Source of the DNA: Alphaproteobacteria bacterium
GTDB taxonomy: Bacteria; Pseudomonadota; Alphaproteobacteria; MPNO01; UBA830
DNA: 64,000 nucleotides
Assembly: GCA_964291215.2 (NCBI GenBank)
Contig: OZ219791.1
Coordinates: 2,784,001-2,848,000, forward strand
Reading direction: 5' to 3'
In this document: positions 1-64,000 of the stretch, piece by piece
How positions within the stretch are numbered: position 1 is the stretch's first letter
How the letters are laid out: the number at the start of each line of letters is the position of its first letter
The notes under the pieces: model-generated
The model's database searches: none
What the model was told of the DNA's origin: nothing
Seen by the model: the letters and a program-made list of their open reading frames with translations, nothing else
Made by a program: the position numbers and the translations under genes

Positions 1-195
1 GAACCGCCGGGCGCGGGGCGTATTATCGTCGCCGAGTTGGCAGGAACGTCTTCTGCGACGCTGCGGTCGGGGCAGACGTTTTCGATCCCACGCCGGTGGC
101 CGGCTGGACTGCCGGCGCGGACTGCAGATGCTCTTTTCCCACAGACAGTCGCCGCGAGAGATTCGGGGACGACCAGACAGGCATGGCTTACAGGC

Positions 196-2124
196 ATGAG
201 TAGCAGCGCGATAAACATCACCTTGCCGGACGGCAGCGTGAAAACCTTCGACGGTCCCGTCAGCGGCACGGCCATCGCCGCCGGCATCGGGCCGGGGCTC
301 GCAAAGGCCGCGATCGCCATCGAGATCGCCGGCGAGGTCCTAGACCTCGAGCGGCCGATTGCGCGCGACAGCAAGGTTCGCATCATCACCAGGAAGTCCG
401 AGGAGGCCCTTGAACTGATCCGCCACGACGCCGCGCACGTCATGGCGCAGGCGGTGCAGGAGCTCTACCCGGGAACGCAGGTAACGATCGGGCCGGCGAT
501 CGAACACGGCTTCTACTACGACTTCGCCCGCGATACGCCGTTCACCACGGACGATCTCGAAAGGATCGAGGCGCGGATGCGCGAGATCATCGATCGCGAC
601 CAGAACTTCGTCCGCGAGGAATGGGACAGGGACGACGCGGTTCGCCACTTCGAAGGCGAAGGCGAGGCCTACAAGGCGGAAATCATCCGCGACCTGCCGG
701 CGGACGAGCCGATCTCGGTCTATCGCCAGGGCGACTGGCTCGACCTCTGCCGCGGCCCCCATCTGCCGTCGACCGGACATGTCGGCAGCGGTTTCAAACT
801 CCTCAAGGTCGCCGGCGCATACTGGCGCGGGGATTCGCGAAACGAGATGCTGCAGCGCATCTACGGCACCGCGTGGCGCGACGAGATGGAGCTGAAGGCA
901 CATCTTCACCGCCTTGAGGAGGCGGAGCGTCGCGACCACCGCCGGCTCGGTCGCGAACTCGGGCTGTTCCACTTCCAAGAGGAAGCCGCGGGCAGCGTCT
1001 TCTGGCATCCCAAGGGCTGGATGCTCTACCGCACGCTCGAGACCTACATCCGCTGCCGCCTCGCCGCCGCCGGCTATCAGGAAGTGAAGACGCCGCAGCT
1101 GATCGACCGCGCACTGTGGGAGGATTCGGGACACTGGGACAAGTTCCGCGAGCACATGTTCACCGCCGAATCCGAGGACGGCCGCGTGCTTGCGCTGAAG
1201 CCGATGAACTGCCCGGGCCATGTCCAGATCTTCCGCCAGGGCATCACCAGCTATCGCGACCTGCCGTTCCGCATGGCGGAGTTCGGTTCCTGTCACCGTA
1301 ACGAGCCGTCGGGTGCGCTCCACGGCCTGATGCGGGTGCGCGCGTTCACCCAGGACGATGCGCACATCTTCTGCACCGAAGACCAGATCACCAGCGAGAC
1401 CGCTGCGTTCTGCGATCTCCTGATGAGTGTCTATGGCGATTGCGGCTTCAGCGACGTCACAGTGAAGTTCGCCGACCGTCCGCCGGTGCGCGCCGGCGAG
1501 GACGAGGTATGGGACCGTGCCGAGTCGGCGCTCCTCGAAGCGGTCGAAACGGCCGGGCTCGGCTACACGCTGAACCCGGGCGAGGGTGCGTTCTACGGGC
1601 CCAAGCTCGAGTTCGTGCTCCGCGACGCCATTGGGCGGGACTGGCAGTGCGGCACCCTGCAGGTCGATTTCGTGCTGCCGGAACGGCTCGATGCATCCTA
1701 TGTCAGCGAAGCCGGAGAGAAGCGCCGGCCGGTCATGCTGCACCGCGCCATTCTTGGCTCGTTCGAGCGCTTCATCGGCATCCTGATCGAGCACTATGCC
1801 GGGCGCCTTCCCATGTGGCTCGCGCCCGTGCAGGCCGTGGTCGCTACCATTACCTCCGACGCCGAAGCCTGGGCGGGTGAGGTCGTACAGGCGCTCCGCG
1901 ACGCCGGTGTGCGCGTGCGGTCCGACATCCGCAACGAGAAGATCAATTTCAAGGTGCGCGAGCACAGCGTCGCCAAGGTCCCCGTCATGCTGGTCGTCGG
2001 CCGGCGCGAAGCTGACGCGGGCACCGTTGCCTGGCGGACGCTTGCCGGCGGCAGGCAGGAAGTGCTTGCCTTGGAAGACGCCGTCGCTAGACTTGTGGAC
2101 GAGGGTAGCAGTCCGGCGTTATGA
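196..2124 (+). CDS. thrS: threonyl-tRNA synthetase
   Basis: TGS N-terminus (ITLPDGS), [44 protein letters not shown]. Start taken as ATG 196; the ORF track start at 37 is an upstream TTG. Confidence 0.98.
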
Positions 2125-2187
2125 TACGACGAAACAGCTTCGTGGCCGCCGCGCTGGCCGACAGTTGACAATTCGAGGAGAAAATCG

Positions 2188-2724
2188 ATCGCACGACCCC
2201 CGCTGACCGAGCCGCCCGTGAGGGACGATCGGCTCGTGAACGATTCGATCCAGGCGCCGGAGGTGCGCCTCATAGATGCCGCCGGCGAACAGGTAGGTGT
2301 CGTTTCCCGCGAAGCAGCGCTCGAACAAGCCGCCGACAGCGGGCTGGATTTGGTCATCGTTGCCGTCAATGCCGAACCGCCGGTCTGCAAGATCATGGAT
2401 TACGGCAAATTCAAGTATGACGAGCAGAAAAAACGGAACGAGGCCCGGAAGAAGCAAAAAACGATTGACGTCAAGGAAGTGAAGCTTCGTCCCGGGATCG
2501 ATACCCACGATTACGAGATCAAGATGCGGTCGATGAAGAAATTTCTCGACGAGGGTGACAAGGTGAAGGTCACCATGCGCTTCCGCGGCCGCGAAATGGT
2601 GCACCAGGACATCGGCGCGAAGGTGCTCGACCGGGTGCGGGAGGATCTCGACGGGCGCGTCAAGATCGAGCAGTTCCCCAAGATCGAAGGCCGCCAGATG
2701 GTGATGGTGCTGGCGCCGCGCTGA
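2188..2724 (+). CDS. infC: translation initiation factor IF-3, probable ATC start
   Basis: VRLID...[14 protein letters not shown]...KEVKLRP...FRGRE. SD GAGGAG at 2175-2180 lies 7 nt before an in-frame ATC at 2188. Confidence 0.95.
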
Positions 2725-2753
2725 TGGCGGCTCCGGTTCGGCGCCGGCTGCCG

Positions 2754-2939
2754 CTAGTTGTCGGCGGAACTGTCCGAGGCAGGTACGTGGACAAACCTGC
2801 GGCCGCAATACGGGCACTCGACCTCGCCATCCTCCAGCGTAAGGAAGATCCTCGGATGCCCGAGCACACCGTCGCCGTCGCAGGCGACCCTCCGGGCCGC
2901 GGTCTCGACGGTCTCCAGGGGGGGGGATGCTGTCGCCAT
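2754..2939 (-). CDS. zinc-finger (CHCC-type) small protein
   Basis: VACDG...GHPRIFL...CPYCGRRF motif. Confidence 0.85.
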   Translation of the reverse strand: MATASPPLETVETAARRVACDGDGVLGHPRIFLTLEDGEVECPYCGRRFVHVPASDSSADN

Positions 2940-3080
2940 GGTCCCGTTGTTCTCCGAGAAGGTCTTTGCCGGAAGCGGACGGCTCGAACCCCTGTTCGCG
3001 CCGTGCCGTCGCCCGCATCGTCATGCGGGGGCGATGATAACCGATCCGGCAGGCCGGCAAAAGACGCGGCCGCGGCGGGT

Positions 3081-4031
3081 CTGCTGCTCGTTATCGCGGT
3101 TCTGGCCGGTTGCGCCGTGCCGCAGGCGGTCCTGCCGGTGCCGCCGCCCGCAGCGTCGCGGATGACGGACGATCGCATCCTTGCCGGCGATGGCGCTGTC
3201 CTGCCGCTGCGCCGCTGGATGCCTGAGGGCCGGCCGCACGCTGTCATCGTCGCGCTCCACGGCTTTAACGACTATTCGAAGGCCTTCGACGCTCCCGCGT
3301 CATACTGGATGTCGCAGGGAATCGCGACCTACGCTTACGATCAGCGCGGCTTCGGCCGCGGTCCGCAGCGCGGACTCTGGGCGGGCCAAGATGTTCTGGC
3401 ATCAGATGCCGCCGCCGCGGTCTCGCTCGTGCGCGGCCGCTATCCCGGTGTGCCGGTCCATGTTCTCGGCGAGAGCATGGGCGGAGCTGTTGCCATGATC
3501 GCCGCCGCGGCGGGACTGTTTGAGGCCGACGGGTTGATTCTGGTGGCGCCCGCTGTCGGGGGTCCGCGCTATCTCGGGCCGGTGCTGCGGGGCTTGTTGT
3601 GGCTCGCGTCGCGCATGGTCCCCTGGTTTCCGGTCACCGCCGAGGGGCTGAGCATCCGTCCCTCCGACAATGCCGGGATGCTGCGCCGGCTTGGACAGGA
3701 TCCGCTGGTGATCAAGCAGACCCGGATTGCAACTGTCGAGGGGCTGGTCCAGGCGATGGACGGGGCGCAGGCGGCTGCGGGGCGCCTCCATATTCCGGCG
3801 CTGTTGCTCTACGGGTCGCGGGACGAACTGGTGCGGTCAAGGCCGTTTCGCGATGCAGTGGCCGCCCTTCCCCCGGAAGCTGGCCACCGGACGGCGGTCT
3901 ACAAGTCCGGCTGGCACATGCTGCTCCGGGATCTTGAAGCGAAGATCGTGCATGACGATATCGCGGCGTGGATCGCGGATCGCCGTGCGCCCCTGCCTTC
4001 CGGCGCCGACCGCGTATGGCAGGGGAAGTGA
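3081..4031 (+). CDS. alpha/beta hydrolase (lysophospholipase-like), probable lipoprotein; start uncertain
   Basis: LHGFNDY, YDQRGFG, GESMGG nucleophile elbow, GWHMLLRD; hydrophobic stretch ending in LAGC lipobox. Confidence 0.85.
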   Translation: MLLVIAVLAGCAVPQAVLPVPPPAASRMTDDRILAGDGAVLPLRRWMPEGRPHAVIVALHGFNDYSKAFDAPASYWMSQGIATYAYDQRGFGRGPQRGLWAGQDVLASDAAAAVSLVRGRYPGVPVHVLGESMGGAVAMIAAAAGLFEADGLILVAPAVGGPRYLGPVLRGLLWLASRMVPWFPVTAEGLSIRPSDNAGMLRRLGQDPLVIKQTRIATVEGLVQAMDGAQAAAGRLHIPALLLYGSRDELVRSRPFRDAVAALPPEAGHRTAVYKSGWHMLLRDLEAKIVHDDIAAWIADRRAPLPSGADRVWQGK

Positions 4032-4181
4032 GACGCGCAGCGGTTCGGGTGAGCCGGACCGTACAGGACGCGTCATCTTCTCGGGTGCGGCTGTCCGGTG
4101 CGTTCCGGCAGTCGCCTTGATGCTCGGCGGTGCCCGGCGCTCCGTGAAGGCGCGGCTTGCTGCCGCGGCTGCCGGGCTCTA

Positions 4182-4942
<761 letters not shown>

Positions 4943-4952
4943 GCGCCACGCC

Positions 4953-6266
4953 TTGAGTCCCACTTGGACAGGAATTGTCGGCCTTCTGGCGCTGTTCGTG
5001 CTGCTCGGCATGCGCATGCCGGTGGCGGTCGTGATGACGCTGCTCGGGATCATCGGCATCTGGGTGCTCAACAGCTGGAGCGCGGCGATGTCGACGCTCG
5101 CTGACGAGGCGTGGGTCATCGTTTCCAACTACGAGTTCATCGTCATTCCCCTGTTCATCCTCATGGGGAACTTCGCTTCGATCTCCGGCATGAGCCGCGA
5201 CCTCTACACGGCCGCCTATTCTTGCCTCGGCCACTGGCGCGGCGGTCTTGCCTCGGCGACGATTGCTGCCTGCGCCGGCTTCGCGGCCCTGTCAGGGTCC
5301 TCGGTCGCCTCGGCCGTGACCATGGGGCGCGTTTCGCTTCCCGAGATGCGGCGCTACAAGTACTCCAACCGTCTCGCCACCGGCGCGATCGCGGCCGGCG
5401 GCACCCTTGGCATCCTGATCCCGCCGAGCACCGGCTTCATCATCTATGCTATCCTCGTGGAGGAGTCGATCGGACGGCTGTTCCTTGCGGGCGTGCTGCC
5501 CGGTCTGCTCCTGACCGTACTGTTCATGATCCAGATAGCGATCATGACGCGCCTCAATCCGGAACTCGGTCCGGCCGGGCCGCGCTCAAACTATCGCGAG
5601 CGGGCCGCGTCCATCGCCCAGGCCGGACCTATGATCGTGATCGTGCTGATCACCATCGGGGGTATCTACACCGGCATCTTCACCCCGACCGAGGCGGCCG
5701 CCGTTGGAGCGATGCTCGCCTTCCTGCTGGCGCTGACCCGTCGGCGGGTTACCGGCGAATCGATGTCGAAGGTGCTCCTGCAGACGGTCCGCACGACAGG
5801 ACTAGCCTTCTTCATCCTGATCGGGGCGCACATCTTCAATCCGTTCATGGCCCTGACCGAGATTCCGTCCGACCTCGCAGCCCTTCTGATCGACGCCGAA
5901 TTGCCGCGCACCGTCATCATGCTGATCATCATGGCGGCCTATGTGGTTCTCGGGACTTTTCTCGAAGGGTTCGCCATGCTGGTGCTGACGCTACCGATCG
6001 TGCACCCGTTGATCGTTGAGCTCGGATACGACTCGATCTGGTTCGGCGTGGTTGTCGTCATCGTCATAGAGATGGGCCTGATCAGCCCGCCGGTGGGCGT
6101 GAACGTCTTTGTCGTGAAGGGGATCGCCGAGGATGTACCGCTGCGGGAGATCTTTGCCGGCATCGTGCCGTTCTGGATCGCGATGATGGTCTGCCTCCTG
6201 ATACTCCTCGCCTTTCCCGAAATCGCGCTGTTCCTGCCCGACACCATGATCGAATCGTTCGACTGA
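4953..6266 (+). CDS. TRAP transporter large permease (DctM)
   Basis: IPLFILMG, GGTLGILIPPS, FTPTEAAAVG, GLISPPVGVN motifs. Confidence 0.95.
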   Translation: MSPTWTGIVGLLALFVLLGMRMPVAVVMTLLGIIGIWVLNSWSAAMSTLADEAWVIVSNYEFIVIPLFILMGNFASISGMSRDLYTAAYSCLGHWRGGLASATIAACAGFAALSGSSVASAVTMGRVSLPEMRRYKYSNRLATGAIAAGGTLGILIPPSTGFIIYAILVEESIGRLFLAGVLPGLLLTVLFMIQIAIMTRLNPELGPAGPRSNYRERAASIAQAGPMIVIVLITIGGIYTGIFTPTEAAAVGAMLAFLLALTRRRVTGESMSKVLLQTVRTTGLAFFILIGAHIFNPFMALTEIPSDLAALLIDAELPRTVIMLIIMAAYVVLGTFLEGFAMLVLTLPIVHPLIVELGYDSIWFGVVVVIVIEMGLISPPVGVNVFVVKGIAEDVPLREIFAGIVPFWIAMMVCLLILLAFPEIALFLPDTMIESFD

Positions 6267-6573
6267 GGCGCCCCCGAGCACCGCCCTGATGCAAATCCCG
6301 TCATGTGAAGAGAGGCTCGCGACACATCATTGCGGATACGTTAGGTGTCGACTACAGCACCAGACACCAGCGCGGCCCGGAGTTTTGATGTCCATGAACT
6401 CCGTCCCAATTCCGGCACGCGGTCCATCCGGTGCGGGAGAGGCTGCTGCGCCGCCCCATGGCTCGCCTGAAGCCGGAAATTACGGTCAAGAAGACCGGTC
6501 CGAGACGGCGCAAGTCCCGATGCACTCAGATTCTGCATCAGATGGGATCACCGTCACCGCTCTGGAACCGGCA

Positions 6574-6602
6574 TTGACAGTCCCGCACACGCATAGCAAA
6601 CT
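6574..6602 (+). promoter_or_regulatory. possible sigma70 promoter for dctP
   Basis: TTGACA-17 nt-CAAACT upstream of ATG 6668; weak -10. Confidence 0.35.
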
Positions 6603-6667
6603 CCCGTCGGATGCGGTGTGCTGCAGGCCTCCGATCTGTCCCACCGTTTCAATCAAGGGGATGTCCG

Positions 6668-7675
6668 ATGACCAGAATCACGACTTCGATGATCACCGCT
6701 TTTCTTGTCCTTGTCGGCCCATCGCTCGCGGTTGCCGCCGACCTCAAGGTGGCGTTCTTTCCCGGGCCGAAGCATCCGATCAACGCACGCATGCTGGCGC
6801 CGTGGGCCGACGGAATAAACGCCCAGAAGGCCGGTCTGCAAGTGAAGATCTTCGTTGCCGGCAAGCTGGGCAAGGGCCCGGCCAAGCAGTTCAAGCGCGC
6901 GCTTGATCGCGTTGCCGACGCCTCGTTCGGGCTGCAGGGATACACGTCGAAACAGTTCCGCGCGACCACGCTCGTCGAACTTGCGAATATCATGACGAGC
7001 GCCAAGGAAGGCACCCGAGCGCTGAACGCCGCCTATGCGAAATCCGAAGCGCTCCGCAAGGAATATTCCAGGGTGAAGGTGCTGGCGCTCTGGACCATCG
7101 ATCCGCCGATGATCATGACCAAGGACAAGCCGATCAAGACGGTAGCCGACCTCAAGGGCCTCAAACTGCGCACGCCGTCGCAGATGTCGGCGCGCTCGAT
7201 CAAGGCGCTGGGCGCCGTTCCCGTGCCGATGCCGATCACCAAGCTCTACAACGCCCTTGCCCGCGGCACCGTGGACGGGGTTCTGGTCTCTCCAACCGTG
7301 CTGCACACCTTCAAGATCAAGGAGGTCACGCGGCATTTCGCCCATGGCGTTCCGTTCGGCTCGTCGCCGATGTTCATCGTGATGAACCGTGACAGCTGGA
7401 ATGAGCTGTCGTCCGCCCACAAAGACATCATCACCAAGTCCGTGGGGACGAATTGGGGTAATGTCGGCGGCCGGATCTATGACGAGGAGAATGCCAAGGG
7501 CATCAAGTTCCTCACCGGATCGAAGGCGCATAACCTCGTCAAGCTGCCGGACGCCGAAGTTCGCAAGGCGCTGGAGATGCTCGCCAAGCTCGAACAGGAA
7601 GTTGTCGCCGAATGGGAGAAGCAGGGCATTCCGGCGACGGAAATCCTCAAGATTATGCGTGCTGCCGGCGCCTGA
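6668..7675 (+). CDS. TRAP substrate-binding protein (DctP)
   Basis: Signal peptide, DLKGLKLR, LGAVPVPMP...LYNALARGTVDG. Confidence 0.93.
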   Translation: MTRITTSMITAFLVLVGPSLAVAADLKVAFFPGPKHPINARMLAPWADGINAQKAGLQVKIFVAGKLGKGPAKQFKRALDRVADASFGLQGYTSKQFRATTLVELANIMTSAKEGTRALNAAYAKSEALRKEYSRVKVLALWTIDPPMIMTKDKPIKTVADLKGLKLRTPSQMSARSIKALGAVPVPMPITKLYNALARGTVDGVLVSPTVLHTFKIKEVTRHFAHGVPFGSSPMFIVMNRDSWNELSSAHKDIITKSVGTNWGNVGGRIYDEENAKGIKFLTGSKAHNLVKLPDAEVRKALEMLAKLEQEVVAEWEKQGIPATEILKIMRAAGA

Positions 7676-7738
7676 CGCCGGCGACCGGAAAGATCCCGTC
7701 AGAATCAGGGGGTCTTCCCGGCCCCAGGGGTAGCCGGA

Positions 7739-8053
7739 ATGCTCTACGCGATATATGGCGTCGACGGGGCTGACGCCGACCGCATACGCGCCGAGAACCG
7801 TGAGGCGCACTTCGCCTATCTCGAGCGCTGCAGGGATATTCTCGTGCTCGGCGGGGCGACTCTTGCTGACGACAGCGACGCCCGGACCGGCAGCCTCCTG
7901 ATCATCAACGTCCGGTCGCGCGCCGAGGCCGACGCGTTCGCGGCGGCGGAACCGTTCAACAGGGCCGGCCTGTTTCGCGAGCATGTGGTTACCCGCATGC
8001 GCCGGGGGCAATGGAATCCCGAGGCTGCGCCGGCAACCGCGGAAGGCGACTGA
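7739..8053 (+). CDS. YciI family protein
   Basis: REAHFAYL...GSLLII...AEPFNRAG. Confidence 0.85.
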   Translation: MLYAIYGVDGADADRIRAENREAHFAYLERCRDILVLGGATLADDSDARTGSLLIINVRSRAEADAFAAAEPFNRAGLFREHVVTRMRRGQWNPEAAPATAEGD

Positions 8054-8215
8054 ACGGCGGATCGCTGAAGCAGGCGGGCGCCGATTGATCCGCAGCTTGC
8101 CGCTCCGCCAGCCGCCTGACACCCAGTTACTGCGCGACGTACGGATGGGACGACGACGGCGTGGCAGCGGTCACGTGCCTGTTCCGGAACTGCCGTCGGC
8201 CCGGAGCCGGCAGTT

Positions 8216-8884
8216 TCAGAAATCGAGATCGGTGTAGTGGGGTGGCGGCGGATTGCCCGGCAGGCGGTCTGCCAGGATCGCCCGAAAGGACGGGCGCGAC
8301 TTGATGCGTGCGTACCACTCCTTGACCACAGGATAGTCCGCCCATGGAACGTCATCGAGATAGTCGAGGCAGGATAGGTGCGCGCTTGCAGCGATGTCCG
8401 AGGCCGAGAACATCTCACCTGCCAGCCATTTTCTCCGGTCAAGCAGCGACGAGGCGTATTCCAGGTGGCGCCGGATATTCTCATGGCCGCTGTGGATCGA
8501 GCGCGAATCCGGAGATCCTTGGCCGAGCAGGTGCTTGAGGACCTTCTCGCCGACTAGGCAACGGGTGACCTCGTCGTTGAAACTGCCGGCGAGCCAGCCG
8601 ACCAGCCGTCGGATCTCGGCGCGCGCCGTCGCCGTGCCAGGATAGAGGGCGGGATCGGGGTGCTCTTCCTCCAGATATTCGGCGATTGCCGCGGCATCCG
8701 ACAGGGCCGTTCCCTTGTCGTCCGTGAGAATCGGCACGCCGCCGGCCGGTGTTCCGGCAAGGCCTTCCGAATCCCGCCCCGAAAGATCCTGCGGATGGAG
8801 TTCGAAGTCGAGAGCCTTCTCCCCGAGGACGATCCGGACCTTGCGGCAGGGTGCGGACAGTGGCAGGTGATGCAGCGTGTACAT
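8216..8884 (-). CDS. glutathione S-transferase family protein
   Basis: LSAPCRKVRIVLGEK, AIAEYLEE, WYARIKSRPSFR, HYTDLDF C-terminus typical of alphaproteobacterial GST/FzlA-like proteins. Confidence 0.9.
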   Translation of the reverse strand: MYTLHHLPLSAPCRKVRIVLGEKALDFELHPQDLSGRDSEGLAGTPAGGVPILTDDKGTALSDAAAIAEYLEEEHPDPALYPGTATARAEIRRLVGWLAGSFNDEVTRCLVGEKVLKHLLGQGSPDSRSIHSGHENIRRHLEYASSLLDRRKWLAGEMFSASDIAASAHLSCLDYLDDVPWADYPVVKEWYARIKSRPSFRAILADRLPGNPPPPHYTDLDF

Positions 8885-9071
8885 GATTGCAATCTAGCCG
8901 GATCGGGGCGCCTCGAAAACAACCCTGGACAGCTTTCCGAACCCGGCATACCGCATGCGCTTTCCTGCTGTCCGCATGCTGGCGGTTCTGAAGGATCGTC
9001 GACAGCGGTTGCCGCCCGGGGGCACTCGGCGTACTATTTCGGCGTGCTGCGGGTCCGTGGCGACTCCCCTG

Positions 9072-9851
9072 ATGGATGCGATCCTCATTTCCGACATGCC
9101 CGAGCCCGCAATCAAGGTCGAGAAGCTCACGAAGCACTTCGGCGAAATCATCGCGGTCGACGGGGTGAGTTTCAAGGTTCCCGAAGGCAGCGTGTTGGGG
9201 CTCCTCGGTGGCAACGGTGCGGGCAAGACCACGACGATCTCGATGCTGCTCGGGCTGCTGACGCCGACATCCGGTCTCGTCAGCGTACTCGGCGTCGACA
9301 TGTGGAAGGACCGCTACAGGATCCTCTCGCAGATCAATTTCTCGTCGCCCTATGTCGACCTGCCCAAGCGCCTGACGAGCCGCGAGAACCTCCTCGTCTA
9401 TGCCCGGCTCTACGGCCTTCCGCAGCCGGCCCGGCGGGTAGCGGAACTGGCGGATGACCTCGCTATCGGCGACTTCATGGAACGGCCGTTCGGCGAATTG
9501 TCGTCAGGCCAGAAGACCCGCGTGTCGCTCGCCAAGTCGCTCCTTAACAAGCCGAGGCTGCTGTTGCTCGACGAGCCCACGGCGTCGCTCGACCCCGACG
9601 CCGCGGACTGGGTGCGCGGCTATCTGGGCGATTTTCGCAAGCAGCATGGCGGCACCATTCTGCTCGCATCGCACAACATGATCGAGGTCGAACGCATGTG
9701 TGACGATGTGCTGATGATGAAAGCGGGGCGCATCGTCGATCACAACACGCCGACAGCGCTTCTCGCCCGATACGGGCGGGCAAATCTCGAAGACGTGTTT
9801 CTTGACATTGCCCGGAACCGCGATGCGGGCGCCGCGGCAGCCGCTTCATGA
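9072..9851 (+). CDS. ABC transporter ATP-binding protein
   Basis: GGNGAGKTT Walker A, LSSGQ signature, LLLDEPT Walker B. Confidence 0.93.
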   Translation: MDAILISDMPEPAIKVEKLTKHFGEIIAVDGVSFKVPEGSVLGLLGGNGAGKTTTISMLLGLLTPTSGLVSVLGVDMWKDRYRILSQINFSSPYVDLPKRLTSRENLLVYARLYGLPQPARRVAELADDLAIGDFMERPFGELSSGQKTRVSLAKSLLNKPRLLLLDEPTASLDPDAADWVRGYLGDFRKQHGGTILLASHNMIEVERMCDDVLMMKAGRIVDHNTPTALLARYGRANLEDVFLDIARNRDAGAAAAAS

Positions 9852-10675
9852 TCCCACCCCTGGGCGACCCGCCCAGCCGCTTGTTCTCGCCCGCGCGCAT
9901 TGTCGCGATGGCGCTACGCTATTTCTACCTGCTGCGCGGCTCCTGGCCACGCATCGTCGAGCTCGGCTACTGGCCGACCATGCAGATGCTCATCTGGGGT
10001 TTCATGTCCCAGTTTCTCGCCGATCACTCCGAATGGTTCATGCGTGCCGGTGGTATCTTGATCGGCGCGGTGCTGCTCTGGGACATCATGTTCCGGTCGA
10101 ACATCGGCGTGACCATCTCGTTTCTCGAGGAGATGTGGTCCCGCAATCTCGGCCAGCTCTTCGCGAGCCCGCTCCGGCCCTATGAGTGGGCCGTGTCCCT
10201 GCTCGTCATCAGCGGCATCCGGACCGTGATCGGCGTGGTTCCGGCTGCGCTGCTTGCCATACCGCTCTACCACTACTCGATCTTCGACATGGGCTTCGCT
10301 CTCATCGCGTTTTTTGTGAACCTCCTGATCTTCGGATCTGCCGTCGGGCTGGCGGTGTCGGGGCTGATCCTCCGCTTCGGGCTCGGAGCCGAGAGTCTCG
10401 CTTGGGCTGCGATATTCGCCGTCGCCCCGCTCAGCGGAATCTACTATCCGATTGCGACGCTGCCGGGTTGGCTGCAGCCGGTTGCGCTGGCACTGCCGTC
10501 GGCGCATGTATTCGAGGGCATGCGGGCGGCTGCCATCGACGGCGTGTTCCTGCTCGACCGGTTCGTCTGGTCGGTGGGGCTCAACGCCGTCTTCCTCGCC
10601 ATCGGGCTCGGCGCGTTTCTCTTCGCGTTCAGCCTGGCCCGCCGCCGGGGACAGTTGATGCAGATGGGCGAATAG
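9848..10675 (+). CDS. ABC-2 type exporter permease
   Basis: Hydrophobic segments, SGIYYPIATLPGWLQ; 4-nt overlap with the ATPase gene. Confidence 0.9.
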   Translation: MIPPLGDPPSRLFSPARIVAMALRYFYLLRGSWPRIVELGYWPTMQMLIWGFMSQFLADHSEWFMRAGGILIGAVLLWDIMFRSNIGVTISFLEEMWSRNLGQLFASPLRPYEWAVSLLVISGIRTVIGVVPAALLAIPLYHYSIFDMGFALIAFFVNLLIFGSAVGLAVSGLILRFGLGAESLAWAAIFAVAPLSGIYYPIATLPGWLQPVALALPSAHVFEGMRAAAIDGVFLLDRFVWSVGLNAVFLAIGLGAFLFAFSLARRRGQLMQMGE

Positions 10676-10692
10676 GTGGACAGGAGGCGCTA

Positions 10693-12429
10693 GTGACGGG
10701 AACACCGGACAGTGACGGCCGGACGGCCGGATGGGATCGCGAGGTCGACTTCGTGGTGGCCGGCGCCGGACCGGCCGGCATGGCCGCGGCGCTTGCCGGC
10801 GCAATCGAGGGCCTCGCCGTCCTCGTCTGCGAGAAGTCGGCGCAGGCCGGCGGTACCGGCGCGACATCGGCGGGGACGCTCTGGATTCCCGCCAACAGCC
10901 AGGGGCGCGAGGCCGGCTATACGGACTCCGCTGCCGATGGCGCGAAATATCTCGAAGCCGTCGCCGGCCGGCCCGACGACGATGTCGCCGCGCTGCGCGA
11001 GGTCTATTTCAGGGACGGACCCGGGATCATCGACTACTTCACGGAGCATTCCGAGCTGCGTTTCGTTGCCTGCGGTACCCATCCCGACTACCGCAACAAC
11101 CAGCCGGGGGCCGCGGTCGACGGCCGGGCGATAGTGCCCGAACTGTTCGACGGACGGCTGCTCGGCGCCGAGTTCGAACGCGTGCGGCCGCCGATCGAGG
11201 AGTTCATGCTGTTGGGCGGCATGATGGTCAGCAAGGAGGACATCGGGCTGCTGGTCGACCGTTATCGGACGCCGGGCGGCCTTGTTCACGCGGTGTGCCT
11301 CCTCGCCCGCTACGTTCTTGACCGTCTGCGCTACAGCCGCGGCACCCGGCTGACGATGGGAAATGCCCTCGTCGGGCGTCTCTATTACAGCCTCCGCAAG
11401 CGCAACGTGCCGGTGTTGTTCGAGACCGCCATCGTCGACCTCGTCCGTGAGGACGGGAACGTCACCGGTGCCGTGATCGAGGATGAAAACGGCAGATCCC
11501 GCATCCGTGCCAGAACGGGTGTTGTTCTCGCGACCGGCGGTTTCGCACGCAGTGAGAAATTTCGCGAGATGTTCATGCCTGAAGCGGCGCGCCCGAGATC
11601 TATGACCCTCGGCGAATGTACAGGCGACGGGCTCGGCATGGCGACCGCTGTCGGCGGCCATATCCGCACGGACGGGCACGGGTCGAGTTCGTTCTGGTCG
11701 CCGGTGTCGGTGACTAGGAGGTCCGATGGCAGTGAGGGGCTGTTCCCGCACCTTTCGCTTGACCGCGCCAAGCCCGGGCTGATCGCCGTCAATTCGGCAG
11801 GACGGCGGTTCGTCAACGAGGCCATCTCCTACCACGATTTCGTGGAAGCCATGTACCGTTCGCACGAGATCATCGACACCATGCCCGCCTGGCTGGTCTG
11901 CGACGCGGCCTTCGTGCGGAGTTTCGGGCTCGGCGCCATCCATCCGGGGACGCGGAATCTCCGACCATTCGCCGACAGCGGCTACATCACCCTGTCTCCA
12001 ACGCTTGATGGCCTTGCTGCTGCAATCGGTGTCGACGGCGCCGGGCTCGCGGACGCCGTGACGCGCCACAACCGGCACGCCGAGGACGGGTCGGATCCCG
12101 ACTTCGGCAAGGGCGACGACGCGTTCAACCGCTTCAATGGCGATCCCGGCCGCGTACCCAACCCGTGCCTCGGCCCCATCGCAAGCCCGCCCTATGTTGC
12201 GGTGGCGGTATGGCCGGCCGAGATCGGCTGCAGCATCGGCCTCGCGACGACGCCGGACGGCGAGGTCTTGGACGAGAAGGGCTGCGTAATCCCCGGCCTT
12301 TACGCTTGCGGCAACGACATGTCATCGATCATGAGCGGCAACTACCCGGGACCCGGAATCACGCTCGGGCCGGCCTTTGTTTTCGGCTACCGGGCAGCTC
12401 GGCATGCAGCCGCCCGCACGGGCGCCTGA
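10693..12429 (+). CDS. FAD-dependent oxidoreductase (3-ketosteroid dehydrogenase/FAD_binding_2 type)
   Basis: GAGPAG FAD motif, GGTGATSAG, VVLATGGF, GRRFVNE, YPGPGITLG; GGAGG before GTG 10693. Confidence 0.88.
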   Translation: MTGTPDSDGRTAGWDREVDFVVAGAGPAGMAAALAGAIEGLAVLVCEKSAQAGGTGATSAGTLWIPANSQGREAGYTDSAADGAKYLEAVAGRPDDDVAALREVYFRDGPGIIDYFTEHSELRFVACGTHPDYRNNQPGAAVDGRAIVPELFDGRLLGAEFERVRPPIEEFMLLGGMMVSKEDIGLLVDRYRTPGGLVHAVCLLARYVLDRLRYSRGTRLTMGNALVGRLYYSLRKRNVPVLFETAIVDLVREDGNVTGAVIEDENGRSRIRARTGVVLATGGFARSEKFREMFMPEAARPRSMTLGECTGDGLGMATAVGGHIRTDGHGSSSFWSPVSVTRRSDGSEGLFPHLSLDRAKPGLIAVNSAGRRFVNEAISYHDFVEAMYRSHEIIDTMPAWLVCDAAFVRSFGLGAIHPGTRNLRPFADSGYITLSPTLDGLAAAIGVDGAGLADAVTRHNRHAEDGSDPDFGKGDDAFNRFNGDPGRVPNPCLGPIASPPYVAVAVWPAEIGCSIGLATTPDGEVLDEKGCVIPGLYACGNDMSSIMSGNYPGPGITLGPAFVFGYRAARHAAARTGA

Positions 12430-12491
12430 AGCCGGGCGGGGGCATTGCTGCAGAGCGCTGGCGGCGGCAGAGGATAGTCAGGGACGATGCC

Positions 12492-14231
12492 ATGAATGTT
12501 GATCCGGTCACACTTGCCGTCATCAAGGGGCGTCTTGAGCAGATCTCGGACGAGATGGATGCCGCGCTGTTCAGGGCTGCCTTCAGCCCGGTCATTGCCG
12601 AGGCGCGGGACGCCTCGCACGGCATCTACGAGGCAGGGACCGGAGACACGCTCATCCAGGGCAAGGAGGGCCTGCCCATCTTCGTGGGCGTCATGTCGTT
12701 TGCCGTCAAGGCAGTCATCGCGCGGGCGCAGGACGCGGGCGAGATACGCGACGGCGATCTCTGGATCTTCAACGATCCCTATGTCGGCGGTACCCACCTG
12801 TCCGACTTCAAGATCGTGCGCCCCTAATTTCCGCGACGGCCGGCTGTTCTGCTGGCTGGCGTCGGTGGCGCACTGGCACGATGTCGGCGGTGGCGTGCCC
12901 GGCAACTACAGCCCGTCCGCCACCGACTGCTTCCAGGAAGGGTTCGTGCTCCCTCCGGTCAGGCTCGCGGAGGCCAGCGTTCTGCGCGATGATATCGTGG
13001 ATGTCGTCACCGCCAACAGCCGCCTTCCCGGGAGCTCCTACGGCGATCTGATGGGCCAGTTGAATTCCCTCGATCTTGGCGCACGGCGTCTCGGGGACCT
13101 GCTCGACGAGTACGGCGACGAGACCGTCAGCCGCGTCTTCGCCGAACTCAAGCGCCGCTCGGCGCAGCAGATGCGGAGCTTGATCTCCGATCTGCCCGAT
13201 GGCGTGTATTCGGCCGAGGACTTCCTCGAAAATGATGGCATAGAGGACGAGCCCCTCCGGGTGGCGCTCGACCTGACCATCTCCGGCGACCGGCTGATCT
13301 TCGATTTCTCGCGATCGGCCGAGTCGTGTTCGGGGTCGGTGAACATCTCCGAGACGACGGCCATCGCCGCGACCTATGTCGCACTCAAGCATGTGTTCCG
13401 CAACGTGCCTGCCAATGGCGGGGTGCTCGAACCGATCACGTTCGAGATCCCGCCGGACAAGCTGCTGTCCGCGGTCGCACCGCGCCCTGTCGGCGGTTAC
13501 ACGGAAACCATCCTGGCCTGATCGACATCGTGTTCACCGCCTTCGCCGAAGCCGATCTGGAGATGGCGCCGGCCAACGGTTTTGGCACCATCAACGCGGT
13601 TTCGATCAACGGGCGCCGCCCCGGCGAAGCGCGGCCGTGGGTGTTCTTCTCGTTCTTCGGCGGCGGTCTTGGTGCGCATTCGGACGGCGACGGGCTTACG
13701 CACGGCAACGGTTCGATCTCGATGGCCACGATTCCGCCTGCGGAAATCCTTGAGGCGGCGCAGCCCGTGATGTTCACAGAGTGGGGATTGCGTCCCGATT
13801 CGGCGGGGCCGGGCCGACATCGGGGCGGCTTCGGGGCGATCTACGAGATCGAGCTGCTTGCCGACCGGGCGACCGGGTTCGTGTTCGGGGAGCGCGGGTG
13901 GTTCCCCCCGAAGGGTATCGGCGGCGGCGGCGATGGCGCCATTGATGTCGTGATCTACACCCAGGGCGGTGAGGCGCATGTACCGGCGATGACGTCGAAG
14001 GCAGTCGGCATACGGCTTGGGGCAGGGGACCGGATCCGCATCGAATCCCCGGGTGGCGGCGGGTTCGGGCCGGCCCCGGAACGGGATGCTGACGAGGTTG
14101 CTGCGGATGTCCGCGAAGGTCTCGTGAGCGTTGCCGACGCCGCGGCATTCTACGGCGTCGTCGTTGACGAGCGCGGGAATGTCGATGTTCTGGCCACCAA
14201 CTCGCGCCGTCGCGCGATGAAGGTCCCATGA
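12492..14231 (+). pseudogene. hydantoinase B/oxoprolinase family, two single-nucleotide frameshifts
   Basis: MNVDPVTL..AFSPVIAE..NDPYVGGTHLSD, then HWHDVGG, then DSAGPGRHRGG and SPGGGGFG, in three frames. Apparent +1 nt at ~12825 (CCC-TAA-TTT for CCC-TAT-TTC) and -1 nt at ~13516. Confidence 0.88.
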
Positions 14232-14779
14232 CCGGGGCTTTTGCAGGCGTCGATGTCGGCGGAACCTTCACTGACGTTTTTTGGCTCGACGAGGACTACG
14301 GGCGGTATCGCGTCGCGAAGGTGCGGTCGACTCCGGACGACCAGTCGCGGGGTTTCATGCGCGGGCTCAAGGAAGCCGGCGGGATCTCGGCCCTTGCGAC
14401 GGTCGTGCACGGCACCACGGTCGGCACCAACGCGCTCCTCCAGCGCATGGGCGCGCCGACCGGGCTGATCACGACTGCGGGTTTCCGCGACGTCTTGGAA
14501 ATGCGCCGCCGCGACCGCCCAGAGATCTGGGGGCTGAGAGGCTCCTACCTGCCGATAATCCCGCGCCGCCTCCGGCGCAAGGTTGCTGAGCGCACGCTGG
14601 CCGACGGTTCGGTCCGTATCGCTGTCGATCCTGATTCGGTGCATGCGACGGCGCAGGAACTGCTCGATGCGGGCGCCGAGTCGCTCGCGATAATGTTCAT
14701 CAATTCCTACGCGAACCCGGCTAACGAGGAGGCTGCGCTTGAGGCCGCCCGCGCCGTGTGGCCGAATGACCGAATGACC
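14228..14779 (+). pseudogene. hydantoinase A/oxoprolinase N-terminal part, truncated by IS256
   Basis: GVDVGGTFTD, HGTTVGTNALL, TTAGFRDVLE, FINSYANPANE; ends at the IS terminus. Confidence 0.88.
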
Positions 14780-16029
14780 GGTACTGTAACTTGATGTCTG
14801 GAAATTTGTCTGAGGTTTGCGCTTTGAGGCGTTTCACTGGGGGGCTAGCCCCCCCAGTGAAACGCGGCGCCATCTTGCTATCCCATGGAGTTGGAAAAAT
14901 TCATGGAGGAAGCGAATGGACCTGCGACACACTACGACGATCGGGACTGTTTTGGAACATCTGATCGCAAACGGAGCAACGGATCTGGGGCGGATCTTTG
15001 GTCAGCTCTTCGAGCTTGCGATGCAAATCGAGCGCGAGCAGCACTTGAAAGCGGGCCACCGGACACCGGAACGACAGGGCTATGCCAACGGCTATAAGCC
15101 CAAACGGATCGACACCCCCACTGTTACCGTTCAGGTGCCAAACGGTCACGGGGACGATCCCCCCCAGTCGCTTGAACGCGGCCAGCGATCTTCTCGCGCC
15201 GTAGCCGAGATGTACATCAAGGGTGTTTCCACGCGGCAGGATGTAATGCGTGAGTTCGGGAGCCTGTCCTCTTCTCAGGTCAGCCGGGCCACCAGGTTGC
15301 TCGATGAAGAACTCGCCGCGCAACCGGCCCCTGATGAAATACCTGGATGCGCGCTATGAAAAAGCTCGCCATGACGGCGTTGTGCGCGATGTCGCAGTGC
15401 TCTCGGCCATCGGAATAGGGGCTGCAGGCACGTTCTGGGGCTCTCTGTGGCGCTCTCCGAGGCCGAGGTCCATTGGAGAGCCTTCCTGGAAAGCTTGCTA
15501 GCCCTGCATGGTACGACCTTTATCGTCTCGGATGACCATGCTGGGCTGAAAGCGGCACGACGCGCGGTGCTGGGCGCGGCGATGTGGCAGCGCTGCCAGT
15601 TCCACTTGGCGCAAAACGCCGTGCACCGAACAACGACATCAGGAAACGTATTGGAAAACAGCTCGGAGCCATGCGTCCTCACTCCAAACCGCCGAGGCTG
15701 AACCGGGCGCCCTCGTGGCCAGCTATCGCGACAAGCGTTCAGGCTTCCTGGCTGGAAAACAATGCGGGGCTCGCTGTCTTCACCTTGCCCGATGCTCACC
15801 ACAAGCGTATGCGAACCTCGAACGGCATCGAGCGACCGATCCAGCAAGAGCTCAAGCGGCGCACCTCCAAAGTCAGGGTCTTTCCGAACCTCGCCTCGTT
15901 GGAGCGCCTCTCAACCGCAGTCCTCATCGACGAAAAATGGGAAACCGAAACCAAGGCATACATCAAATGGGAACAGCTCGATGACTGAGAGCTTCACGAC
16001 AATTTCCAGACATCAGGTTGCGTAATCCC
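14780..16029 (+). mobile_element. IS256-family element, transposase destroyed by many small deletions
   Basis: NGYKPK, EMYIKGVSTR, YLDARYEK, VSDDHAGL, WQRCQFH, RTSNGIER fragments in shifting frames. Imperfect terminal IRs GGTACTGTAACTTGATGTCTGGAAATT / AATTTCCAGACATCAGGTTGCGTAATCCC. Confidence 0.92.
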
Positions 16030-16237
16030 CCAGATCCGTTGCTCCGTTTGCGATCAGATGTTCCAAAACAGTCCCGATCGTCGTAGTGTGTCGCAGGTCC
16101 ATTCGCTTCCTCCATGAATTTTTCCAACTCCATGGGATAGCACGATGGCGCCGCGTTTCACTGGGGGGCTAGCCCCCCAGTGAAACGCCTCAAAGCGCAA
16201 ACCTCAGACAAATTTCCAGACATCAAGTTACAGTACC
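16027..16237 (-). repeat. inverted near-identical copy of the first ~210 bp of the IS256
   Basis: Reverse complement of ~14780-14990, including the hairpin GCGTTTCACTGGGGGGCTAGCCCCCCAGTGAAACGC. Confidence 0.93.
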
Positions 16238-16239
16238 AA

Positions 16240-16459
16240 CAGGGGATCCTCGTCACACAGCGCATGAAGCGCTCCGGCATGCGCTGGCGCATCGTCGGCG
16301 GACAATCACCTTCCGCGCTCTGCTCGAATCCGGCCGCTTCGAGAGCGCGTGGACGGCCATGATCGGTGCAGACGATGCACCAGCCAACGACAACATCAGC
16401 CCAAATCACACCCCGGCACTGGCCGCATGAGATGAACAAATGGTACTGAGTCTGCAACC
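16240..16459 (+). mobile_element. ISKra4/ISLre2-like transposase C-terminal fragment
   Basis: LVTQRMKRSGMRW...GGQ motif. Confidence 0.65.
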
Positions 16460-16830
16460 GTGCCATACGAGAGTCTCACCCACCAAGACGCCACCACCAT
16501 CACCTTGGTGATGGACAACCTTGAACACCCCCCGGCGCTCTCTACGAGGCTTGCCCGCCGGACGAGGCCAGGGCCTTGTGGGACCGCTTCGAGTTCGTCT
16601 ACACCCCCCAAGCACGGCAGTTGGCTGAACGTGGTGGAACTCAACGTCATGATCTGGCAGTGCCTGAACCGTCGCATCGACTGCATCGAGGCGCTGCGCT
16701 GGGAAGTCGCCGCTTGGCAGGCCTCTCGCGACCGCATCCAGGCCAAGGTGGATTGGCAGTTCACCACCGACGATGCCCGCGTGAAACTCAAACCTCTCTA
16801 TACGACATTTTACGAATGACATCACGCTAG
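16460..16830 (+). mobile_element. IS630-family transposase 3' fragment
   Basis: LVMDNL, FEFVYTP/KHGSWLN, QCLNRRI, VDWQFTTDDARVKLKPLY; ends at CTAG. Confidence 0.88.
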
Positions 16831-16955
16831 GGGCCGTCGCGCTCACCACAGATGCAGGGTGGAAGGATGCCCGTGCCGGATGGATTTCTCCCGCGCCGAA
16901 GCCCTGTTGATCGCCTCCAGCGGCAGGGAGACCTCAACGGGCTTCCTGCGGCGCT

Positions 16956-17957
16956 TCATGCCGAAAGCCCGATTTTCATCCGGATCAAATCAGCCAGCTT
17001 CTTGAAATCGTGATAGGCCTCGGAAACGGCCGCTGCATGGTTTCCGATCGCGCCGTCGGCCGCGGTAAGGTGGAAAACGGGTTTCCGGGCCTCCTGCGCC
17101 ATGGGAACCAGACTTCGATAGTGCCGGACGGTTGCAAGACAGTTCTTGTCGTTGCTCGGCTTGTCCGGAAAAGACCCGGCGTCGCAGTTCAACAAATGCC
17201 GGCGGTAGGCTTCGGGTATGCGGTTTACCCACTTGTCATAGGCCTGCACCGGCCGGCCAAGGCGTACGCCATGCTGCTGGACGACATATCCCATCGGCTT
17301 CATGCTGCCGCAGGGCAATTCAAAACCGGGCCAGGCCCAATTGTCTCGGCGTTTCGACCATTCGCTCGTCCACCTTGTCAGCGTCGGACCCAGGTTCCTC
17401 AGGCCTTGGAGAGAAAAGAGGTCTGCCCCCAGCGGCGCGATGACGTGATCGGTTGCGACGAGCGCCGAGCGGTTCAGGGCGCCCAGATTGGGGCCGACAT
17501 CCACGAGGATGATCGTCGCGTCGATGGATGCGGCGCCGCTCTGCATGGTCTGCCAGAATGCGGTGAGGATGCGGAACGGGCGGTACAGATTGGATTCGCC
17601 AAGGGCGTTGGGCCATTCGCTGGAAAGGCTGTCCTCGAAACTGGAGAGCGCCAGGTCGCCGGAAATGAGTCCGAGGGTTTCGGTGATCCGTTTCACCTGC
17701 GGTTCCTGCAAGTCTCCCACCTCCATCAACGGCTGGATGCACTGGTAGATGGTCTGGCTCTTTGCGCCGTCCTCCCACAGCGACTCGAGCGCGCGCTCGT
17801 CGAGGAAAGTTGCAGTCAGATTGGCTTGCGGATCGAGGTCGCAGGCCAGTACGCGCTCGCCGATCTCCGACAGCATCCAGGCGAGGTGATAGACTAGGGA
17901 CGTTTTGCCGACGCCTCCCTTGTTGTTGAAAAAGGTCAGGACCGGCGCGGCCATCAT
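16956..17957 (-). CDS. ParA/CobQ-family ATPase
   Basis: [32 protein letters not shown]. Confidence 0.92.
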
Positions 17958-19177
17958 GCGGCCTCCCCAGCTTCGGGAACTGCCCGTACCGTGGCGAGCA
18001 GGTGCGTCGGCTCGACCGTGAAGTCGAGTTCCGGATGTCCGGCCTCGCGTAACAGGCGTTGCGCGGTCGGTATCCCGATCCCGAATCTCTGCACATAGCC
18101 TAACACCCGCATGGCCTCGGCCAGATTCGGATTGCGGTAGTCCGTCACTCCGGGGCGGGCGAAGTTCTCCTTAGTGACCGACCCGAAGGGTCCGCCGGGA
18201 TTCTGGATTTCGATCCTGTCGTCGAACCAAGTGACGCGGACGGGAGCGTTCGTCGTTTCGTAATCGCGGTGAATGAGCGCGTTCCGTGCGAGTTCCCGCA
18301 AGGCGGTCATGGGGTAGCTGTCCACACGGCGTTCGACATCGTGAGTGGCGATGTCGACCCGGCGAAGGTTGTGCGACCGAAGCTTGTCGTCAAGGCGCGA
18401 TAGCATTTCGGGGATTGTCCCGTCGATTCTTCTCTCGTCGATAACCGGGTCCGAAAGGTCATGCCCCCCGATGCGCAGGAACTGTATGTACCCACCCGGA
18501 ATATAGTCCAGCGGCCTCGTTCCGAGCACCAGCAAACCGAGAATCGTGGCCTGCCCGTCGTCGACGGAAGCAATCATCTTGGCCGCGGCCAAGCGTTCCT
18601 CCAGGCTGCGGTTGTTGGCCCGCAGGAGTTCCCGGTCGATCGCATTGGGCAGATACTCGTCCTCGAACTGGCGTCGATTGAGATCGGCGATGCCGGTGCC
18701 CGGCACCGGCGAAATATCGAAAGGCCGGTCTCCGTGGCGCCGCCTCTCGTTCAGTATACGCTCTTCTTGGGCCGTCGCCACAGCCCGGCGCGGACCGTTG
18801 CGAATGTGGATCGCGCCCCGGTAGCGCACCGGTGGCGAGTCGGACGGCAGGACGGTCACAACGGCGATATCGTGGCCTCGATACCGGCGCTTCTCGGATA
18901 GGATCGGCGGCGGCGGCACGATGTTCCCGTCGCTGCGCATGTCGGCCAGCGCGCGCAGCATCTCGTCGGTGATGGGGGTGCCGGTTGGGACACCGTCGTC
19001 CCCCAGCCCGACGACTGCGATGCCCGGGAGTCCTGAGCCGGGAAGATCGTTGGCGAAGGAGCAGATCGCTTCGCGAAGCCGCGTCGGCGCATTGCCTCCT
19101 AGCGTCTCCTTGAATTCGACCCGCGTGCTTTCCGCGCCCTCGATCAGGCGCGCCAATTCGTCGTCGTCCAGTCTCAT
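17954..19177 (-). CDS. Schlafen/AlbA_2 domain + HATPase_c_4 (RecG C-terminal-like) protein
   Basis: ESTRVEFKE, ICSFAN, RELARNALIHRDY, RIEIQNPGG, YRNPNLAE, QRFGIGI. Confidence 0.88.
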   Translation of the reverse strand: MRLDDDELARLIEGAESTRVEFKETLGGNAPTRLREAICSFANDLPGSGLPGIAVVGLGDDGVPTGTPITDEMLRALADMRSDGNIVPPPPILSEKRRYRGHDIAVVTVLPSDSPPVRYRGAIHIRNGPRRAVATAQEERILNERRRHGDRPFDISPVPGTGIADLNRRQFEDEYLPNAIDRELLRANNRSLEERLAAAKMIASVDDGQATILGLLVLGTRPLDYIPGGYIQFLRIGGHDLSDPVIDERRIDGTIPEMLSRLDDKLRSHNLRRVDIATHDVERRVDSYPMTALRELARNALIHRDYETTNAPVRVTWFDDRIEIQNPGGPFGSVTKENFARPGVTDYRNPNLAEAMRVLGYVQRFGIGIPTAQRLLREAGHPELDFTVEPTHLLATVRAVPEAGEAA

Positions 19178-19543
19178 GGTCCCGCCTCCGCGGCTTTCCC
19201 GATCGCCGATACGGAGATCGTCCGCGAGACCTCCGCGAAGCCGGGCGGCGGTCCGAAAATCCGCGCCGGGTCGGGAACATAGAGCAGCCGGTGGACAAAG
19301 CCGTCTTCGACGAGCACGGCAGCGAGGATGAACGACCCTCCCGCGTTGAGCGCCGTCAGCATCTTGTTGCGCGTGACCGTGACGGCCTCTGCGTCCGCGC
19401 ACCGGCCCTTGATCTCGGTCAAGCGGAGGCCGCCGGTCTCAGGGTCGCGGCTTTCGATGTCACAACCTCGGTTCTCCGACGCAGCGTCGCGCGGCTCGTA
19501 TCCGAGGCTGCGTTCGCGTTTCATGATAGCCTCCATTGCCCTA

Positions 19544-20731
19544 GTAGTCTAACATTATTGTATTGATGGATATAGTGACTTCAGTTTCGTCCGGGCATCC
19601 TTCGTCGTGAAACGCCAGTCGACAGTGACATCGGCCGCATTGCGCCGTTCCACCCATGCTGCCGTCTCCCGCCGCATGGTGTCTCTGTCGGGAATGCGTC
19701 GCCGAAGGCACTGCCGCGACAGTGCACCGATCTCAATTTCGGCCATGTTGAGCCAGCTCCCGTGCTTCGGCGTGTAGCGAAACTCGAACCGCTTTCGCAC
19801 CCGCCTCCTCGGGCTCGAAGGCTTCATACAGCGACTGTGTGTGTTCAGATTGTCCAGCACGATCTTCCTGTCGGGGAAATGGTCGTCGGCAAGCTCCCGG
19901 ATGAAGTGCGCCCGGTTTCACAGCGGTCGGTGACTTTCACCGTGCGCCAGTTCTCGTTGGGCGCAAAGGCCAGGAAGAAGTTGGCCGTACCGTTGCGCTT
20001 ATATTCATGGTCGACCACCTCCGGCTGACCGGGGGTTTCCTTCGTCTGCTGCCGGCTGGTCTCGTACACCAGCACCTCACCCCCGGCAAAGTCCCGCTGA
20101 CAAATGTCAAGCACGTCCGCCGCCACGAACTGTGCGCTCCGGTGCGGTGGAATGCACCAGTACTGCTTCAGCCACGGCTTGAGCTCTTTTTTTAGCGTCT
20201 TCCTGACCGTCTCTTCCGAAATGCGCTCGACGATCTCCACCAGACGGCCGGCGAGCAGCGTCCACAGCCCTCGGGCGGGGACGAGCAGGGCGACCAGCTT
20301 CGCCTCCATCGCCCCGTTTCGGCCGACGGTTCACCTGCTCCTTGCGGCTGAGGGCAGCCTCCGGACCCTCCAGGACGCAGCGCAAGCGCTCGACCGTCGC
20401 CGTGCCCAGCGCAATGTCGGCATCGACAAGCGCCCCTCAGCATCAGGATTTGTGCCCGGCGCCCCCGGTGCCCGATCGCCTTCAGATCCCGGCGCTCCTG
20501 CGCTGAAAGGGTTACCCGGTAGAGCTTCCTGCCCCGAGAGTTGGCCATATGCGCCGCTCCTGTCATTGCGCCGAAGACCTGCGGGCATGCCCGTTGTCCG
20601 GACCTGCGCATGGGGCTGCGGCTGCCTGCCCGTTCGGCATCTTGCCCGTATCGACACTGTCCGGATTCCAACGGATGCCGACACAGGAATACTACCCACC
20701 AAAAACCATCAATACAATGCCGGTGGACTAC
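19544..20731 (-). mobile_element. IS630-family element, decayed
   Basis: IRs GTAGTCTAACATTATTGTATTGATGG / CCATCAATACAATGCCGGTGGACTAC flanked by duplicated TA (19542-3, 20732-3). KPWLKQYWCIP, EYKRNGT, LDNLNTH, TPKHGSWLNMAEIE. Confidence 0.93.
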
Positions 20732-20763
20732 TAGATTCGATTTCGGCGCGGGCTAGGGCGGAC

Positions 20764-21590
20764 GTGCAGCGAGTCTAGCTGCTGATCTTGCGGGTGAAAG
20801 TCCCGCAATTCTCAGTTTGGCGCCGTAGCATTGGTTCAGGGGCGACCCTGGACCAGCGAGCTGGGACGTAGGAAGCCGTCGTGGGCTGGCTGGAACTCAG
20901 TGTCCAGCCGGTTCGGTCAGCTAGGGCGGCGAGCAAACCGGAGGGCGAAAGCGAACGGGAAGCCCCGAAATTCCCCACCCACACGAAGCTGATTGTGGGA
21001 TAGACGGTGAACGCCAAGGTTGCTACCCGATGGCCAGTGTCGATGCGGAAGAACTGAGGAACACGCATCGGGTTCCCCGGGGTACAGACGGCGGCAATCC
21101 GGGACAGATCAGCAGTGAAAGACCGGAAGGTGAGGAGGACAGACAGGATGAAGCGACCCGTCAAGGACCGCGTCTATAACCGGGAAACGGGAAAGGACGC
21201 GGAGTCCACCTGACTGGCGGATGAGGTCGCCTAAGCGTTGACGGGCGGGACAACACAACCCGTCCCGAGCGAGGACCTCAGGGCTCAGGTGGCCTATGCG
21301 GCAGGTCAAGTCGGTACTCAGACCGACAGACTGCAAGGCCGAAGGACGGAGCAAACGCTCGGAGATGCCGTGGGTATGGCTGGGTCAGCCTTGACCATGG
21401 CGTGGGAAGGCTCCGCACCGAACTCCAAGTGGGTGCCTGATGCTTGAACCGGGAAAACCGGACGTACGGAATTTTAGGGGGGCTGCTGGAAACGTGGTCT
21501 ATGGCGATTCTGCGAACCCGCCCGCAATCGAAAGAGCGGTGACGGGTAAAGCCTTCGCCTAAGGATGCGCGCGCCAGTGGCCTACCCGAC
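20764..21590 (+). mobile_element. ORF-less group II intron, antisense within the helicase gene
   Basis: 5' GTGCAG; GGGTGAAAGTCCC; domain V-like GAACCGGGAAAACCGGACGTACGGAATTTTAGGGGGG; long domain VI ending CCTACCCGAC. Excision restores the flanking helicase frame. Confidence 0.82.
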
Positions 21591-23519
21591 GGTGGTTCCT
21601 TCGTGCCGTCCGGGGGAGGGGGGCGTCGCCCGCCTCTTCCCGGCGGAGAAGTCTCGCGGGCACGACAAGGCCGCGCCGCAGACTTCCGGGGGCAGCGGCG
21701 CGAGGTCCCGCTGGCGCGCAATGTCGGCGAGCCGATGCTCTAGGCGATCTGCCAATGCCTCCGCTTGGCGCCTTACATTCTCCGAGTTCAGCCGGGGATG
21801 CTTGCTCGCCTTCTCTTCCGCCTCCAGATCCAGGGCGCGGTGCTGGAGATGAACGATCTCGCGGCGTATCCGCTCTCTGATCGCCGTTTCGATCCTGTCG
21901 AGTATGGCGAGGCACGGCTCTCCTGCCTCCTCCAGATGCCGGGGGGCTAGGTCGGTGACCGCAAGCGTACGTGCCCGCTCTTCCAGGGGTTCCCTGAGCC
22001 AGGGCGCGCCCAGGGTCTCGCCGATCCCGTCCTGCTCTTCCGCCGTCGGCGCGCGGCAGTCCAGATATGGTGCCGGCCCGCCGTTGTTGGCACTGCCGAC
22101 TTCGTGGAGCCAGACGAATTGCAGCCGTTTGGAGAGCGTCTGCGGCTTGCCGTCCCGTGCCGCCCGGCCATCGCGGATCGCATGGTGCAACGTGACCAGA
22201 ATGCGGGCGTCGTCATGCCGGTCGGTGTCGTCGACCAGCACACTCCGCGCGCCAGAAGCTCGCGATAGCGCTCAAGCGTCAGATCGATCAGGGCATCGAG
22301 CAGTGGATGGCCGGGCGCAACAAGTGCCGCCTGCGGCTGGCCAGGGATGTGTTTCCTGTCGAAACAGATGCGACGATAGCGGGGCAGCACCGGATCGGCG
22401 CGGCCGATCAGACGGTCCCGGTCGCGCAAGACGGGCGGAACCCGCGTGATCTCGGCCCGGCCCGTCTCGCGACGGCGCAGGATGCTGCCGGCTTCCTCAA
22501 AAGCTGCCTCGAAGAAGGGGCGGATGTGGTGGGGTTGGAGCCGCCGCGCCGCCGCCCGCTTCATCTCCTCCTGCACGCCGCGGACCGTGGCTGGGTCGAA
22601 CCCCTCCCGGGTCAGCTTGTTGTGTGCGACGAGATCGTTGATGTTGTCGACATCGACCGCGCCGTCGATCGTCTGGAACAGCCTGTCGGATATCTCCGGC
22701 CGCTCGCCGTAGCGGATGGCTTCCATGAACAGCTCGCGCAGCGGCCGGGCCTCGAACAGTTCGCCGAGCACATCGTAGATCCTGCCGCCCAGGGTTTGCC
22801 GTGTCGTCTCCAGCTTTTCCAGAAGCCGTTGGTACACCGCGCCCTCGCGCGTTTCGTTCGCCACCAGGTTCCACAGGTGGCAGACCTCGGTCTGCCCGAT
22901 CCGGTGAATGCGCGCGAAGTGCTGCTCCGGCCGGTTGGGATTCCACGGCAGGTCGTAGTTGACCATCAGGTGAGCGCCGCGTTGCAGGTTCACCCCCTCG
23001 TCGGCAGCGTCGTTGGCGAGAAGGAAGCGGACGGAGGGATCGTCGTTGAACGCGACGATGGCGGCGCGCCGCCGGTCGCGCGGGACGCTGCCGTGGATGA
23101 CGGTCACACTGTCGGGCGCGCCCGTGCGGTCGCGGATACGGTGGGCGAGATACTCCAACGTGTCGCGCGCCTCGGTGAAGACGACGATCTTGCGGCGCGC
23201 GCCCTGCCGGGGATCGTGGATTGGGGGGTCGTCGAAGATGCGGTCGAGTTCGTGCCATTTGTCATCCTCGCCAGACCGGCGGAGCGCGTTCGCCATGGCT
23301 TCGAGCCGCCGCAGCTCGGCGACCTCGGCTTCAAGTTCGGCGACCGTGCGGGCCGCCGTGGCGCGGTCGACGAGTCGGTCTTCGTGCGCCTCCAGCTCTT
23401 CGCCCGTGGCGTCTTCGAGAGCATCGTTGTCGAGCATAGCTTTCGGCACGGCCGCTTCTCCGACCTCGTGCCCGGCGCGGCCGAGCCGTTCTTCCTCCAG
23501 CCGCGCCTCGAATCGCAAC

Positions 23520-23737
23520 GTCGTGAGGATGGCGGACGGGAAGGCGCCCGACATCAGGGCGGTGGTCATCGATCTCGACGCCTCGTCGGATCGCATCTTG
23601 CCGCACGGCAATCGCTCCCGGGAACGAAGAAGGTCTGGCAGGGTCTCGAGCGGCTGCACCGGGCGATCCAGGTGCGCGACGCACTGGGCAAGAGAAGGCG
23701 GGAATGAGATACCTGTATGAGTGTGGGATGTTGAAAG
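23520..23737 (+). mobile_element. IS4-family (Tn5-like) transposase 3' end remnant
   Basis: RQSLPGTKKVWQGLERL; ends TTGAAAG like the element at 56062-58002. Confidence 0.72.
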
Positions 23738-24124
23738 GCCTGTCGTGGCGGGACCGCGCAGGGAAAGGAGAAAGCCGAAGCCTGTGATGAACGGTTTGAA
23801 GAAGGGGCCCTGTGAAGGCGGCGAACAAGGGAGCTTCTGCGGAGTTGCTGGAGGAAAGGGCCTCGACCAAGGGGAATTCGGGACACAAAAGCACGCGCCG
23901 AACGCAGTGTCGGGTGCCACAGGCGGCGGACCGGATACGGAAAGCCGCAGAGGTTCGACTGGAAGCGACTGGAGCGCATGACCGAGATTCTTTGGCCGCG
24001 CGCAACAATCCGCCACCCATGGCCGGACCAGCGGTTTGCCGTCAAGCACCCGAGGGCGGATGGATTAACGTCCATGTCCGGATTTGTGCGGGGGGTGCGC
24101 AGTAATGCGCATTCCTACCGTAAC
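23738..24124 (+). mobile_element. group II intron remnant (5'-truncated, RT ORF internally deleted)
   Basis: RT start (VPQAADRIRKAA) joined to RT end (IRHPWPDQRFAVKHPR); domain V/VI CGGATGGATTAACGTCCATGTCCGGATTTGTGCGGGGGGTGCGCAGTAATGCGCATTCCTACCGTAAC. Confidence 0.82.
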
Positions 24125-25273
24125 TCGGTGACGACATGGAGCGATCGGGTCCTGCCGTCGACCCGGAAGCCGGTTTCGTCGACATGCAGGGCCGGGCGTT
24201 CCGGCAGCTCGGCGATGGCGGCCTGGAGTGCAGCGCGTCATGCAGGCGCCTGACGCAGGCGAGGCAGGTGGCCTCGTAGAGCCTGAGCCCGGAGACCGCC
24301 TGCACCAGCGCGACGGCGCAGGGACAGCATTTGGGCGACCGGCAGGTTGATGACGAAGGCCTGCAGACCGACGCCGTATTGCAGCGGCCCGGGCATGGTC
24401 TCGGGAAACCGCCCCCGGCAATCCGGGCATTCCTTGACCTCGGCGTCGATGCGGCGCTCGATGACCTCGAAGACGATGTCGTACGACGCTCCCGGTCGAC
24501 AGCCTCGACGCCATCGAGGCCGCAGGCCTCGACGGCGACCGTCTCCTCGACGATGGTCTTCCAGAGGTTGTCGCCCGTCTGCAGGTTCGGCTTCGGGCCC
24601 TTGCCGCTGGCGCCCTTGCGCCGCTCGTCCTTGTCCGTCTGCGACGGCGCAAGGCCGGAGTTGGCGCCGGTGGGTCGTCTTCTCCAGCAGGACGGCAATC
24701 AGGATGCTCACCAAGGTGGACAGCACGCGGATCACGTCATCGGCCTCTCCGGATATCTTGCCGGCAGCGCCGCGATCCTGGCCGCCTCGAACTCCTCGCG
24801 CAGCGACGCCGCGTCGCCCGGCGGCATCTTCCGGTACCCCGCCGCCTGGCCTTGCGCCTGATGCGCTGACGGTCCGTGCGGTTCCGTCCGACATCGCCGG
24901 CCGAGTGCATCCGCCCGGGCTCGAAGTCGAGCCACCTCGGTGCGGACCCGGGGCGTCACCTGCACGGCGATGCGGCGCCAGTCCCGCAGCAGGTCGTCGT
25001 ACAACGCCGAGGCGCGGCCCGAGACCATCGCCTGACACGGCAGCCCCTTGAGCAGTTCAAGGAGTTCGACATGGTTGGCTTCGGTGCAGTCGTGACGGTA
25101 CCGCCGCTTCGATCGGCGGGTCGCCTGCAGGGGTCGCTGCAGACCAGTTTCGTGCCCCGGAACGCAAGGCCGGCCAGGAACGCGTGGGCGCAGCCGTGGA
25201 TCAGTTCCACCGGATAATCGCACCCGAACCCGTCCAGCGATCGCCGGTCGATCCCGATCGAGCGCAAGGCCGG
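24125..25273 (-). mobile_element. IS66-family remnant: DNA methyltransferase fragment plus transposase 5' half
   Basis: PALRSIGID..YPVELIHGCAH..SDP..HVELLELL..VSG..LYD MTase fragments; EKTT..NSGLAPSQTDK, ECPDC, LHVDETGFRVDG. Confidence 0.82.
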
Positions 25274-26569
25274 GTGATGGCGACGGTCAACGCGGCGCGC
25301 GAGGAGTTCGAAGCGGCCAAGACCGCGGCGCTGCGTGCGGCCGGCAAGGTGGCGGAAGAGGCCGTCATCCGCGTCCTTGTCATCCTGCTCGACATCATCA
25401 TCGTCGTCCTTCTGGAGAAGACCACGCGCAAAACGAGCCGGAACTCCGGTCTGCCGCCGTCACAGACGGACAAGAGCGTGCCGGAAGCAACGGCAAGGGC
25501 CCGAAGCCGAACCGGCAGATGGGCGACAACCTGCGCAAGACCATCGTCGAGGAAACGGTTGCGGCCTGCGACGCCTGCGGCGCTGACATCGACGGCCCCG
25601 TCGATCGGGAGCGCCGCGTCCTCTATGACATCGTGTTCGAGGTCGTCGAGCGCCGCGCCGAGATCAAGGAATGCCCGAAGTGCAAGGGCCGGTTCCCCGA
25701 CAACATCCCGTGCAGTACGGCATCCAGGCCCTCGTCATCAACCTGCTGGTCGCCCAGATGCTATCCCTGCGCCGTCGCGTTCGTGCAGGCGATCTCCGGC
25801 ATCAAGCTCTCCGAGGCAACCTGCCTCGGCTATGCTTTCACGATGCGTCATGGGAGGAGGCCGCCGTGGCGCACCTCCTGCAACGCCCAGCCCTGCATGT
25901 CGACGAGACCGGATTTCGGATCAACAGTAAGTGGCTCCATGTCGTGGGACCCTGACGTGCAAGTTCCCGCACCGCAAGCGCGGGCAAGAGATCGGCCCGT
26001 GCTACAAGGGCGTCCTGGGCCTCGTACATGGGCCAGTGTAGCCACCAGCTGTGCGGTAGCCACCTGCTGCGCGAACTGACCTTTGTCGTCGAGGCTACCG
26101 CGCGACTGATGAAGAGCCTGCTCCGCGAGGTCTGCCACAAGGTCAACAAGAGCGCATCTAAAACCCTGAACGACGCCGGGCCGTGCGCAAGCGCTACCGC
26201 ACCATCAGGGCGCCAAGGAACTGCCCGACATTCCGCCGCCGCCGAAAGGAAAACGTGGACGCAAGTCCGACGCGCACAACCTGCACGAACGTCTCGTGAA
26301 ACACGAAAACCTGCGCTTCACAGACGACCCCAACGTCAGCTTCACCAACAATGCCGGAGAACAGAAGATCAGGATGGCAAAGGTCAAGGTGTCCGGGTGC
26401 TTCCGCTCCACGCAAAAGCATGGTGCCGGGGCTCAAGCTACCTCACCTCCATGGCCGCACTCGGCTACAACCCACTCGTCGCCACCCAGATCGCCCTCGA
26501 CGGAAAAGCCGCAGACATCATCAACGAGCACTATGGCCAATCAGAATCCAACTAGGGGTGAGTAGATAC
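25262..26569 (+). mobile_element. IS66-family (single-ORF ISBst12-like) transposase copy A, decayed
   Basis: NSGLPPSQTDK, LHVDETGFR, HQLCGSHLLREL, FTNNAGEQKIRMAKVK; right end GGGGTGAGTAGATAC; near-identical to 54069-55345. Confidence 0.92.
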
Positions 26570-26688
26570 CTGGTTTGAATGTTCATCCTCAGCCAGTTCG
26601 CGCCGCAGTGCTGGCAAAGCGCAGCCGTCCAGGCGCCGTTCCGGCAGGGTGGCCGTCCAGCGGAAGTGAACGGGTTGCCGCCGGCCGG

Positions 26689-27144
26689 TCAGTTGCGGTT
26701 CTCGTACTGTTCCAGGCCCTCGATGGCGTCGAGATTCTCGGCGCGCCCGCGAAGTTCGATGACATTGCGGTCGGGGTCCCTGACGAAAACCGAGACATGG
26801 CTTCCGCGCTCAAACATTACCGGCCCCTGGGTGATCGTGATGCCGTGCTCCTTGAGCAGCCTGATGGTGTCGGCGATCGAGGATACCCGAAGCGCGAGAT
26901 GCGTCATGCCTGCGTACTTGGTGTCGATATCCATGAGGATGTTGCTGCCGTCATGTTCGGGCGCGGCATTGACGACCAGATTGATCTCGACGTTCTGGGC
27001 GTTGCGGATGATGATCACCGGATCGAAGGTAATCCGCTTCTCAACCTTGAAGCCCAACACCTCGTAGAAGCCCAGCGCACGCTCCGCGTCCGCGACCCGG
27101 ATACCGACATGGTCGACCTGCTCGATGCCGATCGTCTCCGTCAT
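26689..27144 (-). CDS. VOC/glyoxalase family protein
   Basis: DHVGIRV..FYEVLGF..HLALRV..FVRDPDRNVIEL. Confidence 0.9.
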   Translation of the reverse strand: MTETIGIEQVDHVGIRVADAERALGFYEVLGFKVEKRITFDPVIIIRNAQNVEINLVVNAAPEHDGSNILMDIDTKYAGMTHLALRVSSIADTIRLLKEHGITITQGPVMFERGSHVSVFVRDPDRNVIELRGRAENLDAIEGLEQYENRN

Positions 27145-28796
27145 GTGTTACTCCTGTCGACCGCCGGAGCGCCGGTTCCGGCGGGCTTCAGCGTTTCGCG
27201 CCCGCGCAGAATGTCCGACATGCGTTCGGCAAACATGATTATCGGCGCGTTGATGTTTCCCCCCACCATGTCGGGGAAGACCGAGCCGTCGATAACGCGA
27301 AGGTTCTCGGCGCCCCGCACACGCAGTTCGGGATCGACAACGGCCGCTTCGTCGCTGTCCGGGCCCATCTTGCAGGTGCCGAGCGGATGATGCGCGGTCC
27401 ACGCCGTGCGCTTGATGAAATCGTCGAGCGGTTCGTCCCGCGGCTGAATTTCGCGTCCGCGGAATTTATCGAGCGCTTCCTGGCGTGCGATCTCCCTCAC
27501 TATCCCGATGCCGTCGCGGAGCGTCTGCCAGTCCTCCGGTTCGGTCAGGAAGTTCTGGTGGATCTGCATGTGATCGGCGGGGTTGGCTGATCTCAGCGTC
27601 AGTTCGCCGACGCTCTTGGGGTGCAGCAGGACTGGCCGCACCATGAAGGCGTCGTTCGGCTTGGGCCGGAGGCCGGGGAACCAGGGTTTGGATTCGGGCG
27701 GAATGAAGCGCGCGAGCAACTGGATGTCGGGTTGCGCGAGTCCGTCTTTCGAATGGATGAAACCCGTGAGCGGGCCCGGCATCTCGGTGGCGAATCCGGT
27801 GCCGAAGAAGTACGCGCGAGCCATGGCAAGCGCAATCCGGTCGTAGCGAAGAAGCCCGACGAATGGACCGTCGCCGTTGCGCTCGTATTCGACGCCGACC
27901 GAGAGGTGGTCCTGGAGGTTGCAGCCCACGCCCTTCGAGTCGATCACCGTATCGATGCCATGCGCCTTCACGCGGTTGCCGTCGCCGATCCCCGACAGCA
28001 TCAGCAGCTGCGGCGAGTTTATGACCCCGCCCGAAAGGATGACCTCGCGCTCCGCCCGCGCCACCGTCGTCCCGCGGCCTCCGGTGGAATACTCGATGCC
28101 CGTCGCCCTCGCGCCCTCGAGAATGACCCGGTGCGCCAGCGCCCGCGTCACCACGGTCAGGTTGGCGCGCTTCATCGCCGGGCGCAGATAGGCGACCGCG
28201 GCGCTGCACCGGCGGCCGTTGCGGATGGTCGACTGGAACGTGCCGAGGCCTTCGTTGGTCGCGCCGTTATAGTCGGACGTGGTTCCGTATCCGGCCGACT
28301 CGCCGGCCGCGAGCCACGCCGCCAGCAGAGGATCAGGATACTTGTTCTCTATCGTCGTCAGCGGGCCTCCGGAGCCGCGATAGTCGTCTTCACCACCTTC
28401 CCAGTCCTCCGATTTCCGGAAATACGGCAGGCACTCGTCATAGGACCAGCCCGTGCAGCCGTTCCGGCTCCAGCGGTCATAGTCCTCGCGGTGGCCGCGC
28501 ACATAGCCCATGGCGTTGATCGATGAAGAGCCGCCGAGCACCTTGCCGCGTGCGCACTCGACCTCGCGCCCGTCGAACTGGGCTTCGGGCTCCGTGAAAT
28601 AGCCCCAGTCGAACAGCCGCTCGAACAGAATCTTGCCCCAGCCGAGAGGGATCGTGATGTAGGGATGGCGGTCGCTGCCGCCGGCCTCGATGACCAGCAC
28701 CCGGGTATCCGGATCCTCGGTCAGGCGGTTGGCAAGCGTGCAGCCGGCCGAGCCGGCGCCGACGATCACGTAGTCATAGCTGTTGCCGTTGCTCAT
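27141..28796 (-). CDS. GMC oxidoreductase (choline dehydrogenase-like)
   Basis: YDYVIVGAGSAG, RGKVLGGSSSIN, NLQDH, HHPLGTCKMG, GNINAP. Confidence 0.93.
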   Translation of the reverse strand: MSNGNSYDYVIVGAGSAGCTLANRLTEDPDTRVLVIEAGGSDRHPYITIPLGWGKILFERLFDWGYFTEPEAQFDGREVECARGKVLGGSSSINAMGYVRGHREDYDRWSRNGCTGWSYDECLPYFRKSEDWEGGEDDYRGSGGPLTTIENKYPDPLLAAWLAAGESAGYGTTSDYNGATNEGLGTFQSTIRNGRRCSAAVAYLRPAMKRANLTVVTRALAHRVILEGARATGIEYSTGGRGTTVARAEREVILSGGVINSPQLLMLSGIGDGNRVKAHGIDTVIDSKGVGCNLQDHLSVGVEYERNGDGPFVGLLRYDRIALAMARAYFFGTGFATEMPGPLTGFIHSKDGLAQPDIQLLARFIPPESKPWFPGLRPKPNDAFMVRPVLLHPKSVGELTLRSANPADHMQIHQNFLTEPEDWQTLRDGIGIVREIARQEALDKFRGREIQPRDEPLDDFIKRTAWTAHHPLGTCKMGPDSDEAAVVDPELRVRGAENLRVIDGSVFPDMVGGNINAPIIMFAERMSDILRGRETLKPAGTGAPAVDRSNT

Positions 28797-28975
28797 CGCG
28801 CTCCTTCTTTCCGTGCGCCCAGGCGCCGCCATTCTGGCCGGTGCTGAGGTTGCCGTCCAGCACCGGGCCCAGGACACGGCCGCATCGCGGGCCGGCGCGT
28901 GAACCGGGATCCGGGCTCGGCCGCGAAGCCGGCTGGAAGCGGCGGCGGGCGCGGATACGGCCCGAGGGGCCGACC

Positions 28976-30316
28976 TCAGCGGCGCTGCCCCGTATCCTTG
29001 AGGCCGCGGAGCGCCTTTTCGGCAGCCTTGGTGTCGGCGATGCCGGCCTTGCGGTCGACCGGGACTGTCTCCTTCTGGCCGGCCTTCGGAAGCTTCTCGA
29101 ACGGGTAGACGGCGATCTTGTCGTTTCCTGCCGACGTGTCGCGGTCGAGGACGAGGTCCCTGGCGTTGGTCTTGCCGCTTCGCATTGCGCGGCCGTGCTT
29201 CTTCGCCGTCTCCAGGTCGAGCCACCACTTGCCGGCCACGTTGCGCCGGCCGAAGCCCATCTTGTCGTCGAGCCAGATCAGGAACCGACGTGACCAGGGG
29301 AGGCGGATCGCGGCCCACATCGCAAGCCGGTGCTGCAGCAGCCCTTCCTTGTTCCAGGGGCACATCTTCATGCACCTGCCGCAGGAGGAACCCTTGAGGT
29401 TCGTGACCCGGTACTTGGTGCATTTCTCGACATCGGGCTTCCAAGTCTCGTAGCCGTTGTAGAGCACTTTCTCCCCGTAGGGGATGGCCTGGGCAGGGCA
29501 TTCGCGGGCGCACTTCATGCACTTGGCGCAGAAGTCCTGCAGCCCGAAGTCTATCGGCTTGTCGACCGTCATCGGAAGGTTGGTCGTGATTATCGCCGTC
29601 TTGTGGCGCGGCCCGACGAACGGGTTGAGCACGAGTTCGCCGATGCGGCTCATTTCGCCGAGCCCGGCCAGCAGCATCAGCGGAATCTGCAGCACATCGC
29701 CGTCGGCGTTGGAATGCGCCTGCGCCTCGTAGCCCAGCCGGCGGATGTAGTCGGCAACGACGACCGAGATCGTCGAGCCCTTGAGATAGGCGCGGTAGCT
29801 CTGGGCACCCGAGATCCAGTCGTCGCCCGAAGACGCCTCAAGGGTCTCCCAGCGCTGGTCGACGACCACGACGATGGCGTATTTGTGCTTCGCCTCTATG
29901 GGCTCACCGTCCATGTCGTGGCTGTACCAGGCCCATTCCGGGCACTCGCAAATGCCGACGATGTCGGCATCGAGGAAGTGGCAGAGCGCCTTGATGTGCT
30001 TCGCCATCCCCTCGGGATCGGAGGGAAGTTCGGCCGGTTCCGCATAGGGATCGCCCCGGTGGGTGGGGACCTGGGTCCAGTGCACATGGCCCATCGCAGC
30101 GTTGAGCGGATTCTTGGTGATAAAGCGGCGTATCTCCTTGCCGGCCGTCGGTCCGAGGTCGCCGAAAAAGGCGCGCACGAAGAATCCGGCCCGTTTCGGA
30201 ACCCGTTCTATGCTGTCGGTGATCAGCGTCGTCGGCCGGTCGACCCGGGGGATCTTCTCCATCGGGAAGCGGCCCATGTAGAGTGGCCGTCCGCGCCGTG
30301 AGAGTATGCCCAGCAT
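28976..30316 (-). CDS. catabolic-type reductive dehalogenase (cobalamin, 2x[4Fe-4S])
   Basis: HIKALCHFLDADIVGIC..W.YS, YIRRLGYEA, AGLGEMSRIG..LNPFVGPR.K, DFCAKCMKCARECP and CGRCMKMCPWN; no Tat signal. Confidence 0.88.
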   Translation of the reverse strand: MLGILSRRGRPLYMGRFPMEKIPRVDRPTTLITDSIERVPKRAGFFVRAFFGDLGPTAGKEIRRFITKNPLNAAMGHVHWTQVPTHRGDPYAEPAELPSDPEGMAKHIKALCHFLDADIVGICECPEWAWYSHDMDGEPIEAKHKYAIVVVVDQRWETLEASSGDDWISGAQSYRAYLKGSTISVVVADYIRRLGYEAQAHSNADGDVLQIPLMLLAGLGEMSRIGELVLNPFVGPRHKTAIITTNLPMTVDKPIDFGLQDFCAKCMKCARECPAQAIPYGEKVLYNGYETWKPDVEKCTKYRVTNLKGSSCGRCMKMCPWNKEGLLQHRLAMWAAIRLPWSRRFLIWLDDKMGFGRRNVAGKWWLDLETAKKHGRAMRSGKTNARDLVLDRDTSAGNDKIAVYPFEKLPKAGQKETVPVDRKAGIADTKAAEKALRGLKDTGQRR

Positions 30317-30338
30317 TCCTGACCTCCCGGGCGCCGCT

Positions 30339-31148
30339 TCAGGGCAGGCGCACGACGGGATCGTCGCTTCGTGCGCGCCGATCGAGGAAGCGCGCGAGCG
30401 CTTCCCTGAAATAGGGATGGCCGACCGACTCCATCACGTTCTGGATCTCGAATTCCGTGGCTTCCTCGATCGACCGGCGCCAGCCCATGTGGAAACTCTC
30501 CCTGGCCATGGCCTGAAGATGGGTGGGTCCGGCCGCAAGATCTCTGGCGACCGACCAGGCATCGGCCTCGAACCGGTCGCGGCCGTAGATCCGGTTGACG
30601 ATCTGCCACTCAAGCGCTTCGCGAGCGTCAAGGGCGCGGTTGGTCAGCATCAGTTCCATGGCGCGACGGAAGCCGACGATCTTGACCAGCGAATAGCTCG
30701 TCGTGGCATCGTTGGCGAGGCCTATCGAATGCCAAGCACAGAGGAAGCGGGCATCGTCGGTGCACACCACGATGTCCGAACAGAGCGCTATGCCGAGCCC
30801 GGAGCCGGCCGCGACGCCGTTGACGGCAGAGAATACCGGTTTTCGCAACCGCACGATAAGGTGGAACACTTGGTGCCACCACATCGCCAGTTCCCGGAAG
30901 TGGGGGCTGATTCCCTCGTCAGTCGCCGGGATTTCCTTGAGGTTGAAACCCGAACAGAAGGCATCTCCAGCACCTGTGAACATCACGGCTCCGACCGTGT
31001 CGTCGGCCTCGGCCCGAAAAAGTGCGTCATGGGTTTCACGGACGCCCGCAAGATCGAGCGCGTTGGCGTATTGCGGCAGGTTGAACACCACCCTGGCAAC
31101 GCCGTCAGTCACCTCGTAGCGGATGCTGTTGTAAGTTGCAGTGTTCAA
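30339..31148 (-). CDS. fcbB: 4-chlorobenzoyl-CoA dehalogenase homologue (crotonase fold)
   Basis: Matches the remembered Pseudomonas CBS3 enzyme along its length: HFR..A.WWHQ (His90), CAWH.IG..ND..TSYSL (Trp137, Asp145), PTHLQ.MA.E.FH.GW, TEFEIQNV..SV.HP. Confidence 0.88.
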   Translation of the reverse strand: MNTATYNSIRYEVTDGVARVVFNLPQYANALDLAGVRETHDALFRAEADDTVGAVMFTGAGDAFCSGFNLKEIPATDEGISPHFRELAMWWHQVFHLIVRLRKPVFSAVNGVAAGSGLGIALCSDIVVCTDDARFLCAWHSIGLANDATTSYSLVKIVGFRRAMELMLTNRALDAREALEWQIVNRIYGRDRFEADAWSVARDLAAGPTHLQAMARESFHMGWRRSIEEATEFEIQNVMESVGHPYFREALARFLDRRARSDDPVVRLP

Positions 31149-31538
31149 GATGGGCCCCGTCTGCGGTTTCGATCATTGAGCGACGCAGGATATGGCGCAG
31201 TACCGCGTCCGTCCAGAGAGGAGATTTGGCGGCTCGCTGCTCAATCCTGCCACGAGGAGCCGTTCTCAGAAGTTCAGGAACACGGAATGATCCGCCGACG
31301 GACTTCCGGGCCGCTTCCTTCCAGGCGTCCGCAGCGCCGCCGGGTTTCCGCCGCACAGGCCGGGAGTCTGGCCGGTCCGGTCGACTCGTCGGGCCGGAGT
31401 CAGCGCGTCGGAAGCACGGGGGCTACGAGCGTCCGTCCGTCCCCCGGCTCCCCTTCTCGCCGGACAGCTGGAACGCGATGTCCGGCGGAACCCTTTCGTG
31501 GACAAGCGCCTTGCCGGCAGGCCGCGCCCCGCTGGCGG

Positions 31539-32645
31539 TCATTCAGCTGCTTCGCGGTGTCCGATCGCCGCATTGACCGCCGGCATGACCTTCTCGGCCA
31601 TCAGCTCCATCGACCGCCTGCCGAGCGCCTTGTCCTCCCAGTCCTTGCCGGCGTAAAGAAGCGTCCCGAATTCCCCGGTTACCTCACGGAACGCCAGCAG
31701 CTGGTCGATCACCGAGTTCACGTCGCCGGCGATGACGAGGCTGTCGACCACGAAGTCCAGCGTCAGCCGGTCGTCGGGGAACTCCCGCTCGGGCTTGAAC
31801 ACCTCATGGCGGTTGGCCTTCTTCAGCTTGGTGAACAGCTGCCTGTAGTAGAACCGGTAAGGGCTGCGTTCGCTGTCCCGCCCGTACTCCAGCGCTGTCG
31901 CATGATCGTCATGGACGAAGATCGAGCGGGCGATCCGCCAGTCGGCGGGATCGGCCGTGCGCCCGGCCTCGGAACAGCCCTGTGCGTAGTTGGTCCAGTG
32001 GGTCTGGACCCACTTGTCGAGGAGGAAGTTCGCCGAGATAGGGAGGAAGCCCTTGCGGCCCATCTCGATGACGCCCTTGGAGAAGGGGGCGACGACGGTG
32101 CCGAGCACGGGCGGGTGGGGCTTCTGGTAGGGCTTGGCGATCGGGCCGAGCCCGATCTCGGGAAACAGCGTCTCGCGGGTGGTGATGTTCCAGTGCTCGC
32201 CCTCGAGGTCGTAGGGCGGTTCGCCCTGCCATATGTCGAGGATGTGGCCTATGGATTCGGCGAACATCTCGTTGCGGTCGATGCCGCGGATGCCCAGCGC
32301 TTCGGCATCCGATTCGAGGGCGCCGGGGCTGACGCCGAACAGGAAACGGCCCTTCAGCAGATGATCCAGCATCGCTGCCTGGGCGGCGACCAGTACCGGG
32401 TGGGTGTGCGACAGGTTGGTGGTTCCGGTGCCGAGCTTGATCTGGCTGGTCTCGGAGATCAGGCTTGCCTGAAAGAGCATCGAGTTGGTGATGCTCTCTG
32501 CCGCGTCCGTGACGTGCTCGCCGACATAGGCCTCGGAATAGCCGAGCCGGTCGGCAAGTATGATGGCTTCGCGGTCTTCCTGCAGGACCTCCGTGTAGTC
32601 GCGATCCAGCCGATGTACCGGCATCGTGAAAAAACCAAGTTTCAT
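31539..32645 (-). CDS. LLM-class flavin-dependent monooxygenase
   Basis: MKLGFFTMPVH, AYVGEH, IKLGTG, LDHLLKGRF, PYQKPHPP. Confidence 0.9.
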   Translation of the reverse strand: MKLGFFTMPVHRLDRDYTEVLQEDREAIILADRLGYSEAYVGEHVTDAAESITNSMLFQASLISETSQIKLGTGTTNLSHTHPVLVAAQAAMLDHLLKGRFLFGVSPGALESDAEALGIRGIDRNEMFAESIGHILDIWQGEPPYDLEGEHWNITTRETLFPEIGLGPIAKPYQKPHPPVLGTVVAPFSKGVIEMGRKGFLPISANFLLDKWVQTHWTNYAQGCSEAGRTADPADWRIARSIFVHDDHATALEYGRDSERSPYRFYYRQLFTKLKKANRHEVFKPEREFPDDRLTLDFVVDSLVIAGDVNSVIDQLLAFREVTGEFGTLLYAGKDWEDKALGRRSMELMAEKVMPAVNAAIGHREAAE

Positions 32646-32812
32646 CGCTGTCTCCAAAATCCGCGTTCCGGCATGGCGCCGCACATCGGCGGCCAGTTGT
32701 CCGCAGGAAATATATATCCGACACGACCGCCCATTGCATGTCCCCTTTTCGCGCCGTTTTCAAGGCGGCCGCAGCCCGTCCGCGCGACCGGAATCCGGGC
32801 GCTGCCGCGCGG

Positions 32813-34165
32813 TCAGGCCAGCGACAGGATCACGCGAAGCCCGGGATGGTTGTCCTCAAGCCGTATCTCGCCGCCGTGGAGGTGCACCACCGCGCGCACC
32901 AGCGCCAGCCCTAGCCCGCTTCCGGGCTCGCTGCGGCTGGCGTCGAGGCGGCGGAAGCGCTCGAACACTGCCTCGCGGTTCTCCTCCGGGATTCCCGGCC
33001 CGGTGTCCCAAACGATGACGTCGCCGCGCCGCGCCGCGATGCCGATTGCGCCCGGCGCCGGCGTGTATTTGACCGCATTGTCGACGAGGTTTGTCACGGC
33101 TTGGAAGATCAGGTCGCGGTCGCCGGTGATCTCCGCCGCCGCGCTGACGTCGAGCGAGAACCCGAGCCTGTCTTCCTGCGCCAGCGGCTCGTAGAGCTCG
33201 GCGACATCGCGAACGAGCCCGCCAAGATCGACTGCACCGAAGCTCTCGCGGCGTCCGCCAGCCTCGATCCGCGCGATGCGCATGAGGGCGTTGAAGACCG
33301 CAATGAGGCCGTCGGCCTCGCCGATGGCGTCGGCTACCCGCCGCCCGCGTTCATCGCTGCTGAGTTCGCCGTCCTCAAGGCTCTCGAGGCGGCTCCTGAG
33401 GCGCGCGAGTGGTGTGCGGAGGTCGTGGGCAATGTTGTCCGATACATGGCGCAGCCCTTCCATCAACGTCTGGATTCGGTCGAGCATGTCGTTGAGATTG
33501 CCGGCGAGCTGGTCGAAATCGTCGCCGCTGCCGCGCACCGGAATGCGCTGCGCCAGGTCGCCGGTCATGATTTCGCGGCTCGTCTGGTTGATCGCCTCGA
33601 TCCTGCGGGTGGTCCCGCGGCTTAGCGCGATGCCGCCGGCGAGCGCCAGCGCCAGCGTGATCAGTACCCCCCATACCAGGGCGTCCTTGATGCTGCGCCG
33701 CGTTTGTTCGAGCTCGTGCACCTCGCGCCCGACCAGCAGCCTGAGCCCGCCGTCGAGCGCAAACGCCATCGCCCGCGCGAGATGGGGTTTGCCCTCCGGG
33801 GACTGGCGGTCGACGAGCGCAAAGGTCATCCAGCCTTCATCGTCCGGCTGGATGTCCGGCCACGAGCCGACATTGCCGACGAGTGGCCGCCCGATCGGAT
33901 CGGTAAGGAGGTACACGGTGCGGCCGCCCGGGTCGCGGCGGAGCCGGCCGGTGATGATGCGCGCTATGCCGGCCGCGCCGCCGGCCGCGTACTGTTCGTT
34001 CAGCCCCTTGATGTCGGCGCGGATGGTCTCGTCCATCTGCTCCACGAGGGTGCCGACCGTGGCTTGCCACAGGAATCCGAGGAGCACCGTCACCGAGACC
34101 GCGAACACGGCCATGTAAATCAGCGCGAGCCGGAAGGTCGAGCTCCTAAGGAGGCGCATCGCCAT
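32813..34165 (-). CDS. HAMP-domain sensor histidine kinase
   Basis: IAHDLRTPL H-box, NLVDNAVKY, DTGPGI, GSGLGL. Confidence 0.93.
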   Translation of the reverse strand: MAMRLLRSSTFRLALIYMAVFAVSVTVLLGFLWQATVGTLVEQMDETIRADIKGLNEQYAAGGAAGIARIITGRLRRDPGGRTVYLLTDPIGRPLVGNVGSWPDIQPDDEGWMTFALVDRQSPEGKPHLARAMAFALDGGLRLLVGREVHELEQTRRSIKDALVWGVLITLALALAGGIALSRGTTRRIEAINQTSREIMTGDLAQRIPVRGSGDDFDQLAGNLNDMLDRIQTLMEGLRHVSDNIAHDLRTPLARLRSRLESLEDGELSSDERGRRVADAIGEADGLIAVFNALMRIARIEAGGRRESFGAVDLGGLVRDVAELYEPLAQEDRLGFSLDVSAAAEITGDRDLIFQAVTNLVDNAVKYTPAPGAIGIAARRGDVIVWDTGPGIPEENREAVFERFRRLDASRSEPGSGLGLALVRAVVHLHGGEIRLEDNHPGLRVILSLA

Positions 34166-34835
34166 TGCGAATGACATATCCGGCTCCGCGCACGGTGTGT
34201 ATCAGCGGCCTGTCGGCCCCCTTGTCGATCTTGCGCCGCAGGCGGCTGATATGGACATCGATGACGTTGGTCTGGGGATCGAAGTTATAGTCCCAGACTC
34301 CCTCGAGGAGCATCGCGCGGGTCATCACCGTGCCGGCGTTGCGGGCGAGGAATTCGAGCAGCCGGAACTCGCGCGGCTGAAGCTCTATCTTCCGGTTGCC
34401 GCGGCTTGCGCTCCGGGTGAGGAGGTTTATTTCGAGGTCTCCGACGCGGAGCGCTGTCTCGCTGGCGGTGCGACCGGACGAACGCCGCGCCAGGGCCTCG
34501 ATCCGGGCGAGCAGTTCGGTCGCGGCGAACGGCTTGGCCAGGTAGTCGTCGCCGCCGGCCCTGAGCCCCTTTACCCGGTCCGTCACTTCGCCGAGTGCGC
34601 TCAGGATGAGGACGGGGACGCGGCAGTCCGAGGCGCGGAGTGCCTGGATGAGCGCGAGGCCGTCGAGCCGCGGCAGCATCCGGTCCACGACTAGCGCGTC
34701 GAACTCCTCCGATGTCGCCATCACCAGCCCGTCCGTGCCGTCCTCCGCGATCGTGGCAAGGTGCCCCGCCTCGGTCAGCACCTTCGCGACATAGTCGGCG
34801 ACTTCTCGGTCGTCCTCGATGACGAGCACACGCAT
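34146..34835 (-). CDS. OmpR-family response regulator
   Basis: IEDD, DRMLP, GGDDYLAKPF, NVIDVHISRLR, TVRGAGY. Confidence 0.95.
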   Translation of the reverse strand: MRVLVIEDDREVADYVAKVLTEAGHLATIAEDGTDGLVMATSEEFDALVVDRMLPRLDGLALIQALRASDCRVPVLILSALGEVTDRVKGLRAGGDDYLAKPFAATELLARIEALARRSSGRTASETALRVGDLEINLLTRSASRGNRKIELQPREFRLLEFLARNAGTVMTRAMLLEGVWDYNFDPQTNVIDVHISRLRRKIDKGADRPLIHTVRGAGYVIRNGDAPP

Positions 34836-34868
34836 GGCTGTTCGGCGGTTGCAGCGGCGAAGTGGGGT

Positions 34869-35264
34869 CTAGAGTGCCGCCACGGCCGCAATCTCGATCA
34901 GGAATTCGGGCCAGGCGAACGCCGAGACCTCGACAATGGCTGACGCCGGTCCGTCCTTCGGGAAATAGCGCTCACGGATGTCGGAGACTGACTCGAAGGC
35001 GCCGATGTCGCGGACATAGACGGTCACTTGCACGATGTCGGCCATGGCTCCGCCGTTGGCCTCGACGATGTTCCGGATGTTCTCGAGGACCTGCGTCGCC
35101 TGGGTGCGGATATCGTCCTTGCCGACCAGATTCCCCTCGGCGTCGATCGCGACCTGCCCGGCAATGAACAGCAGCGGGCCGGCATCGACGCGCACGCTGT
35201 TCGAATAGTGCGGCTTGAGCGGCGCCGCCACCGAATTCGGGTTCCTTCCGATCGATTTGGTCAT
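34869..35264 (-). CDS. RidA/YjgF family protein
   Basis: YS..V..LFIAGQV..FLIEIAAVA. Confidence 0.9.
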   Translation of the reverse strand: MTKSIGRNPNSVAAPLKPHYSNSVRVDAGPLLFIAGQVAIDAEGNLVGKDDIRTQATQVLENIRNIVEANGGAMADIVQVTVYVRDIGAFESVSDIRERYFPKDGPASAIVEVSAFAWPEFLIEIAAVAAL

Positions 35265-37645
35265 GAGTTCGCTCCTTGTCCTGTTGCGTTGCGGATAGCC
35301 TGCCACACCGCCTGCGAGGTGATGGGCAATGGCACGTGGCGCACGCCGAGATGCCAGAGCGCGTCGACAACGGCGTTGCCGATGGCGGCCGGAGCGCCGA
35401 TGGTCCCGGTTTCGCTGCCGCCCTTGACGCCGAGGGGATTCGACGGCGCCGGCGTTTCCTGGAAGGCGAGACGGAAGGACGGAAGATCGTCGGCTCTCGG
35501 CATGCAGTAGTCGACGAAGCTGCCCGAGAGCAGTTGGCCGCTGCCGTCATAGGCGACATGCTCCATCAACGCCTGGCCCACGCCCTGGCCGAGGCCGCCA
35601 TGAACCTGCCCCTCCACGATCATCGGATTGACCACCACGCCGCAATCATCGGCCGTGAAGTAGTCGCGCAGCGTCACCGCTCCGGTCTCGGCGTCGACGA
35701 GCACGGCCGCCAGATGCATTGCCTGCGGGTCGTTGGTGTCGCGGGGCTCCCAGAACACGGTCTCCTCAAGCCCTGGCTCGACAGTGCCGTCGGGTGCGGG
35801 CGGCAGCATCGCGCCGTGATAGGCGTTGGCGGCGATCTCGCGGAAGGTGGCTTCGCGGTCGGTGCCGCGGACGCGGTAGACCGGACCGTGCCGCTCGATG
35901 TCCTCTTCGGCGCATTCGAGCATGTGGGCCGCGATCCGGCGCGCGCGTCTCACGACCCGGTCGGCGGCGATCATGATCGCCGAGCCCCCGACCGTCATCG
36001 ACCGCGAGCCCCATGTGCCGTTGCCGAAGGGGATCATGTCGGTGTCGCCCTCGATCAGCGCGATGTCGTCGACCGGAATGCCGAGGCGGTCGGCGGCCAC
36101 CTGGGAATAGGTGATGTCGTGCCCCTGGCCGTGGCTGTGGCTTCCCGAGAATAGCGTGACCCTGCCGTCCGAATGCACGCGCACGATCGCGCTCTCGTAG
36201 CCGCCATGGAGTCCGCCCCGTGCGGCGAGGTTGGCGCTGCTGCCGGTTCCGGACTTGTCGAGGAAACACGAGATGCCGAGCCCCATGTGCTGTCCGCGGG
36301 CGCGCCGCCCGGACTGTTCGGCGCGCAGCGCCCGGTAGTCGGCCAACTCGAGCAGGCGCGCAAGAAGCGCGGGGGGATCGCCCGAATCGTAGGTGCGGCC
36401 ACCCGGCGCCGGATAGGGGAAGTCGGTGGCCGCGATCAGGTTGCGGCGCCGGAGCGCGGCGACATCGATGTCGAGTTCGCGGGCGCCGTTCTCGGCTAGG
36501 CGCTCGTTGACCCAGGTCGCTTCCGGGCGCCCTGAACCGCGATAGGCGTCCACCGGGAGCGTGTTGGTGTAGGCGCCGCGCACCCTGAGGTGTGCGGCCG
36601 GCGTACGGTAGAGGCCGGTCAGGGTCTGGGGGTAGGAATTTCCCGGGATGCTGGGCGCGAAATTCGAGAGGTAACCGCCGAGCGCGGCGATGGTGTCGAC
36701 CTGGAGGGCGACGATCTCGCCGTCGGGCCCGAAACCCATGCGCCCGACCGTGTGGTGATCGCGCGCTTGGGTGTCCGACATCAGGCATTCCGACCGCGTC
36801 GCCGTCCACTTGACGGGGCGCTGCAGAAGGCCGGCGGCCCAGGCGACGGTCGAGACCTCGACCGCGAAATGCACCTTGAGCCCGAATCCGCCGCCGACAT
36901 CGGGCGCGATCACCCGAATCTTGTGCTCGGGCACGAACAGCGTGTAGTTGGCAAGCCAGCGGCGCAGGTAATGGGGCGTCTGGGTGGTGGCGTAGAGCGT
37001 ATAGCGGCCGCTTTCGCGCTCGAAATCGCACAGGTAGCTGCGCGGCTCCATCGGGTTTCCCGCGACCCGGTTGGACGGCAGCGTCATCTCGACCACATGG
37101 TGGGCGTCGGCAAGGGCGGCTTCGGTCGCAGCGCGGTCGCCCCTCTCGATCTCGAACACGAGGTTGGTGCCGAAGCGCTCGTGCACGCAGGGGGCATCCG
37201 CATCAAGGGCGCACGCGACATCGGTCACCGCCGGAAGGGGGGCGTAGTTGACGGTGACGCGCTCGGCTGCGTCGAGGGCGGCGTGGCGAGTCTCGGCGAT
37301 GACGGCGGCGACGACGTCGCCGACATGGCGGACGGTGTCCGGGGCGAAAGCCGGACGCGGAGCCTCGTTCATCGGCCGCCCGTCGCCGAACGGCATCGGG
37401 TGGACGACGGTAAGCTCGCCGAGCCCTGCGGCCTCCCAGTCGCGGTGATCGAGGATACGGAGAACTCCGTCGAGTGCCGCGGCTTCCGACCAATCGATCC
37501 GTTCGATGCGGGCATGGGCGTGGGGTGAACGGACAAAGGCGCACCACGCCATGCCGGGCAGCGTCACGTCGTCGACATAGCGCCCGCGGCCGCGCAGGAA
37601 GCGGACATCCTCGCGGCGTGCGAGCGGCTGGCCGATATAGCTCAT
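35261..37645 (-). CDS. xanthine dehydrogenase family molybdopterin-binding large subunit (CoxL/CutL-like)
   Basis: RREDVRFLRGRGRYVDD, DVGGGFG, AYRGSGRPEA, HGQGH, EGQVHGG, NPLGVKG. Confidence 0.92.
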   Translation of the reverse strand: MSYIGQPLARREDVRFLRGRGRYVDDVTLPGMAWCAFVRSPHAHARIERIDWSEAAALDGVLRILDHRDWEAAGLGELTVVHPMPFGDGRPMNEAPRPAFAPDTVRHVGDVVAAVIAETRHAALDAAERVTVNYAPLPAVTDVACALDADAPCVHERFGTNLVFEIERGDRAATEAALADAHHVVEMTLPSNRVAGNPMEPRSYLCDFERESGRYTLYATTQTPHYLRRWLANYTLFVPEHKIRVIAPDVGGGFGLKVHFAVEVSTVAWAAGLLQRPVKWTATRSECLMSDTQARDHHTVGRMGFGPDGEIVALQVDTIAALGGYLSNFAPSIPGNSYPQTLTGLYRTPAAHLRVRGAYTNTLPVDAYRGSGRPEATWVNERLAENGARELDIDVAALRRRNLIAATDFPYPAPGGRTYDSGDPPALLARLLELADYRALRAEQSGRRARGQHMGLGISCFLDKSGTGSSANLAARGGLHGGYESAIVRVHSDGRVTLFSGSHSHGQGHDITYSQVAADRLGIPVDDIALIEGDTDMIPFGNGTWGSRSMTVGGSAIMIAADRVVRRARRIAAHMLECAEEDIERHGPVYRVRGTDREATFREIAANAYHGAMLPPAPDGTVEPGLEETVFWEPRDTNDPQAMHLAAVLVDAETGAVTLRDYFTADDCGVVVNPMIVEGQVHGGLGQGVGQALMEHVAYDGSGQLLSGSFVDYCMPRADDLPSFRLAFQETPAPSNPLGVKGGSETGTIGAPAAIGNAVVDALWHLGVRHVPLPITSQAVWQAIRNATGQGANS

Positions 37646-38275
37646 CGCGGCCTCCGGCTGCCGCGGACGTTCGCTGGCCGCAGCGAACATGAAGACGGAT
37701 CGATGGTCGGAGCGAATTGCGGGAATTGGCGGGCAGGCACGGGCAACCCCGCTGCGTTCAGACCGGTGCGCGACAGTCCCGGGTCGCTGTCTGTCTCCCG
37801 GCCCCCGGCGCGGCCTTGAATCTCCGCGACGACGCCGCACTCGCATGGACAGCCTCACATAGGCGATTGTCTTGCAGCAGTCAATCGGCGCCCGCCCGGC
37901 GCCATGATGATCCCATGCTAATTCGGAGACGCGAAATCCGAGTGCGTTGGCGCTCGCGTCATCACAGATCGCCTCCTTGATCGCAATTTTTCCCGCCGGG
38001 AAGGCCCCGTCGAGCCTTGGCGGCACGATTGCAGCGCGACGCAGACTGAAAAATCTCGCCAGTCGCTGCTGGATTGGCAGCGTCGGATCACCGTCGTCCG
38101 GCGCCGCCGGGAGATGCCGGAAATTGCGGCCCATGGCCGCGGATGCTAAGATCGTTGTCGGCGTGCATCCTTGATGGGGTGCGCCGTCAGGCAGATGATG
38201 ATTCTGCGCACCATGTGCCCCGGCTCCGCGCCGCGGAGGCGACCGACCATCGGGCAGACACGAAAGGGAGGAGTA

Positions 38276-39283
38276 ATGCGAGTTCACACGATTTTAGGCG
38301 CGCTGACCGGTCTGGCAGTCGCAGCTTTTGCGGGCGCCGCGGGCGCTGCCAGCATGACGATGAAGGTCGGCTACGCAACGATCAACGATCCGCAGCACGC
38401 CGTTGCGCAGGAACTTCAGAAGCGCTTTGCCGCCAACAAGGAGGCAGGCATCGAGGTCAAGATCTTTCCGGCGGGACAGATCGGAAAGATACCGCGCATG
38501 ATCGAGGGCCTTCAGCTTGGCACGCTCGAGCTGATGATCTCGCCGCCCGGCTTCATGGTCGGTATCAACCCCGCCTTCCAGGTTCCCGACGCCCCCGGCG
38601 TCTTCACCGATGTCCTCCATGCCCACCGCACGCTCAACGACCCGACCTTCTACGGCAAGTTCTCGAAACTCGCCGCGAACAAGGGTATCGGGATGCCGGC
38701 GCTCTACGTCTACGGCCCGACCTCGTTTGCGAGCAAGCAGCCGCTGCGCAAGCTCGCGGACTTCAAGGGAAAGAAGATCCGCGTGCTGGCGACCAAGATG
38801 GAAAGCTCGCTTGTCGGCAAGTTCGGCGCGGCCGGCGTTCCCATCCCCTACACCGAAGTGTTGCCGGCGCTGCAGCGCGGCACCATTGACGGGGTGCGGA
38901 GCTCGATCATCGTCATGGGCGGCTCGAAGTTCTTCACCGTCACCAAGTTCATCACCGTGGTCGAGAGCGGATTTATTCCGAGCGCGCTCTTGGTGAGCGA
39001 AGCCTGGCGGAAGAAGCTGTCCGCCAAGCAGGCGAAGGCCGTGAACACGGTGCTCGCCGACATGAGCGAATGGGCCACCAAGACGGCTGCCGAGTTCGGC
39101 AAGAAGGCCGAGAAGCTGTGGCAGGATAACGGCGCGGAGGTGATCAGGCTGTCGGCGGCTGAACAGAAGCAGTTCATGGACACAGTCCGCCCGCTCGGCG
39201 ACGAGTTTCTCGGCAAGCATGCCAACGCCGGAGTGCGCGAGGTCTATGCGCTTCTCAAGGAATCGGCCAAGCGCAACATGTAG
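38276..39283 (+). CDS. TRAP substrate-binding protein (DctP), orphan
   Basis: Signal peptide, DFKGKKIRV, EVLPALQRGTIDG; GGAGGAG SD. Confidence 0.92.
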   Translation: MRVHTILGALTGLAVAAFAGAAGAASMTMKVGYATINDPQHAVAQELQKRFAANKEAGIEVKIFPAGQIGKIPRMIEGLQLGTLELMISPPGFMVGINPAFQVPDAPGVFTDVLHAHRTLNDPTFYGKFSKLAANKGIGMPALYVYGPTSFASKQPLRKLADFKGKKIRVLATKMESSLVGKFGAAGVPIPYTEVLPALQRGTIDGVRSSIIVMGGSKFFTVTKFITVVESGFIPSALLVSEAWRKKLSAKQAKAVNTVLADMSEWATKTAAEFGKKAEKLWQDNGAEVIRLSAAEQKQFMDTVRPLGDEFLGKHANAGVREVYALLKESAKRNM

Positions 39284-39476
39284 CGCTTGGCCGCCGGACC
39301 CGGGCGCTTGCCGCCCGGGTCCGGCGAGTGTGATGTCCCCGGGGGCGGCCGGAATCGGGACGCGCCCCCGGGCCGATTGCGGACGGGGTTGAGGCTGCCC
39401 GCCCGCAGTCGGCCTGCGCCTCCGCGAGGGGCGTGCCGGTGCGGCAATGTGGCCTCGGGAGCTAGGAGGTGACGCG

Positions 39477-40439
39477 ATGTTAACGAGATCCAGACCGGCG
39501 TGGTCGCTGCCGGAAACGGCAGCGACGCCGGAGTCCGTGTTCCTGAACCGGCGTGAACTCTGCAGGTCGGTTGCCGCCGGATCGATCTTGGCTGCCGTGC
39601 CCGCGCTGTCCGGGATCGCGTTTGCTGCCACCGACCCGTCGGCAGAGCTGTACCCGGCGAAGCGGAACGACGCCTACAAGCTAGACCGCGCCGTGACCCC
39701 GGAAAAGATCGCGACGACCTACAACAACTTCTACGAGTTCGGCTCCAACAAGAACATATGGAAGGCGGCGCAGAAGCTGAAGGTCCGACCTTGGACGGTG
39801 ACTATCGACGGCATGGTCGAGAACGAGCGGACGGTCGATATCGACACGCTCCTGCGGGCGATGCGGCTCGAGGAGCGGCTCTATCGCCACCGCTGCGTCG
39901 AAGCCTGGGCGATCGCCGTTCCTTGGACCGGTTTCCCGATGAAGGACTTCCTCGACTATGCGCGTCCGCTGTCGGGCGCCCGTTATGTCGTGATGGAGAC
40001 CTTCAACGACAAGTCGGTTGCCCCTGGTCAGCGTCAGACCTGGTATCCGTGGCCCTATCTTGAGGGGCTCACCATCGCCGAGGCCGCGAACGAGCTGTCG
40101 ATGATCGGCACCGGCGCTTACGGTAAGCCGATGCCGAAGCAGAACGGCGCGCCGCTGCGCCTCGTTGCGCCATGGAAGTACGGCTTCAAGCAGATCAAGT
40201 CGATCGTCCGCTTCACCTTTACCGACAAGCGGCCGAAGAGCTTCTGGGAGAAGATTCAGGGCAACGAGTACGGGTTCTGGGCCAATGTCAACCCGGAGGT
40301 GCCGCATCGGCGCTGGAGTCAGGCCAGCGAACGGCTGCTAGGCACCGACAAGCGGGTGCCGACGCTGCTCTATAATGGCTATGCGGAGCAGGTGGCGCAC
40401 ATGTACAAGGACATGAAGGGCGAGAGGCTCTTCATGTAG
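39477..40439 (+). CDS. msrP: protein-methionine-sulfoxide reductase catalytic subunit
   Basis: Tat NRRE, YNNFYEFG, RCVEAW, QNGAPLRL..PWKYGFKQIKSIV, EYGFWANVNP. Confidence 0.95.
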   Translation: MLTRSRPAWSLPETAATPESVFLNRRELCRSVAAGSILAAVPALSGIAFAATDPSAELYPAKRNDAYKLDRAVTPEKIATTYNNFYEFGSNKNIWKAAQKLKVRPWTVTIDGMVENERTVDIDTLLRAMRLEERLYRHRCVEAWAIAVPWTGFPMKDFLDYARPLSGARYVVMETFNDKSVAPGQRQTWYPWPYLEGLTIAEAANELSMIGTGAYGKPMPKQNGAPLRLVAPWKYGFKQIKSIVRFTFTDKRPKSFWEKIQGNEYGFWANVNPEVPHRRWSQASERLLGTDKRVPTLLYNGYAEQVAHMYKDMKGERLFM

Positions 40440-40471
40440 CGGCGTCCGCCGCGCCGGACACCGCTGGCCGG

Positions 40472-41437
40472 TCAACCGGCCATGGCTGCCGAGTCCTCGT
40501 GTTCGGCGATGAACTTCTCGGCTTCCAGCGCCGCCATGCAGCCGGTGCCCGCGGCGGTGACGGCCTGGCGGTAGACCTTGTCCTGGACATCGCCAGCCGC
40601 GAACACGCCGGGCACGCTCGTGCGCGTCGAATCGGCAGCCGTCCGGATGTAGCCCTCGTCGTCCATGTCGAGCTTGCCGCGGAACAGTTGCGTCGCCGGA
40701 TCGTGGCCGATGGCCACGAACACGCCGTCGACGGCAAGCTCGCCGATTCCGCCCGACTTGACGTTGCGCGTGCGCACGCCGGTCACGGTCGGCGGATCGT
40801 CGGTTCCGAGCACCTCGTCGACGACCGTGTCCCACAGGATCTCGGTCTTTTCGTTGTCGAACAGGCGCCGCTGCAGGATCTTCTCGGCCCTGAGCGCGTC
40901 GCGGCGATGGATCAGTGTCACCTTTGCGACATGGTTGGTCAGATAGAGCGCCTCTTCCACCGCCGTGTTGCCGCCGCCGACGACGGCGACCTCTCGGTCA
41001 CGGAAGAAGAACCCGTCACAGGTGGCGCAGGCCGAGACACCGAAACCGACGAATTTCTGCTCGCTCTCGAGGCCGAGCCACCGCGCCCTGGCTCCGGTCG
41101 AGACGATCACCGTGTCGGCGACATAGGTTGCTCCCGAATCTCCGGTGCAGGTGAAGGGGCGCTGCGTCAAATCGACATCGACGACCAGGTCGCTGACCAT
41201 CGCTGTGCCGACATGCTCGGCCTGCTCGTGCATCTGGGTCATCAGCCAGGGGCCCTGGATGACGTCGGCGAAACCCGGGTAGTTTTCGACATCGGTCGTG
41301 ATGCTCATCTGCCCGCCGACCTCGATGCCGGTGACGAGCACTGGCTGGAGCGACGCACGGGCTGCGTAGATGGCCGCCGTGTAGCCGGCGGGCCCCGACC
41401 CGACGATGAGCACTCTTGTCCGATAGCTTTCTGCCAT
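40472..41437 (-). CDS. trxB: thioredoxin reductase
   Basis: GSGPAGYTAA, SACATCDG, GGGNTAVEE, YRQAVTAAG. Confidence 0.97.
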   Translation of the reverse strand: MAESYRTRVLIVGSGPAGYTAAIYAARASLQPVLVTGIEVGGQMSITTDVENYPGFADVIQGPWLMTQMHEQAEHVGTAMVSDLVVDVDLTQRPFTCTGDSGATYVADTVIVSTGARARWLGLESEQKFVGFGVSACATCDGFFFRDREVAVVGGGNTAVEEALYLTNHVAKVTLIHRRDALRAEKILQRRLFDNEKTEILWDTVVDEVLGTDDPPTVTGVRTRNVKSGGIGELAVDGVFVAIGHDPATQLFRGKLDMDDEGYIRTAADSTRTSVPGVFAAGDVQDKVYRQAVTAAGTGCMAALEAEKFIAEHEDSAAMAG

Positions 41438-41504
41438 GGAGAGGTTCCCGCGGCCCGATGGCCGGGCCCTGTCCTGGATTTCCCGCGCCGCAGCCCGCGG
41501 GCGC

Positions 41505-41978
41505 CTACCTGTAGCGCACCGAGACGACCTCGTAGGACTTCACGCCGCCGGGCGTGACGACCTCTATGGGGTCCCCGACGGTCTTGCCGATCAGGGCCCG
41601 CGCCATCGGCGACATGACTGACAGCCGTCCCGATCTGACGTCGGATTCGTGCTCGCCGACGATCTTGTAGGTGGTCTTGATGTCGGTCTCGTCTTCAATG
41701 ACGGCGACTGTCGCCCCGAACCTGATGACCTTGCCCCTCAGCGTCTTGACATCGATGACCTCGGCGCGGCTCAGCAGGTCCTCGATCGTTTCGACCCGGC
41801 CTTCGATGAAGGCCTGTCGCTCGCGGGCGGCGTGATATTCGGCGTTTTCGGACAAGTCGCCATGTTCGCGCGCTGCGGCGATCGCCTGAATCACGGCCGG
41901 CCGCTCCTCGGACTTGAGATGCCGAAGCTCCTGCTCGAGCTTGGTGTGGCCCTCCAGTGTCATCGGCGCCTTTTCCAT
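41505..41978 (-). CDS. greA: transcription elongation factor GreA
   Basis: [26 protein letters not shown]. Confidence 0.97.
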
Positions 41979-41996
41979 GGTCTGCCCCCTGCTGTT

Positions 41997-45303
<3,307 letters not shown>

Positions 45304-45320
<17 letters not shown>

Positions 45321-46488
45321 GGTCAGCGATCGTGGCGGCGAAGCGCTCGAACAGGTAGTGGCTGTCCTGCGGGCCTGGTGAGGCCTCGGGGTGGTACTGG
45401 ACGGCGAAGACCGGCGCTCCCGAAACCCTGAACCCCTCGAGCGAGCCGTCGAAGAGCGAGACATGGGTCGTCTCGAGGCTGGCGGGCAACGAGTCGCCGG
45501 CAACCACGAAGCCATGATTCTGGCTTGTGATCTCGACCCGCCCGGTCTCGAGATCCTTGACCGGGTGGTTGGCGCCACGGTGGCCGAGATGCATCTTCTC
45601 CGTGCGTGCCCCTAGCGCCAGCGCCAGCATCTGGTGGCCAAGGCAGATCCCGAACATCGGAATCCCGAAGGCAAGGAGTTGACGGATCACGGGCACGGCA
45701 TAAATGCCGGTTGCTGCCGGATCGCCGGGGCCGTTCGAAAGGAAAATGCCGTCCGGCCGGTGGCGAAGGATGTCCTCGGCGCTTGCGTCGGCGCGCTCCA
45801 CTGTGATCCGGCAGCCGGCCGAAGCGAGGGCGCGCAGGATGTTGCGCTTCGCGCCGTAGTCGATTGCGACGACATGGTGGCGTGCATCGGCGCGGCTGTC
45901 GTAGCCGGTATGCGGCTGCCACAGCGCCTCGGTCCATTCATGGGCCACGTCGCAGGTAACGTCGCGCGCAAGGTCCATGCCCTCGAGGCCGGGCCACGTC
46001 GCAGCCGCGCTTCTGAGCGCGTTGAGATCGAACCTGCCGTCGGGCGCGTGATGAAGCACACCATTCGGGGCTCCGGTGTCGCGGATGGCCCGCGTCAGGC
46101 GGCGCGTGTCGGCGCCCGCAAGCCCGACCAGACCGTGCGAGTTCAGCCAGTCGTCGAAATGCCGGGTGGCGCGCCAGCTCGATGGCTGCGTGATATCGGC
46201 GCGCAGCACGAGGCCGCGCGCCGCCGGTCCGGCGGTCTCGATGTCGTCGGCATTGGCTCCGACATTGCCGATGTGCGGAAAGGTGAAGGTGACGATCTGG
46301 CCGGCATAGGACGGGTCGGTGAGTATTTCCTGGTACCCGGTGATCGAGGTGTTGAAGCAAATCTCGCCGGTCGCGCTGCCCGCCGCGCCAACGCCCCGGC
46401 CCCAGAGCACGGTGCCGTCGGCGAGCACGAGCGCCGCGGTCGCACCCTCGGGCGGACAAGGCCGGATGTCGGGGGTGATTCGGGTCAT
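45304..46488 (-). CDS. carA: carbamoyl-phosphate synthase small subunit
   Basis: [35 protein letters not shown]. Confidence 0.98.
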
Positions 46489-46576
46489 TGCCGCCTTTCT
46501 CGCGTTCGGGCGCACCGTGCTGCCTTGCGGCCGCGCCCAGATGTTGTCCGCCCGCATATCGGGCGCACGGCCATGC

Positions 46577-46605
46577 TTCATAGGTCATCGCCGGATATTC
46601 GTCAA
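46577..46605 (-). promoter_or_regulatory. putative sigma70 promoter for carAB
   Basis: TTGACG-17 nt-TATGAA on the minus strand. Confidence 0.55.
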
Positions 46606-46661
46606 TAGCGATCTGTCGGGAAAGATGGGTCAAATCATATGGTTAGACATTTCCGGCAAGC

Positions 46662-46690
46662 TTGCAACGGTTCCAGAACTGCGCTATGGT
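46662..46690 (+). promoter_or_regulatory. putative sigma70 promoter for yqeY-dnaG-rpoD
   Basis: TTGCAA-17 nt-TATGGT. Confidence 0.55.
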
Positions 46691-46708
46691 GCCGCTCTTT
46701 CCTAGTGC

Positions 46709-47179
46709 ATGGTCGGATTGATGCTGCGGGACCGATTGAACGGAAAACTCAAGTCCGCGATGAAGGAAAAGGATCAGGTGGCAGTGTCGACATTGCGCCT
46801 GATTCTTGCGGCGGTCAAGGACCGCGATATTGCGAAGCGGTCTGAGGGCAGCGACAAGGGCATCGATGACGCCACCATCCTGCAGGTGCTGCAGACGCTG
46901 ATCCGCCAGCGGCGGGAATCGATCGTGCTCTACCGCCAGGGCGGGCGCGAGGAGCTTGCGGATCGTGAGGCCCGCGAGATCGCGGTGATCGAGCAGTTCC
47001 TGCCGCGCCAGCTCGATGATGGCGAGGTGGCGGACGTCATAGAGAGCGCACTCGCCGAGACCGGTGCCGGTTCCGTGAAGGACATGGGCAGGGTGATGGG
47101 TCTGCTGCGCGAGCGTTATGCCGGGCGCATGGATTTCGGCCGGGCGGGGGCTGCGCTGAAGGCGCGGCTTGCCGGCTGA
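46709..47179 (+). CDS. GatB/YqeY domain protein
   Basis: KSAMK..TLRLI..QRRES..Y..GGR..FLP.QL..DMGRVMG. Confidence 0.93.
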   Translation: MVGLMLRDRLNGKLKSAMKEKDQVAVSTLRLILAAVKDRDIAKRSEGSDKGIDDATILQVLQTLIRQRRESIVLYRQGGREELADREAREIAVIEQFLPRQLDDGEVADVIESALAETGAGSVKDMGRVMGLLRERYAGRMDFGRAGAALKARLAG

Positions 47180-47196
47180 TCGGGCGGCCCGGGCGC

Positions 47197-49017
47197 ATGG
47201 CATTCCCGCCGCAGTTTCTCGACGAGCTCCGGGCGCGGATCCGCCTGTCCGACCTGATCGGGCGCCGCGTCAAGCTGACGAAGAAGGGCCGCGAGTTCGT
47301 CGGCCTTTGCCCGTTTCACAGCGAGAAGACGCCCTCGTTCACCATCAATGACGACAAGGGATTTTTCCACTGTTTCGGCTGTGGTGCGCATGGCGACGTG
47401 ATCGGCTTCACGATGCAGGGTGCGCATCTGTCGTTTCCCGACGCGGTTGCGCAGCTGGCGGCGGAGGCCGGGCTCGAGGTGCCGGTGGCGACGCCGGAAG
47501 AGCGCGCGCGCGAGCAGCGCCGCGCCGGGCTCCTTGAGGCGATGGAGGCGGCCTGCGGGTTCTACCAGCGGATGCTGCGTTCGGCGGAAGGAGATGCGGC
47601 GCGCGCCTACCTTGCCGGCCGCGGGCTGACCGACGAAACGATCTCGCGGTTCCGCCTCGGTTTCGCCCCCGGCGGCAACCGTCTCGGTGCGGAGCTGACG
47701 AGTGCCGAGATGCCGGAATCGCTGCTCGCCGAAGCCGGCCTCGTGCGCCGGCGGGATGACGGCGGCAGCCACGATTTCTTCCGCAGCCGCGTCATCTTTC
47801 CGATTACCGACCACCGAGGCCGTGTCGTCGCCTTCGGCGGGCGCATCATCGGCGATGGCGAACCGAAATACCTGAACTCGCCGGACACGCCGCTTTTCGA
47901 CAAGCGGCGGACGCTTTATGGCCTTGCGACGGCACGCTCTGCGGCCCACGAGAGGGGCCGCGTCATCGTCACCGAAGGCTACATGGACGTGATCGCGCTC
48001 GCCCAGGCCGGGTTGACGGAGGCCGTGGCGCCGCTGGGCACGGCGCTGACCGAGAGTCATCTCCACATGCTGTGGCGCCTCGCGGCGGAGCCGGTGCTGT
48101 GCTTCGACGGCGACCACGCGGGCGCGCGCGCGGCGGTTCGCGCAGCCGAGCGCGCGCTGCCGCTGCTGGCGCCGGAGCGATCCCTGGCCTTCGTGACGCT
48201 CCCTGCCGGTGAGGATCCCGACAGCCTAGTGCGCGCGCACGGGCCGGCCGTCATCGAACGGTTGGTGGCCGGCGCGCGGACGCTTGCCGAGGTGATCTGG
48301 ACGACGCAGGTCGAAGGCCGCGACCTCGGCACACCGGAACGGCTTGCCGGCCTCGAGCAGAGACTGGACGATCTCGTGTCGTCGATAGCCGACCGCAAGG
48401 TGCAGTTCGGCTACCGTGCGCATTTCCGGAACCGGCTCCGCGACCTCACCGGCTGGCGGCGCCGGGGCGGGGGTGGTGCCGCGCCGGGAACGGGCGCCCC
48501 GTCGGCGCTGCGGCGTGGTTCCGGCAAGGCGGCGCTCGACCGCCGGCGTGAACAGGTGCTGCTGGCGACCATCATCAACCATCCGGCGGTGATCGACGAG
48601 CACGCCGAGATGCTGGCGATGGTGGAGATCGGCGATCCGGCGCGGGCAGGCCTTTTCCGCGATGCCGTGGCCGCCTGCGGGAGCGACCCGGATATTGACT
48701 CCGAGCGGCTTAAGAACCAGATCATTGAGCGTGGAAACGGAGAGGCTCTGGGCGCGCTGCTCGAGGCGGACATCTTTGTCCATGCCGCATTCGCCCGTGT
48801 CGATGCCGAACTGGATGACGCCAGGGCGGGTTTCAGGGAGGTGCTCGCGCATTCCCTGAAGCGGATGCGCGAGGAAGAGGCAAGGCTCGTGCGCGACAAT
48901 TTCGTGAACGATCCGAGCGAGGAAAACTGGCGGAAGATGGAAGCGCTTCAGGCCGAGACCGTAGCGGGACCGGACGGCATCATGTTCCCGGCGGAGCATG
49001 AACGGCAGCGTTACTGA
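47197..49017 (+). CDS. dnaG: DNA primase
   Basis: [40 protein letters not shown]. Confidence 0.97.
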
Positions 49018-49072
49018 TGCGGCGTATCACGCCCGCGGCAGAGGCCGGGCTGAATCAGGGAAACGAATAACG

Positions 49073-50968
<1,896 letters not shown>

Positions 50969-51088
50969 ATGCCGTAGGCCGCCCGGAATGCTCCAGGCAA
51001 TCTCACTCCTCCGGGCCCCTCCTGCCAGGCCGCCGGTCGGCGCATCGGTATGCGGCGCCCGGTGCCGCACGATGACAGGAGACAGAAC

Positions 51089-52558
51089 ATGACCGAGAGC
51101 CCGGCGCCGGAAGCATCGGCGCCGCAGAACGAGGGATATCTCGACCTTCGTGAGCTTGTCGCCCGATTCGAGGAGATGGGCGAGCTCGAACGAGTCGAGG
51201 GCGCGGACTGGAATCTGGAGATCGGCGCGCTGTCGGAGACGATCGCGGCCGCGGCCCCGGGGCGTGCGAAGGCATTGCTCTTCGACCGCATTCCGGGCTA
51301 CCCGGAGGGGTTCCGCATCATGTCGGGCGCGGCCAACGCCTTCCGGCGGCTGGCGCTGGTGCTTGGCCTGCCCGAGCCGGAGACCGAGATGGACCTCGTG
51401 CGCGCCTACCGGAGCCGCGCCAGGGCAGGCTTCAAGCCCATTCCGCCGGTCGAGATGGCGACGGGTCCGATTCTCGAGAATGTCGACCGGGACGAAGATG
51501 TCGACGTGCTCAAATTTCCCGCACCGTTCGTTCACGAGCTTGACGGCGGACGCTACATCGGGACCGACGACCTAGTGATCATGCGCGATCCCGATACCGG
51601 CTGGACCAATGTCGGCACCTATCGGGTAATGGTCCACGACCGCAACACGGTTGCGATCTGGATGTCGCCCGGCAAGCACGGGCGCCTTATCAGCGAGAAG
51701 TACTTTGCGAGAAACGAGCCCTGCCCGGTGCTCATATCCTGCGGTCAGGATCCCAACCTCTTCCTCGTAGCCCATCAGGAGGTGGATCACGAGCTTGACG
51801 AACTCGCCTATGCGGGCGGCCAGCGCGGCCGCGCCATCGAGGTCATCCCGAGCGAGTTGCACGGTCTGCCGATACCGGCCTATGCCGAGGTGGTTCTCGA
51901 GGGCGAGATGCTTCCGGGAGAGTTGCGCGAGGAGGGGCCCTTCGGCGAATTCATGGGCTACTACGCGTCGAACGCGTCGGAACTGCCGATCGTGCGCGTG
52001 CGGCGCGTCTACTGGAGGAACTCGCCCATCCTCACCCTGGCAATTCCGTCGCGCCCGCCGGAGAACTTCACGTTCGCGCGCGCAACCGTGAAGTCTGCAA
52101 TGATCTGGGACGAGGTGGAGAAGGCGGGTCTGCCGGGCGTCAAGGGCGTGTGGTGCCACGAATCGGGTGCCGGGCGGCTGTTCAACGTCGTCGCCATCGA
52201 GCAGCTCTATCCCGGTCACGCCTCGCAGGCGGGCATGCTGGCAGCCAGCTGCCATGCCGGCAACTATGCCGGGCGCTGGGTCGTCGTCGTCGACGACGAC
52301 ATCGATCCTTCGAATCTCTTTGACGTGACCTGGGCGATGTCAACGCGCTGCGATCCGCCCGAGGACATCCAGTACATCAAGCGATCATGGTCGACGCCGC
52401 TGGACCCGCTCCTGCGCGAGCCGCCGTGGCAAAATAACCGCGCCGTCGTCGATGCATGCAGGCCCTATGGCTGGAAGGACGAGTTTCCGAAGGTTGCCGA
52501 GGCGAGCCCGGAACTCAAGGCGTCGATCCGCCGCAAATGGCCGCAACTCTATGGGTGA
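51089..52558 (+). CDS. UbiD-family (prFMN-dependent) decarboxylase
   Basis: DGGRYIGT, NVGTYR, EGPFGEFMGYY, VVVVDDDIDP, WSTPLDP, DACRPY. Confidence 0.92.
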   Translation: MTESPAPEASAPQNEGYLDLRELVARFEEMGELERVEGADWNLEIGALSETIAAAAPGRAKALLFDRIPGYPEGFRIMSGAANAFRRLALVLGLPEPETEMDLVRAYRSRARAGFKPIPPVEMATGPILENVDRDEDVDVLKFPAPFVHELDGGRYIGTDDLVIMRDPDTGWTNVGTYRVMVHDRNTVAIWMSPGKHGRLISEKYFARNEPCPVLISCGQDPNLFLVAHQEVDHELDELAYAGGQRGRAIEVIPSELHGLPIPAYAEVVLEGEMLPGELREEGPFGEFMGYYASNASELPIVRVRRVYWRNSPILTLAIPSRPPENFTFARATVKSAMIWDEVEKAGLPGVKGVWCHESGAGRLFNVVAIEQLYPGHASQAGMLAASCHAGNYAGRWVVVVDDDIDPSNLFDVTWAMSTRCDPPEDIQYIKRSWSTPLDPLLREPPWQNNRAVVDACRPYGWKDEFPKVAEASPELKASIRRKWPQLYG

Positions 52559-52661
52559 GGTGCGCGGCGCGTACAATCCGCTTGAGGCGAGTCGCCTCGG
52601 GGTGAAATTCTCCGGGGTAACTCGACTTGAAACCCGTCGGTGGCGGTGGCAATTTGCCTGC

Positions 52662-52738
52662 GGGCCCGTAGTTCAGTTGGTCAGAACGCTCCGCTCATAA
52701 CGGAGTTGTCGGGGGTTCGAGTCCCTCCGGGCCCACCA
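52662..52738 (+). tRNA. tRNA with CAT anticodon, most likely tRNA-Ile2 (lysidine)
   Basis: GGGCCCG/CGGGCCC acceptor stem, CTCCG-CTCATAA-CGGAG, GGTTCGAGTCC, CCA. A paired 1-72 position argues against initiator tRNA; Ile2 versus Met is inferred. Confidence 0.9.
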
Positions 52739-52746
52739 TTCGACGT

Positions 52747-53286
52747 TCAGTCGAACGTGCCGTCGACGAGCACGAATATCATGTAGCAGTCGCTGTCTGT
52801 GCGGTTGCTCCAGGCATGGTTGGTGCCGCGCTGCACGCAACTGTCCCCCGCCTTCATCAGCACTTCGGAATCGTCGAGGACCAGATAGATCTCGCCCGAC
52901 AGGCAGACGGCGTAATCGACCGTTTCTGTCCGGTGCATCAGGGGATGGGGCGCCTCGCCGGCTTCAGCCGCCGCCGCCTCAGCGCCGATCGAGGCGAAGC
53001 TCTGCTTCGCCGCGTTTCGGTCGATGCTGTCGATCCAGTCCTTCTCCGGCGGAAACCTGATGATGCGGAAGACCGAGCCGTTCTGTGGCGGCAGGAGCCC
53101 GATCTGTCGGTCGGTCGTCTCTTCCGGCCCGTGAACCTTGGCCGGCGATTCGTCGAGCACCCAGAGGTTGTTGATCTCGACTCCGGGGCGGTTGGCCGGG
53201 CGGACCACGTTGATGGTCTCGCCGTCTGACACCACGATCGCCTTGCCGTTCTCGTCATGTCCGGTAACGATTCGTCTCACAGCCAT
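52747..53286 (-). CDS. cupin domain protein
   Basis: RRIVTGHD..G.A, MHRTETVDY, VQRGTNHAWSN. Confidence 0.9.
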   Translation of the reverse strand: MAVRRIVTGHDENGKAIVVSDGETINVVRPANRPGVEINNLWVLDESPAKVHGPEETTDRQIGLLPPQNGSVFRIIRFPPEKDWIDSIDRNAAKQSFASIGAEAAAAEAGEAPHPLMHRTETVDYAVCLSGEIYLVLDDSEVLMKAGDSCVQRGTNHAWSNRTDSDCYMIFVLVDGTFD

Positions 53287-53328
53287 CGCCGGTATTCCTC
53301 CCTGCAACCCCTCCTCACGCGCCGCCGA

Positions 53329-53490
53329 TCAGCGTTCTGTCGGCATGCCTCGTTCGAGATCGGTCTCGATTCCTTTTATCACCTCTCTGACGCTGCCGCA
53401 AAGCGGCAGGCTGAGCCGGAGCGCGTCGGCTTCCCTCAGGATGGTCGACATGTCCTTCTCGGCCCATGGCATCGGCCAGTTGTAGACTTC
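53329..53490 (-). pseudogene. 3' remnant of an NAD(P)-dependent (3-hydroxyisobutyrate dehydrogenase-like) oxidoreductase
   Basis: MPWAEKDM.TIL.EAD..RLSLPLCG.V.EVIKG C-terminal motif; 5' part replaced by mobile DNA. Confidence 0.5.
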
Positions 53491-53569
53491 GATTGGAGCA
53501 GCGCGTCGCGGAGTGGACCGGTCTCGACGCCGAGGCTCTTGGCCAGCCTCATGCTTTCGACGTTGGTTG

Positions 53570-53690
53570 AGATACAGGCCCAGACCACCGCGATCTACGC
53601 CCATCTTGACGATGGCGCGCTGCAGGATGCCGCCACGCAGGCCGCAGCCGTTATTACGCGCGCCATGGGATACAGGCGCCTCCAATGCCG
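53570..53690 (+). pseudogene. tyrosine recombinase C-terminal fragment
   Basis: QAQTTAIYAHLDD catalytic-Tyr region. Confidence 0.6.
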
Positions 53691-53794
53691 GACGGGGCGG
53701 AACACGGCGATGCATCGACCGACATACCTGCGCCGTCTAGGCCTGGTGCGTCGGCCTCACCGGAGGGAGAGCGATCCTCTCTCCGGGGCAGAGC

Positions 53795-56061
53795 CTTTCA
53801 ACGAACCATGATCGAGTCTTCGTTCATGAGGCGTAACTGCTCACCCCCTGGTTCCGGCTTGATGTCGGGGTAGAGCAACGAACGGGGTTCCGTGGAGATT
53901 TGACACTGCATGCCGATTCGCTTAGTGGTGGTCATCGAGAACGACGGGGACCGCCAGTGGGCTACTTTGGATCGAAGGCGACGAGCGGGCTGTGCCAGCT
54001 GCTTCCGGGGCTCCAGCCTCCGCATGATCTGTATGTGGAAACGCATTTCGGAGGCGGCGCGCTGATGAAGCGCAAGGCCGGGTGATGGCGACGGTCAACG
54101 CGGCGCGCGAGGAGTTCGAAGCGGCCAAGACCGCGGCGCTGCCGGCAAGGTGGCGGAAGAGGCCGTCATCCGCGTCCTTGTCATCCTGCTCGACATCATC
54201 ATCGTCGTCCTTCTGGAGAAGACCACGCACGAGCCGGAACTCCGGTCTGCCGCCGTCACAGACGGACAAGAGCGTGCCGGAAGCAACGGCCCGAAGCCGA
54301 ACCGGCAGATGGGCGACAACCTGCGCAAGATCATCGTCGAGGAGACGGTCGCGGCCTGCGACGCCTGCGGCGCTGACGGCCCCGTCGATCGGGAGCGCCG
54401 CACGACATCGTGTTCGAGGTCGTCGAGCGCCGCGCCGAGATCAAGGAATGCCCGAAGTGCAAGGCCCGGGGCCGGTTCCCCGACAACATCCCGTGCAGTA
54501 CGGCATCGGCATTCAGGCCCTCGTCATCAACCTGCTGGTCGCCCAGATGCTGTCCCTGCGCCGTGCCGTCGCGTTCGTGCAGGCGATCTCCGGCATCAAG
54601 CTCTCCGAGGCCTCGGCTATGCTTTCACGATGCGTCATGGGAGGAGGCCGCCGTGGCGCACCTCCTGCAACGCCCGATGTCGACGAGACCGGATTTCGGA
54701 TCAACAGCAAGTGGCTCCATGTCGTCGGGACCCTGACGTGCAAGTTCCCGCACCGCAAGCGCGGGCAAGAGATCGGCATCATCCCGTGCTACAAGGGCGT
54801 CCTGGACCTCGTACATGGGCCAGTGTAGCCACCAGCTGTGCGGCAGCCACCTGCTGCGCGAACTGACCTTTGTCGTCGAGGCTACCGCGCGACTGATGAA
54901 GAGCCTGCTCCGCGAGGTCTGCCACAAGGTCAACAAGATCGCATCCAAAACCCTGAACGACGACGTGCGCAAGCGCTACCGCACCATCAGGGCGCCAGGG
55001 AACTGCCCGACATCCCGCCGAAAGGAAAACGTGGACGCAAGTCCGACGCGCACAACCTGCACGAACGTCTCGTGAAACACGCAAACCTGCGCTTCACAGA
55101 CGACCCCAACGTCAGCTTCACCAACAATGCCGGAGAACAGAAGATCAGGATGGCAAAGGTCAAGGTGTCCGGGTGCTTCCGCTCCACGCAAAAGCATGGT
55201 GCCGGGGCTCGAGCTACCTCACCTCCATGGCCGCACTCGGCTACAACCCACTCGTCGCCACCCAGATCGCCCTCGACGGAAAAGCCGCAGACATCATCAA
55301 CGAGCACTATGGCCAATCAGAACCCAACTAGGGGTGAGTAGATACCATGAGGCCTTATATAGTAGCCCATGAGAATTGGCTTTCGACATCTGTCCACGAC
55401 GACGGTTGATTGGCTGAAGGTGGCGCCGGTTGCCGAGAGCGGCACGCCCTGGCGCAGGGATTGTGCGAACGCGAGGCGCAACGCGAAGGGCGAGCTGTGG
55501 CTTGCCGCGTGCGGCCCTGCCTGGTCTTGCCTCGGCGCTCGGCATCGTCCTTCCTGCACCAAGGCCTCGACATTGGCACCCTTGAGCGGGACTATCCCGA
55601 CAAGCCACTCGCATGTTCTCCGGAGGAGCTTGGCGAGGTCACCGTAGAGCCGGTCGGCGACGACGAGGACAAGCGCCTGGCGATGATGACGACCTGGCAT
55701 CCCGAGGCGCGCGCACCCGGATGAGCTACCGGATCACCTCGTCGTGCTACGGCCGCCTCGGCGGCCTGGTGTTCCGTGCGGCCAATTGGCATCAGAAGGC
55801 GCGCGACGACTTCTGGTCCCGGGGAGCGCGTGACGTTCACCTCGGCAAGGTCGTCAACAACGCCCGCTTGCTGATACTTCCGTCGGTGAATGTTCCGGAG
55901 CTGGCCTCCCATGTCCTGGCCTGCCGGCGGCTTGCTGCGGACTGAGAAGTGACGCCGGTTCCGGCCTACGCCTATGTGAGCCCCGAAGACACCGGCACGA
56001 GCTACAGGGCGGCAGGCCGGGAGCGTTGTGAGAAGATGACCTCGGGCCGACCTCCCGGGGC
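53795..56061 (+). mobile_element. IS4-family/DUF4338 element 1 (left part), interrupted by IS66 and by element 2
   Basis: Left end CTTTCAA at 53795. After removing the IS66, ATG MRIGFRH (55369) sits at about the same distance from the end as in element 2. WHQKARD, VVNNARLLILP.V fragments. Confidence 0.7.
53833..55345 (+). mobile_element. IS66-family element copy B with methyltransferase 5' fragment; both ends intact, 8-bp TSD
   Basis: IRs GTAACTGCTCACCCC / GGGGTGAGTAGATAC; TSD CATGAGGC at 53825-53832 and 55346-55353; GYFGSKATSG..PHDLYVETHFGGGA followed by a decayed transposase. Confidence 0.94.
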
Positions 56062-58002
56062 CTTTCAACTGAGCACTGTAAACTCGAAGCAACTGACGCC
56101 GTATACACAGTTCCATGAGAATCGGCCTGCGACATTATGGCGGCGAGACGGTTGACTGGCTGAAGGCACGGCTTGGTGCCGGGGATTGCACGCGGACCTT
56201 CCTGGCACGTGAGCTCTGCGAGCGTGAGGACTGGCGGAACGCGAAGGGAGAACTGTGCCTCGACCCGGGCCGCGCTTCCAAAGTTCTCCGCCGCACTCGG
56301 TCTGCCTCTGCCGGAGGCTCGGTAACCCCGGAGTCCCTGGCCCCGTCGCCGGATTATCCCGACAGGCACCTGTCGTGCCGTCTTGGCGAGACCGGCGTGG
56401 TTCCGGTTGCCGACGAGGACAAGTCGCTGGCGTGGTCGATGATGGCATCGCATCATCCCGAGGCGGCCTGTCCCGGGCATCCGCTACTGGATTCTCTCGT
56501 CCCTGCACGGCGTCCTCGGCGGCCTGGTGCTGCGTCTTGGCATCACAAGGCGCGGGACCTCCACATCGGCTGGCGGCGCGGGACGCCAACATCGGGCGGG
56601 TTGTCAACAATGACAGGTTTCTTCCCGGCGTCCACGGGCTTGCGTCCGTGGCGCTGTTCCATGGTCGCGTGACCGGGAGGAGCGCTACGGTGTTCGCCTG
56701 GCGTACAGCTACGTGGGTGCGGAGCCTACCGTGCTGCGGCGTGCTGCAAGGGGTTGCGGGTGTACGTGAAGCCGCTGTCGGCGGACTGGTCTCTCGGGCG
56801 GGCCGGGTGATCGGTTCAGGCCCGCGTCGAGGGAGGATGGCGGAGTACGGACGGAGCGCGCACAGCGACGCGCGCTTTGTCACGATGGGCGAGGCCTGGT
56901 GCGGTCGTCCGGGTGTGCCGGTGATCTTTCCCGGCGAGGCGGAGCAGCTTGCAGGTTCCTGTCGAACCCGAGGATCGGCATGCAAGACATCTTTGAGCCG
57001 CGTCAGGAGGCGATGCGTTGCCGCAGCCAGTCTGTTGCGGTTCAGGGATGCTGAACTACAGCGAGGCAACGCAGGGCCTTGTCGACATCGGCGGCTCTGG
57101 AAGCAAGGGGCTCATGTCGGCGTTGCGTTCAGCGGTTGCGCACTGGGGGTATTCAGCCTTGATTCCGCGCGGAGGACAAGGCAACGGCGGGCGAGGAAAG
57201 CGGACGGACGCCTTCGCCAAGTCCGCCGAGGCGGCCTGCCCGCGAACCCGCCCGTCTGCGACCGTGAGGGCGACATGTGGTCTCTCCTGTCCGGAGGCCT
57301 GCGCCGTCGCGCCCGGCGGCTCCTGGTCCGCGCCAGCCGTTCAGGCGGGCCATCACGGCGGACGGCAAGGCCAGGGACCTGTTCGCGGCCGAATTGGACA
57401 TCGTCGCGGAGAAGACGGTCGACATCGCCGCCTGTGGCGGCCCCCGGACGCGCAAGGGGCGCAACAAGCTGCGGGCCGATCTCGTCCCGCCCTGGACACG
57501 GCCCCACTCACCATGCTCGCGGTGCGCGTCCTGGAGAAGACGCCGCCGACAGGACCGGCTGGTTGCTCCTGACCACCGAAGGTGAGCCCACGCAGGAGAA
57601 CGCGATCCGTGCCTGGAAACGCTGGCTGAGAGTGGTTCGCGGCCGTCAAGACCGGAACGCGGATCAAGGGGCTCAACGCCGCCGACGACCTGAGGAAGTG
57701 CCTCGTCTGCCATTACCGCATGCACCGTCATCCTCGCGCGGAGGCCGGCGCGCACGATCGTCCACGAGATCCATGTCCTCGCCGTCCACATACCGAACCA
57801 CCGCAGGCAACGCGGCCCACCCGACCCGGATCAGGCGATCGCGGAGTTCGCCGTCAACACCGCGCGCCTCGCCGGATTCATCCCGTCGAAGCGCCAGCCC
57901 ATGCCGGGTACTCACAAATTCTGGGAAGGATACCTGATCCTGTTCATTGAAAACTACCGGCGCGACTACGCCAACATCGATTCGACAGTGTACCATTGAA
58001 AG
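56062..58002 (+). mobile_element. IS4-family (Tn5-like) element with N-terminal DUF4338-like region, decayed
   Basis: IRs CTTTCAACTGAGCACTGT / ACAGTGTACCATTGAAAG; LARELCE..DWRN.KG, IGRVVNNDRFL, VCDREGD, LLVRA, WLLLTT, GFIPSKRQPMPG...WEG. Confidence 0.82.
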
Positions 58003-58393
58003 GCCGCCGCCGATCGCAACCGAATCCGTGCGGCTAAAGCCGCGGTAACGGCTGCGCCGTGAACCTCTGCGCTCGCGGCACAAGTGAACGCAGACCGCAT
58101 CGCCAGCAATACCGGCGCTGTCTTTGTCCATCGGTGCGATGCGGGAACATGTGAAACGCAATCTCCAGGCGCATGGACCATGTGAGACGGAACGTCTGTG
58201 CTGCGGGAACAACTCCGTCTCTGTCCGGCGTCCGGTGCGCCCTGTGTGACGGACGGCGCAACGCCTTTCCGCTGCGCGGCCCGTTCTGTTATCGTGGCTC
58301 ACGAACGACAACGCGGAACGCGCTCGAAGATCGCGGACCGGTCGTCTCGCTCAATTGCCGCGACGGCTCCATCTCCTTGTGACGCCGGCGTTT

Positions 58394-59547
58394 CGGATTC
58401 TCGCCAGAATAGGTTGATCATTATTTCCGTGGCGTGAGGGTATGGTTCCACTCGCCGTGGAACGGGTCTCTGCGGATGGCGAGGCCGTCCATCTGATCGT
58501 CGGTGACCTTGACCCCGAGCGGATAGCTGTTCTCGTCGAGGTCCGAGCGTATGGTGAGGCCGGTGGTGGTCGCGGCGATCAGCTTGACGATCACCTGGTA
58601 GCTGACGAGGGGCCGGCCGCGCCAGTTCCGGGTGATATGGCAGAACATCCGGTGCTCGATCTTGTTCCACTTTCCGGGCGGGAAGTAGGCCACCGACACC
58701 TTCAACCCGAGTTCGTCGGCGAGGTGCTGCAGCTTCCACAGCCGGTTGCGGCTGCTGCCGTCGGCGGTGATCAGCAGGCGCCTCGCATCGGGATAGACCA
58801 GCTGGCCCATCTGCCGCCACCAGCGGCCTCGACCGCAAACGCCGCCGTGTCGTGTCCGACGCTGACCCGGCCGGCATTGGCGGTGAGATCGTAGAGCCCG
58901 CAGGGGATCCGAGCTCCGGATCGGGGAAGTCATGTACGTTGACGGCTTCAGGGTCGCCCTCGGGGCCCGGCCGCCATTGCGGTACTGGATTTCCTTCTTC
59001 TTGGTGTCACCACAGGCTGGCCCAGCCTCCGGAACGCGCGCACCCGGCGCGTCGGAACTGCGCATCCCGGGCTGGCGGCCTTCCAGCGTCTTGCGATTGG
59101 CCTGGAGGCTGTACCCCGGATCGTGGAGCAGCCGGTTCACCGTGCGCTCGCTGACGCCCTTGACCGCAAGACGGTCCGCCAGCGGCACTGTGACACCGCA
59201 GCGAACTCTCCGGATCGCCGCGCGTCATCGGTTCAAGCTCGCGCGCCGCCACCAACCCCGGATCCGCCACCCGCTTGCGCCCGCCGCCGGGGCGACGCAA
59301 ACGTCCTGAAGGAATCTCACTCGAAGACTCCGAATCAAGCTCCTCCGGCGCGAACGGTGCCCATCCCCGTCGCCTCGACCACTCGCCCGATGGCACGGGC
59401 CTCCGTCGCCGCCCACAGGCGCCGCGCACGTTCGTTCAGAACCGGACGCAACACTACAAACTTGGATCGCAGCGTATCGACCATCGCTTCCATGACATCA
59501 TTGATAGTAGATCCACGCCAAAAACAATCTATTTTGGCGAGGGACCT
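58394..59547 (-). mobile_element. ISAzo13-family element, decayed
   Basis: IR CTCGCCAGAATAG / CTATTTTGGCGAG; RRPGGGRK, RGDPES, GYSLQANRK, DTKKKE, KWNKIEHRMF..I..NWRGRPL, FHGEWN. Confidence 0.9.
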
Positions 59548-59649
59548 TCAGGCGATGGTGGTGTGCAGGGCAACCTCGCTCGATCTCGACTCCGTTCGGA
59601 GTTTTTCCGGCCCACCCGACGCTTTTGATCTCCACCACTCTTCTTTCCG

Positions 59650-61692
59650 TCATGAAATTCCGGTCGAAGGCCTCGGAACCTCGGACACGTCCACGAGCCT
59701 GCCGCATGCGGTACAGGAGGTTTCGACCAGTTCGAAGTTCGGGCCATCGCCGCCATGGCGGAGCGCGACCCAGGGGCCGGCGTGGCCTATCGGATGGCGG
59801 GCCGCGACCAGCTCCGAGGCGCGGCCGCAGGATGGGCAGTAAAGGTGCGCCGGCGGGTCCGCAGCCTGTTCCGGCGCCGTCCGGGCGCGCCGCATTGCGG
59901 CGCGCTTGCGCGATGTCGTATCGGCGTCCGGCCGACCGGTCCCGTCGAGCGCCACACCGTAAGCGTTTTCCGCGGCAGCCCGCGACACCACGCCGTCGGC
60001 GACATCTCGGGCGACGCTCTCCGGAAGCCTGTCCAGGGGATCACCGAAACCGCCTCCGCCAGCCGCCCAGTAGCCGAAGACATCGTGCCTTCCGATGGTC
60101 TCGTCGGCCTTCGACGGCAGCCAGCGGACGGCACCCGGAAAATCCGGCAGTGGCGGGATGTCGGCAGTGGCGCCGAGAGGCCCGTTCCGTTCCGCGTCCC
60201 GCACGATCGCCGCCTGCGAGCCGGCTCCCGGATAGCCGCCTTCCATGCCGTGCGCGTTGGTCTGTTCGGTTCCGGCAGTATTCGTTGACTTGAGCACGAG
60301 TTCGTCGACCCCGAACGGTACAAGCGCCGCCTCGCAGGTCACGCCGCCGCGGTACTGCCCGGCGCCGCCCGAATCCCGCAGGCGCCGACGGTAGAGGTAG
60401 CGGACAGGGAGCTTCCATTCGGCACTCTCGACGTTGCCAATGCTGCTTGCATAGGAGGTGATGGTGCCGGCATGGTCGAACCCGTCGGCGAAGGACCGTC
60501 CGGCGGCGCCCGAGCCACGGTGGTCGGACAGCATGGCGCCGGTGCGGCTGCCGTCGGCGCGGAGGGCGAAGATGTTGTTGCAGTTACTCGAGACGTTCCA
60601 GGACGGGCAGGCACGGTCGCGAAAAGTCTCCGACGAGCTGAACATGCGGGCGACGGCCTGCGCCGCGGCCACGGTCGCAAGCCACCGGAAGCCGACCGTC
60701 GAGATGCTCACCGGCGCGGGATGGCGGGCGTTGACGACGGTGCCCTCCGGCGCGGTCACGCGCATGCATCGCTTCAGTCCGTCATTCCAGTCGATACCGC
60801 CCTGGCAGAGGAACGAATAGAGGGGCACCGCCGATCCGGCGAAAGTCGCCGACGCGGTGCAGTTGACGGCGGCGTCGACCTGTGCGGACGACCCCGTGTA
60901 ATCGAAATGCAGGCCGTCGTCCTCGCAGGTCAGGGTGACGGCGACGCGGCACACGCGGTCATCGCCGACGCGAACGCCGTCCATGAAAGCGGCGCCAGTC
61001 CAGGAGCCGTCCGGCAGGGCGCGGACGAAGTCGCGCACCTGCCGTTCGGCGATGTCGATCGAGCGGACCATGACCGTGCGCACGAGCTCGTCGTCGCGCT
61101 CGTCGAGCAACGCGCGGAGGCGCTCGCCGGCGACGTTGAGCGCACCGATCTGGGCGCGGAGGTCGATGGCCACGGACTCCGGTAGCCGCGAGTTGGCGAG
61201 CATCGTGTGCTCAGCTTCCCGGACCAGAATGCCGCGGTCGACGATTTTCATGAAGAACCGCGGCGGATCCTCGAAGATCGTCCGTGCGTTTATGCAGAAG
61301 CTCCCGGCGTCGATACCGCCGACATCTGCATGGTGCAGCACGTTCGCCATCCACATGAATATCCTGCCCTCGCGGAAGACGGGAGCGGCGAGAACGATAT
61401 CGTTCTGGTGGAGGGCGCCGAGGAAGGGGTCATTGGTCAGGAATGCATCGCCGTCGCGGATCTCGCTGGCGTTTCGGACAATCGAGGCGACCGCGTCGCC
61501 CATCGTCGTGACATGAACCAGCGAGCCGATGCCCGCGGTAACCAGCTCGGCATCGGCAGTGAAGAGGCCGACATTGTAGTCATTGCCTTCAACCACGATC
61601 GGCGACGCCGATATGGTCTTGATCGCAAGCCCCTGCTCGTCGTTGATCTGCCACAGGCGATGCTTGATCACCTCGAAGGTCACGGGATCCAT
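59650..61692 (-). CDS. hydantoinase B/oxoprolinase family protein with C-terminal CxxC...CxxC extension
   Basis: MDPVTFEVI, NDPFLGALHQND, HHADVGG, DSGGAGQYRGG, GGGGFGDPLDR, CPSCG...CTACG. Confidence 0.92.
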   Translation of the reverse strand: MDPVTFEVIKHRLWQINDEQGLAIKTISASPIVVEGNDYNVGLFTADAELVTAGIGSLVHVTTMGDAVASIVRNASEIRDGDAFLTNDPFLGALHQNDIVLAAPVFREGRIFMWMANVLHHADVGGIDAGSFCINARTIFEDPPRFFMKIVDRGILVREAEHTMLANSRLPESVAIDLRAQIGALNVAGERLRALLDERDDELVRTVMVRSIDIAERQVRDFVRALPDGSWTGAAFMDGVRVGDDRVCRVAVTLTCEDDGLHFDYTGSSAQVDAAVNCTASATFAGSAVPLYSFLCQGGIDWNDGLKRCMRVTAPEGTVVNARHPAPVSISTVGFRWLATVAAAQAVARMFSSSETFRDRACPSWNVSSNCNNIFALRADGSRTGAMLSDHRGSGAAGRSFADGFDHAGTITSYASSIGNVESAEWKLPVRYLYRRRLRDSGGAGQYRGGVTCEAALVPFGVDELVLKSTNTAGTEQTNAHGMEGGYPGAGSQAAIVRDAERNGPLGATADIPPLPDFPGAVRWLPSKADETIGRHDVFGYWAAGGGGFGDPLDRLPESVARDVADGVVSRAAAENAYGVALDGTGRPDADTTSRKRAAMRRARTAPEQAADPPAHLYCPSCGRASELVAARHPIGHAGPWVALRHGGDGPNFELVETSCTACGRLVDVSEVPRPSTGIS

Positions 61693-61705
61693 TGCCGGCC
61701 CTCCG

Positions 61706-63814
61706 TCACGGCCCCTGTTCCGGCGTCAGCCGGATGTTGCCGAACCGGTCGCGCACGGCCACGGCTCCGGCCGGCACCCAGATCGTTGTCGTGTCCCGTT
61801 CTATGATGGCCGGACCCTCGATCCCGGTGTCGGGCGCGAGGGTGGAGAAGTCGATGACGCCGGCGTCTGTCCAGCCCGCCCCCCGGACATGGACCCGGCG
61901 GGTGCCGCGGCGACTGCTGCCGGTGGCCGCGAGTGGTGCCAGTGCCGGCTGGTATGCGGGATGCGATGCGTCGACGCGGAAGCTGATCAGCTCAAGCGGT
62001 GTTCCGGGCCGCGCGACGCCGGCGCCGAAGCGCGCGCCGTATTCGGCCTCGAACAGCGCCTCGAGCGCGCCGGCGTCCGCTGGCGCCAGATCGGGGCGTG
62101 GCCAGTCAATGGTGATCTCGTTCATCTGGTTGCGGTAACGCATCTCGATGCGGAAGCGGAAGGTGCAACGTCCGGGGTCGAGCCCGGCGTCGATCATGTC
62201 CCGGTGCGTCGCCGCCTTCAGCTCACCGAAGCTGCGCGTCGCGACCTCGGCGGCCTCCGCGCCGAGCGCGATCGGCTCCGATCTCGCATGGCTGTAGGTG
62301 ATGTCGGCTATGGCGACTCCGAGCGCTGAAAATACGGGTCCGGCATGGGGCAGTACGACCTCGCGGATACCAAGTTGGCGGGCCAGTTCCGCGCAGTGTG
62401 CGCCGGTGGCGCCGCCATAGGCGTAGAGCGCGAAGGCTCCGGGATCGTGCCCGCTCTCGATCGAGACCTTGCGGATCAGATTGGCCATCATCGCGTTGAC
62501 GACCTCGATCGCGCCGGCGGCGGCGTCCAGCGCGGTCATGTCGAGCGGTGCGCCGACCTCTCCGAGCGCGTCCAGCGCGCGTTCGGGGTCAAGCCGGAAG
62601 CGCCCGCCGAAGAAACCGTCAGGGTCGATGATGCCGCAAGCGACCAACGCGTCGGTCACGGTCGCCCGGGTGCCGCCGCGGCCATAGGCCGCAGGGCCGG
62701 GATCGGCTGCCATGCTCTCTGGGCCGACATGGAGGCGGTAGCCGTCGGTGCGGATCACGCTGCCGCCGCCCGCGCCGATGGTGACAAGCCGGGCGGCCGG
62801 GAGCAGCACTGGCAGGCCTTGGTCGAGATAGGGCCTCGGGTCCTCCTCGAAGTCGCCGCCGTCAATCAGCCCGACGTCAAAGCTCGTGCCGCCCATGTCG
62901 GCGGTGATGATGTGGTCGTGGTCGAGTTCGCGGCCGAGATGGCGGGCAGCGATCAGCCCGCCGGCGGGACCGGAATTGATGATCGACACCGCGCGGCGTC
63001 CGGCATCACCGACGCGCGCGGCAGTGCCGCTCGACGTAACGACCTGAAGCGGAGTCCGAAGGCCGGCGGCGCCGAGGTGGGTGTCCAGGCTCGCAAGATA
63101 GCGTTTGGTGACGGGGCCGACATGGGCGTTGACGACAGTTGTCACCGCACGCTCGAACTCGCCCATTTTCGGTGCGATCTCGGATGACAGGCTGAGCGGC
63201 AGCGCAGGCGCCATTTCATGGGCGATTTCCCCGACCCGGCGTTCATGCGCGGGATTGCGGAACGACCAGAGAAGGCAAACCGCGAGGCTCTCGGCGCCGA
63301 CCTCCAGAAGTTCGGCGACCGCGGTGCGCAGATGGATTTCGTCGAGTGCCACCACGACCTCGCCGTCGGATCCGATCCGTTCTCGGACCCCGCGCACCAT
63401 ACGCCGCGGGACCAGAGGCGGCGGCGGCTCGGTATGGACGAAGTTCATGGCCAGCGCCGGGCTGAGGCCGCCGACGCGGCCGACCGGGCCCCGTCCGATC
63501 GCCAGCGTGTCCTCGAAACCGTGCGTGAACAGTGCGCCGACCCGGGCGCCCTTGCGTTCGATGAGGGCGTTGGTCGAGACCGTAGTTCCGTGGGCAAACG
63601 TGGCCGTGCGGGTGAGGATCTCGGGAACTGCGAGCCCGACTGTGGCTGAGGCGCGTTCGAGCACCTCGAGCACGCCGGCATCGGGCGCGTCCGGCTTCGA
63701 GAAGGCCTTTGCGGTGACGATTCCGCCCTGGCCGTCGATCAGGACCAGATCGGTGAAGGTGCCGCCGGCGTCTACGCCGATACGGCAATCGCGCACGGGC
63801 GGGGAGTCGTTCAT
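61706..63814 (-). CDS. hydantoinase A/oxoprolinase family protein
   Basis: GVDAGGTFTD, HGTTVSTN, SGPAGG, DMGGTSFD, IGAGGGS, YGGATG.H. Confidence 0.93.
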   Translation of the reverse strand: MNDSPPVRDCRIGVDAGGTFTDLVLIDGQGGIVTAKAFSKPDAPDAGVLEVLERASATVGLAVPEILTRTATFAHGTTVSTNALIERKGARVGALFTHGFEDTLAIGRGPVGRVGGLSPALAMNFVHTEPPPPLVPRRMVRGVRERIGSDGEVVVALDEIHLRTAVAELLEVGAESLAVCLLWSFRNPAHERRVGEIAHEMAPALPLSLSSEIAPKMGEFERAVTTVVNAHVGPVTKRYLASLDTHLGAAGLRTPLQVVTSSGTAARVGDAGRRAVSIINSGPAGGLIAARHLGRELDHDHIITADMGGTSFDVGLIDGGDFEEDPRPYLDQGLPVLLPAARLVTIGAGGGSVIRTDGYRLHVGPESMAADPGPAAYGRGGTRATVTDALVACGIIDPDGFFGGRFRLDPERALDALGEVGAPLDMTALDAAAGAIEVVNAMMANLIRKVSIESGHDPGAFALYAYGGATGAHCAELARQLGIREVVLPHAGPVFSALGVAIADITYSHARSEPIALGAEAAEVATRSFGELKAATHRDMIDAGLDPGRCTFRFRIEMRYRNQMNEITIDWPRPDLAPADAGALEALFEAEYGARFGAGVARPGTPLELISFRVDASHPAYQPALAPLAATGSSRRGTRRVHVRGAGWTDAGVIDFSTLAPDTGIEGPAIIERDTTTIWVPAGAVAVRDRFGNIRLTPEQGP

Positions 63815-63823
63815 GCGCAGCGG

Positions 63824-64000
63824 TCAGAGGCGGTCGAGGAGATGGCCGAACTTCTTCCGGGTCCGTGCGCGTTCCTCCGGGCTCGCCTCGGCGACATGCG
63901 GGAACTCGTCCATCCATTCGAACGGTCGGCAGGCGTCGATCAGGGCGCGCGAATTCATGTTTTCGCCGGGCCGCTTCATGGGATCGAGTGGGCCCGACCA
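63824..64000 (-). CDS. UbiD-family decarboxylase, 3' end (runs off the window)
   Basis: WSGPLDP..NSRALIDACRPFEW.DEFP.VAEASPE, homologous to the C-terminus of 51089-52558. Confidence 0.85.
   Translation of the reverse strand, partial: WSGPLDPMKRPGENMNSRALIDACRPFEWMDEFPHVAEASPEERARTRKKFGHLLDRL

Follow-up and report, generated by a model that had tools for sequence, protein, structure and literature searches.

In fungi, repeated sequences are subject to repeat-induced point mutation (RIP), in which the damage depends on being repeated, and in GC-biased gene conversion a bias in heteroduplex repair raises one class of alleles to high frequency in the absence of selection. Gene conversion among the copies of bacterial insertion sequences (IS) is reportedly known from Wolbachia, in work by Cordaux from 2009. 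To our knowledge, bacteria are not known to disable transposons through a repeat-sensing process with a defined lesion, and we know of no dedicated enzyme for RIP-like short deletions. In the accessible text of one study, indel sizes in bacterial pseudogenes follow a power law with an excess of multiples of three (3n) (PMC6054270), and in that of another, bacterial mismatch repair (MMR) handles loops of up to ~4 nt efficiently and loops of 5-8 nt less well (PMC2504288).

The locus described here lies in a window of 64,000 nt (the whole stretch of DNA analysed). A first-pass annotation of the region at 12492..23519 had noticed that its dead non-mobile genes break by 1-nt indels and that the mobile elements nested in one of them are shredded, and it had argued that the IS deletions call for more than relaxed selection and age. 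A literature search, largely at abstract level and with few subscription papers, returned no report of shared 5-7-nt deletions in repeats.

Decay of the single-copy pseudogenes

The native, single-copy hydantoinase B pseudogene (Pfam Hydantoinase_B; 12492..14231, + strand), next to a 5' remnant of hydantoinase A (14228..14771, +), has gained one base at ~12826 and lost one at ~13516, with no other gap in the alignment with G001 (93% identity) and G004, the G002 row being left out of the count; the +1 and -1 frameshifts noted at first pass were thus confirmed. A contig from run X1 is identical over 12400-14806 (0 differences, 0 gaps), and both frameshifts are therefore present in raw data.

The SNF2 helicase (Pfam Helicase_C and NOV_C) consists of a pseudogene body (21591..23519, −) and a C-terminal NOV_C (DUF3883) part (19174..19541, −), together the C-terminal ~770 of ~1230 aa, the N-terminal ~460 aa being absent from the window. 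It lies inside an island (14772-26685) that is absent from G001 at the same place and stands instead of ~1.5 kb of G001 sequence; thus, the helicase is a single-copy but not a native gene. The same island holds single-copy ParA-like ATPase and AlbA_2/RecG_C genes with open frames (16956..19177, −). Six intact homologues (tblastn) placed frame switches in the helicase at ~22244 and ~21657-21670. Contigs of a sibling organism (~90-93% identical; runs X1 and X2) show exactly two gap letters over 21643-23516 (two in X2 record 13, one in X1 record 5, none in X2 records 14 and 16 or X1 record 8), and therefore both helicase frameshifts, at ~22245 and ~21670, are 1-nt deletions. The latter also occurs in a zero-difference X1 contig (record 4), and the former lies outside every zero-difference record among those listed. 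The motif substitutions (NDAAGEG to NDAADEG and RLEQRFGR to RPEQHFAR) and the long uninterrupted frames also stood, the latter as a 424-aa block without gaps against the homologue L119.

All four indels in the two pseudogenes are thus of 1 nt. When indels were counted against relatives of 90-93% identity, no gap of 5-7 nt was found in 3.6 kb of hydantoinase B and helicase, whereas the gap density of the nested IS630 (16 per 1.19 kb) would predict ~48. The same trend holds genome-wide: in 38 broken single-copy genes (46.4 kb), one-nt indels number 26 and deletions in the 5-8-nt range 3. These genes passed a filter of synonymous changes at least 0.9 times the non-synonymous ones, which removed 93 of the 131 rows classed as broken and 86 of the 473 classed as intact, since the unfiltered broken class of the comparison of this genome (G000) with G001 held many shadow ORFs. 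Single-copy DNA is not immune, as G000 is without 91 segments of 5-8 nt, compared with 17 lacking in G001, over 558 kb. This single-copy decay is the control that makes the pattern in the repeats credible. The genome has a single 16S gene, hence there is no rRNA repeat control.

Short deletions in the repeated elements

About a quarter of the 6.15-Mb genome is repeated (27% of 21-mers). For each element, gaps were counted relative to a family reference derived from copies in this genome. Inside the helicase, an IS630-family copy (19544..20731, −; 54 near-full copies in the family) has 16 gaps of 5 nt or more, and an ORF-less element (20763..21590, +, antisense in the helicase; 11 near-full copies), presumably group II intron-like from its terminal motifs and with no Rfam match, has seven. 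An IS256-family copy (14780..16027, +; 74 near-full genome copies) has 13, with four further near-fixed 6-nt gaps visible only when outside copies are used; beside it stands a left-end fragment of a second, inverted IS256 copy (16028..16237, −). The same phenomenon is seen beyond the studied region in a copy of the most shredded family (54075..55346, +; 127 near-full copies with at least 7 deletions each), which from its motifs is presumably IS66-like.

In these repeats the spectrum of ordinary pseudogene decay is absent, from the nested IS630 and intron as from the others, and the peak lies at 5-7 nt. Across 27 repeat seeds, some of them overlapping, deletions of 1, 4, 5, 6, 7 and 8 nt numbered 707 (in 1.05 Mb), 63, 1638, 4196, 2257 and 237. 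In repeats the 5-7-nt load is ~7.7/kb, as against a load of 0.065/kb in pseudogenes. No full-length copy in five large families is free of deletions, and copies carry from 3 to over 30. Taken as a rough clock, the 1-nt load is similar in repeats and in broken single-copy genes while the 5-8-nt load differs about 100-fold; relaxed selection and age alone are therefore insufficient, as the first reading had held.

The deletions are fixed alleles common to 15-95% of a family's copies, and nearly all gaps of the nested IS630 belong to this class. The site-frequency classes are flat up to 0.9 (44, 47, 44, 40, 30 and 7 of 212 sites), and each site is a single allele, with a second overlapping allele at 33 of 189 (16% under random placement). 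Among alleles present in more than five copies, 266 of 372 are of 5-7 nt, whereas among singletons away from hotspots only 34 of 159 are and 1-nt alleles lead with 68; the derived 5-7-nt class is thus enriched at high frequency and above mutational input. Deletion haplotypes, all taken from one assembly, are distinct in 50/50, 96/96 and 51/52 copies, and pairwise deletion differences match the independence expectation in five of five families. At 6, 12 and 20 bp, r2 was 0.41, 0.20 and 0.19 between SNPs and 0.07, 0.07 and 0.05 between deletions and SNPs, so that the deletions are independent of flanking SNPs. Alleles common to copies and broken-down linkage together form the signature of gene conversion. 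At 60 of 92 sites there are two or more deleted local haplotypes, and at 13 of 92 the main deleted string is not derivable from any retained string, some of these having co-travelling flanking variants.

Such a mosaic of alleles could also come from random read placement, but that the deletions are an assembly or polishing artefact confined to repeats is extremely unlikely, even if run X1 may be the source sample. X1 contigs (depth 1837-3039) cross the IS256 junctions at 15747, 15765 and 15924 gap-free, a separate assembly (G078) contains nine identical alleles, copies keep private SNPs, and the IS families of other assemblies are without such gaps. At the intron gap at 21159, the block is filled in all X1 depth (661/661) and retained in 7 of 14 other copies; this gap was counted neither way, as contigs drop minor variants. 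The artefact is rejected for the alleles themselves and could still affect which copy has which allele.

The deletions rise with copy number. At 1-3% SNP divergence, 5-8-nt gaps per kb came to 1.0, 0.8, 2.1 and 4.6 at 2, 3, 4-5 and 6-10 copies and to 2.8, 8.1, 6.2 and 7.4 at 11-20, 21-50, 51-100 and >100 copies, with 1-nt gaps below 1/kb in all bins; the low-copy bins are contaminated by shredded families with undercounted copies, and in a stricter recount 55 of 75 true 2-3-copy pairs had no 5-8-nt gap. The division between mobile and non-mobile DNA drawn at first pass was not supported, as two-copy IS256 and IS110 pairs are almost gap-free and non-IS paralogues carry such gaps; the line runs mainly between multi-copy and single-copy DNA. 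Four low-copy elements are exceptions, being shredded with no donor pool in the genome, and in a two-copy group II intron one copy is nearly intact and the other lacks 28 segments at 32 SNPs. Two supposed diverged sister families, intended for a hotspot comparison, turned out to be the same family (95-99% identical).

Proposed origin and spread of the deletion alleles

The deletions are specific to the host, since this IS256 is intact in other hosts, among them a Roseovarius genome. A Candidatus Binatia genome with normally decaying repeats of its own harbours a lone, shredded IS256 copy. Copies that were already shredded have moved, once into another phylum. The exported copy has three alleles absent from all 131 G000 copies and fragments, and therefore the sites depend on history. 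No match to the IS of these families was found in 4 congeners, 25 family genomes and 77 order genomes, five candidates being scored per order genome. The sampled stretches were 0.9 of 5.0 Mb for G001, 0.4 of 6.1 Mb for G002, 0.24 of 4.5 Mb for G003, 0.16 of 3.8 Mb for G004 and 0.4 of 6.0 Mb for G078, those of G003 and G004 mostly chosen around known IS. In three multi-copy families of the congener G002, gaps of 5-7 nt number 11 and every one is confined to a single copy, which points to generation rather than spread. The genes mutS, mutL, uvrC and recA have open frames in G000 and do not explain host specificity, because G003 and G004, which show no such gaps, have them equally. ComEC and RecT were each found in none of five genomes. 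End joining by Ku/LigD was rejected, as no Ku occurs in the five genomes and each site has one allele rather than heterogeneous junctions, and so was NucS/EndoMS mismatch cleavage, as nucS was not found by a search positive in 6 of 14 control genomes.

The nesting of the IS630 and the intron in the helicase had been taken to show that these elements are no older than its disruption. For the insertion this stands, with an empty IS630 site (19542/20737) in X1 and X2 contigs; the deletions are not dated by it, because nearly all gaps of the IS630 are shared with other copies and already shredded copies have moved, a circumstance that the first reading had itself named as refuting. It could be supposed that long-dead, decayed lineages were amplified in trans or imported and that unbiased conversion then shuffled their alleles, which would agree with the lone Binatia copy, with two shredded copies that have 14 gaps in common at 15 SNPs apart, and with near-identical pairs in two smaller families. 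However, copies are at a median of 1.65% from a reference whose transposase frame is nearly open, yet carry about one deletion per 1-2 SNPs, compared with about one per several hundred in single-copy DNA. Near-twins are missing from the three largest families (closest pairs 6, 11 and 15 SNPs, the IS630 pair being the one at 15), and the 5-7-nt peak is left without an account. Deletion load shows no correlation with private SNPs per copy in three families and a weak, mixed one with SNPs from the reference. Unbiased conversion would presumably hold the mean load equal to mutation input, and the loads of ~7.7 and 0.065 per kb given above count against it. Age and descent are largely refuted as a full explanation, and we consider this history quite improbable.

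The explanation that we favour, and to which we give about an even chance, is that the pseudogenes decay by ordinary 1-nt indels while the 5-7-nt alleles of the repeats spread by deletion-biased, very-short-patch gene conversion ("deletion drive"). It builds on what is seen in the repeats: deletion sizes peak at 5-7 nt, alleles are shared among copies and independent of flanking SNPs, the load rises with copy number, and the deletions are specific to the host. On rare occasions a single copy would suffer a 5-7-nt deletion, at a rate that may be higher in repeats than in other DNA. Pairing of this copy with an intact one would then leave a 5-7-nt loop on the intact strand. Loops of 1-4 nt and single mismatches would go to MutS/MutL, and larger loops would escape and be resolved towards the shorter strand in a patch of a few bases. 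Each deletion allele would then climb through its family until no intact transposase remains, and single-copy genes, having no donor, would keep only their own rare events. Our guess for the putative loop-removing enzyme is UvrABC; it excises a short patch, which could be why the size window closes near 8 nt. For the shredded low-copy elements, deletion drive would need lost copies or import.

Those elements fit better with a pairing-triggered host system, in analogy to RIP in fungi, that makes fresh, precise 5-7-nt deletions in every copy at sites favoured by sequence; two staggered nicks would be followed by loss of the overhang, and spread by conversion would be secondary. We regard this as rather unlikely. 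In its favour are the several SNP backgrounds at 60 of 92 sites with low deletion-SNP linkage, the private gaps of the G002 paralogues, and a symmetric preference at the ends of deleted segments, where T stands second from each 5' end in 36% as against 17%, already in rare alleles. Single-copy deletions are without this preference (10% of 60 ends), so the repeat alleles do not simply sample background mutation, a point against deletion drive. In retained copies, minor alleles within 4-6 nt of a site are doubled (0.030 vs 0.014), and an edge effect, too, is absent: up to 40 bp from internal breaks, deletions are no rarer than expected (81 against 83.6), which likewise counts against the drive. 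Against it, local sequence predicts the sites weakly (AUC 0.64-0.74), with no stem or unpaired excess at 167 sites, which is too little for about one site per 45 bp in up to 95% of copies; there is no surplus of variant alleles per site, the three alleles of the exported copy were never seen in G000, and no candidate enzyme was found. A hairpin-loop origin was ruled out by the same 167 sites and imprecise recurrent cutting by the lack of surplus second alleles; as for a codon-frame origin, the small number of sites that have a frame showed no clear pattern.

Fixed sites, bias and short conversion tracts would also be expected if a guide-directed nuclease (CRISPR, Argonaute or TnpB) cut the repeats and uncuttable deleted alleles were copied in by homologous repair, as in homing. 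Type I-G and II-C CRISPR systems are present, but the 112 spacers include none with an IS match better than chance, searches for Piwi, Ku and NucS were negative, as was that for TnpB above the cut-off, and a flanking PAM-like motif was not found. There is no sign of a guide store (site-spanning 15-mers at 127 places, controls at 178), and resistant alleles would mostly be SNPs; this mechanism is very unlikely.

Comparison with known systems

If spread by drive, shared 5-7-nt deletions would silence whole transposon families, and, be it a repair bias or an evolved defence, the process would let IS bursts come to an end while the copies stay in the genome. The excess of 5-7-nt gaps among repeats is a countable signature that can be scanned for across complete genomes, and loop resolution in bacteria just past the MutS limit can be tested directly in this system. 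At its lower end the size window meets the ~4-nt limit of efficient bacterial MMR; unlike here, the accessible text on MutS/MutL and large loop repair gives no deletion bias or ~8-nt upper limit (PMC2504288).

Hydantoinase B, the helicase and the 38 broken single-copy genes resemble ordinary pseudogene decay in that 1-nt events lead, whereas in these repeats deletions of 5 and 7 nt exceed those of 3 nt about tenfold and those of 1 nt two- to threefold. As in the IS conversion reported for Wolbachia, alleles are common to dispersed dead copies and linkage is broken over tens of bases, but here the copies are not kept alike or intact, and the process is apparently directional and selective for size (5-7 nt). 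With GC-biased conversion it would share a repair bias as driver of one allele class without selection; here deletions of 5-7 nt would be the favoured class, exchange would take place between ectopic copies within a single bacterial genome, and flanking SNPs are hardly converted along with them.

We also entertain, tentatively and as a minority view, that a host-encoded, homology-sensing defence, a counterpart of RIP, writes or propagates 5-7-nt deletions in any repeated DNA until high-copy families are without an intact transposase or intron, shredded copies even being exported to other phyla. Unlike in RIP, the lesions here are short deletions, and C-to-T changes are rare and without context bias (0.72-1.28 over 16 contexts). 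As in RIP, the damage depends on copy number (with four low-copy exceptions), unrelated families and introns are affected alike, and large families are left without an intact full-length copy.

Controls in single-copy DNA

The dead hydantoinase B gene (12492-14231) has as its sole gaps against the congeners G001 (93% identical) and G004 one extra base at about 12826 and one missing base at about 13516, and one contig from sequencing run X1 matches 12400-14806 exactly. The SNF2 helicase (21591-23519) is a C-terminal piece only, matching residues ~463-1204 of a homologue of 1230 aa. Aligned with contigs of a sibling of ~90-93% identity, it shows two gap letters in total across 21643-23516, and its frame switches at about 22244 and 21670. 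The frameshifts that the first-pass annotation had placed at ~12825, ~13516, ~22245 and ~21670 are thus seen in the alignments, as are both motif substitutions it named in the helicase. Segments of at least 5 nt are missing 16 times from the nested IS630 (19544-20731), 7 times from the intron (~20763-21590) and 13 times from the adjacent IS256 copy (14780-16027). The two pseudogenes, 3.6 kb together, have no such gap, where about 48 would be expected at IS630 density. Dead non-mobile genes that decay by 1-nt indels, which the annotation had proposed as an internal control, therefore serve as a valid one; its dating of the deletions by nesting does not hold. The IS630 insertion site is empty in contigs of runs X1 and X2. 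The helicase is part of an island (14772-26685) that has displaced the 3' part of hydantoinase A and occupies the place of ~1.5 kb in G001; the helicase is therefore a foreign gene, though single-copy. Besides ParA-like, AlbA_2/RecG_C and SNF2-NOV_C genes, the island contains several shredded elements, one of them another intron-like element that starts at ~23700 and has 6-nt gaps at both 23831 and 23913. Elsewhere in the window, at 59650-63814, the frames of a further hydantoinase A/B pair are open.

The IS256 gap junctions at 15747, 15765 and 15924 are crossed gap-free by X1 contigs at depths of 1837 (15676-15796) and 3039 (15851-15955), and nine identical deletion alleles are present in a different assembly. 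Run X1 possibly comes from the source sample itself, and copy-to-allele assignment rests on one assembly. Gaps of 5-8 nt were absent from IS copy pairs of G003 (18.6 kb) and G004 (7.7 kb), and from 29.7 kb of a 24-copy IS family of another genome.

In G000, the genome under study, 38 broken single-copy genes (46.4 kb, drawn from 0.9 Mb of G001 with shadow ORFs removed) carry 26 one-nt indels and three deletions of 5-8 nt. In repeats, 1.05 Mb of copies counted over 27 partly overlapping seeds gave 707 deletions of 1 nt, 63 of 4 nt, 1638 of 5 nt, 4196 of 6 nt, 2257 of 7 nt and 237 of 8 nt. The 1-nt clock is comparable (0.56 vs 0.68 per kb), whereas the 5-7-nt load is ~100-fold apart, which bears out the earlier inference that age and relaxed selection are insufficient. 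According to PMC6054270, indel sizes in bacterial pseudogenes follow a power law with a 3n excess, and the repeat gaps of G000 depart from such ordinary decay. Single-copy DNA of G000 also has a small lineage-specific excess: in 558 kb, 5-8-nt segments are missing 91 times in G000 vs 17 in G001, with 180 vs 142 one-nt gaps. Many of these deletions are slippage-like (microhomology of at least 4 nt in 18 of 65), and the end preference of the repeat deletions is absent from them. In 423 kb of intact genes, six-nt segments are missing 17 times in G000 vs 2 in G001, and three-nt segments 5 vs 2; the 6-nt excess is lineage-wide and extends to working genes.

Host dependence and a copy in another phylum

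Related IS256 elements lacked 5-8-nt deletions in 10 of 10 copies of a Roseovarius genome and in the single copies of Silicimonas and Halieaceae genomes; the trait follows the host. A Candidatus Binatia genome (G078) carries one shredded IS256 copy (C1:2353149-2354409), 4.4% from the G000 reference. It has 12 deletions of 5-7 nt, nine identical to G000 alleles and three absent from G000, and 35 of its 59 SNPs segregate in G000. In G078's own repeats decay is ordinary: 50 kb hold 127 one-nt gaps and 14 of 5-7 nt. The simplest reading of these alleles is that an already shredded IS256 would have been imported from the G000 lineage or a sibling, an apparent cross-phylum transfer. No target duplication is visible in the 20-nt flanks, and the copy may instead reflect binning or assembly carry-over. 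A comparison of G078 with G000 gave 19 matches of at least 250 bp in 400 kb (82-95% identity), which suggests that the two phyla share genes widely. In this comparison, a G000 segment present in three copies is again missing 6, 6, 6, 7, 5 and 6 nt.

Allele structure, copy number and mechanism

The gaps are fixed alleles at sites spaced roughly 30-60 bp apart, and their presence varies from copy to copy in a mosaic. Among alleles found in more than 5 copies, 266 of 372 are 5-7 nt; the 159 singletons away from such sites include 68 of 1 nt and 34 of 5-7 nt. At 33 of 189 sites a further allele overlaps the first, in line with the 16% predicted by random placement. Deletion haplotypes are almost all distinct, with pairwise differences that fit independence, and r2 at 7-12 bp is 0.07 for deletions with their neighbours vs 0.20 for SNPs; SNPs are shuffled among copies, so conversion is shown. 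Five large families have no deletion-free full-length copy (minimum 3-7 deletions), and four further 6-nt blocks, near-fixed in G000's IS256, are revealed only by outside copies, so that family references undercount deletions. Deleted segments show a soft symmetric preference for T at the second base from either 5' end (z = 8), with each end independent of the other, and modest microhomology; there is no flanking motif or hairpin signal, and local sequence predicts sites with an AUC of 0.64-0.74. The IS256 left end contains a perfect palindrome (14830-14862) with a poly-G arm of very different lengths between copies, and no 5-7-nt site falls within the element's first ~280 bp.

At matched SNP divergence, the density of 5-8-nt gaps climbs with copy number: ~1 per kb for 2-3 copies, 6-8 for more than 20. 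One-nt gaps remain low across the classes. Among strict 2-3-copy pairs, 55 of 75 have no such gap. Spared elements include an IS256 present in two copies, without gaps, and an IS110 pair with a single gap of 6 nt. The mobile versus non-mobile axis of the annotation fails: shared gaps, most in-frame, occur in an 11-copy fibronectin-III/autotransporter family, a DUF499 duplicate has gaps of 6, 6, 6 and 7 nt, and multi-copy AAA-ATPase/PD-(D/E)XK genes of the congener G002 carry 11 private 5-7-nt gaps and one of 1 nt. This G002 family is large, expanded, often tandem and 7-14% diverged.

Under unbiased conversion the mean load should not exceed mutational input, descent would be unable to produce the 5-7-nt peak, and a twentieth lesion in a dead copy would offer selection little gain; since each is insufficient, a directional copying step or a precise cutter is needed. 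We give about an even chance to directional short-patch gene conversion that spreads 5-7-nt deletions among copies, which is favoured because each site has one allele, sequence determines the sites only weakly, the sets of sites depend on history, and there is a dose-response. Loops of 5-7 nt between paired copies would be resolved directionally in a short patch, and the deleted allele would be copied onward. The lower edge of the size window coincides with the loop size, ~4 nt, up to which MutS repair is efficient (PMC2504288). The mutS, mutL, uvrC and recA frames are open in G000, but unaffected congeners have these genes as well, and they do not account for the host specificity.

A fresh, repeat-triggered precise deletion in each copy seems rather unlikely to us, although it accounts equally well for four low-copy elements shredded without a visible donor pool. 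The clearest is a two-copy group II intron (G000 C1:94843-96574 and C2:13300-14830) with one copy nearly intact and 28 segments missing from the other at 32 SNPs; in a trio, two shredded copies have 14 gaps in common at 15 SNPs. Import, or copies since lost, can account for these elements too. Near internal breaks we found no edge effect, which counts against conversion, and the end preference is already present in rare alleles; with the low-copy elements, this indicates that generation itself may be raised in repeats. NucS, Ku, Piwi, ComEC, RecT and TnpB gave no match over the cut-off, and ComEC is absent in all five genomes of the genus. G000 has a single 16S gene, a tmRNA in two pieces and a tRNA-Sec. 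It also has two CRISPR systems (C1:574174-591435 and C2:2063981-2069571; arrays of 97 and 17 repeats), the longer array with a 580-aa Cas4-Cas1-like protein, which we read as type I-G, and the shorter with a 1046-aa Cas9-like protein; CRISPR-guided cutting is very unlikely, as none of the 112 spacers targets the genome's IS.

Comparison with known systems

In the literature searched, we found no report of such a pattern. The proposed process in G000 resembles biased gene conversion between IS copies, but falls outside that class as defined because its lesion is a size-selected deletion. Fungal RIP is similar in effect, but its definition is likewise departed from, the lesion in G000 being a size-selected deletion and the enzyme only putative. 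The proposed spread of 5-7-nt deletions through repeats is neither biased gene conversion nor RIP as these are defined.

Follow-up and report, generated by a model that had tools for sequence, protein, structure and literature searches.

In G000, the assembly under study, from an uncultured alphaproteobacterium, the large repeat families that were tested are dead through one sharply sized class of mutation, deletions of 5-7 nt, whatever the type of element. We consider it probable, though far from certain, that a lineage-specific mutator producing short deletions acts together with a deletion-biased, short-tract gene conversion, and that the two fill repeat families with shared deletions. The original prediction that short deletions recur across IS families is confirmed, on a scale larger than first stated. 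The results come from assembled sequences, chiefly those of five genomes of the genus: G000, G001 (a congener, 91% identical), G002 (a second species), G003 and G004, with G000 and G002 being those affected by the trait.

Deletions in the repeat families

Repeats constitute a third of the G000 genome. For the IS256, IS630, IS66 and ISAzo13 families represented in the window (the whole 64,000-nt stretch analysed, Table 1), the median number of 5-7 nt deletions was 10-22 per copy, none of the 218 end-to-end copies was deletion-free, and insertions numbered only 0-2 per copy. The deletion positions are common between copies and arranged as mosaics, with allele frequencies ranging from 2% to 98%. 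Gap lengths from pairwise comparison of repeat copies have their peak at 5-7 nt in each of the eight copy-number classes, which excludes chance. The load reaches 7-13 per kb in repeats versus 0.04-0.65 in single-copy DNA. The majority form of IS256 still has an open frame of 425 codons, and low-copy or young IS256 and IS66 elements retain open frames of 422-635 aa.

Table 1. Features of the window (window coordinates)
Feature	Position	Strand	Remarks
IS256-family element, dead	14780..16027	+	PF00872 above cut-off at 15390-15632
Extra IS256 copy, inverted, first 210 bp only	16028..16237	-	Deletion-spared end region
Presumed IS630-type fragment, HGSWLNVV-ELN shortening	16440..16830	+	Left boundary approximate
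Presumed IS630-type element	19541..20734	-	16 deletions of 5-23 nt; 56 near-full genome copies
Group II intron A, ORF-less	20764..21590	+	Seven deletions of 6 or 12 nt
Group II intron B remnant	23746..24124	+	Left boundary approximate
Second IS66-family copy, other deletion mosaic	25270..26569	+	Left boundary approximate
MITE-like short repeat	37885..38111		76 copies; 0.6 deletions per kb per copy
IS66-family element	53833..55345	+	Intact 8-bp target duplication; sister copies match PF03050
Two more multicopy elements, same gaps	55360..58006	+	First with DruA-type domain (PF14236)
ISAzo13-family element	58400..59541	-	13 deletions of 5-15 nt; sister copy matches PF07592
In-frame 6-nt gap in single-copy hydantoinase-type gene (61706-63814) versus G001	61916..61928	-	Position approximate

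Relative to longer copies, the IS256 element of the window has 14 deletions of 5-12 nt in its gene (e.g. near 15059, 15142, 15160, 15236, 15422 and 15669), each common to 10-48 of 50 copies; the IS66 element at 53833..55345 (157 near-full copies) has about 30, most of them common to 40-96 of 99 copies. The MITE-like repeat, nearly deletion-free, provides an internal control. We take the fragment at 16440..16830 to be IS630-type from a family motif, and the element at 19541..20734 from family motifs and its CTAG ends; the second element within 55360..58006 is presumably IS4-like, by its motifs.

Four of the five protein examples put forward originally are true losses of the named residues, judged against longer copies within the same genome. 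Six-frame motif counts over the genome gave, for the predicted IS256 gap AGH[YE]RTP, 10 intact AGHYERTP and 63 shortened AGHRTP; for IS630, 31 HGSWLNxxEIE and 46 HGSWLNxxELN; and for ISAzo13, 3 FPxGTSKWNKIEH and 17 FPxGKWNKIEH, together with 1 ITADxGGSNGxRxRLWK and 5 ITADGSSRNRLWK for its second motif. The ISAzo13 deletion at 58671 (PPG-TS-KWN) is common to 13 of 15 copies. A gap after DTP in IS256 also exists (DTPxxTV 2, DTPTV 60), and one long copy reads VG there, not the AG supposed. In DDP[FY]P of IS256, where two codons were thought to be missing, the gap in the window is 7 nt and hence a frameshift. Outside relatives agree with the ISAzo13 examples: among 80 metagenome loci, the best 80 of 590 by score and so skewed toward intact copies, 79 have two residues between PPG and KWN and 72 keep ADxGGSN..RxW. 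Domain V had been thought shortened in both group II introns. This holds for intron B, where 6 nt are gone at the domain start relative to copy C2:2102720, through a deletion at 24054/24055 common to most aligned copies. Domain V of intron A is identical in all 13 copies found and no shorter than that of any sister copy, and a search for an outside reference returned none; the deletions of this intron lie elsewhere and are each common to 4-5 of 10 copies. A sister copy of intron A scores 46 bits against Rfam RF02003 (gathering score 49), and the window copy has no Rfam match.

The repeat catalogue of G000 comprises 566 distinct events, of which 136, 263 and 167 are of 5, 6 and 7 nt, so that sizes other than 6 are common. 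The lost piece shows a weak end preference (any base but C in first place, a pyrimidine in second and C in third) with microhomology optional; the end profile derived from repeats cross-validates (p=1.6e-10), and a two-end test favours a preference at both ends on opposite strands, like a staggered double cut. No PAM-like motif was found within 26 nt of the deletions, nor periodic spacing among them, a hairpin-loop preference (p=0.62), a clear transcription-strand bias (48 versus 35) or palindromy inside the events. Within the deleted pieces SNPs are 0.8-1.7 times as dense as at distant sites across four families. Replication slippage was rejected as a cause: 29% of the 566 events are without microhomology (null 52%), and insertions are as scarce as given above.

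The same class is found in the second species, where 32, 23 and 10 distinct events of 5, 6 and 7 nt place the ruler at shorter lengths (p=5e-5). The G002 end profile is the same as that of G000 (p=0.001), the preference looking one-ended by eye, and 32 of the 65 deletions are without microhomology. One repeat pair has seven such gaps and zero substitutions over 2106 bp. Repeats of the single-contig G003 and G004 are nearly clean of 5-7 nt gaps.

Origin in single-copy DNA

About 0.48 Mb of G001 was aligned with G000 in single-copy regions (411 kb coding, 48 kb non-coding). At 53 sites 5-7 nt are absent from G000, versus 6 in the reverse direction: 5, 6 and 7 nt are missing 1, 21 and 3 times from coding DNA of G000 (1, 1 and 0 in G001) and 7, 11 and 10 times from its non-coding DNA (1, 3 and 0 in G001), while 1-nt gaps are symmetric between G000 and G001 (15/10 and 56/57). 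The split between 6 and 5+7 nt differs between coding and non-coding DNA (p=0.0017). Since genes retain almost only the in-frame size, selection has worked on real mutations, and frameshifting sizes have been removed from needed genes. The gap in the hydantoinase-type gene of the window is a background form of this mutation class. On the profile trained with repeats, 42 single-copy deletions outscore local nulls (p=0.003), which points to one process for both. Only 17 broken single-copy genes (19 kb) served as neutral control; they showed 4 events.

Deletions thus arise genome-wide and rarely, about one per 85-105 substitutions: private deletions number 14 per 1181 private substitutions in repeats and about 1 per 105 in single-copy non-coding DNA. 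Copy number or homology had been suggested as trigger. The suggestion stands for the high density of deletions; it is not borne out for copy number as their trigger, because this class, weak end preference included, also occurs in single-copy genes and spacers, and because new deletions are similarly rare in both compartments. The data support the view that homology governs the spread of deletions and not, measurably, their origin. The roughly 20-fold excess in repeats would then reflect the much greater spread of deletion alleles, compared with point mutations, from copy to copy.

Spread between copies

Deletion patterns are distinct in 50/50, 54/54, 99/99 and 14/15 copies. SNP linkage between copies decays within 30-100 bp, r2 being near background past 100 bp, and in the three large families the four-gamete test is violated by 73-93% of the deletion pairs that lie over 30 bp from each other; this is the non-tree-like mosaic with linkage decay that marks ectopic gene conversion. 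Another mark, a co-converted tract in a diverged copy, is seen in intron copy C2:14822, where an imported tract from the other subgroup brought in deletions and SNPs together. Flank swapping between copies was not detected, the 3/28 and 2/10 matches being at the chance maximum.

The conversion is likely biased, one allele class having reached high frequency more often than neutral ones. The ratio of protein-changing SNPs to deletions goes from 328:34 among singletons to 34:58 at frequencies of at least 25% (p=1e-25), and alleles in at least 4 copies outnumber singletons about 3:1 for 5-7 nt, versus 0.1-0.7:1 for 1-4 and 9-10 nt; spread is limited to deletions of 5-8 nt. Among carriers of a deletion, SNP diversity is lowered close by (0.30 at 1-5 nt, 0.76-0.81 at 6-40 nt), with no reduction beyond. 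Deletion alleles seen at least twice do not cluster (55 overlaps versus 52.8 +/- 6.7 expected) and share ends at chance level (13 versus 14.5); with singletons included, overlapping alleles are above chance (123 versus 83 +/- 8). Deletions are less tightly linked to flanking SNPs than SNPs themselves are (0.76-0.81 versus 0.60-0.70 at 6-40 nt), and in 224 of 250 nearby pairs deletions occur on both SNP backgrounds; both observations are also expected under recurrent cutting. Alleles that score higher on the end profile are more frequent (rho 0.34, p=5e-4), compatible with conversion or recurrent cutting.

The spread of deletions weakens over about the last 150 bp before an element end, and repeats shorter than 230 bp largely escape it. 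Moving inward from the end, the load per kb per copy is 1.2, 1.7, 7.0, 8.6, 12.4 and 13.2; over 174 copies of five repeats shorter than 230 bp it is 0.84. Private SNPs are level across all six bins, at 83-129 per kb. A rarity of new deletions near ends is a hint only, not significant without variants overlapping common alleles (p=0.13). Some families of 2-5 copies, such as a two-copy RT-encoding intron, have an excess of distinct deletions over the number expected from the single-copy rate.

Candidate machinery

Independence from transposase chemistry, as originally proposed, is borne out: a single size window applies to IS256, IS630, IS66, ISAzo13 and group II introns, and no resolved family has a target duplication of 5-7 bp. 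A transposition footprint was rejected on the same ground, duplications being of 8, 9-10 or 0-4 bp (low-copy elements lie outside the resolved set). Deletion-bearing IS66 copies have their own clean 8-bp duplication in 36 of 46 paired copies. An enzyme encoded by the host is presumably behind the deletions. Full-length matches in G000 were obtained for RecA, MutS, the MutL N-terminal domain, RecJ, UvrD, RecQ, PolA, DnaE, DnaQ, RNase HI and RNase HII; Ku, Piwi/Argonaute, NucS, TopIB, ATP-dependent ligase, RecT and archaeo-eukaryotic primase were not found there with single-family searches, which divergent members may escape. NucS gave two weak matches in G002. DinB is present in G000, G002, G003 and G004 and was not found in G001, where its neighbourhood is unassembled. 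Reverse transcriptases were discarded as cause, since they occur in G000, G001 and G002 alike and so do not track the trait. Guide-directed cutting (CRISPR, Argonaute) followed by end joining was discarded since no PAM-like motif, Piwi, Ku or ATP-dependent ligase was found; there is no full-length spacer match in the genome, and Cas1 is present in all five genomes, affected or not.

Discussion

In the explanation that we favour, 5-7 nt deletions arise rarely and chromosome-wide. A deletion born once would then be transferred to further copies together with no more than about 40 nt of flank, provided that roughly 150-300 bp of common sequence lie on each side, and would rise in frequency far above point mutations. 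The spread is statistically established; for its mechanism, we infer that the extra 5-8 nt may loop out where deleted and intact copies pair. MutS recognizes loops of up to about 4 nt; the loop would be too big for it and could be excised by a putative host nuclease whose length limit is about 8 nt. Acting now and then on strands that have misaligned, this activity would create new deletions as well, and a single nuclease activity behind both could explain why origin and spread are alike in size and end preference. With whole IS and intron families filling up with shared deletions, reading frames are lost. The two-ended, staggered-cut-like preference sits poorly with simple loop clipping.

Another possibility is a homology-sensing defence, in which paired long duplexes trigger a site-preferring cut, every copy being cut on its own and rejoined with 5-7 nt missing. 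It would be the deletion counterpart of repeat-induced point mutation (RIP) in filamentous fungi, single-copy events being leak. It would account for the long flanking homology needed and the sparing of ends and short repeats, for frequencies that follow the end score, for the two-ended preference, for a species-specific ruler and for low-copy families with many alleles. We nevertheless find it rather unlikely: a variable 5-7 nt ruler should mix sizes at one site, yet shared alleles do not cluster; carriers have common flanking SNPs out to 40 nt; private deletions per substitution are no commoner in repeats, the difference between ends and interior being at p=0.13; and neither Ku, ATP-dependent ligase, Piwi nor a full-length spacer match was found. 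The spared ends, like the clean duplications of deleted IS66 copies, would also suit a mutator burst in founder elements that later multiplied in trans as non-autonomous copies, with unbiased conversion and with selection preserving the ends, and intact IS66 and IS256 relatives of low copy number might supply the transposase. This is improbable, since by population-genetic reasoning unbiased conversion cannot lift the load past the neutral single-copy rate, as the excess in repeats would require; the open majority IS256 frame implies that the founders' decay was not long, frequencies show no cluster at a founder share, and ribozymes and five unrelated transposase families would each require such founders.

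A transposase or integrase resident in the genome might abort strand transfer and leave target-site deletions of its stagger length, which could account for origin at most and not for spread. The weak two-ended preference does resemble a transposase target consensus, the two affected genomes have the highest IS content among those sampled from the genus and many tyrosine recombinases are present; with none of the resolved duplications being of 5-7 bp, we regard it as quite improbable. An artefact of assembly or polishing, whereby mis-mapped reads within repeats wrote allele mosaics into copies, is very improbable, even though the width of the spared zone, about 150-300 bp from unique flanks, is similar to the length of short reads and of their inserts and both affected genomes, near-complete at 6.1 Mb, are known here as assemblies alone. 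Overwriting would erase private SNPs, yet their density is equal inside and at ends; single-copy genes carry the same class with reading-frame selection; the ruler differs between species and the G003 and G004 repeats are nearly clean; and an artefact could move only deletions already existing in some template.

Going beyond biased conversion of rare deletions, one may speculate, with considerable doubt, that the genus encodes an undescribed homology-dependent defence enzyme excising a ruler length of 5-8 nt from paired homologous DNA. If so, conversion would be a one-way deletion ratchet, ending mobile families longer than about 300 bp once amplified, and a bacterial counterpart of RIP acting by deletion. 

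The checking of IS blooms in bacteria is usually ascribed to selection and slow deletion bias; the spread of one deletion class between copies, whatever the element type, is a new route to extinction of mobile elements, with the prediction that short non-autonomous elements outlive their parents. The signature (size window, end preference, species-specific ruler) is measurable, and affected and unaffected close relatives are at hand for an enzyme search. Recombination that hands the shorter version from copy to copy, the likely cause, would make this a previously undescribed bacterial way to disable mobile DNA; full-text literature searches, covering few subscription papers, returned no description of such a pattern.

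Comparison with known systems

Heteroduplex loops of at least 5 nt escape mismatch repair in bacterial transformation and oligo recombineering. The lower limit of 5 nt in G000, where MutS and MutL are present, is alike; in contrast, such escape has no sharp upper limit at 7-8 nt, end preference or strong direction toward the shorter allele. Topoisomerase 1 produces ribonucleotide-dependent deletions of 2-5 bp in yeast and human cells which, as in G000, are enzyme-ruled, short and with microhomology optional; G000 differs in the size of 5-7, with no type IB topoisomerase found in the five genus genomes and RNase HII present. Gene conversion among IS copies in Wolbachia was reportedly described by Cordaux in 2009 (cited in PMC3205602 and PMC3004938). 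Wolbachia, like G000, is an alphaproteobacterium whose genome contains numerous non-functional IS copies that exchange sequence by conversion; the parts consulted of the account of its degraded IS record (PMC3205602) describe decay via substitutions and deletions over time, and no fixed 5-7 nt size, bias for the deleted allele or sparing of ends. SPDIR microindels of Acinetobacter baylyi are likewise short-patch changes written from ectopic DNA (bioRxiv 10.1101/2023.11.22.568220). Fungal RIP resembles the G000 deletions in that long homology is needed while short repeats escape, unrelated mobile families are disabled alike and duplicated host genes are at risk. RIP makes C-to-T changes independently in each copy via a methyltransferase-like protein. 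The lesions of G000 share with it the dependence on homology length, but they are neither independent in each copy nor confined to repeats: they are deletions, common between copies, and arise in single-copy DNA as well.

Deletion load in the mobile elements

The genome (6.15 Mb in two contigs, 99% complete) encodes a DnaG whose nearest records are from Alphaproteobacteria and Rhodospirillales (39-60% identity), and the host genes of the window match their families over full length. Repeats of at least 200 bp make up about 33% of the genome, and the elements under study are all high-copy (Table). End-to-end copies were aligned to a majority reference, retaining every column present in two or more copies or, for the intron, in one or more. 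For IS256 this reference has an open frame of 425 codons, so that the gaps are losses. Each copy carries 3-22 (IS256), 4-14 (IS630), 11-28 (IS66) or 2-13 (ISAzo13) deletions of 5-7 nt, with medians of 15, 10, 22 and 11, respectively; none of these 218 copies is free of 5-14 nt deletions, and insertions number 0-2 per aligned copy. The residues said in the original prediction to be missing from IS motifs are indeed lost, with small corrections, and the shortened domain V of intron B has lost 6 nt, as claimed. In 89 repeat tiles with at least four copies there are 566 distinct events, of 5 (136), 6 (263) or 7 nt (167).

Coordinates of the elements and neighbouring features (W, window, spanning C2:2784001-2848000; C1 and C2, contigs of the genome)
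Feature	Location	Strand	Remark
IS256	W 14780-16027		75 near-full matches, 50 copies aligned
Hairpin, IS256 left end	W 14835-14865		G/C run lengths differ widely among copies
IS630	W 19541-20734		56 near-full matches, 54 aligned
Intron A (group II, ORF-less)	W 20764-21590		11 near-full matches, 10 aligned
SNF2-like helicase related to DISARM DrmD	W 21600-24049	-	intron and repeat insertions lie within it and beside it
Intron B (group II)	W 23746-24124
Putative DNA adenine methyltransferase passenger, as we take it from translated motifs	W 24900-25270; 53940-54075		upstream of transposase in IS66-family elements
Reductive dehalogenase family protein	W 28976-30316	-	above NCBIfam cut-off
IS66	W 53833-55345		157 near-full matches, 99 aligned
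Druantia DruA-type domain (PF14236)	W 55360-56062		in multicopy element; adjoining remnant presumably IS4-like transposase (by motifs)
ISAzo13	W 58400-59541		20 near-full matches, 15 aligned
RT-encoding group II intron	C1:94900-97100; C2:13000-14700		two close copies only
cas1-bearing CRISPR array	C1:574246-581179		many long insertions between its repeats disrupt it
cas1-bearing CRISPR array	C2:2068487-2069543		16 regular spacers

The intron A family falls into two subgroups about 10% apart, one riddled and one nearly clean; its unusual domain V is common to 13/13 copies, and the window copy has no Rfam match for it. Between the two copies of the RT-encoding intron there are over 20 gaps of 5-13 nt, a number above the prediction from the single-copy rate, and substitutions are few. 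Neither CRISPR array has a full-length spacer match within the genome. Throughout the genome, the 8-bp target duplication of IS256 is clean at the right and stuttered at the left, where the third base, six bases from the element end, has usually grown by 1-5 extra bases into a run or, in some cases, a short repeat (13 of the 18 copies retaining their own duplication). Empty sites within other repeats confirm that these bases are new. The target duplications of IS66 are clean (36/36), and we found no report of such a left-side stutter in the literature searched.

The same deletions in single-copy DNA

Comparison with a congener, G001 (91.3% identity across 478 kb, drawn from about 0.6 Mb of its 5 Mb; clean-flanked gaps only), revealed single-copy sites at which the present genome is missing 5-7 nt, 25 of them coding and 28 non-coding, against 2 and 4 in G001, which lacks the excess; 1-nt gaps are symmetric. 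Tandem duplications are few among the 5-7 nt gaps, which in this two-genome comparison supports loss in the present genome. The 6-nt size accounts for 21/25 deletions in genes and 11/28 in spacers (p=0.0017), an excess that is the signature of selection acting on real mutations. The same holds for multicopy host genes: in an autotransporter family, ten alleles are 6 nt long and two measure 5 or 7 nt. Intact genes carry 0.04 of the deletions per kb, broken genes (17 genes, 4 events) 0.17-0.65 and spacers 0.58, compared with 7-13 per kb per copy in the interior of long repeats. Judging from these alignments, 5-7 nt deletions are a genome-wide mutation class.

In the more distant G002 (74% identity to the present genome) the resident elements show the pattern as well: 32, 23 and 10 events of 5, 6 and 7 nt, scarce microhomology and many lost pieces beginning with ATC, on one strand. 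Sampled repeats, amounting to 2.7 kb of alignment in G003 and 17 kb in G004, gave only a few 6-7 nt gaps and those of G036 one 5-nt gap, in samples so small and low-copy that the origin step could still operate there. The trait is thus patchy inside one genus.

Spread between copies

The deletion pattern differs in every copy, linkage decays within 30-100 bp, carriers of one deletion have flanking SNPs in common to about 40 nt, and alleles found in several copies are not clustered; together this points to a single origin of each deletion, followed by copying in short tracts. Common alleles are far more frequent among deletions than among SNPs, and this excess is limited to sizes of 5-8 nt and their 11-14 nt doubles. 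Truly private deletions per private SNPs number 14/1181 in nine long families and 3/299 in five short ones, close to the 28 deletions per ~2,940 substitutions (computed assuming equal branches) of single-copy spacers, so that origin looks uniform and the difference lies in spread. Load rises inward: the outermost 75 bp of elements carry 1.2 per kb and the parts beyond 450 bp 13.2, and repeats shorter than 230 bp have 0.84 although these reach 77 copies. Repeats of two copies show 0.66 pairwise gaps per kb and those of more than twenty show 6-8, with substitutions remaining at 23-45 per kb. The start of spread is visible in a young IS66 family, where seven alleles of 5-8 nt each occur in 1-3 of 12-15 copies. 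Since selection cannot favour extra deletions in copies already dead and unbiased conversion brings no gain in expected load per copy, we infer that conversion is biased toward deletion.

Possible mechanism

A short-deletion mutator coupled to deletion-biased gene conversion is the explanation that we have chosen, and we hold it to be reasonably probable. Our main rival, independent cutting within paired repeats resembling repeat-induced point mutation of fungi, better fits the low-copy families rich in deletions and also the sequence preference at both ends of the lost piece. In a joint test of that preference, with the score picked from the same data, the observed correlation (0.05) favours independent preference at both ends (-0.03 ± 0.08) over preference at one (-0.19 ± 0.07). 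Such cutting fits less well with single alleles common to many copies, and we consider it unlikely. An assembly artefact is very improbable; the exact mosaic of each copy is that of the assembled sequence.

At the junctions, microhomology of at least 2 nt is enriched (50% of events versus 20% in the null), and 29% of events show no microhomology at all. The lost piece tends to start with not-C, pyrimidine, C on either strand, an end profile that cross-validates and fits single-copy events too. MutS, present in this genome, has a loop-size limit, and the lower bound of 5 is consistent with escape from it. Mismatch repair is described as correcting insertions and deletions (PMC13644597). The upper size limit, the end preference and the species difference imply a putative enzyme with a length ruler; Ku, Piwi, NucS, TopIB, ATP-dependent ligase, RecT and archaeo-eukaryotic primase were not found in the genome.

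We file the sweep as biased gene conversion acting like genome defence; that it represents a dedicated system is rather doubtful. No description of a fixed-size, directional deletion sweep through unrelated families was found in the literature searched. Conversion among dead IS copies is reportedly already known in Wolbachia (work cited in PMC3205602 and PMC3004938), and in this respect the present genome is alike.

Follow-up and report, generated by a model that had tools for sequence, protein, structure and literature searches.

A 64,000-nt stretch of the genome of an uncultured alphaproteobacterium (hereafter the window) contains two copies, A and B, of an IS66 insertion sequence that are interrupted by gaps of nearly uniform length. 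The original prediction was that an enzyme with a built-in size ruler removes 5–7 nt at a time from multicopy DNA, as a bacterial analogue of fungal RIP. The question is whether such a process exists and how its deletions come to fill repeated elements.

Gapped insertion sequences in the window and genome-wide

By blastn, the two copies (window 25261–26570 versus 54069–55346) align over 1,334 columns with 17 mismatches and 14 gaps. Nine stretches are missing from copy B (7, 5, 6, 6, 7, 7, 7, 5, and 6 nt), whereas copy A lacks four (6, 6, 5, and 6 nt) and a single nucleotide, the same tally as had been made by eye (14 indels, 13 of them at 5–7 nt). Under a power law with an exponent of 1.8, which is our own choice, the probability of 13 of 14 gaps at 5–7 nt is ~1e-14. 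The available part of a study of symbiont pseudogenes describes bacterial indel spectra as power laws in which 1-nt events dominate (PMC6054270). We assign the elements to IS66; the window matches PF03050 with a score below the curated cut-off. An intact relative is present in one comparison genome (G001), and 8-bp target duplications flank 81 of 119 end-to-end copies of the family (F1). Copy B includes a passenger remnant, presumably of a Dam-like methyltransferase to judge by a motif. Other repeated elements in the window are listed in Table 1, together with three short stretches of G001 that single-copy DNA of the window lacks.

Table 1. Repeated elements and single-copy deletion sites in the window (nt, nucleotides)
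Feature	Position	Strand	Remarks
IS256/Mutator-family remnant (F2) and extra terminal piece	14780..16237		~75 genome-wide matches; 5.2 gaps of 5–7 nt per kb
Repeated element, no family assigned	19539..21590		53 matches; 7.1 gaps of 5–7 nt per kb
Diverged relative of IS66 A/B	24131..24834	-	72–75% identical; gapped too
IS66 copy A, family F1	25261..26569	+	Left end absent; transposase broken by many 5–7-nt deletions
7-nt stretch in G001, absent here, single-copy DNA	39297..39298 (approximate)		C2:2823297
6-nt stretch in G001, absent here, single-copy DNA	51068..51069 (approximate)		C2:2835068
IS66 copy B, family F1	53833..55345	+	Full length; 8-bp target duplication; transposase broken
DruA-domain transposon remnant(s)	55367..57908		7.0 gaps of 5–7 nt per kb versus 6 copies
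Repeated element, no family assigned	58302..59605		18 matches; 4.9 gaps of 5–7 nt per kb
6-nt stretch in G001, absent here, single-copy gene	61920..61921 (approximate)		C2:2845920

We compared the genome under study (G000) with four others (G001–G004), among which G002 is a second species of the same genus. Repeats found by a k-mer approach make up 32% of G000. Deletions of 5–7 nt are a real feature of the whole genome, at a much higher density in repeats than elsewhere; hundreds of transposon copies carry them in G000 and G002. The size distribution has a sharp peak and is not smooth: among the 1,129 distinct indels that separate repeat copies, 679 measure 5–7 nt, only 9 measure 4 nt and 45 measure 8 nt, and the 3-nt and 9-nt classes are not raised. 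In three sequencing runs (X1–X3; three samples from one study, one possibly the source sample, covered as contigs only), Logan contigs contain the gap forms with depths that add up to thousands, so the gaps are no assembly artefact; the listed holders of the sequence include no RNA runs.

The gaps are deletions and not insertions, a polarity given by two alignments. The union of the long alleles aligns to residues 11–475 of an intact IS66, on which copies A and B break into fragments, and the gaps seen in 11 G000 copies are missing from the matching G001 IS segment (14.5 versus 0 gaps per kb). The affected DNA includes IS66, IS256, IS30, IS630, IS1634, and IS4-like elements, and also reverse-transcriptase elements, a relaxase pseudogene, and fibronectin-III host paralogues. 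Hairpins or palindromes are not in excess at the deletion sites. Short direct microhomologies, noted at many of the first indels, are enriched in G000 but not required (0 nt at 180 and 1 nt at 173 of the 679 events), and in G002 there is no enrichment, with none at 61 of 105 events.

The gap-to-substitution ratio rises with copy number, from 0.027 at ~2 copies through 0.039, 0.058, 0.115, 0.125, and 0.140 to 0.232 at more than 50, which bears out the predicted concentration in multicopy DNA, a strong one. Single-copy DNA is affected too. In 797 kb of single-copy alignment we found 85 events in G000 versus 6 in the sister genome, with the same 5–7-nt peak, a finding of the kind that the original prediction had named as refuting it. 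Density is 11–16 per kb in IS but falls to 0.4 per kb in the non-coding part of single-copy DNA, and single-copy deletions are 25–40-fold sparser than those in repeats. Coding single-copy DNA (gene calls from a simple codon model) has 19 six-nt events versus 0 in the sister genome, with 1 five-nt and 0 seven-nt events, a mark of in-frame selection. These single-copy events lack the G000 end motif described below (score 0.46 versus 0.37 control, n=45) and have more microhomology than repeat events (at least 3 nt at 39 of 85), so they may partly reflect another process.

A motif at one end of the deletions

The signature recurs in a related genome, as the original prediction had asked: in G002, 105 of 128 indels are 5–7 nt, and sizes of 5, 6, 7, and 8 nt number 45, 50, 10, and 0, a cliff above 7 nt. 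AT, usually ATC, starts 71 of 104 unambiguous deleted stretches there; it lies at both ends in 4. The G002 motif, from 174 oriented events, is A75/T83/C65% (score 2.8 versus 1.0 control); the G000 motif scores 1.36 versus 0.9. The motif end matches in 75 cases versus 7 expected. The sequence thus fixes one end: in G002 it lies 5′ of (C)ATC, whereas the G000 position, less strictly kept, is 5′ of [G/A]TC or [G/A]CC. The second end varies by ~1 nt. On the opposite strand, these sites correspond to a cut 3′ of GAT/GAY. The sharp size window and the single motif-fixed end in G002 support an enzyme-like ruler, and because the motif is one-ended a single-strand nick fits better than the symmetric staggered cut first proposed.

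In one lightly deleted G002 copy 5 of 8 CATC sites are deleted. Two sizes at one end were seen among four G002 loci, and nearly every site has a single length allele. Motif score is weakly related to deletion frequency (rho 0.19, P 0.12, n=65). Transcription-strand bias is absent in G002 (46 versus 48); the G000 count is 39 versus 70, from a weak and possibly codon-biased matrix. By replichore, 16 of 29 deletions fall in one sense, a comparison of low power, with no lagging-strand bias. The complete genomes G003 and G004 lack the signature, with aligned repeats of only 7 kb in G003. G030 and the other outside genomes have near-identical copies only and are hence uninformative.

Candidate genes were sought across the five genomes. 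Ku, ATP-dependent ligase, and Argonaute (Piwi) are absent from all five; NucS is absent from G000 and has only weak matches in G002. A staggered cut repaired by Ku/LigD end-joining thus lacks the genes that it normally relies on. Argonaute or CRISPR self-targeting is rejected too: there is no Piwi, and the 110 G000 spacers match the genome only partially (16–25 nt). TopIB is absent from the genus (31 genomes searched), and in all five genomes the TopA motifs that presumably include R35 and R168 show no change; with a known spectrum dominated by 1-nt events, a topoisomerase deletion mutator does not fit. An unfilled DnaG primer gap is also rejected, as the deleted stretch starts with AT and not two purines; the DnaG specificity strand is identical in all five genomes. 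Footprints of aborted transposition do not match either, since target duplications of 8, 3, and 9–10 nt leave 6-nt deletions unmatched; a 6-nt duplication occurs only in the small F5 family and has a TA-rich centre. Over G000–G004, no explanatory pattern emerges for Cas1 (present in all five), MutS, MutL, RNase HII, TopA, ExoVII, PolA, EndoV, Y1 transposase, DnaG, or IS91 Y2 transposase, nor for a reverse transcriptase that is decayed in G000 and G002 and has long open frames in G001. Six repair proteins have three residues common to G000 and G002, about chance by a rough estimate.

The search for co-occurring genes did yield one weak lead, an SspABCD phosphorothioation cluster in both affected genomes. 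An intact sspA-sspBCD lies in G000 and a close syntenic counterpart in G002, where sspC is split at a 16-C run. Among 26 family genomes, this close subtype occurs only in these two; G001 carries a distant subtype and has no deletion signature. The cluster was found after the other gene searches, which makes it a post hoc match with two positives. Deletion ends do not follow a CCA consensus: breaks between CC and A number 10 versus 3 expected of 104 in G002 and 9 versus 5 of 180 in G000. Known SspABCD systems with the nickase SspB (PDB 6JUF) resemble the present case in single-strand, short-motif chemistry and possible nicking, but they give CpsC and not an AT-anchored site, and the available parts of the two reports describe no deletion activity (PMC12707154, PMC12914056).

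Probable spread of deletions among copies

Within F1 we used 112 of 119 copies (3 dropped by length, 4 as chimeric), with 44/59 in F2, 40/43 in F3, and 10/11 in F5. All 112 F1 haplotypes are distinct and linkage among variants decays within 15–30 nt. The copies exchange short tracts, in the pattern of deletion-biased conversion; since SNPs are shuffled as well, conversion is real. At 5–15 nt, r2 is 0.05 for deletion-SNP pairs versus 0.18 for SNP-SNP pairs; this weak linkage fits repeated deletion at the same site too. Among common deletions in F1–F4, 52 of 100 exceed 50% frequency versus ~22% for a neutral expectation that assumes equilibrium, which the singleton excess violates; F5 lacks the skew (3/14). 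Private variants include 5 deletions of 5–7 nt per 3,179 substitutions and common ones 255 per 1,568; the filter behind the private count removes indels more readily than substitutions. With a more lenient count, over roughly one half to two thirds of the length, there are 10, 2, 1, and 1 singleton deletions versus 102, 105, 107, and 85 substitutions. In F8 (14 copies, 91 pairs) the median is 9 gaps per 13 substitutions, and some pairs have 10–14 gaps against 1–6 substitutions per 2 kb. Per-copy deletion counts are overdispersed.

We give about an even chance to a two-step explanation, in which a nick at the motif, a rare event, costs ~6 nt and the loss is then multiplied among copies by short-patch conversion that favours deletions. 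In the first step, a candidate enzyme would nick one strand at the short motif and about six bases would be lost; size and motif are observed, and the chemistry would be a nick, a short gap, and resealing without fill-in. Such events would be rare, roughly 0.002–0.05 per substitution. MutS and MutL are intact. In the second step, copies exchange tracts tens of bases long, and a loop of at least 5 nt in the heteroduplex would escape MutS and may be resolved to the short strand. Mosaicism, the frequency skew, and copy-number scaling are the observed basis of this step, and recombination favouring the shorter version likely spreads deletions from copy to copy. Each deletion would sweep its repeat family, so that high-copy IS, group II introns, and host paralogues would decay together. 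Points counted against this explanation are the F8 load, the single-copy events without the motif, and F5 without the skew. For F8, within-genome drive over 14 copies from an input of 0.01 could not produce such a load unless the family used to be larger or its copies are exchanged between cells.

Possible but doubtful is a dedicated RIP-like defence, in which homologous copies pair and are then nicked at the motif, each site losing repeatedly a stretch whose length its context sets, so that site frequency would measure susceptibility and not spread. The scarcity of private deletions, the single length alleles, the weak relation of motif score to frequency, the shuffling of SNPs, and the hits in single-copy genes argue against it, while the IS density, the copy-number scaling of gap load, the F8 gaps that rival substitutions, the uncoupling of deletions from adjacent SNPs, the CATC sites hit in the lightly deleted G002 copy, the overdispersion, and the defence-type nickase cluster of both affected genomes speak for it.

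We think a past burst quite unlikely, in which free or replicating IS intermediates would have suffered nicking, shortening, and recombination ahead of their insertion during mass transposition, with residents nearly static since. F1 target duplications are indeed young (81 perfect and 3 with one mismatch, of 119), in agreement with ~2 private substitutions per copy. Internal pairwise divergence is ~2.6%, close sisters are few (median nearest neighbour at 12 differences), and F7 consists of 12 near-identical copies with common fixed deletions. However, IS families of unlike chemistries are all hit, as are the reverse-transcriptase elements, the relaxase pseudogene, and the host paralogues, and a burst alone leaves the high-frequency skew unexplained.

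Replication slippage is very unlikely. It would have MutS clear loops of up to 4 nt, codon periodicity favour 6 nt, and relaxed selection let the remainder accumulate in dead elements, and it draws on the G000 microhomology excess, intact mismatch repair, and the 3n deletion excess published for symbiont pseudogenes (PMC6054270, available part). The fixed AT end largely refutes it for G002, where the cliff above 7 nt and the lack of a microhomology excess also speak against it; the 3-nt and 9-nt classes show no rise, and G001 and G004 carry MutS and have no peak. An assembly or sequencing artefact is hardly credible: a single study supplied all three full holders, as contigs, but depth in three runs, the in-frame selection seen in coding sequence, a motif that differs in the second species, and complete genomes without the signature all oppose it.

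Relation to known systems

In fungi, RIP makes de novo C-to-T changes in paired copies during the sexual cycle. The outcome in G000 resembles it in that repeats are damaged far above single-copy DNA and with a short sequence preference; unlike RIP, the lesion is a 5–7-nt deletion, single-copy DNA suffers as well, and the majority of lesions are common to several copies and shuffled. The proposed analogy therefore holds for the denser, copy-number-dependent damage but not for restriction to repeats, and RIP-like targeting of each copy, as first written, is possible rather than demonstrated, because most of the deletions in any one copy are variants that other copies have too and that have been reshuffled.

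In Wolbachia, IS copies decay and undergo gene conversion, as reportedly described by Cordaux in 2009. These are likewise dead, recombining IS of a symbiont-type genome, and the part available of one account describes neither a size ruler nor a motif (PMC3205602). Nonallelic conversion between Drosophila and primate paralogues also favours deletions, with cooperative shrinkage, but is eukaryotic, with a ~3.5-fold bias and, in the available text, neither a tight size range nor a motif at the ends (PMC3280953); the present case is bacterial, with sizes of 5–7 nt and patches some tens of bases long. Pseudogenes of Ca. Burkholderia show short deletions independent of Ku/LigD and partly at microhomologies, but their sizes follow a power law, slightly raised at 3, 6, 9, and 12 nt, in an analysis with repeats masked, according to the part available (PMC6054270), whereas here 5 and 7 nt are equally prominent and 2–4 nt nearly absent. 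The E. coli topA R35P mutator also makes enzyme-linked short deletions outside repeats and at hotspots, but its spectrum is 1-nt dominated in the available part of the report (PMC6954433). Neither a precedent nor the loop-repair limit was found in the literature searched, with subscription journals mostly outside its coverage.

The motif-anchored 5–7-nt ruler in two species points to a DNA-processing reaction not yet known, and copy-number-dependent deletion sweeps would be a way for IS-bloated genomes to disable mobile DNA. If borne out, this would be an undescribed bacterial route to wrecking repeated mobile DNA. We regard as speculative and improbable a stronger version, in which some alphaproteobacteria have a nickase, possibly of the shared SspABCD subtype, that cuts out about six bases starting at (C)ATC in DNA left single-stranded where repeats pair, and so makes new deletions as well as turning long copies into short ones. 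If true, bacteria would have in this homology-amplified shredder their first functional counterpart of RIP, one that works through deletions and whose effect grows with copy number. Whether bacteria have an analogue of RIP is now a directly testable question.

Sizes and ends of the deletions

An alignment of the window's IS66 copies A and B spans 1,334 columns and contains 17 mismatches and 14 gaps. The original count of their indels stands: 13 of the 14 gaps are 5-7 nt (nine absent from B, four from A), and the 5-7-nt gap forms turn up again in contigs of three runs (three samples, one study). The window's genome, G000 (6.15 Mb, 64% GC, two contigs, 99% complete, two-piece tmRNA), has 1.98 Mb covered by repeats; a relative (~94% identical) in a sponge metagenome run gives only a hint of habitat. 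Clean distinct indels between its repeats (n=1,129) number 178, 44, 26, 9, 160, 341, 178, 45, and 27 for sizes 1-9 nt, and among the 328 repeat pieces, most of the largest 70 have the 5-7-nt peak. Affected are IS66 and IS256 (named from Pfam matches), families that we take, partly from their motifs, to be IS30, IS630, IS1634, and IS4-like, and reverse-transcriptase elements.

For the IS66 family F1 we counted 178 right ends and 119 end-to-end copies; 8-bp target duplications flank 81 of the latter. Measured from the union of long alleles, each of 112 copies has on average 31.8 deletions and 27.5 substitutions (weighted counts: 379 of 5 nt, 1,210 of 6 nt, 937 of 7 nt). This union aligns to residues 11-475 of an intact IS66 transposase, which makes the long alleles the ancestral ones. 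In the last 130 nt and the first 140 nt of F1, 5-7-nt deletions are nearly missing, a pattern that sequence needs in cis could explain, as could a drop in conversion close to where homology ends. Each of two IS66 transposase copies seems to have just one frameshift; these are possible helpers that mobilised deleted F1 copies.

A sharply sized, motif-anchored deletion signature is real in two species. In the 6.1-Mb genome of G002, ~78% identical to G000, we sampled 37 loci (559 kb); of their 128 distinct indels, 105 fall at 5-7 nt (45, 50, and 10 for 5, 6, and 7 nt; none of 8 nt). The peak was not found in the complete genome G004 (0 of 5 indels, 87 kb of aligned repeats), nor were 5-7-nt indels in G003 (just 7 kb aligned). 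Microhomology at G002 deletions is at chance level. Positions 1-3 of the deleted stretch are A (75%), T (83%), and C (65%) in 174 oriented events; with no fitting, AT lies at an end in 71 of 104 events without microhomology (at both ends in 4). The AT-end pattern holds for all three sizes, and no coding-strand preference was found in G002. G000 has a weaker motif with ~1 nt of play (GTC 17 vs 6 expected, ATC 18 vs 7; 180 events). The pairing of a defined end with a variable one points to a cut in one strand, after which a short patch would be lost.

Single-copy DNA and amplification among copies

We compared G000 with 1.05 Mb of the ~5 Mb congener G001 (93-94% identical; 797 kb aligned outside repeats). 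In this single-copy alignment, 85 stretches of 5-7 nt are absent from G000 but present in G001, and six show the reverse. Six-nt events in coding DNA number 19 in G000 vs 0 in G001, while 5- and 7-nt events are purged from G000 coding DNA (1 and 0 left). Single-copy non-coding DNA of G000 has 65 events in 155 kb (~0.4 per kb), which makes 0.009 per substitution assuming evenly split divergence; families F1-F4 have 11-16 deletions of 5-7 nt per kb. The same peak thus occurs in single-copy DNA, an outcome originally named as refuting repeat targeting, but the density there is 25-40-fold below that of repeats. Deletions of 5-13 nt have shredded one TrwC relaxase copy of G000 relative to the G001 gene; a paralogue has no such deletions against the same gene.

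In repeats the signature is amplified and scales with copy number, the gap-to-substitution ratio rising ~ninefold. Private 5-7-nt deletions number 5 per 3,179 private substitutions (strict filter), common ones 255 per 1,568 common substitutions. We infer that fresh deletions would arise in resident copies at about the single-copy rate and be amplified afterwards. A rare nick-deletion event, then conversion between copies biased to deletions, has about an even chance of being the mechanism. Deletion patterns differ in all 112 F1 copies, four-gamete tests fail in F1 for both deletions and SNPs, linkage drops off within 15-30 nt, and deletion-SNP coupling is weaker than SNP-SNP coupling among neighbours; conversion is the step these patterns suggest. 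Common deletions above half frequency (neutral ~22%, pooled P 1e-10) are 19 of 39 in F1, 10 of 21 in F2, 11 of 22 in F3, and 12 of 18 in F4, with no such skew in F5 (3 of 14). Common substitutions are not skewed likewise, since the C-to-T/G-to-A share is equal in common and singleton substitutions. MutS generally misses loops of at least 5 nt; both it and MutL are intact in G000. Deletion-biased conversion among animal paralogues is described in PMC3280953.

Against conversion drive, the 14 copies of the IS4-like F8 have nearly as many gaps as substitutions, a load above the yield of within-genome drive from 0.01 input, so F8 misfits the proposed mechanism. The G000 motif is absent at single-copy events, which may partly reflect another process. 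Target duplications are young and the internal diversity of copies old, which shuffling before insertion also fits. Repeated, context-fixed deletions at the same sites are possible. A dedicated, RIP-like repeat-directed system is a less likely reading: single-copy DNA is not spared. F8 (L308 and other copies) is mostly inserted within IS256 (F2) copies, at a GC-homopolymer run whose length differs from copy to copy.

Candidate enzymes and neighbouring loci

Our searches of G000 (99% complete) turned up no genes for end-joining, Argonaute, NucS, TopIB, EndoV, or Y1 transposase, so the staggered cut with end-joining first proposed lacks its usual genes there. IS are not targets of the G000 CRISPR spacers, and affected and unaffected genomes alike have intact core repair genes. 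We rejected a topA R35P mutator (spectrum dominated by 1-nt events) and an unfilled primer gap (purine-purine start rule unmet, primase specificity strand identical).

PMC12707154 describes Ssp phosphorothioation systems as modifying one strand and possibly nicking it. G000 encodes an intact cluster whose SspB matches PDB 6JUF, with a syntenic counterpart in G002 (SspB 53%, SspC 53-58%, SspD 76%); of the 26 family genomes, SspB was found in these two and, as a distant form, in G001. As a lead to the enzyme it is a long shot: the known product is CpsC, CCA is at few deletion ends, a homopolymer run breaks sspC of G002 in two, G000 and G002 are the largest genomes of the genus, and the match was picked up after ~17 gene families had been tried. 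Phosphorothioation systems vary within the genus: G004 has dndBCD, G002 a DndC-like cluster together with Ssp, and G001 a distant Ssp (loci L271, L272, L306).

In the window, the SNF2 helicase of a defence-like island has HmaA as best PADLOC match, and a 962-aa open frame, without match in Pfam or PADLOC, may be a shadow frame.

Features of G000 (contigs C1 and C2, or window positions)
Feature	Position	Details
F7 IS66	C1:141535-143810	11 more copies
IS66 transposase	C2:2409050-2410476
IS66 transposase	C1:1352081-1353495
TrwC relaxase, shredded	C2:1199726-1205653
TrwC paralogue	C1:2234106-2237510
Fibronectin-III repeat protein	C2:1441246-1447452	2,068 aa
CRISPR system L084	C1:574247-591435	Cas3, GSU0053/GSU0054 genes, Cas4-Cas1 fusion, 95 spacers
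Cas9 system L085	C2:2063990-2069543	15 spacers of 30 nt
sspA-sspBCD, intact	C1:876313-882858	PADLOC
Defence-like island	window 16956-24049	ParA-type ATPase, Schlafen/AlbA-ATPase protein, SNF2 helicase; repeats interrupt
962-aa open frame	window 30306-33194

Retained genes and biological meaning

A passenger gene, presumably DNA methyltransferase-like by its motif, rides on IS66 elements (F7 copies, L003, L002). The 12 near-identical F7 copies have fixed 5-9-nt gaps in the transposase and none in the methyltransferase gene. In 10 G000 copies the passenger gene is undamaged although the transposase is broken, which suggests that this gene is being kept.

We found no precedent for the signature in the open-access literature searched. 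The outcome resembles RIP, but single-copy DNA, which a RIP-like process would spare, is also hit. About six fibronectin-III paralogues in G000 are affected yet keep their frame, and this family (~6-11 copies) has many in-frame 6-nt indels. The deletion process may diversify such host-facing proteins.

Follow-up and report, generated by a model that had tools for sequence, protein, structure and literature searches.

The fcbB-rdhA locus

Two minus-strand open reading frames lie back to back in the window (the whole stretch of 64,000 nucleotides that was analysed): an fcbB-like gene upstream and a reductive dehalogenase gene, rdhA, downstream (Table 1). The first-pass annotation had placed the end of fcbB 22 bp before rdhA, and the ORF coordinates confirm a spacer of exactly 22 nt. 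No terminator-like site was found within this spacer, which is consistent with co-transcription of the two genes; at related loci the spacer measures 6-19 nt in 13/17 and 128 nt in 4/17. A promoter scan returned no sigma-70 site and was uninformative. Both genes are under purifying selection, with dN/dS values of 0.08 and 0.12 for fcbB and of 0.09 and 0.12 for rdhA (two relatives each), and the junction between them was bridged by a contig ~94-96% alike in 4/4 sequencing runs, three of them sponge metagenome runs from three studies and one marine.

As had also been annotated, none of fcbA, fcbC and rdhB adjoins the pair, and no small membrane ORF was called beside rdhA. The absence of a neighbouring ligase is readily accounted for by an FcbA-like ligase encoded elsewhere in the genome, which measures 6.15 Mb and is 99% complete.

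Table 1. Coordinates of the dehalogenase pair, its motifs and its neighbours in the window.
Feature	Position	Strand	Remarks
VOC/glyoxalase-family protein (context)	26689-27144	-	Retained at most pair-less sites
GMC oxidoreductase (context)	27141-28796	-	Retained at most pair-less sites
Single-domain cytosolic reductive dehalogenase (rdhA)	28976-30316	-	446 aa, ATG start after GGAGG
Second [4Fe-4S] motif Cx12CxxCxxxCP	29357-29422	-	RdhA C299-P320 (cysteines C299-C319)
First [4Fe-4S] motif CxxCxxCxxxCP	29495-29530	-	RdhA C263-P274 (cysteines C263-C273)
fcbB-rdhA spacer	30317-30338	-	22 nt, GGAGG ribosome-binding site
fcbB-like 4-halobenzoyl-CoA dehalogenase	30339-31148	-	269 aa, TTG start, crotonase fold
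fcbB codon D147	30708-30710	-	
fcbB codon W139	30732-30734	-	
fcbB codon S116	30801-30803	-	
fcbB codon H92	30873-30875	-	
Luciferase-like monooxygenase (LLM; context only)	31539-32645	-	Matched in 24/26 family genomes, including pair-less ones

A single-domain reductive dehalogenase

The downstream gene encodes a true reductive dehalogenase and not QueG. Its product scores 190.5 bits against TIGR02486 (cut-off 160.35) and 28.6 bits against the QueG model TIGR00276 (cut-off 200), and a Foldseek search with the AlphaFold model (pLDDT 91) matched NpRdhA of Nitratireductor pacificus with a TMq of 0.93 (E 2.5e-52), compared with a TMq of 0.35 (E 1e-5) for QueG. An identity as epoxyqueuosine reductase, the alternative that had been raised for this Fe-S protein, was thus ruled out by the sub-cut-off score and the poor fold match. 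The two Fe-S motifs were found as annotated; the N-terminus contains RR, the best 19-residue hydrophobicity window in the first 60 aa is 0.42 and, as there is no hydrophobic N-terminal stretch, the description of the protein as Tat-less stands. RdhA carries no Tat peptide, membrane helix, vestigial domain or reductase fusion, and the hallmarks of respiratory RdhAs (a Tat peptide with an RdhB anchor, or N-terminal membrane helices) were found neither in the protein nor beside its gene.

Catabolic RdhAs are defined, in the accessible part of PMC10463259, by a vestigial duplicate of the cobalamin-binding domain. RdhA has no such vestigial B12 domain and so is not strictly a catabolic RdhA; judging from its sequence, it is likely to work like one. 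It aligns to NpRdhA over residues 252-685 only (~50% identity), and between its start and the intact fcbB ahead of it there is no space for a vestigial domain. About 75 one-domain relatives of 412-466 aa occur among the best 120 matches, and in a quick tree the one-domain relatives make up a single clade (44 rows, SH-aLRT 99). RdhA is probably a homodimer according to structure prediction (0.94, against 0.00 for the best control, with pLDDT not below 91 and contact agreement of at least 87%). Of solved structures, 20/30 homodimers and 1/23 monomers reached the mark; the pass of RdhA may be due to likeness to the PceA dimers and the NpRdhA pseudo-dimer.

S173, Y177, K239 and R303 of RdhA correspond to S422, Y426, K488 and R552 of NpRdhA, equivalents of which are invariant in 211/211 aligned RdhA rows. 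In NpRdhA the serine, lysine and arginine bind the phenolic OH and Y426 is the proton donor, as given in the accessible part of PMC7565698. In place of K307 and M423 of NpRdhA, both RdhA lineages that are linked to fcbB (the present one and that of the Burkholderiales described below) carry a hydrophobic and an aromatic residue, respectively. Counted over rows that include near-copies, Lys or Arg at position 307 is found in 64/73 other two-domain rows, 6/134 one-domain rows and 0/4 Burkholderiales rows, and Met at position 423 in 70/73 other two-domain rows.

The FcbB-like dehalogenase

By its sequence the upstream gene product is a homologue of 4-chlorobenzoyl-CoA dehalogenase. Its best PDB match is 1NZY (E 6e-103, compared with E 2e-31 for the best non-dehalogenase crotonase), with 153/264 residues identical (~58%, counted from the alignment), and in a quick tree that does not include 1NZY itself it groups with FcbB homologues apart from five outgroup crotonases (SH-aLRT 100). 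The catalytic set that the first-pass annotation had recognised is in place, as H92 (in WWHQ), W139 (in CAWH) and D147 (in NDATTSY) align with H90, W137 and D145 of 1NZY; F68, W91 and E234 are also kept, corresponding to F64, W89 and E232. The characterised enzyme works with Asp145 as nucleophile, His90 as base, Trp137, and a cradle of Phe64 and Trp89. The role of Asp145 is treated in the accessible part of PMC6100074.

Two substitutions relative to 1NZY, G114 to S116 and T146 to A148, set the protein apart, and the environmental FcbB clade as a whole has Ser, Ala or Val at position 114 and Ala at 146. Gly114 lies in the oxyanion hole, and the G114A mutant of the characterised 4-chlorobenzoyl-CoA dehalogenase is reportedly strongly impaired. 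It could be argued that this clade does not mainly dehalogenate and instead acts on another para leaving group, or carries out another aryl-CoA reaction leading to 4-hydroxybenzoyl-CoA: both changes are conserved across the clade, the pocket of the partner ligase changes to match (V208A, A280G, N311C/S), and marine lineages, which should meet little man-made 4-chlorobenzoate, commonly have members of the clade. However, we regard this as very unlikely, as identity remains at ~58% with D145, H90, W137, F64, W89 and E232 all intact, position 114 donates a backbone NH which serine keeps, and the clade has twice independently been linked to a B12 dehalogenase, which speaks for halogens.

FcbB is rare, being found in 2/400 genomes of the class, and no match to it was found on plasmids at E 1e-60. 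An FcbB-RdhA fusion was discarded as a candidate: among 7995 scored candidates there was one longer homologue (751 aa), without an RdhA family match, and the absence of fusions is weakly supported.

Inheritance of the pair within the host family

The distribution of the pair was followed in a set of 26 genomes of the host family. Twelve contain fcbB and 11 the rdhA of the pair, all 11 falling among those 12; the rdhA is found in 0/14 of the fcbB-less genomes and in no family genome is it kept alone. The two genes are directly adjacent in 10 genomes. In G001 fcbB is cut by the end of a contig and rdhA lies at the end of another, whilst G006 retains fcbB with rdhA reduced to a 57-aa remnant.

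Ten empty sites were read. Six genomes of genus g4 show the order LLM-marR-AEC, so the loss there covers exactly fcbB and rdhA; the other sites read LLM-GMC in G004 and LLM-sdhB in G017, are rearranged in G003, and in G020 are occupied by pobA (575 bits, cut-off 538.7). A flank-gene tree of 22/26 genomes, the four without a fetched site being excluded, forces five changes, and a shuffle test on this tree was unremarkable (23/500). From these sequences the pair looks ancestral to the family, with five joint losses and one loss of rdhA only. The co-loss is weak to modest evidence for a joint function, since neighbours can vanish in a single deletion. The family members are, moreover, kin.

Several neighbours were considered as further parts of a module and rejected, namely the monooxygenase (a core gene, in 24/26 family genomes), the GMC oxidoreductase, the VOC protein, the AEC transporter and MarR, all of which persist at pair-less sites. 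In relatives, a 144-aa gene separates the monooxygenase from fcbB; by its size it might have been an FcbC thioesterase, but it is actually a MarR regulator; the spacers of the window hold no significant match to marR or AEC remnants, and the MarR was matched in 0/401 genomes of the phylum. Its nearest relatives among the collected loci adjoined dehalogenases, but this bias was not upheld in an unbiased set, in which only 2/12 homologues of family f4 lie within 1.5 kb of a dehalogenase, and a shared inducer was thus also rejected.

A second pairing and the wider contexts of fcbB and rdhA

The survey of co-occurrence that the first-pass annotation had proposed turned up a second arrangement, an operon of marR-fcbB-fcbA-rdhA in four betaproteobacterial genomes (three labelled Burkholderiales), followed by an ABC binding protein in three. 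In the quick trees its RdhA is of the two-domain kind, on a long branch within the two-domain group, and its fcbB falls into a different starred clade from that of the window. On this evidence from gene order and quick trees, fcbB and rdhA form a conserved pairing with two or more origins.

Most fcbB loci have other company. An rdhA lies within 8 kb in 13/63 of them (nine of the host family and the four of the Burkholderiales), an FcbA-like ligase directly follows fcbB in 27/63 (genome contigs), and in sister family f2, where fcbB is found in 16/20 genomes, the gene lies mostly downstream of hcrCAB with no or one hydrolase between. A product of 4-hydroxybenzoyl-CoA fits both the contexts where a ligase follows and those where hcrCAB precedes. 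An NpRdhA-like gene is present somewhere in 26/50 genomes (representing 50 of the 63 fcbB loci), a figure without a matched background which is not counted as evidence.

From the side of rdhA, fcbB was found at 8/80 metagenome loci, all of the host family's type. One-domain RdhAs with the same 12-residue pocket string and ~73-77% identity occur in two other families: in f2 they are located at a distance from fcbB, and in f4, of which 0/25 genomes gave an fcbB match, they adjoin a GST; more distant one-domain RdhAs adjoin a gentisate dioxygenase or a 3-hydroxyanthranilate dioxygenase. RdhA thus has a substrate without FcbB, as its same-pocket relatives are found in fcbB-less genomes.

These contexts raise the possibility that the two genes share a location and no chemistry, with RdhA acting on simple ortho-bromo- or iodophenols and lying in an aromatic-catabolism region by chance. 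The variety of neighbours of one-domain RdhAs (to those above can be added CaiB with a crotonase) and the lack of a basic residue at position 307 would agree with this, as would the broad synteny of the whole region within the family, which extends to unrelated genes such as a photolyase. However, chance would have to account for a phylogenetically separate fcbB-fcbA-rdhA operon in spite of the rarity of fcbB in the class, for a spacer that remains short, and for the precise excision of the pair in g4, and we consider it unlikely.

Other pathway genes in the host genome

The FcbA-like ligase is located at C1:2287924-2289507 and matches 4-chlorobenzoate CoA ligase at E 7e-117 (next family 2e-55). 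It has the pocket string of most fcbB-adjacent ligases and keeps I303, a residue which in the characterised 4-chlorobenzoate CoA ligase is said to disfavour 3,4-dichlorobenzoate. Orthologues occur in 11/12 fcbB genomes and also in 7/14 fcbB-less family genomes, so the ligase is not specific to the pair. The host genome scores over the cut-off for hcrA and hcrB and just under it for hcrC, and also holds boxB, pobA, cobN, a gentisate dioxygenase, and a separate, standard two-domain RdhA with Arg at NpRdhA position 307. Five 4HBT_2 thioesterase-like matches, at most candidates for FcbC, lie elsewhere in the genome. No redox partner adjoins rdhA, and the nearest that the genome comes to the NpRdhA-type ferredoxin reductase is a distant match of 25%.

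These genes bear on whether the two dehalogenases form an obligate relay on the CoA ester, in which FcbB would convert a vicinal dihalo acid to 3(,5)-halo-4-hydroxybenzoyl-CoA and RdhA would directly dehalogenate this thioester for HcrCAB. Such a relay would explain why no genome of the family retains rdhA in the absence of fcbB, why a thioesterase is absent from both operon types, and why hcrA is found in 11/12 fcbB genomes; the shared changes at K307 and M423 in both fcbB-linked lineages, the long branch of the Burkholderiales RdhA, and the standard RdhA already held by the host would point the same way. A bulky para group is moreover tolerated by JtRdhA in the case of tetrabromobisphenol A (accessible part of PMC10463259). 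However, the same pocket signature is found in one-domain RdhAs from two genomes without fcbB (G881 and G882), hcrA is also present in 7/14 fcbB-less family genomes, and in the Burkholderiales the hcrA-like matches fall under the cut-off whilst pobA exceeds it in 4/4. BhbA, the pathway of which runs through the free acid, has Asp at the 307 position in a pairwise alignment. In NpRdhA, K307 binds the carboxylate only in a non-productive pose at the entrance (accessible part of PMC7565698); this pose and the Asp of BhbA leave only a weak indication of a CoA-ester substrate. We therefore hold an obligate relay to be improbable.

Proposed function

The reading we prefer, to which we give about an even chance on the sequence evidence, is that the pair is an inherited unit which funnels halogenated benzoic acids to 4-hydroxybenzoyl-CoA, its two enzymes working in parallel and as a relay when a ring carries both halogens. 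The substrates and the order of steps, as we infer them, would be as follows. The stand-alone FcbA-like ligase would form the CoA ester of the halobenzoate, on which FcbB would exchange the para halogen for OH by SNAr, with D147 as nucleophile and H92 as base. RdhA, probably a homodimer and fed by a ferredoxin, would take off halogens adjacent to this OH by reduction, with S173, K239 and R303 holding the phenolate and Y177 donating the proton. The product could leave through HcrCAB and Box, or through a thioesterase and PobA. In parallel work FcbB would take 4-halo substrates and RdhA 3(,5)-halo-4-hydroxy substrates, and rings with both would pass from one to the other.

The first-pass annotation had suggested a relay for polyhalogenated benzoates. 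This is chemically coherent; what does not follow is its strictness, given that close rdhA relatives with the same pocket lie far from fcbB or in the fcbB-less genomes of f4. A strict relay is thus possible and not required, and the sequences agree no less well with a parallel funnel. Since substrates for assays of both enzymes can be bought or readily prepared, the question of the relay is directly testable, and the small single-domain RdhA should be an easy target for published E. coli btu expression systems.

A more speculative extension, which we rate as a slim prospect, is a fully CoA-bound route for marine vicinal dihalo acids, in which FcbB would make the phenol, the homodimeric RdhA would debrominate the thioester and HcrCAB would yield benzoyl-CoA. 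Candidate natural substrates are 3,4-dibromobenzoates and breakdown products of sponge 5,6-dibromoindoles or of 4,5-dibromopyrrole-2-carboxylate. If true, this would be the first RdhA to act on a CoA ester within the literature searched, and an enzyme that has been known from the breakdown of PCBs would gain a natural substrate.

Bacteria that degrade pollutants are where FcbB has been known from. In the present data it appears ancestral in marine lineages (two sister families, with 11/25 and 16/20 genomes), sponge metagenomes contain close relatives of it, and its having twice been joined to a B12 dehalogenase points to a natural flux of halogenated benzoates in the marine halogen cycle. In this family of uncultured marine bacteria, the pair likely serves to take bromine or chlorine off natural aromatic acids at two positions of the ring, so that the ring can be burnt as food.

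Comparison with known systems

The fcbB-rdhA pair brings together two known families of dehalogenases in a combination that is conserved and has evolved twice, and in which the single-domain RdhA clade is uncharacterised. No paper describing the pairing was found in a search of main texts from a collection with few subscription journals, which took in passages of PMC6567934, PMC6100074, PMC6922536 and PMC13101508.

With the fcbABC pathway (1NZY/1JXZ) the locus shares an FcbB of the same length, ~58% identical over 264 residues, and an FcbA-like ligase in the genome. However, no ligase or thioesterase adjoins the pair, an RdhA follows fcbB, FcbB carries the G114S and T146A changes, and the host, an uncultured alphaproteobacterium of marine origin, carries hcrCAB and boxB. 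Another precedent is the 2,4-dichlorobenzoate pathway of Corynebacterium sepedonicum KZ-4 and strain NTB-1, where an NADPH-dependent reduction at C2 is reported to precede hydrolysis; the reductase is said not to have been shown to be a B12 RdhA. Reductive and hydrolytic dehalogenation are likewise combined there in one CoA-ester route, but reduction comes first, whereas the RdhA of the window would act after hydrolysis, since its pocket suggests that the halogen removed is ortho to a phenolic OH.

For RdhA the nearest known systems are the catabolic reductive dehalogenases NpRdhA (4RAS, 6ZXU/6ZY1), BhbA and JtRdhA, which likewise have no Tat peptide. Residues F290, F291, F310 and N452 of NpRdhA are also kept in RdhA, whereas K307I, P311I, A419G and M423Y distinguish the two. 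Unlike these catabolic enzymes, RdhA has no vestigial B12 domain, reductase fusion or adjacent ferredoxin or reductase; it belongs to a clade of its own (SH-aLRT 99) and is predicted to form a homodimer. A cytosolic location and the lack of a vestigial domain are shared with the RdhA-like proteins of the "simplified cytosolic type", which the accessible part of PMC12219181 describes as characteristic of Desulfobacterota and Chloroflexota and as ~395 aa long; by this description, the clade of the window RdhA, at ~440 aa and mostly proteobacterial where named, differs from that type.

RdhA-like genes beyond the pair

The genome that contains the window (G000) holds three RdhA-like genes in total, among them a short gene and a standard gene of the two-domain NpRdhA type (see table). 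One-domain rdhA genes were also found away from fcbB in several settings. In genomes G037 and G040 two such genes lie in tandem, with a TRAP transporter on one side and gentisate 1,2-dioxygenase on the other; they possibly serve the use of halo-gentisate or halo-salicylate. At five further loci (L134, L136, L157, L234 and L235) the gene order is marR, a Lin0512-family gene, GST and one-domain rdhA, adjoined by TauD genes as well as a gene resembling ornithine cyclodeaminase, and here the GST and the B12 dehalogenase are a candidate for a further two-mechanism pairing. The metagenome loci L153 and L155 carry a 3-hydroxyanthranilate 3,4-dioxygenase and a molybdo-enzyme close to one-domain rdhA, neighbours which hint at the breakdown of halogenated tryptophan or anthranilate.

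Features located by the analysis
Feature	Source	Coordinates
Short RdhA-like gene, 332 aa (TIGR02486 112 bits, below cut-off)	G000	C2:2425146-2426144 (= L115:9147-10145)
Standard two-domain NpRdhA-type gene	G000	C2:1809497-1811695 (L114)
Tandem 330-350-aa proteins with PaaK-like ligase	G000	C2:2103315-2106670 (L215)
Tandem one-domain rdhA	G037	L100:8146-10742
Tandem one-domain rdhA	G040	L101:8430-11062
pobA in the slot of marR-fcbB-rdhA	G020	L209:6765-7943
Region directly downstream of the VOC gene	Window	17954-26565

Variation at and around the site

The region directly downstream of the VOC gene encodes a Schlafen/AlbA_2-RecG-C protein and an SNF2-like helicase fragment, together with what look, by eye, like broken insertion-sequence pieces. 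In family member G020 pobA fills the slot that marR-fcbB-rdhA occupies in its relatives, and hcrA had no match in this genome. In genus g6 (L022, L023, L025, L126) a LuxC-like reductase, a LuxE-like ligase and an SDR lie on the opposite strand just 3' of rdhA. A Sdh/Frd-like flavoprotein and Fe-S pair and also an FAD aromatic hydroxylase lie near the site at L018-L020, L023-L025, L208 and L209, and occur there both with and without the fcbB-rdhA pair.

Other neighbourhoods of fcbB

A distant fcbB subfamily (L064-L078) has a divergently oriented GST gene alongside, related to that of the marR-Lin0512-GST-rdhA loci. At Acidobacteriota/Myxococcota loci (P0123; L036, L038, L040, L070) a 470-aa region, which had no NCBIfam match at E 1e-30, is fused to FcbB or adjoins it. 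The tandem 330-350-aa proteins with a PaaK-like ligase, one member of which matches QueG weakly, recur at L031, L032, L096, L098 and L099; at L031 and L032 they lie upstream of fcbB-fcbA, and in the sister family f2 they are located near one-domain rdhA. Matches to fcbB were found in 16 of the 20 f2 genomes, and at the f2 loci L106-L108 and L251-L262 fcbB comes immediately after hcrCAB, the genes for 4-hydroxybenzoyl-CoA reductase, although an alpha/beta hydrolase gene often separates the two; the hcrA of these loci scores above cut-off.
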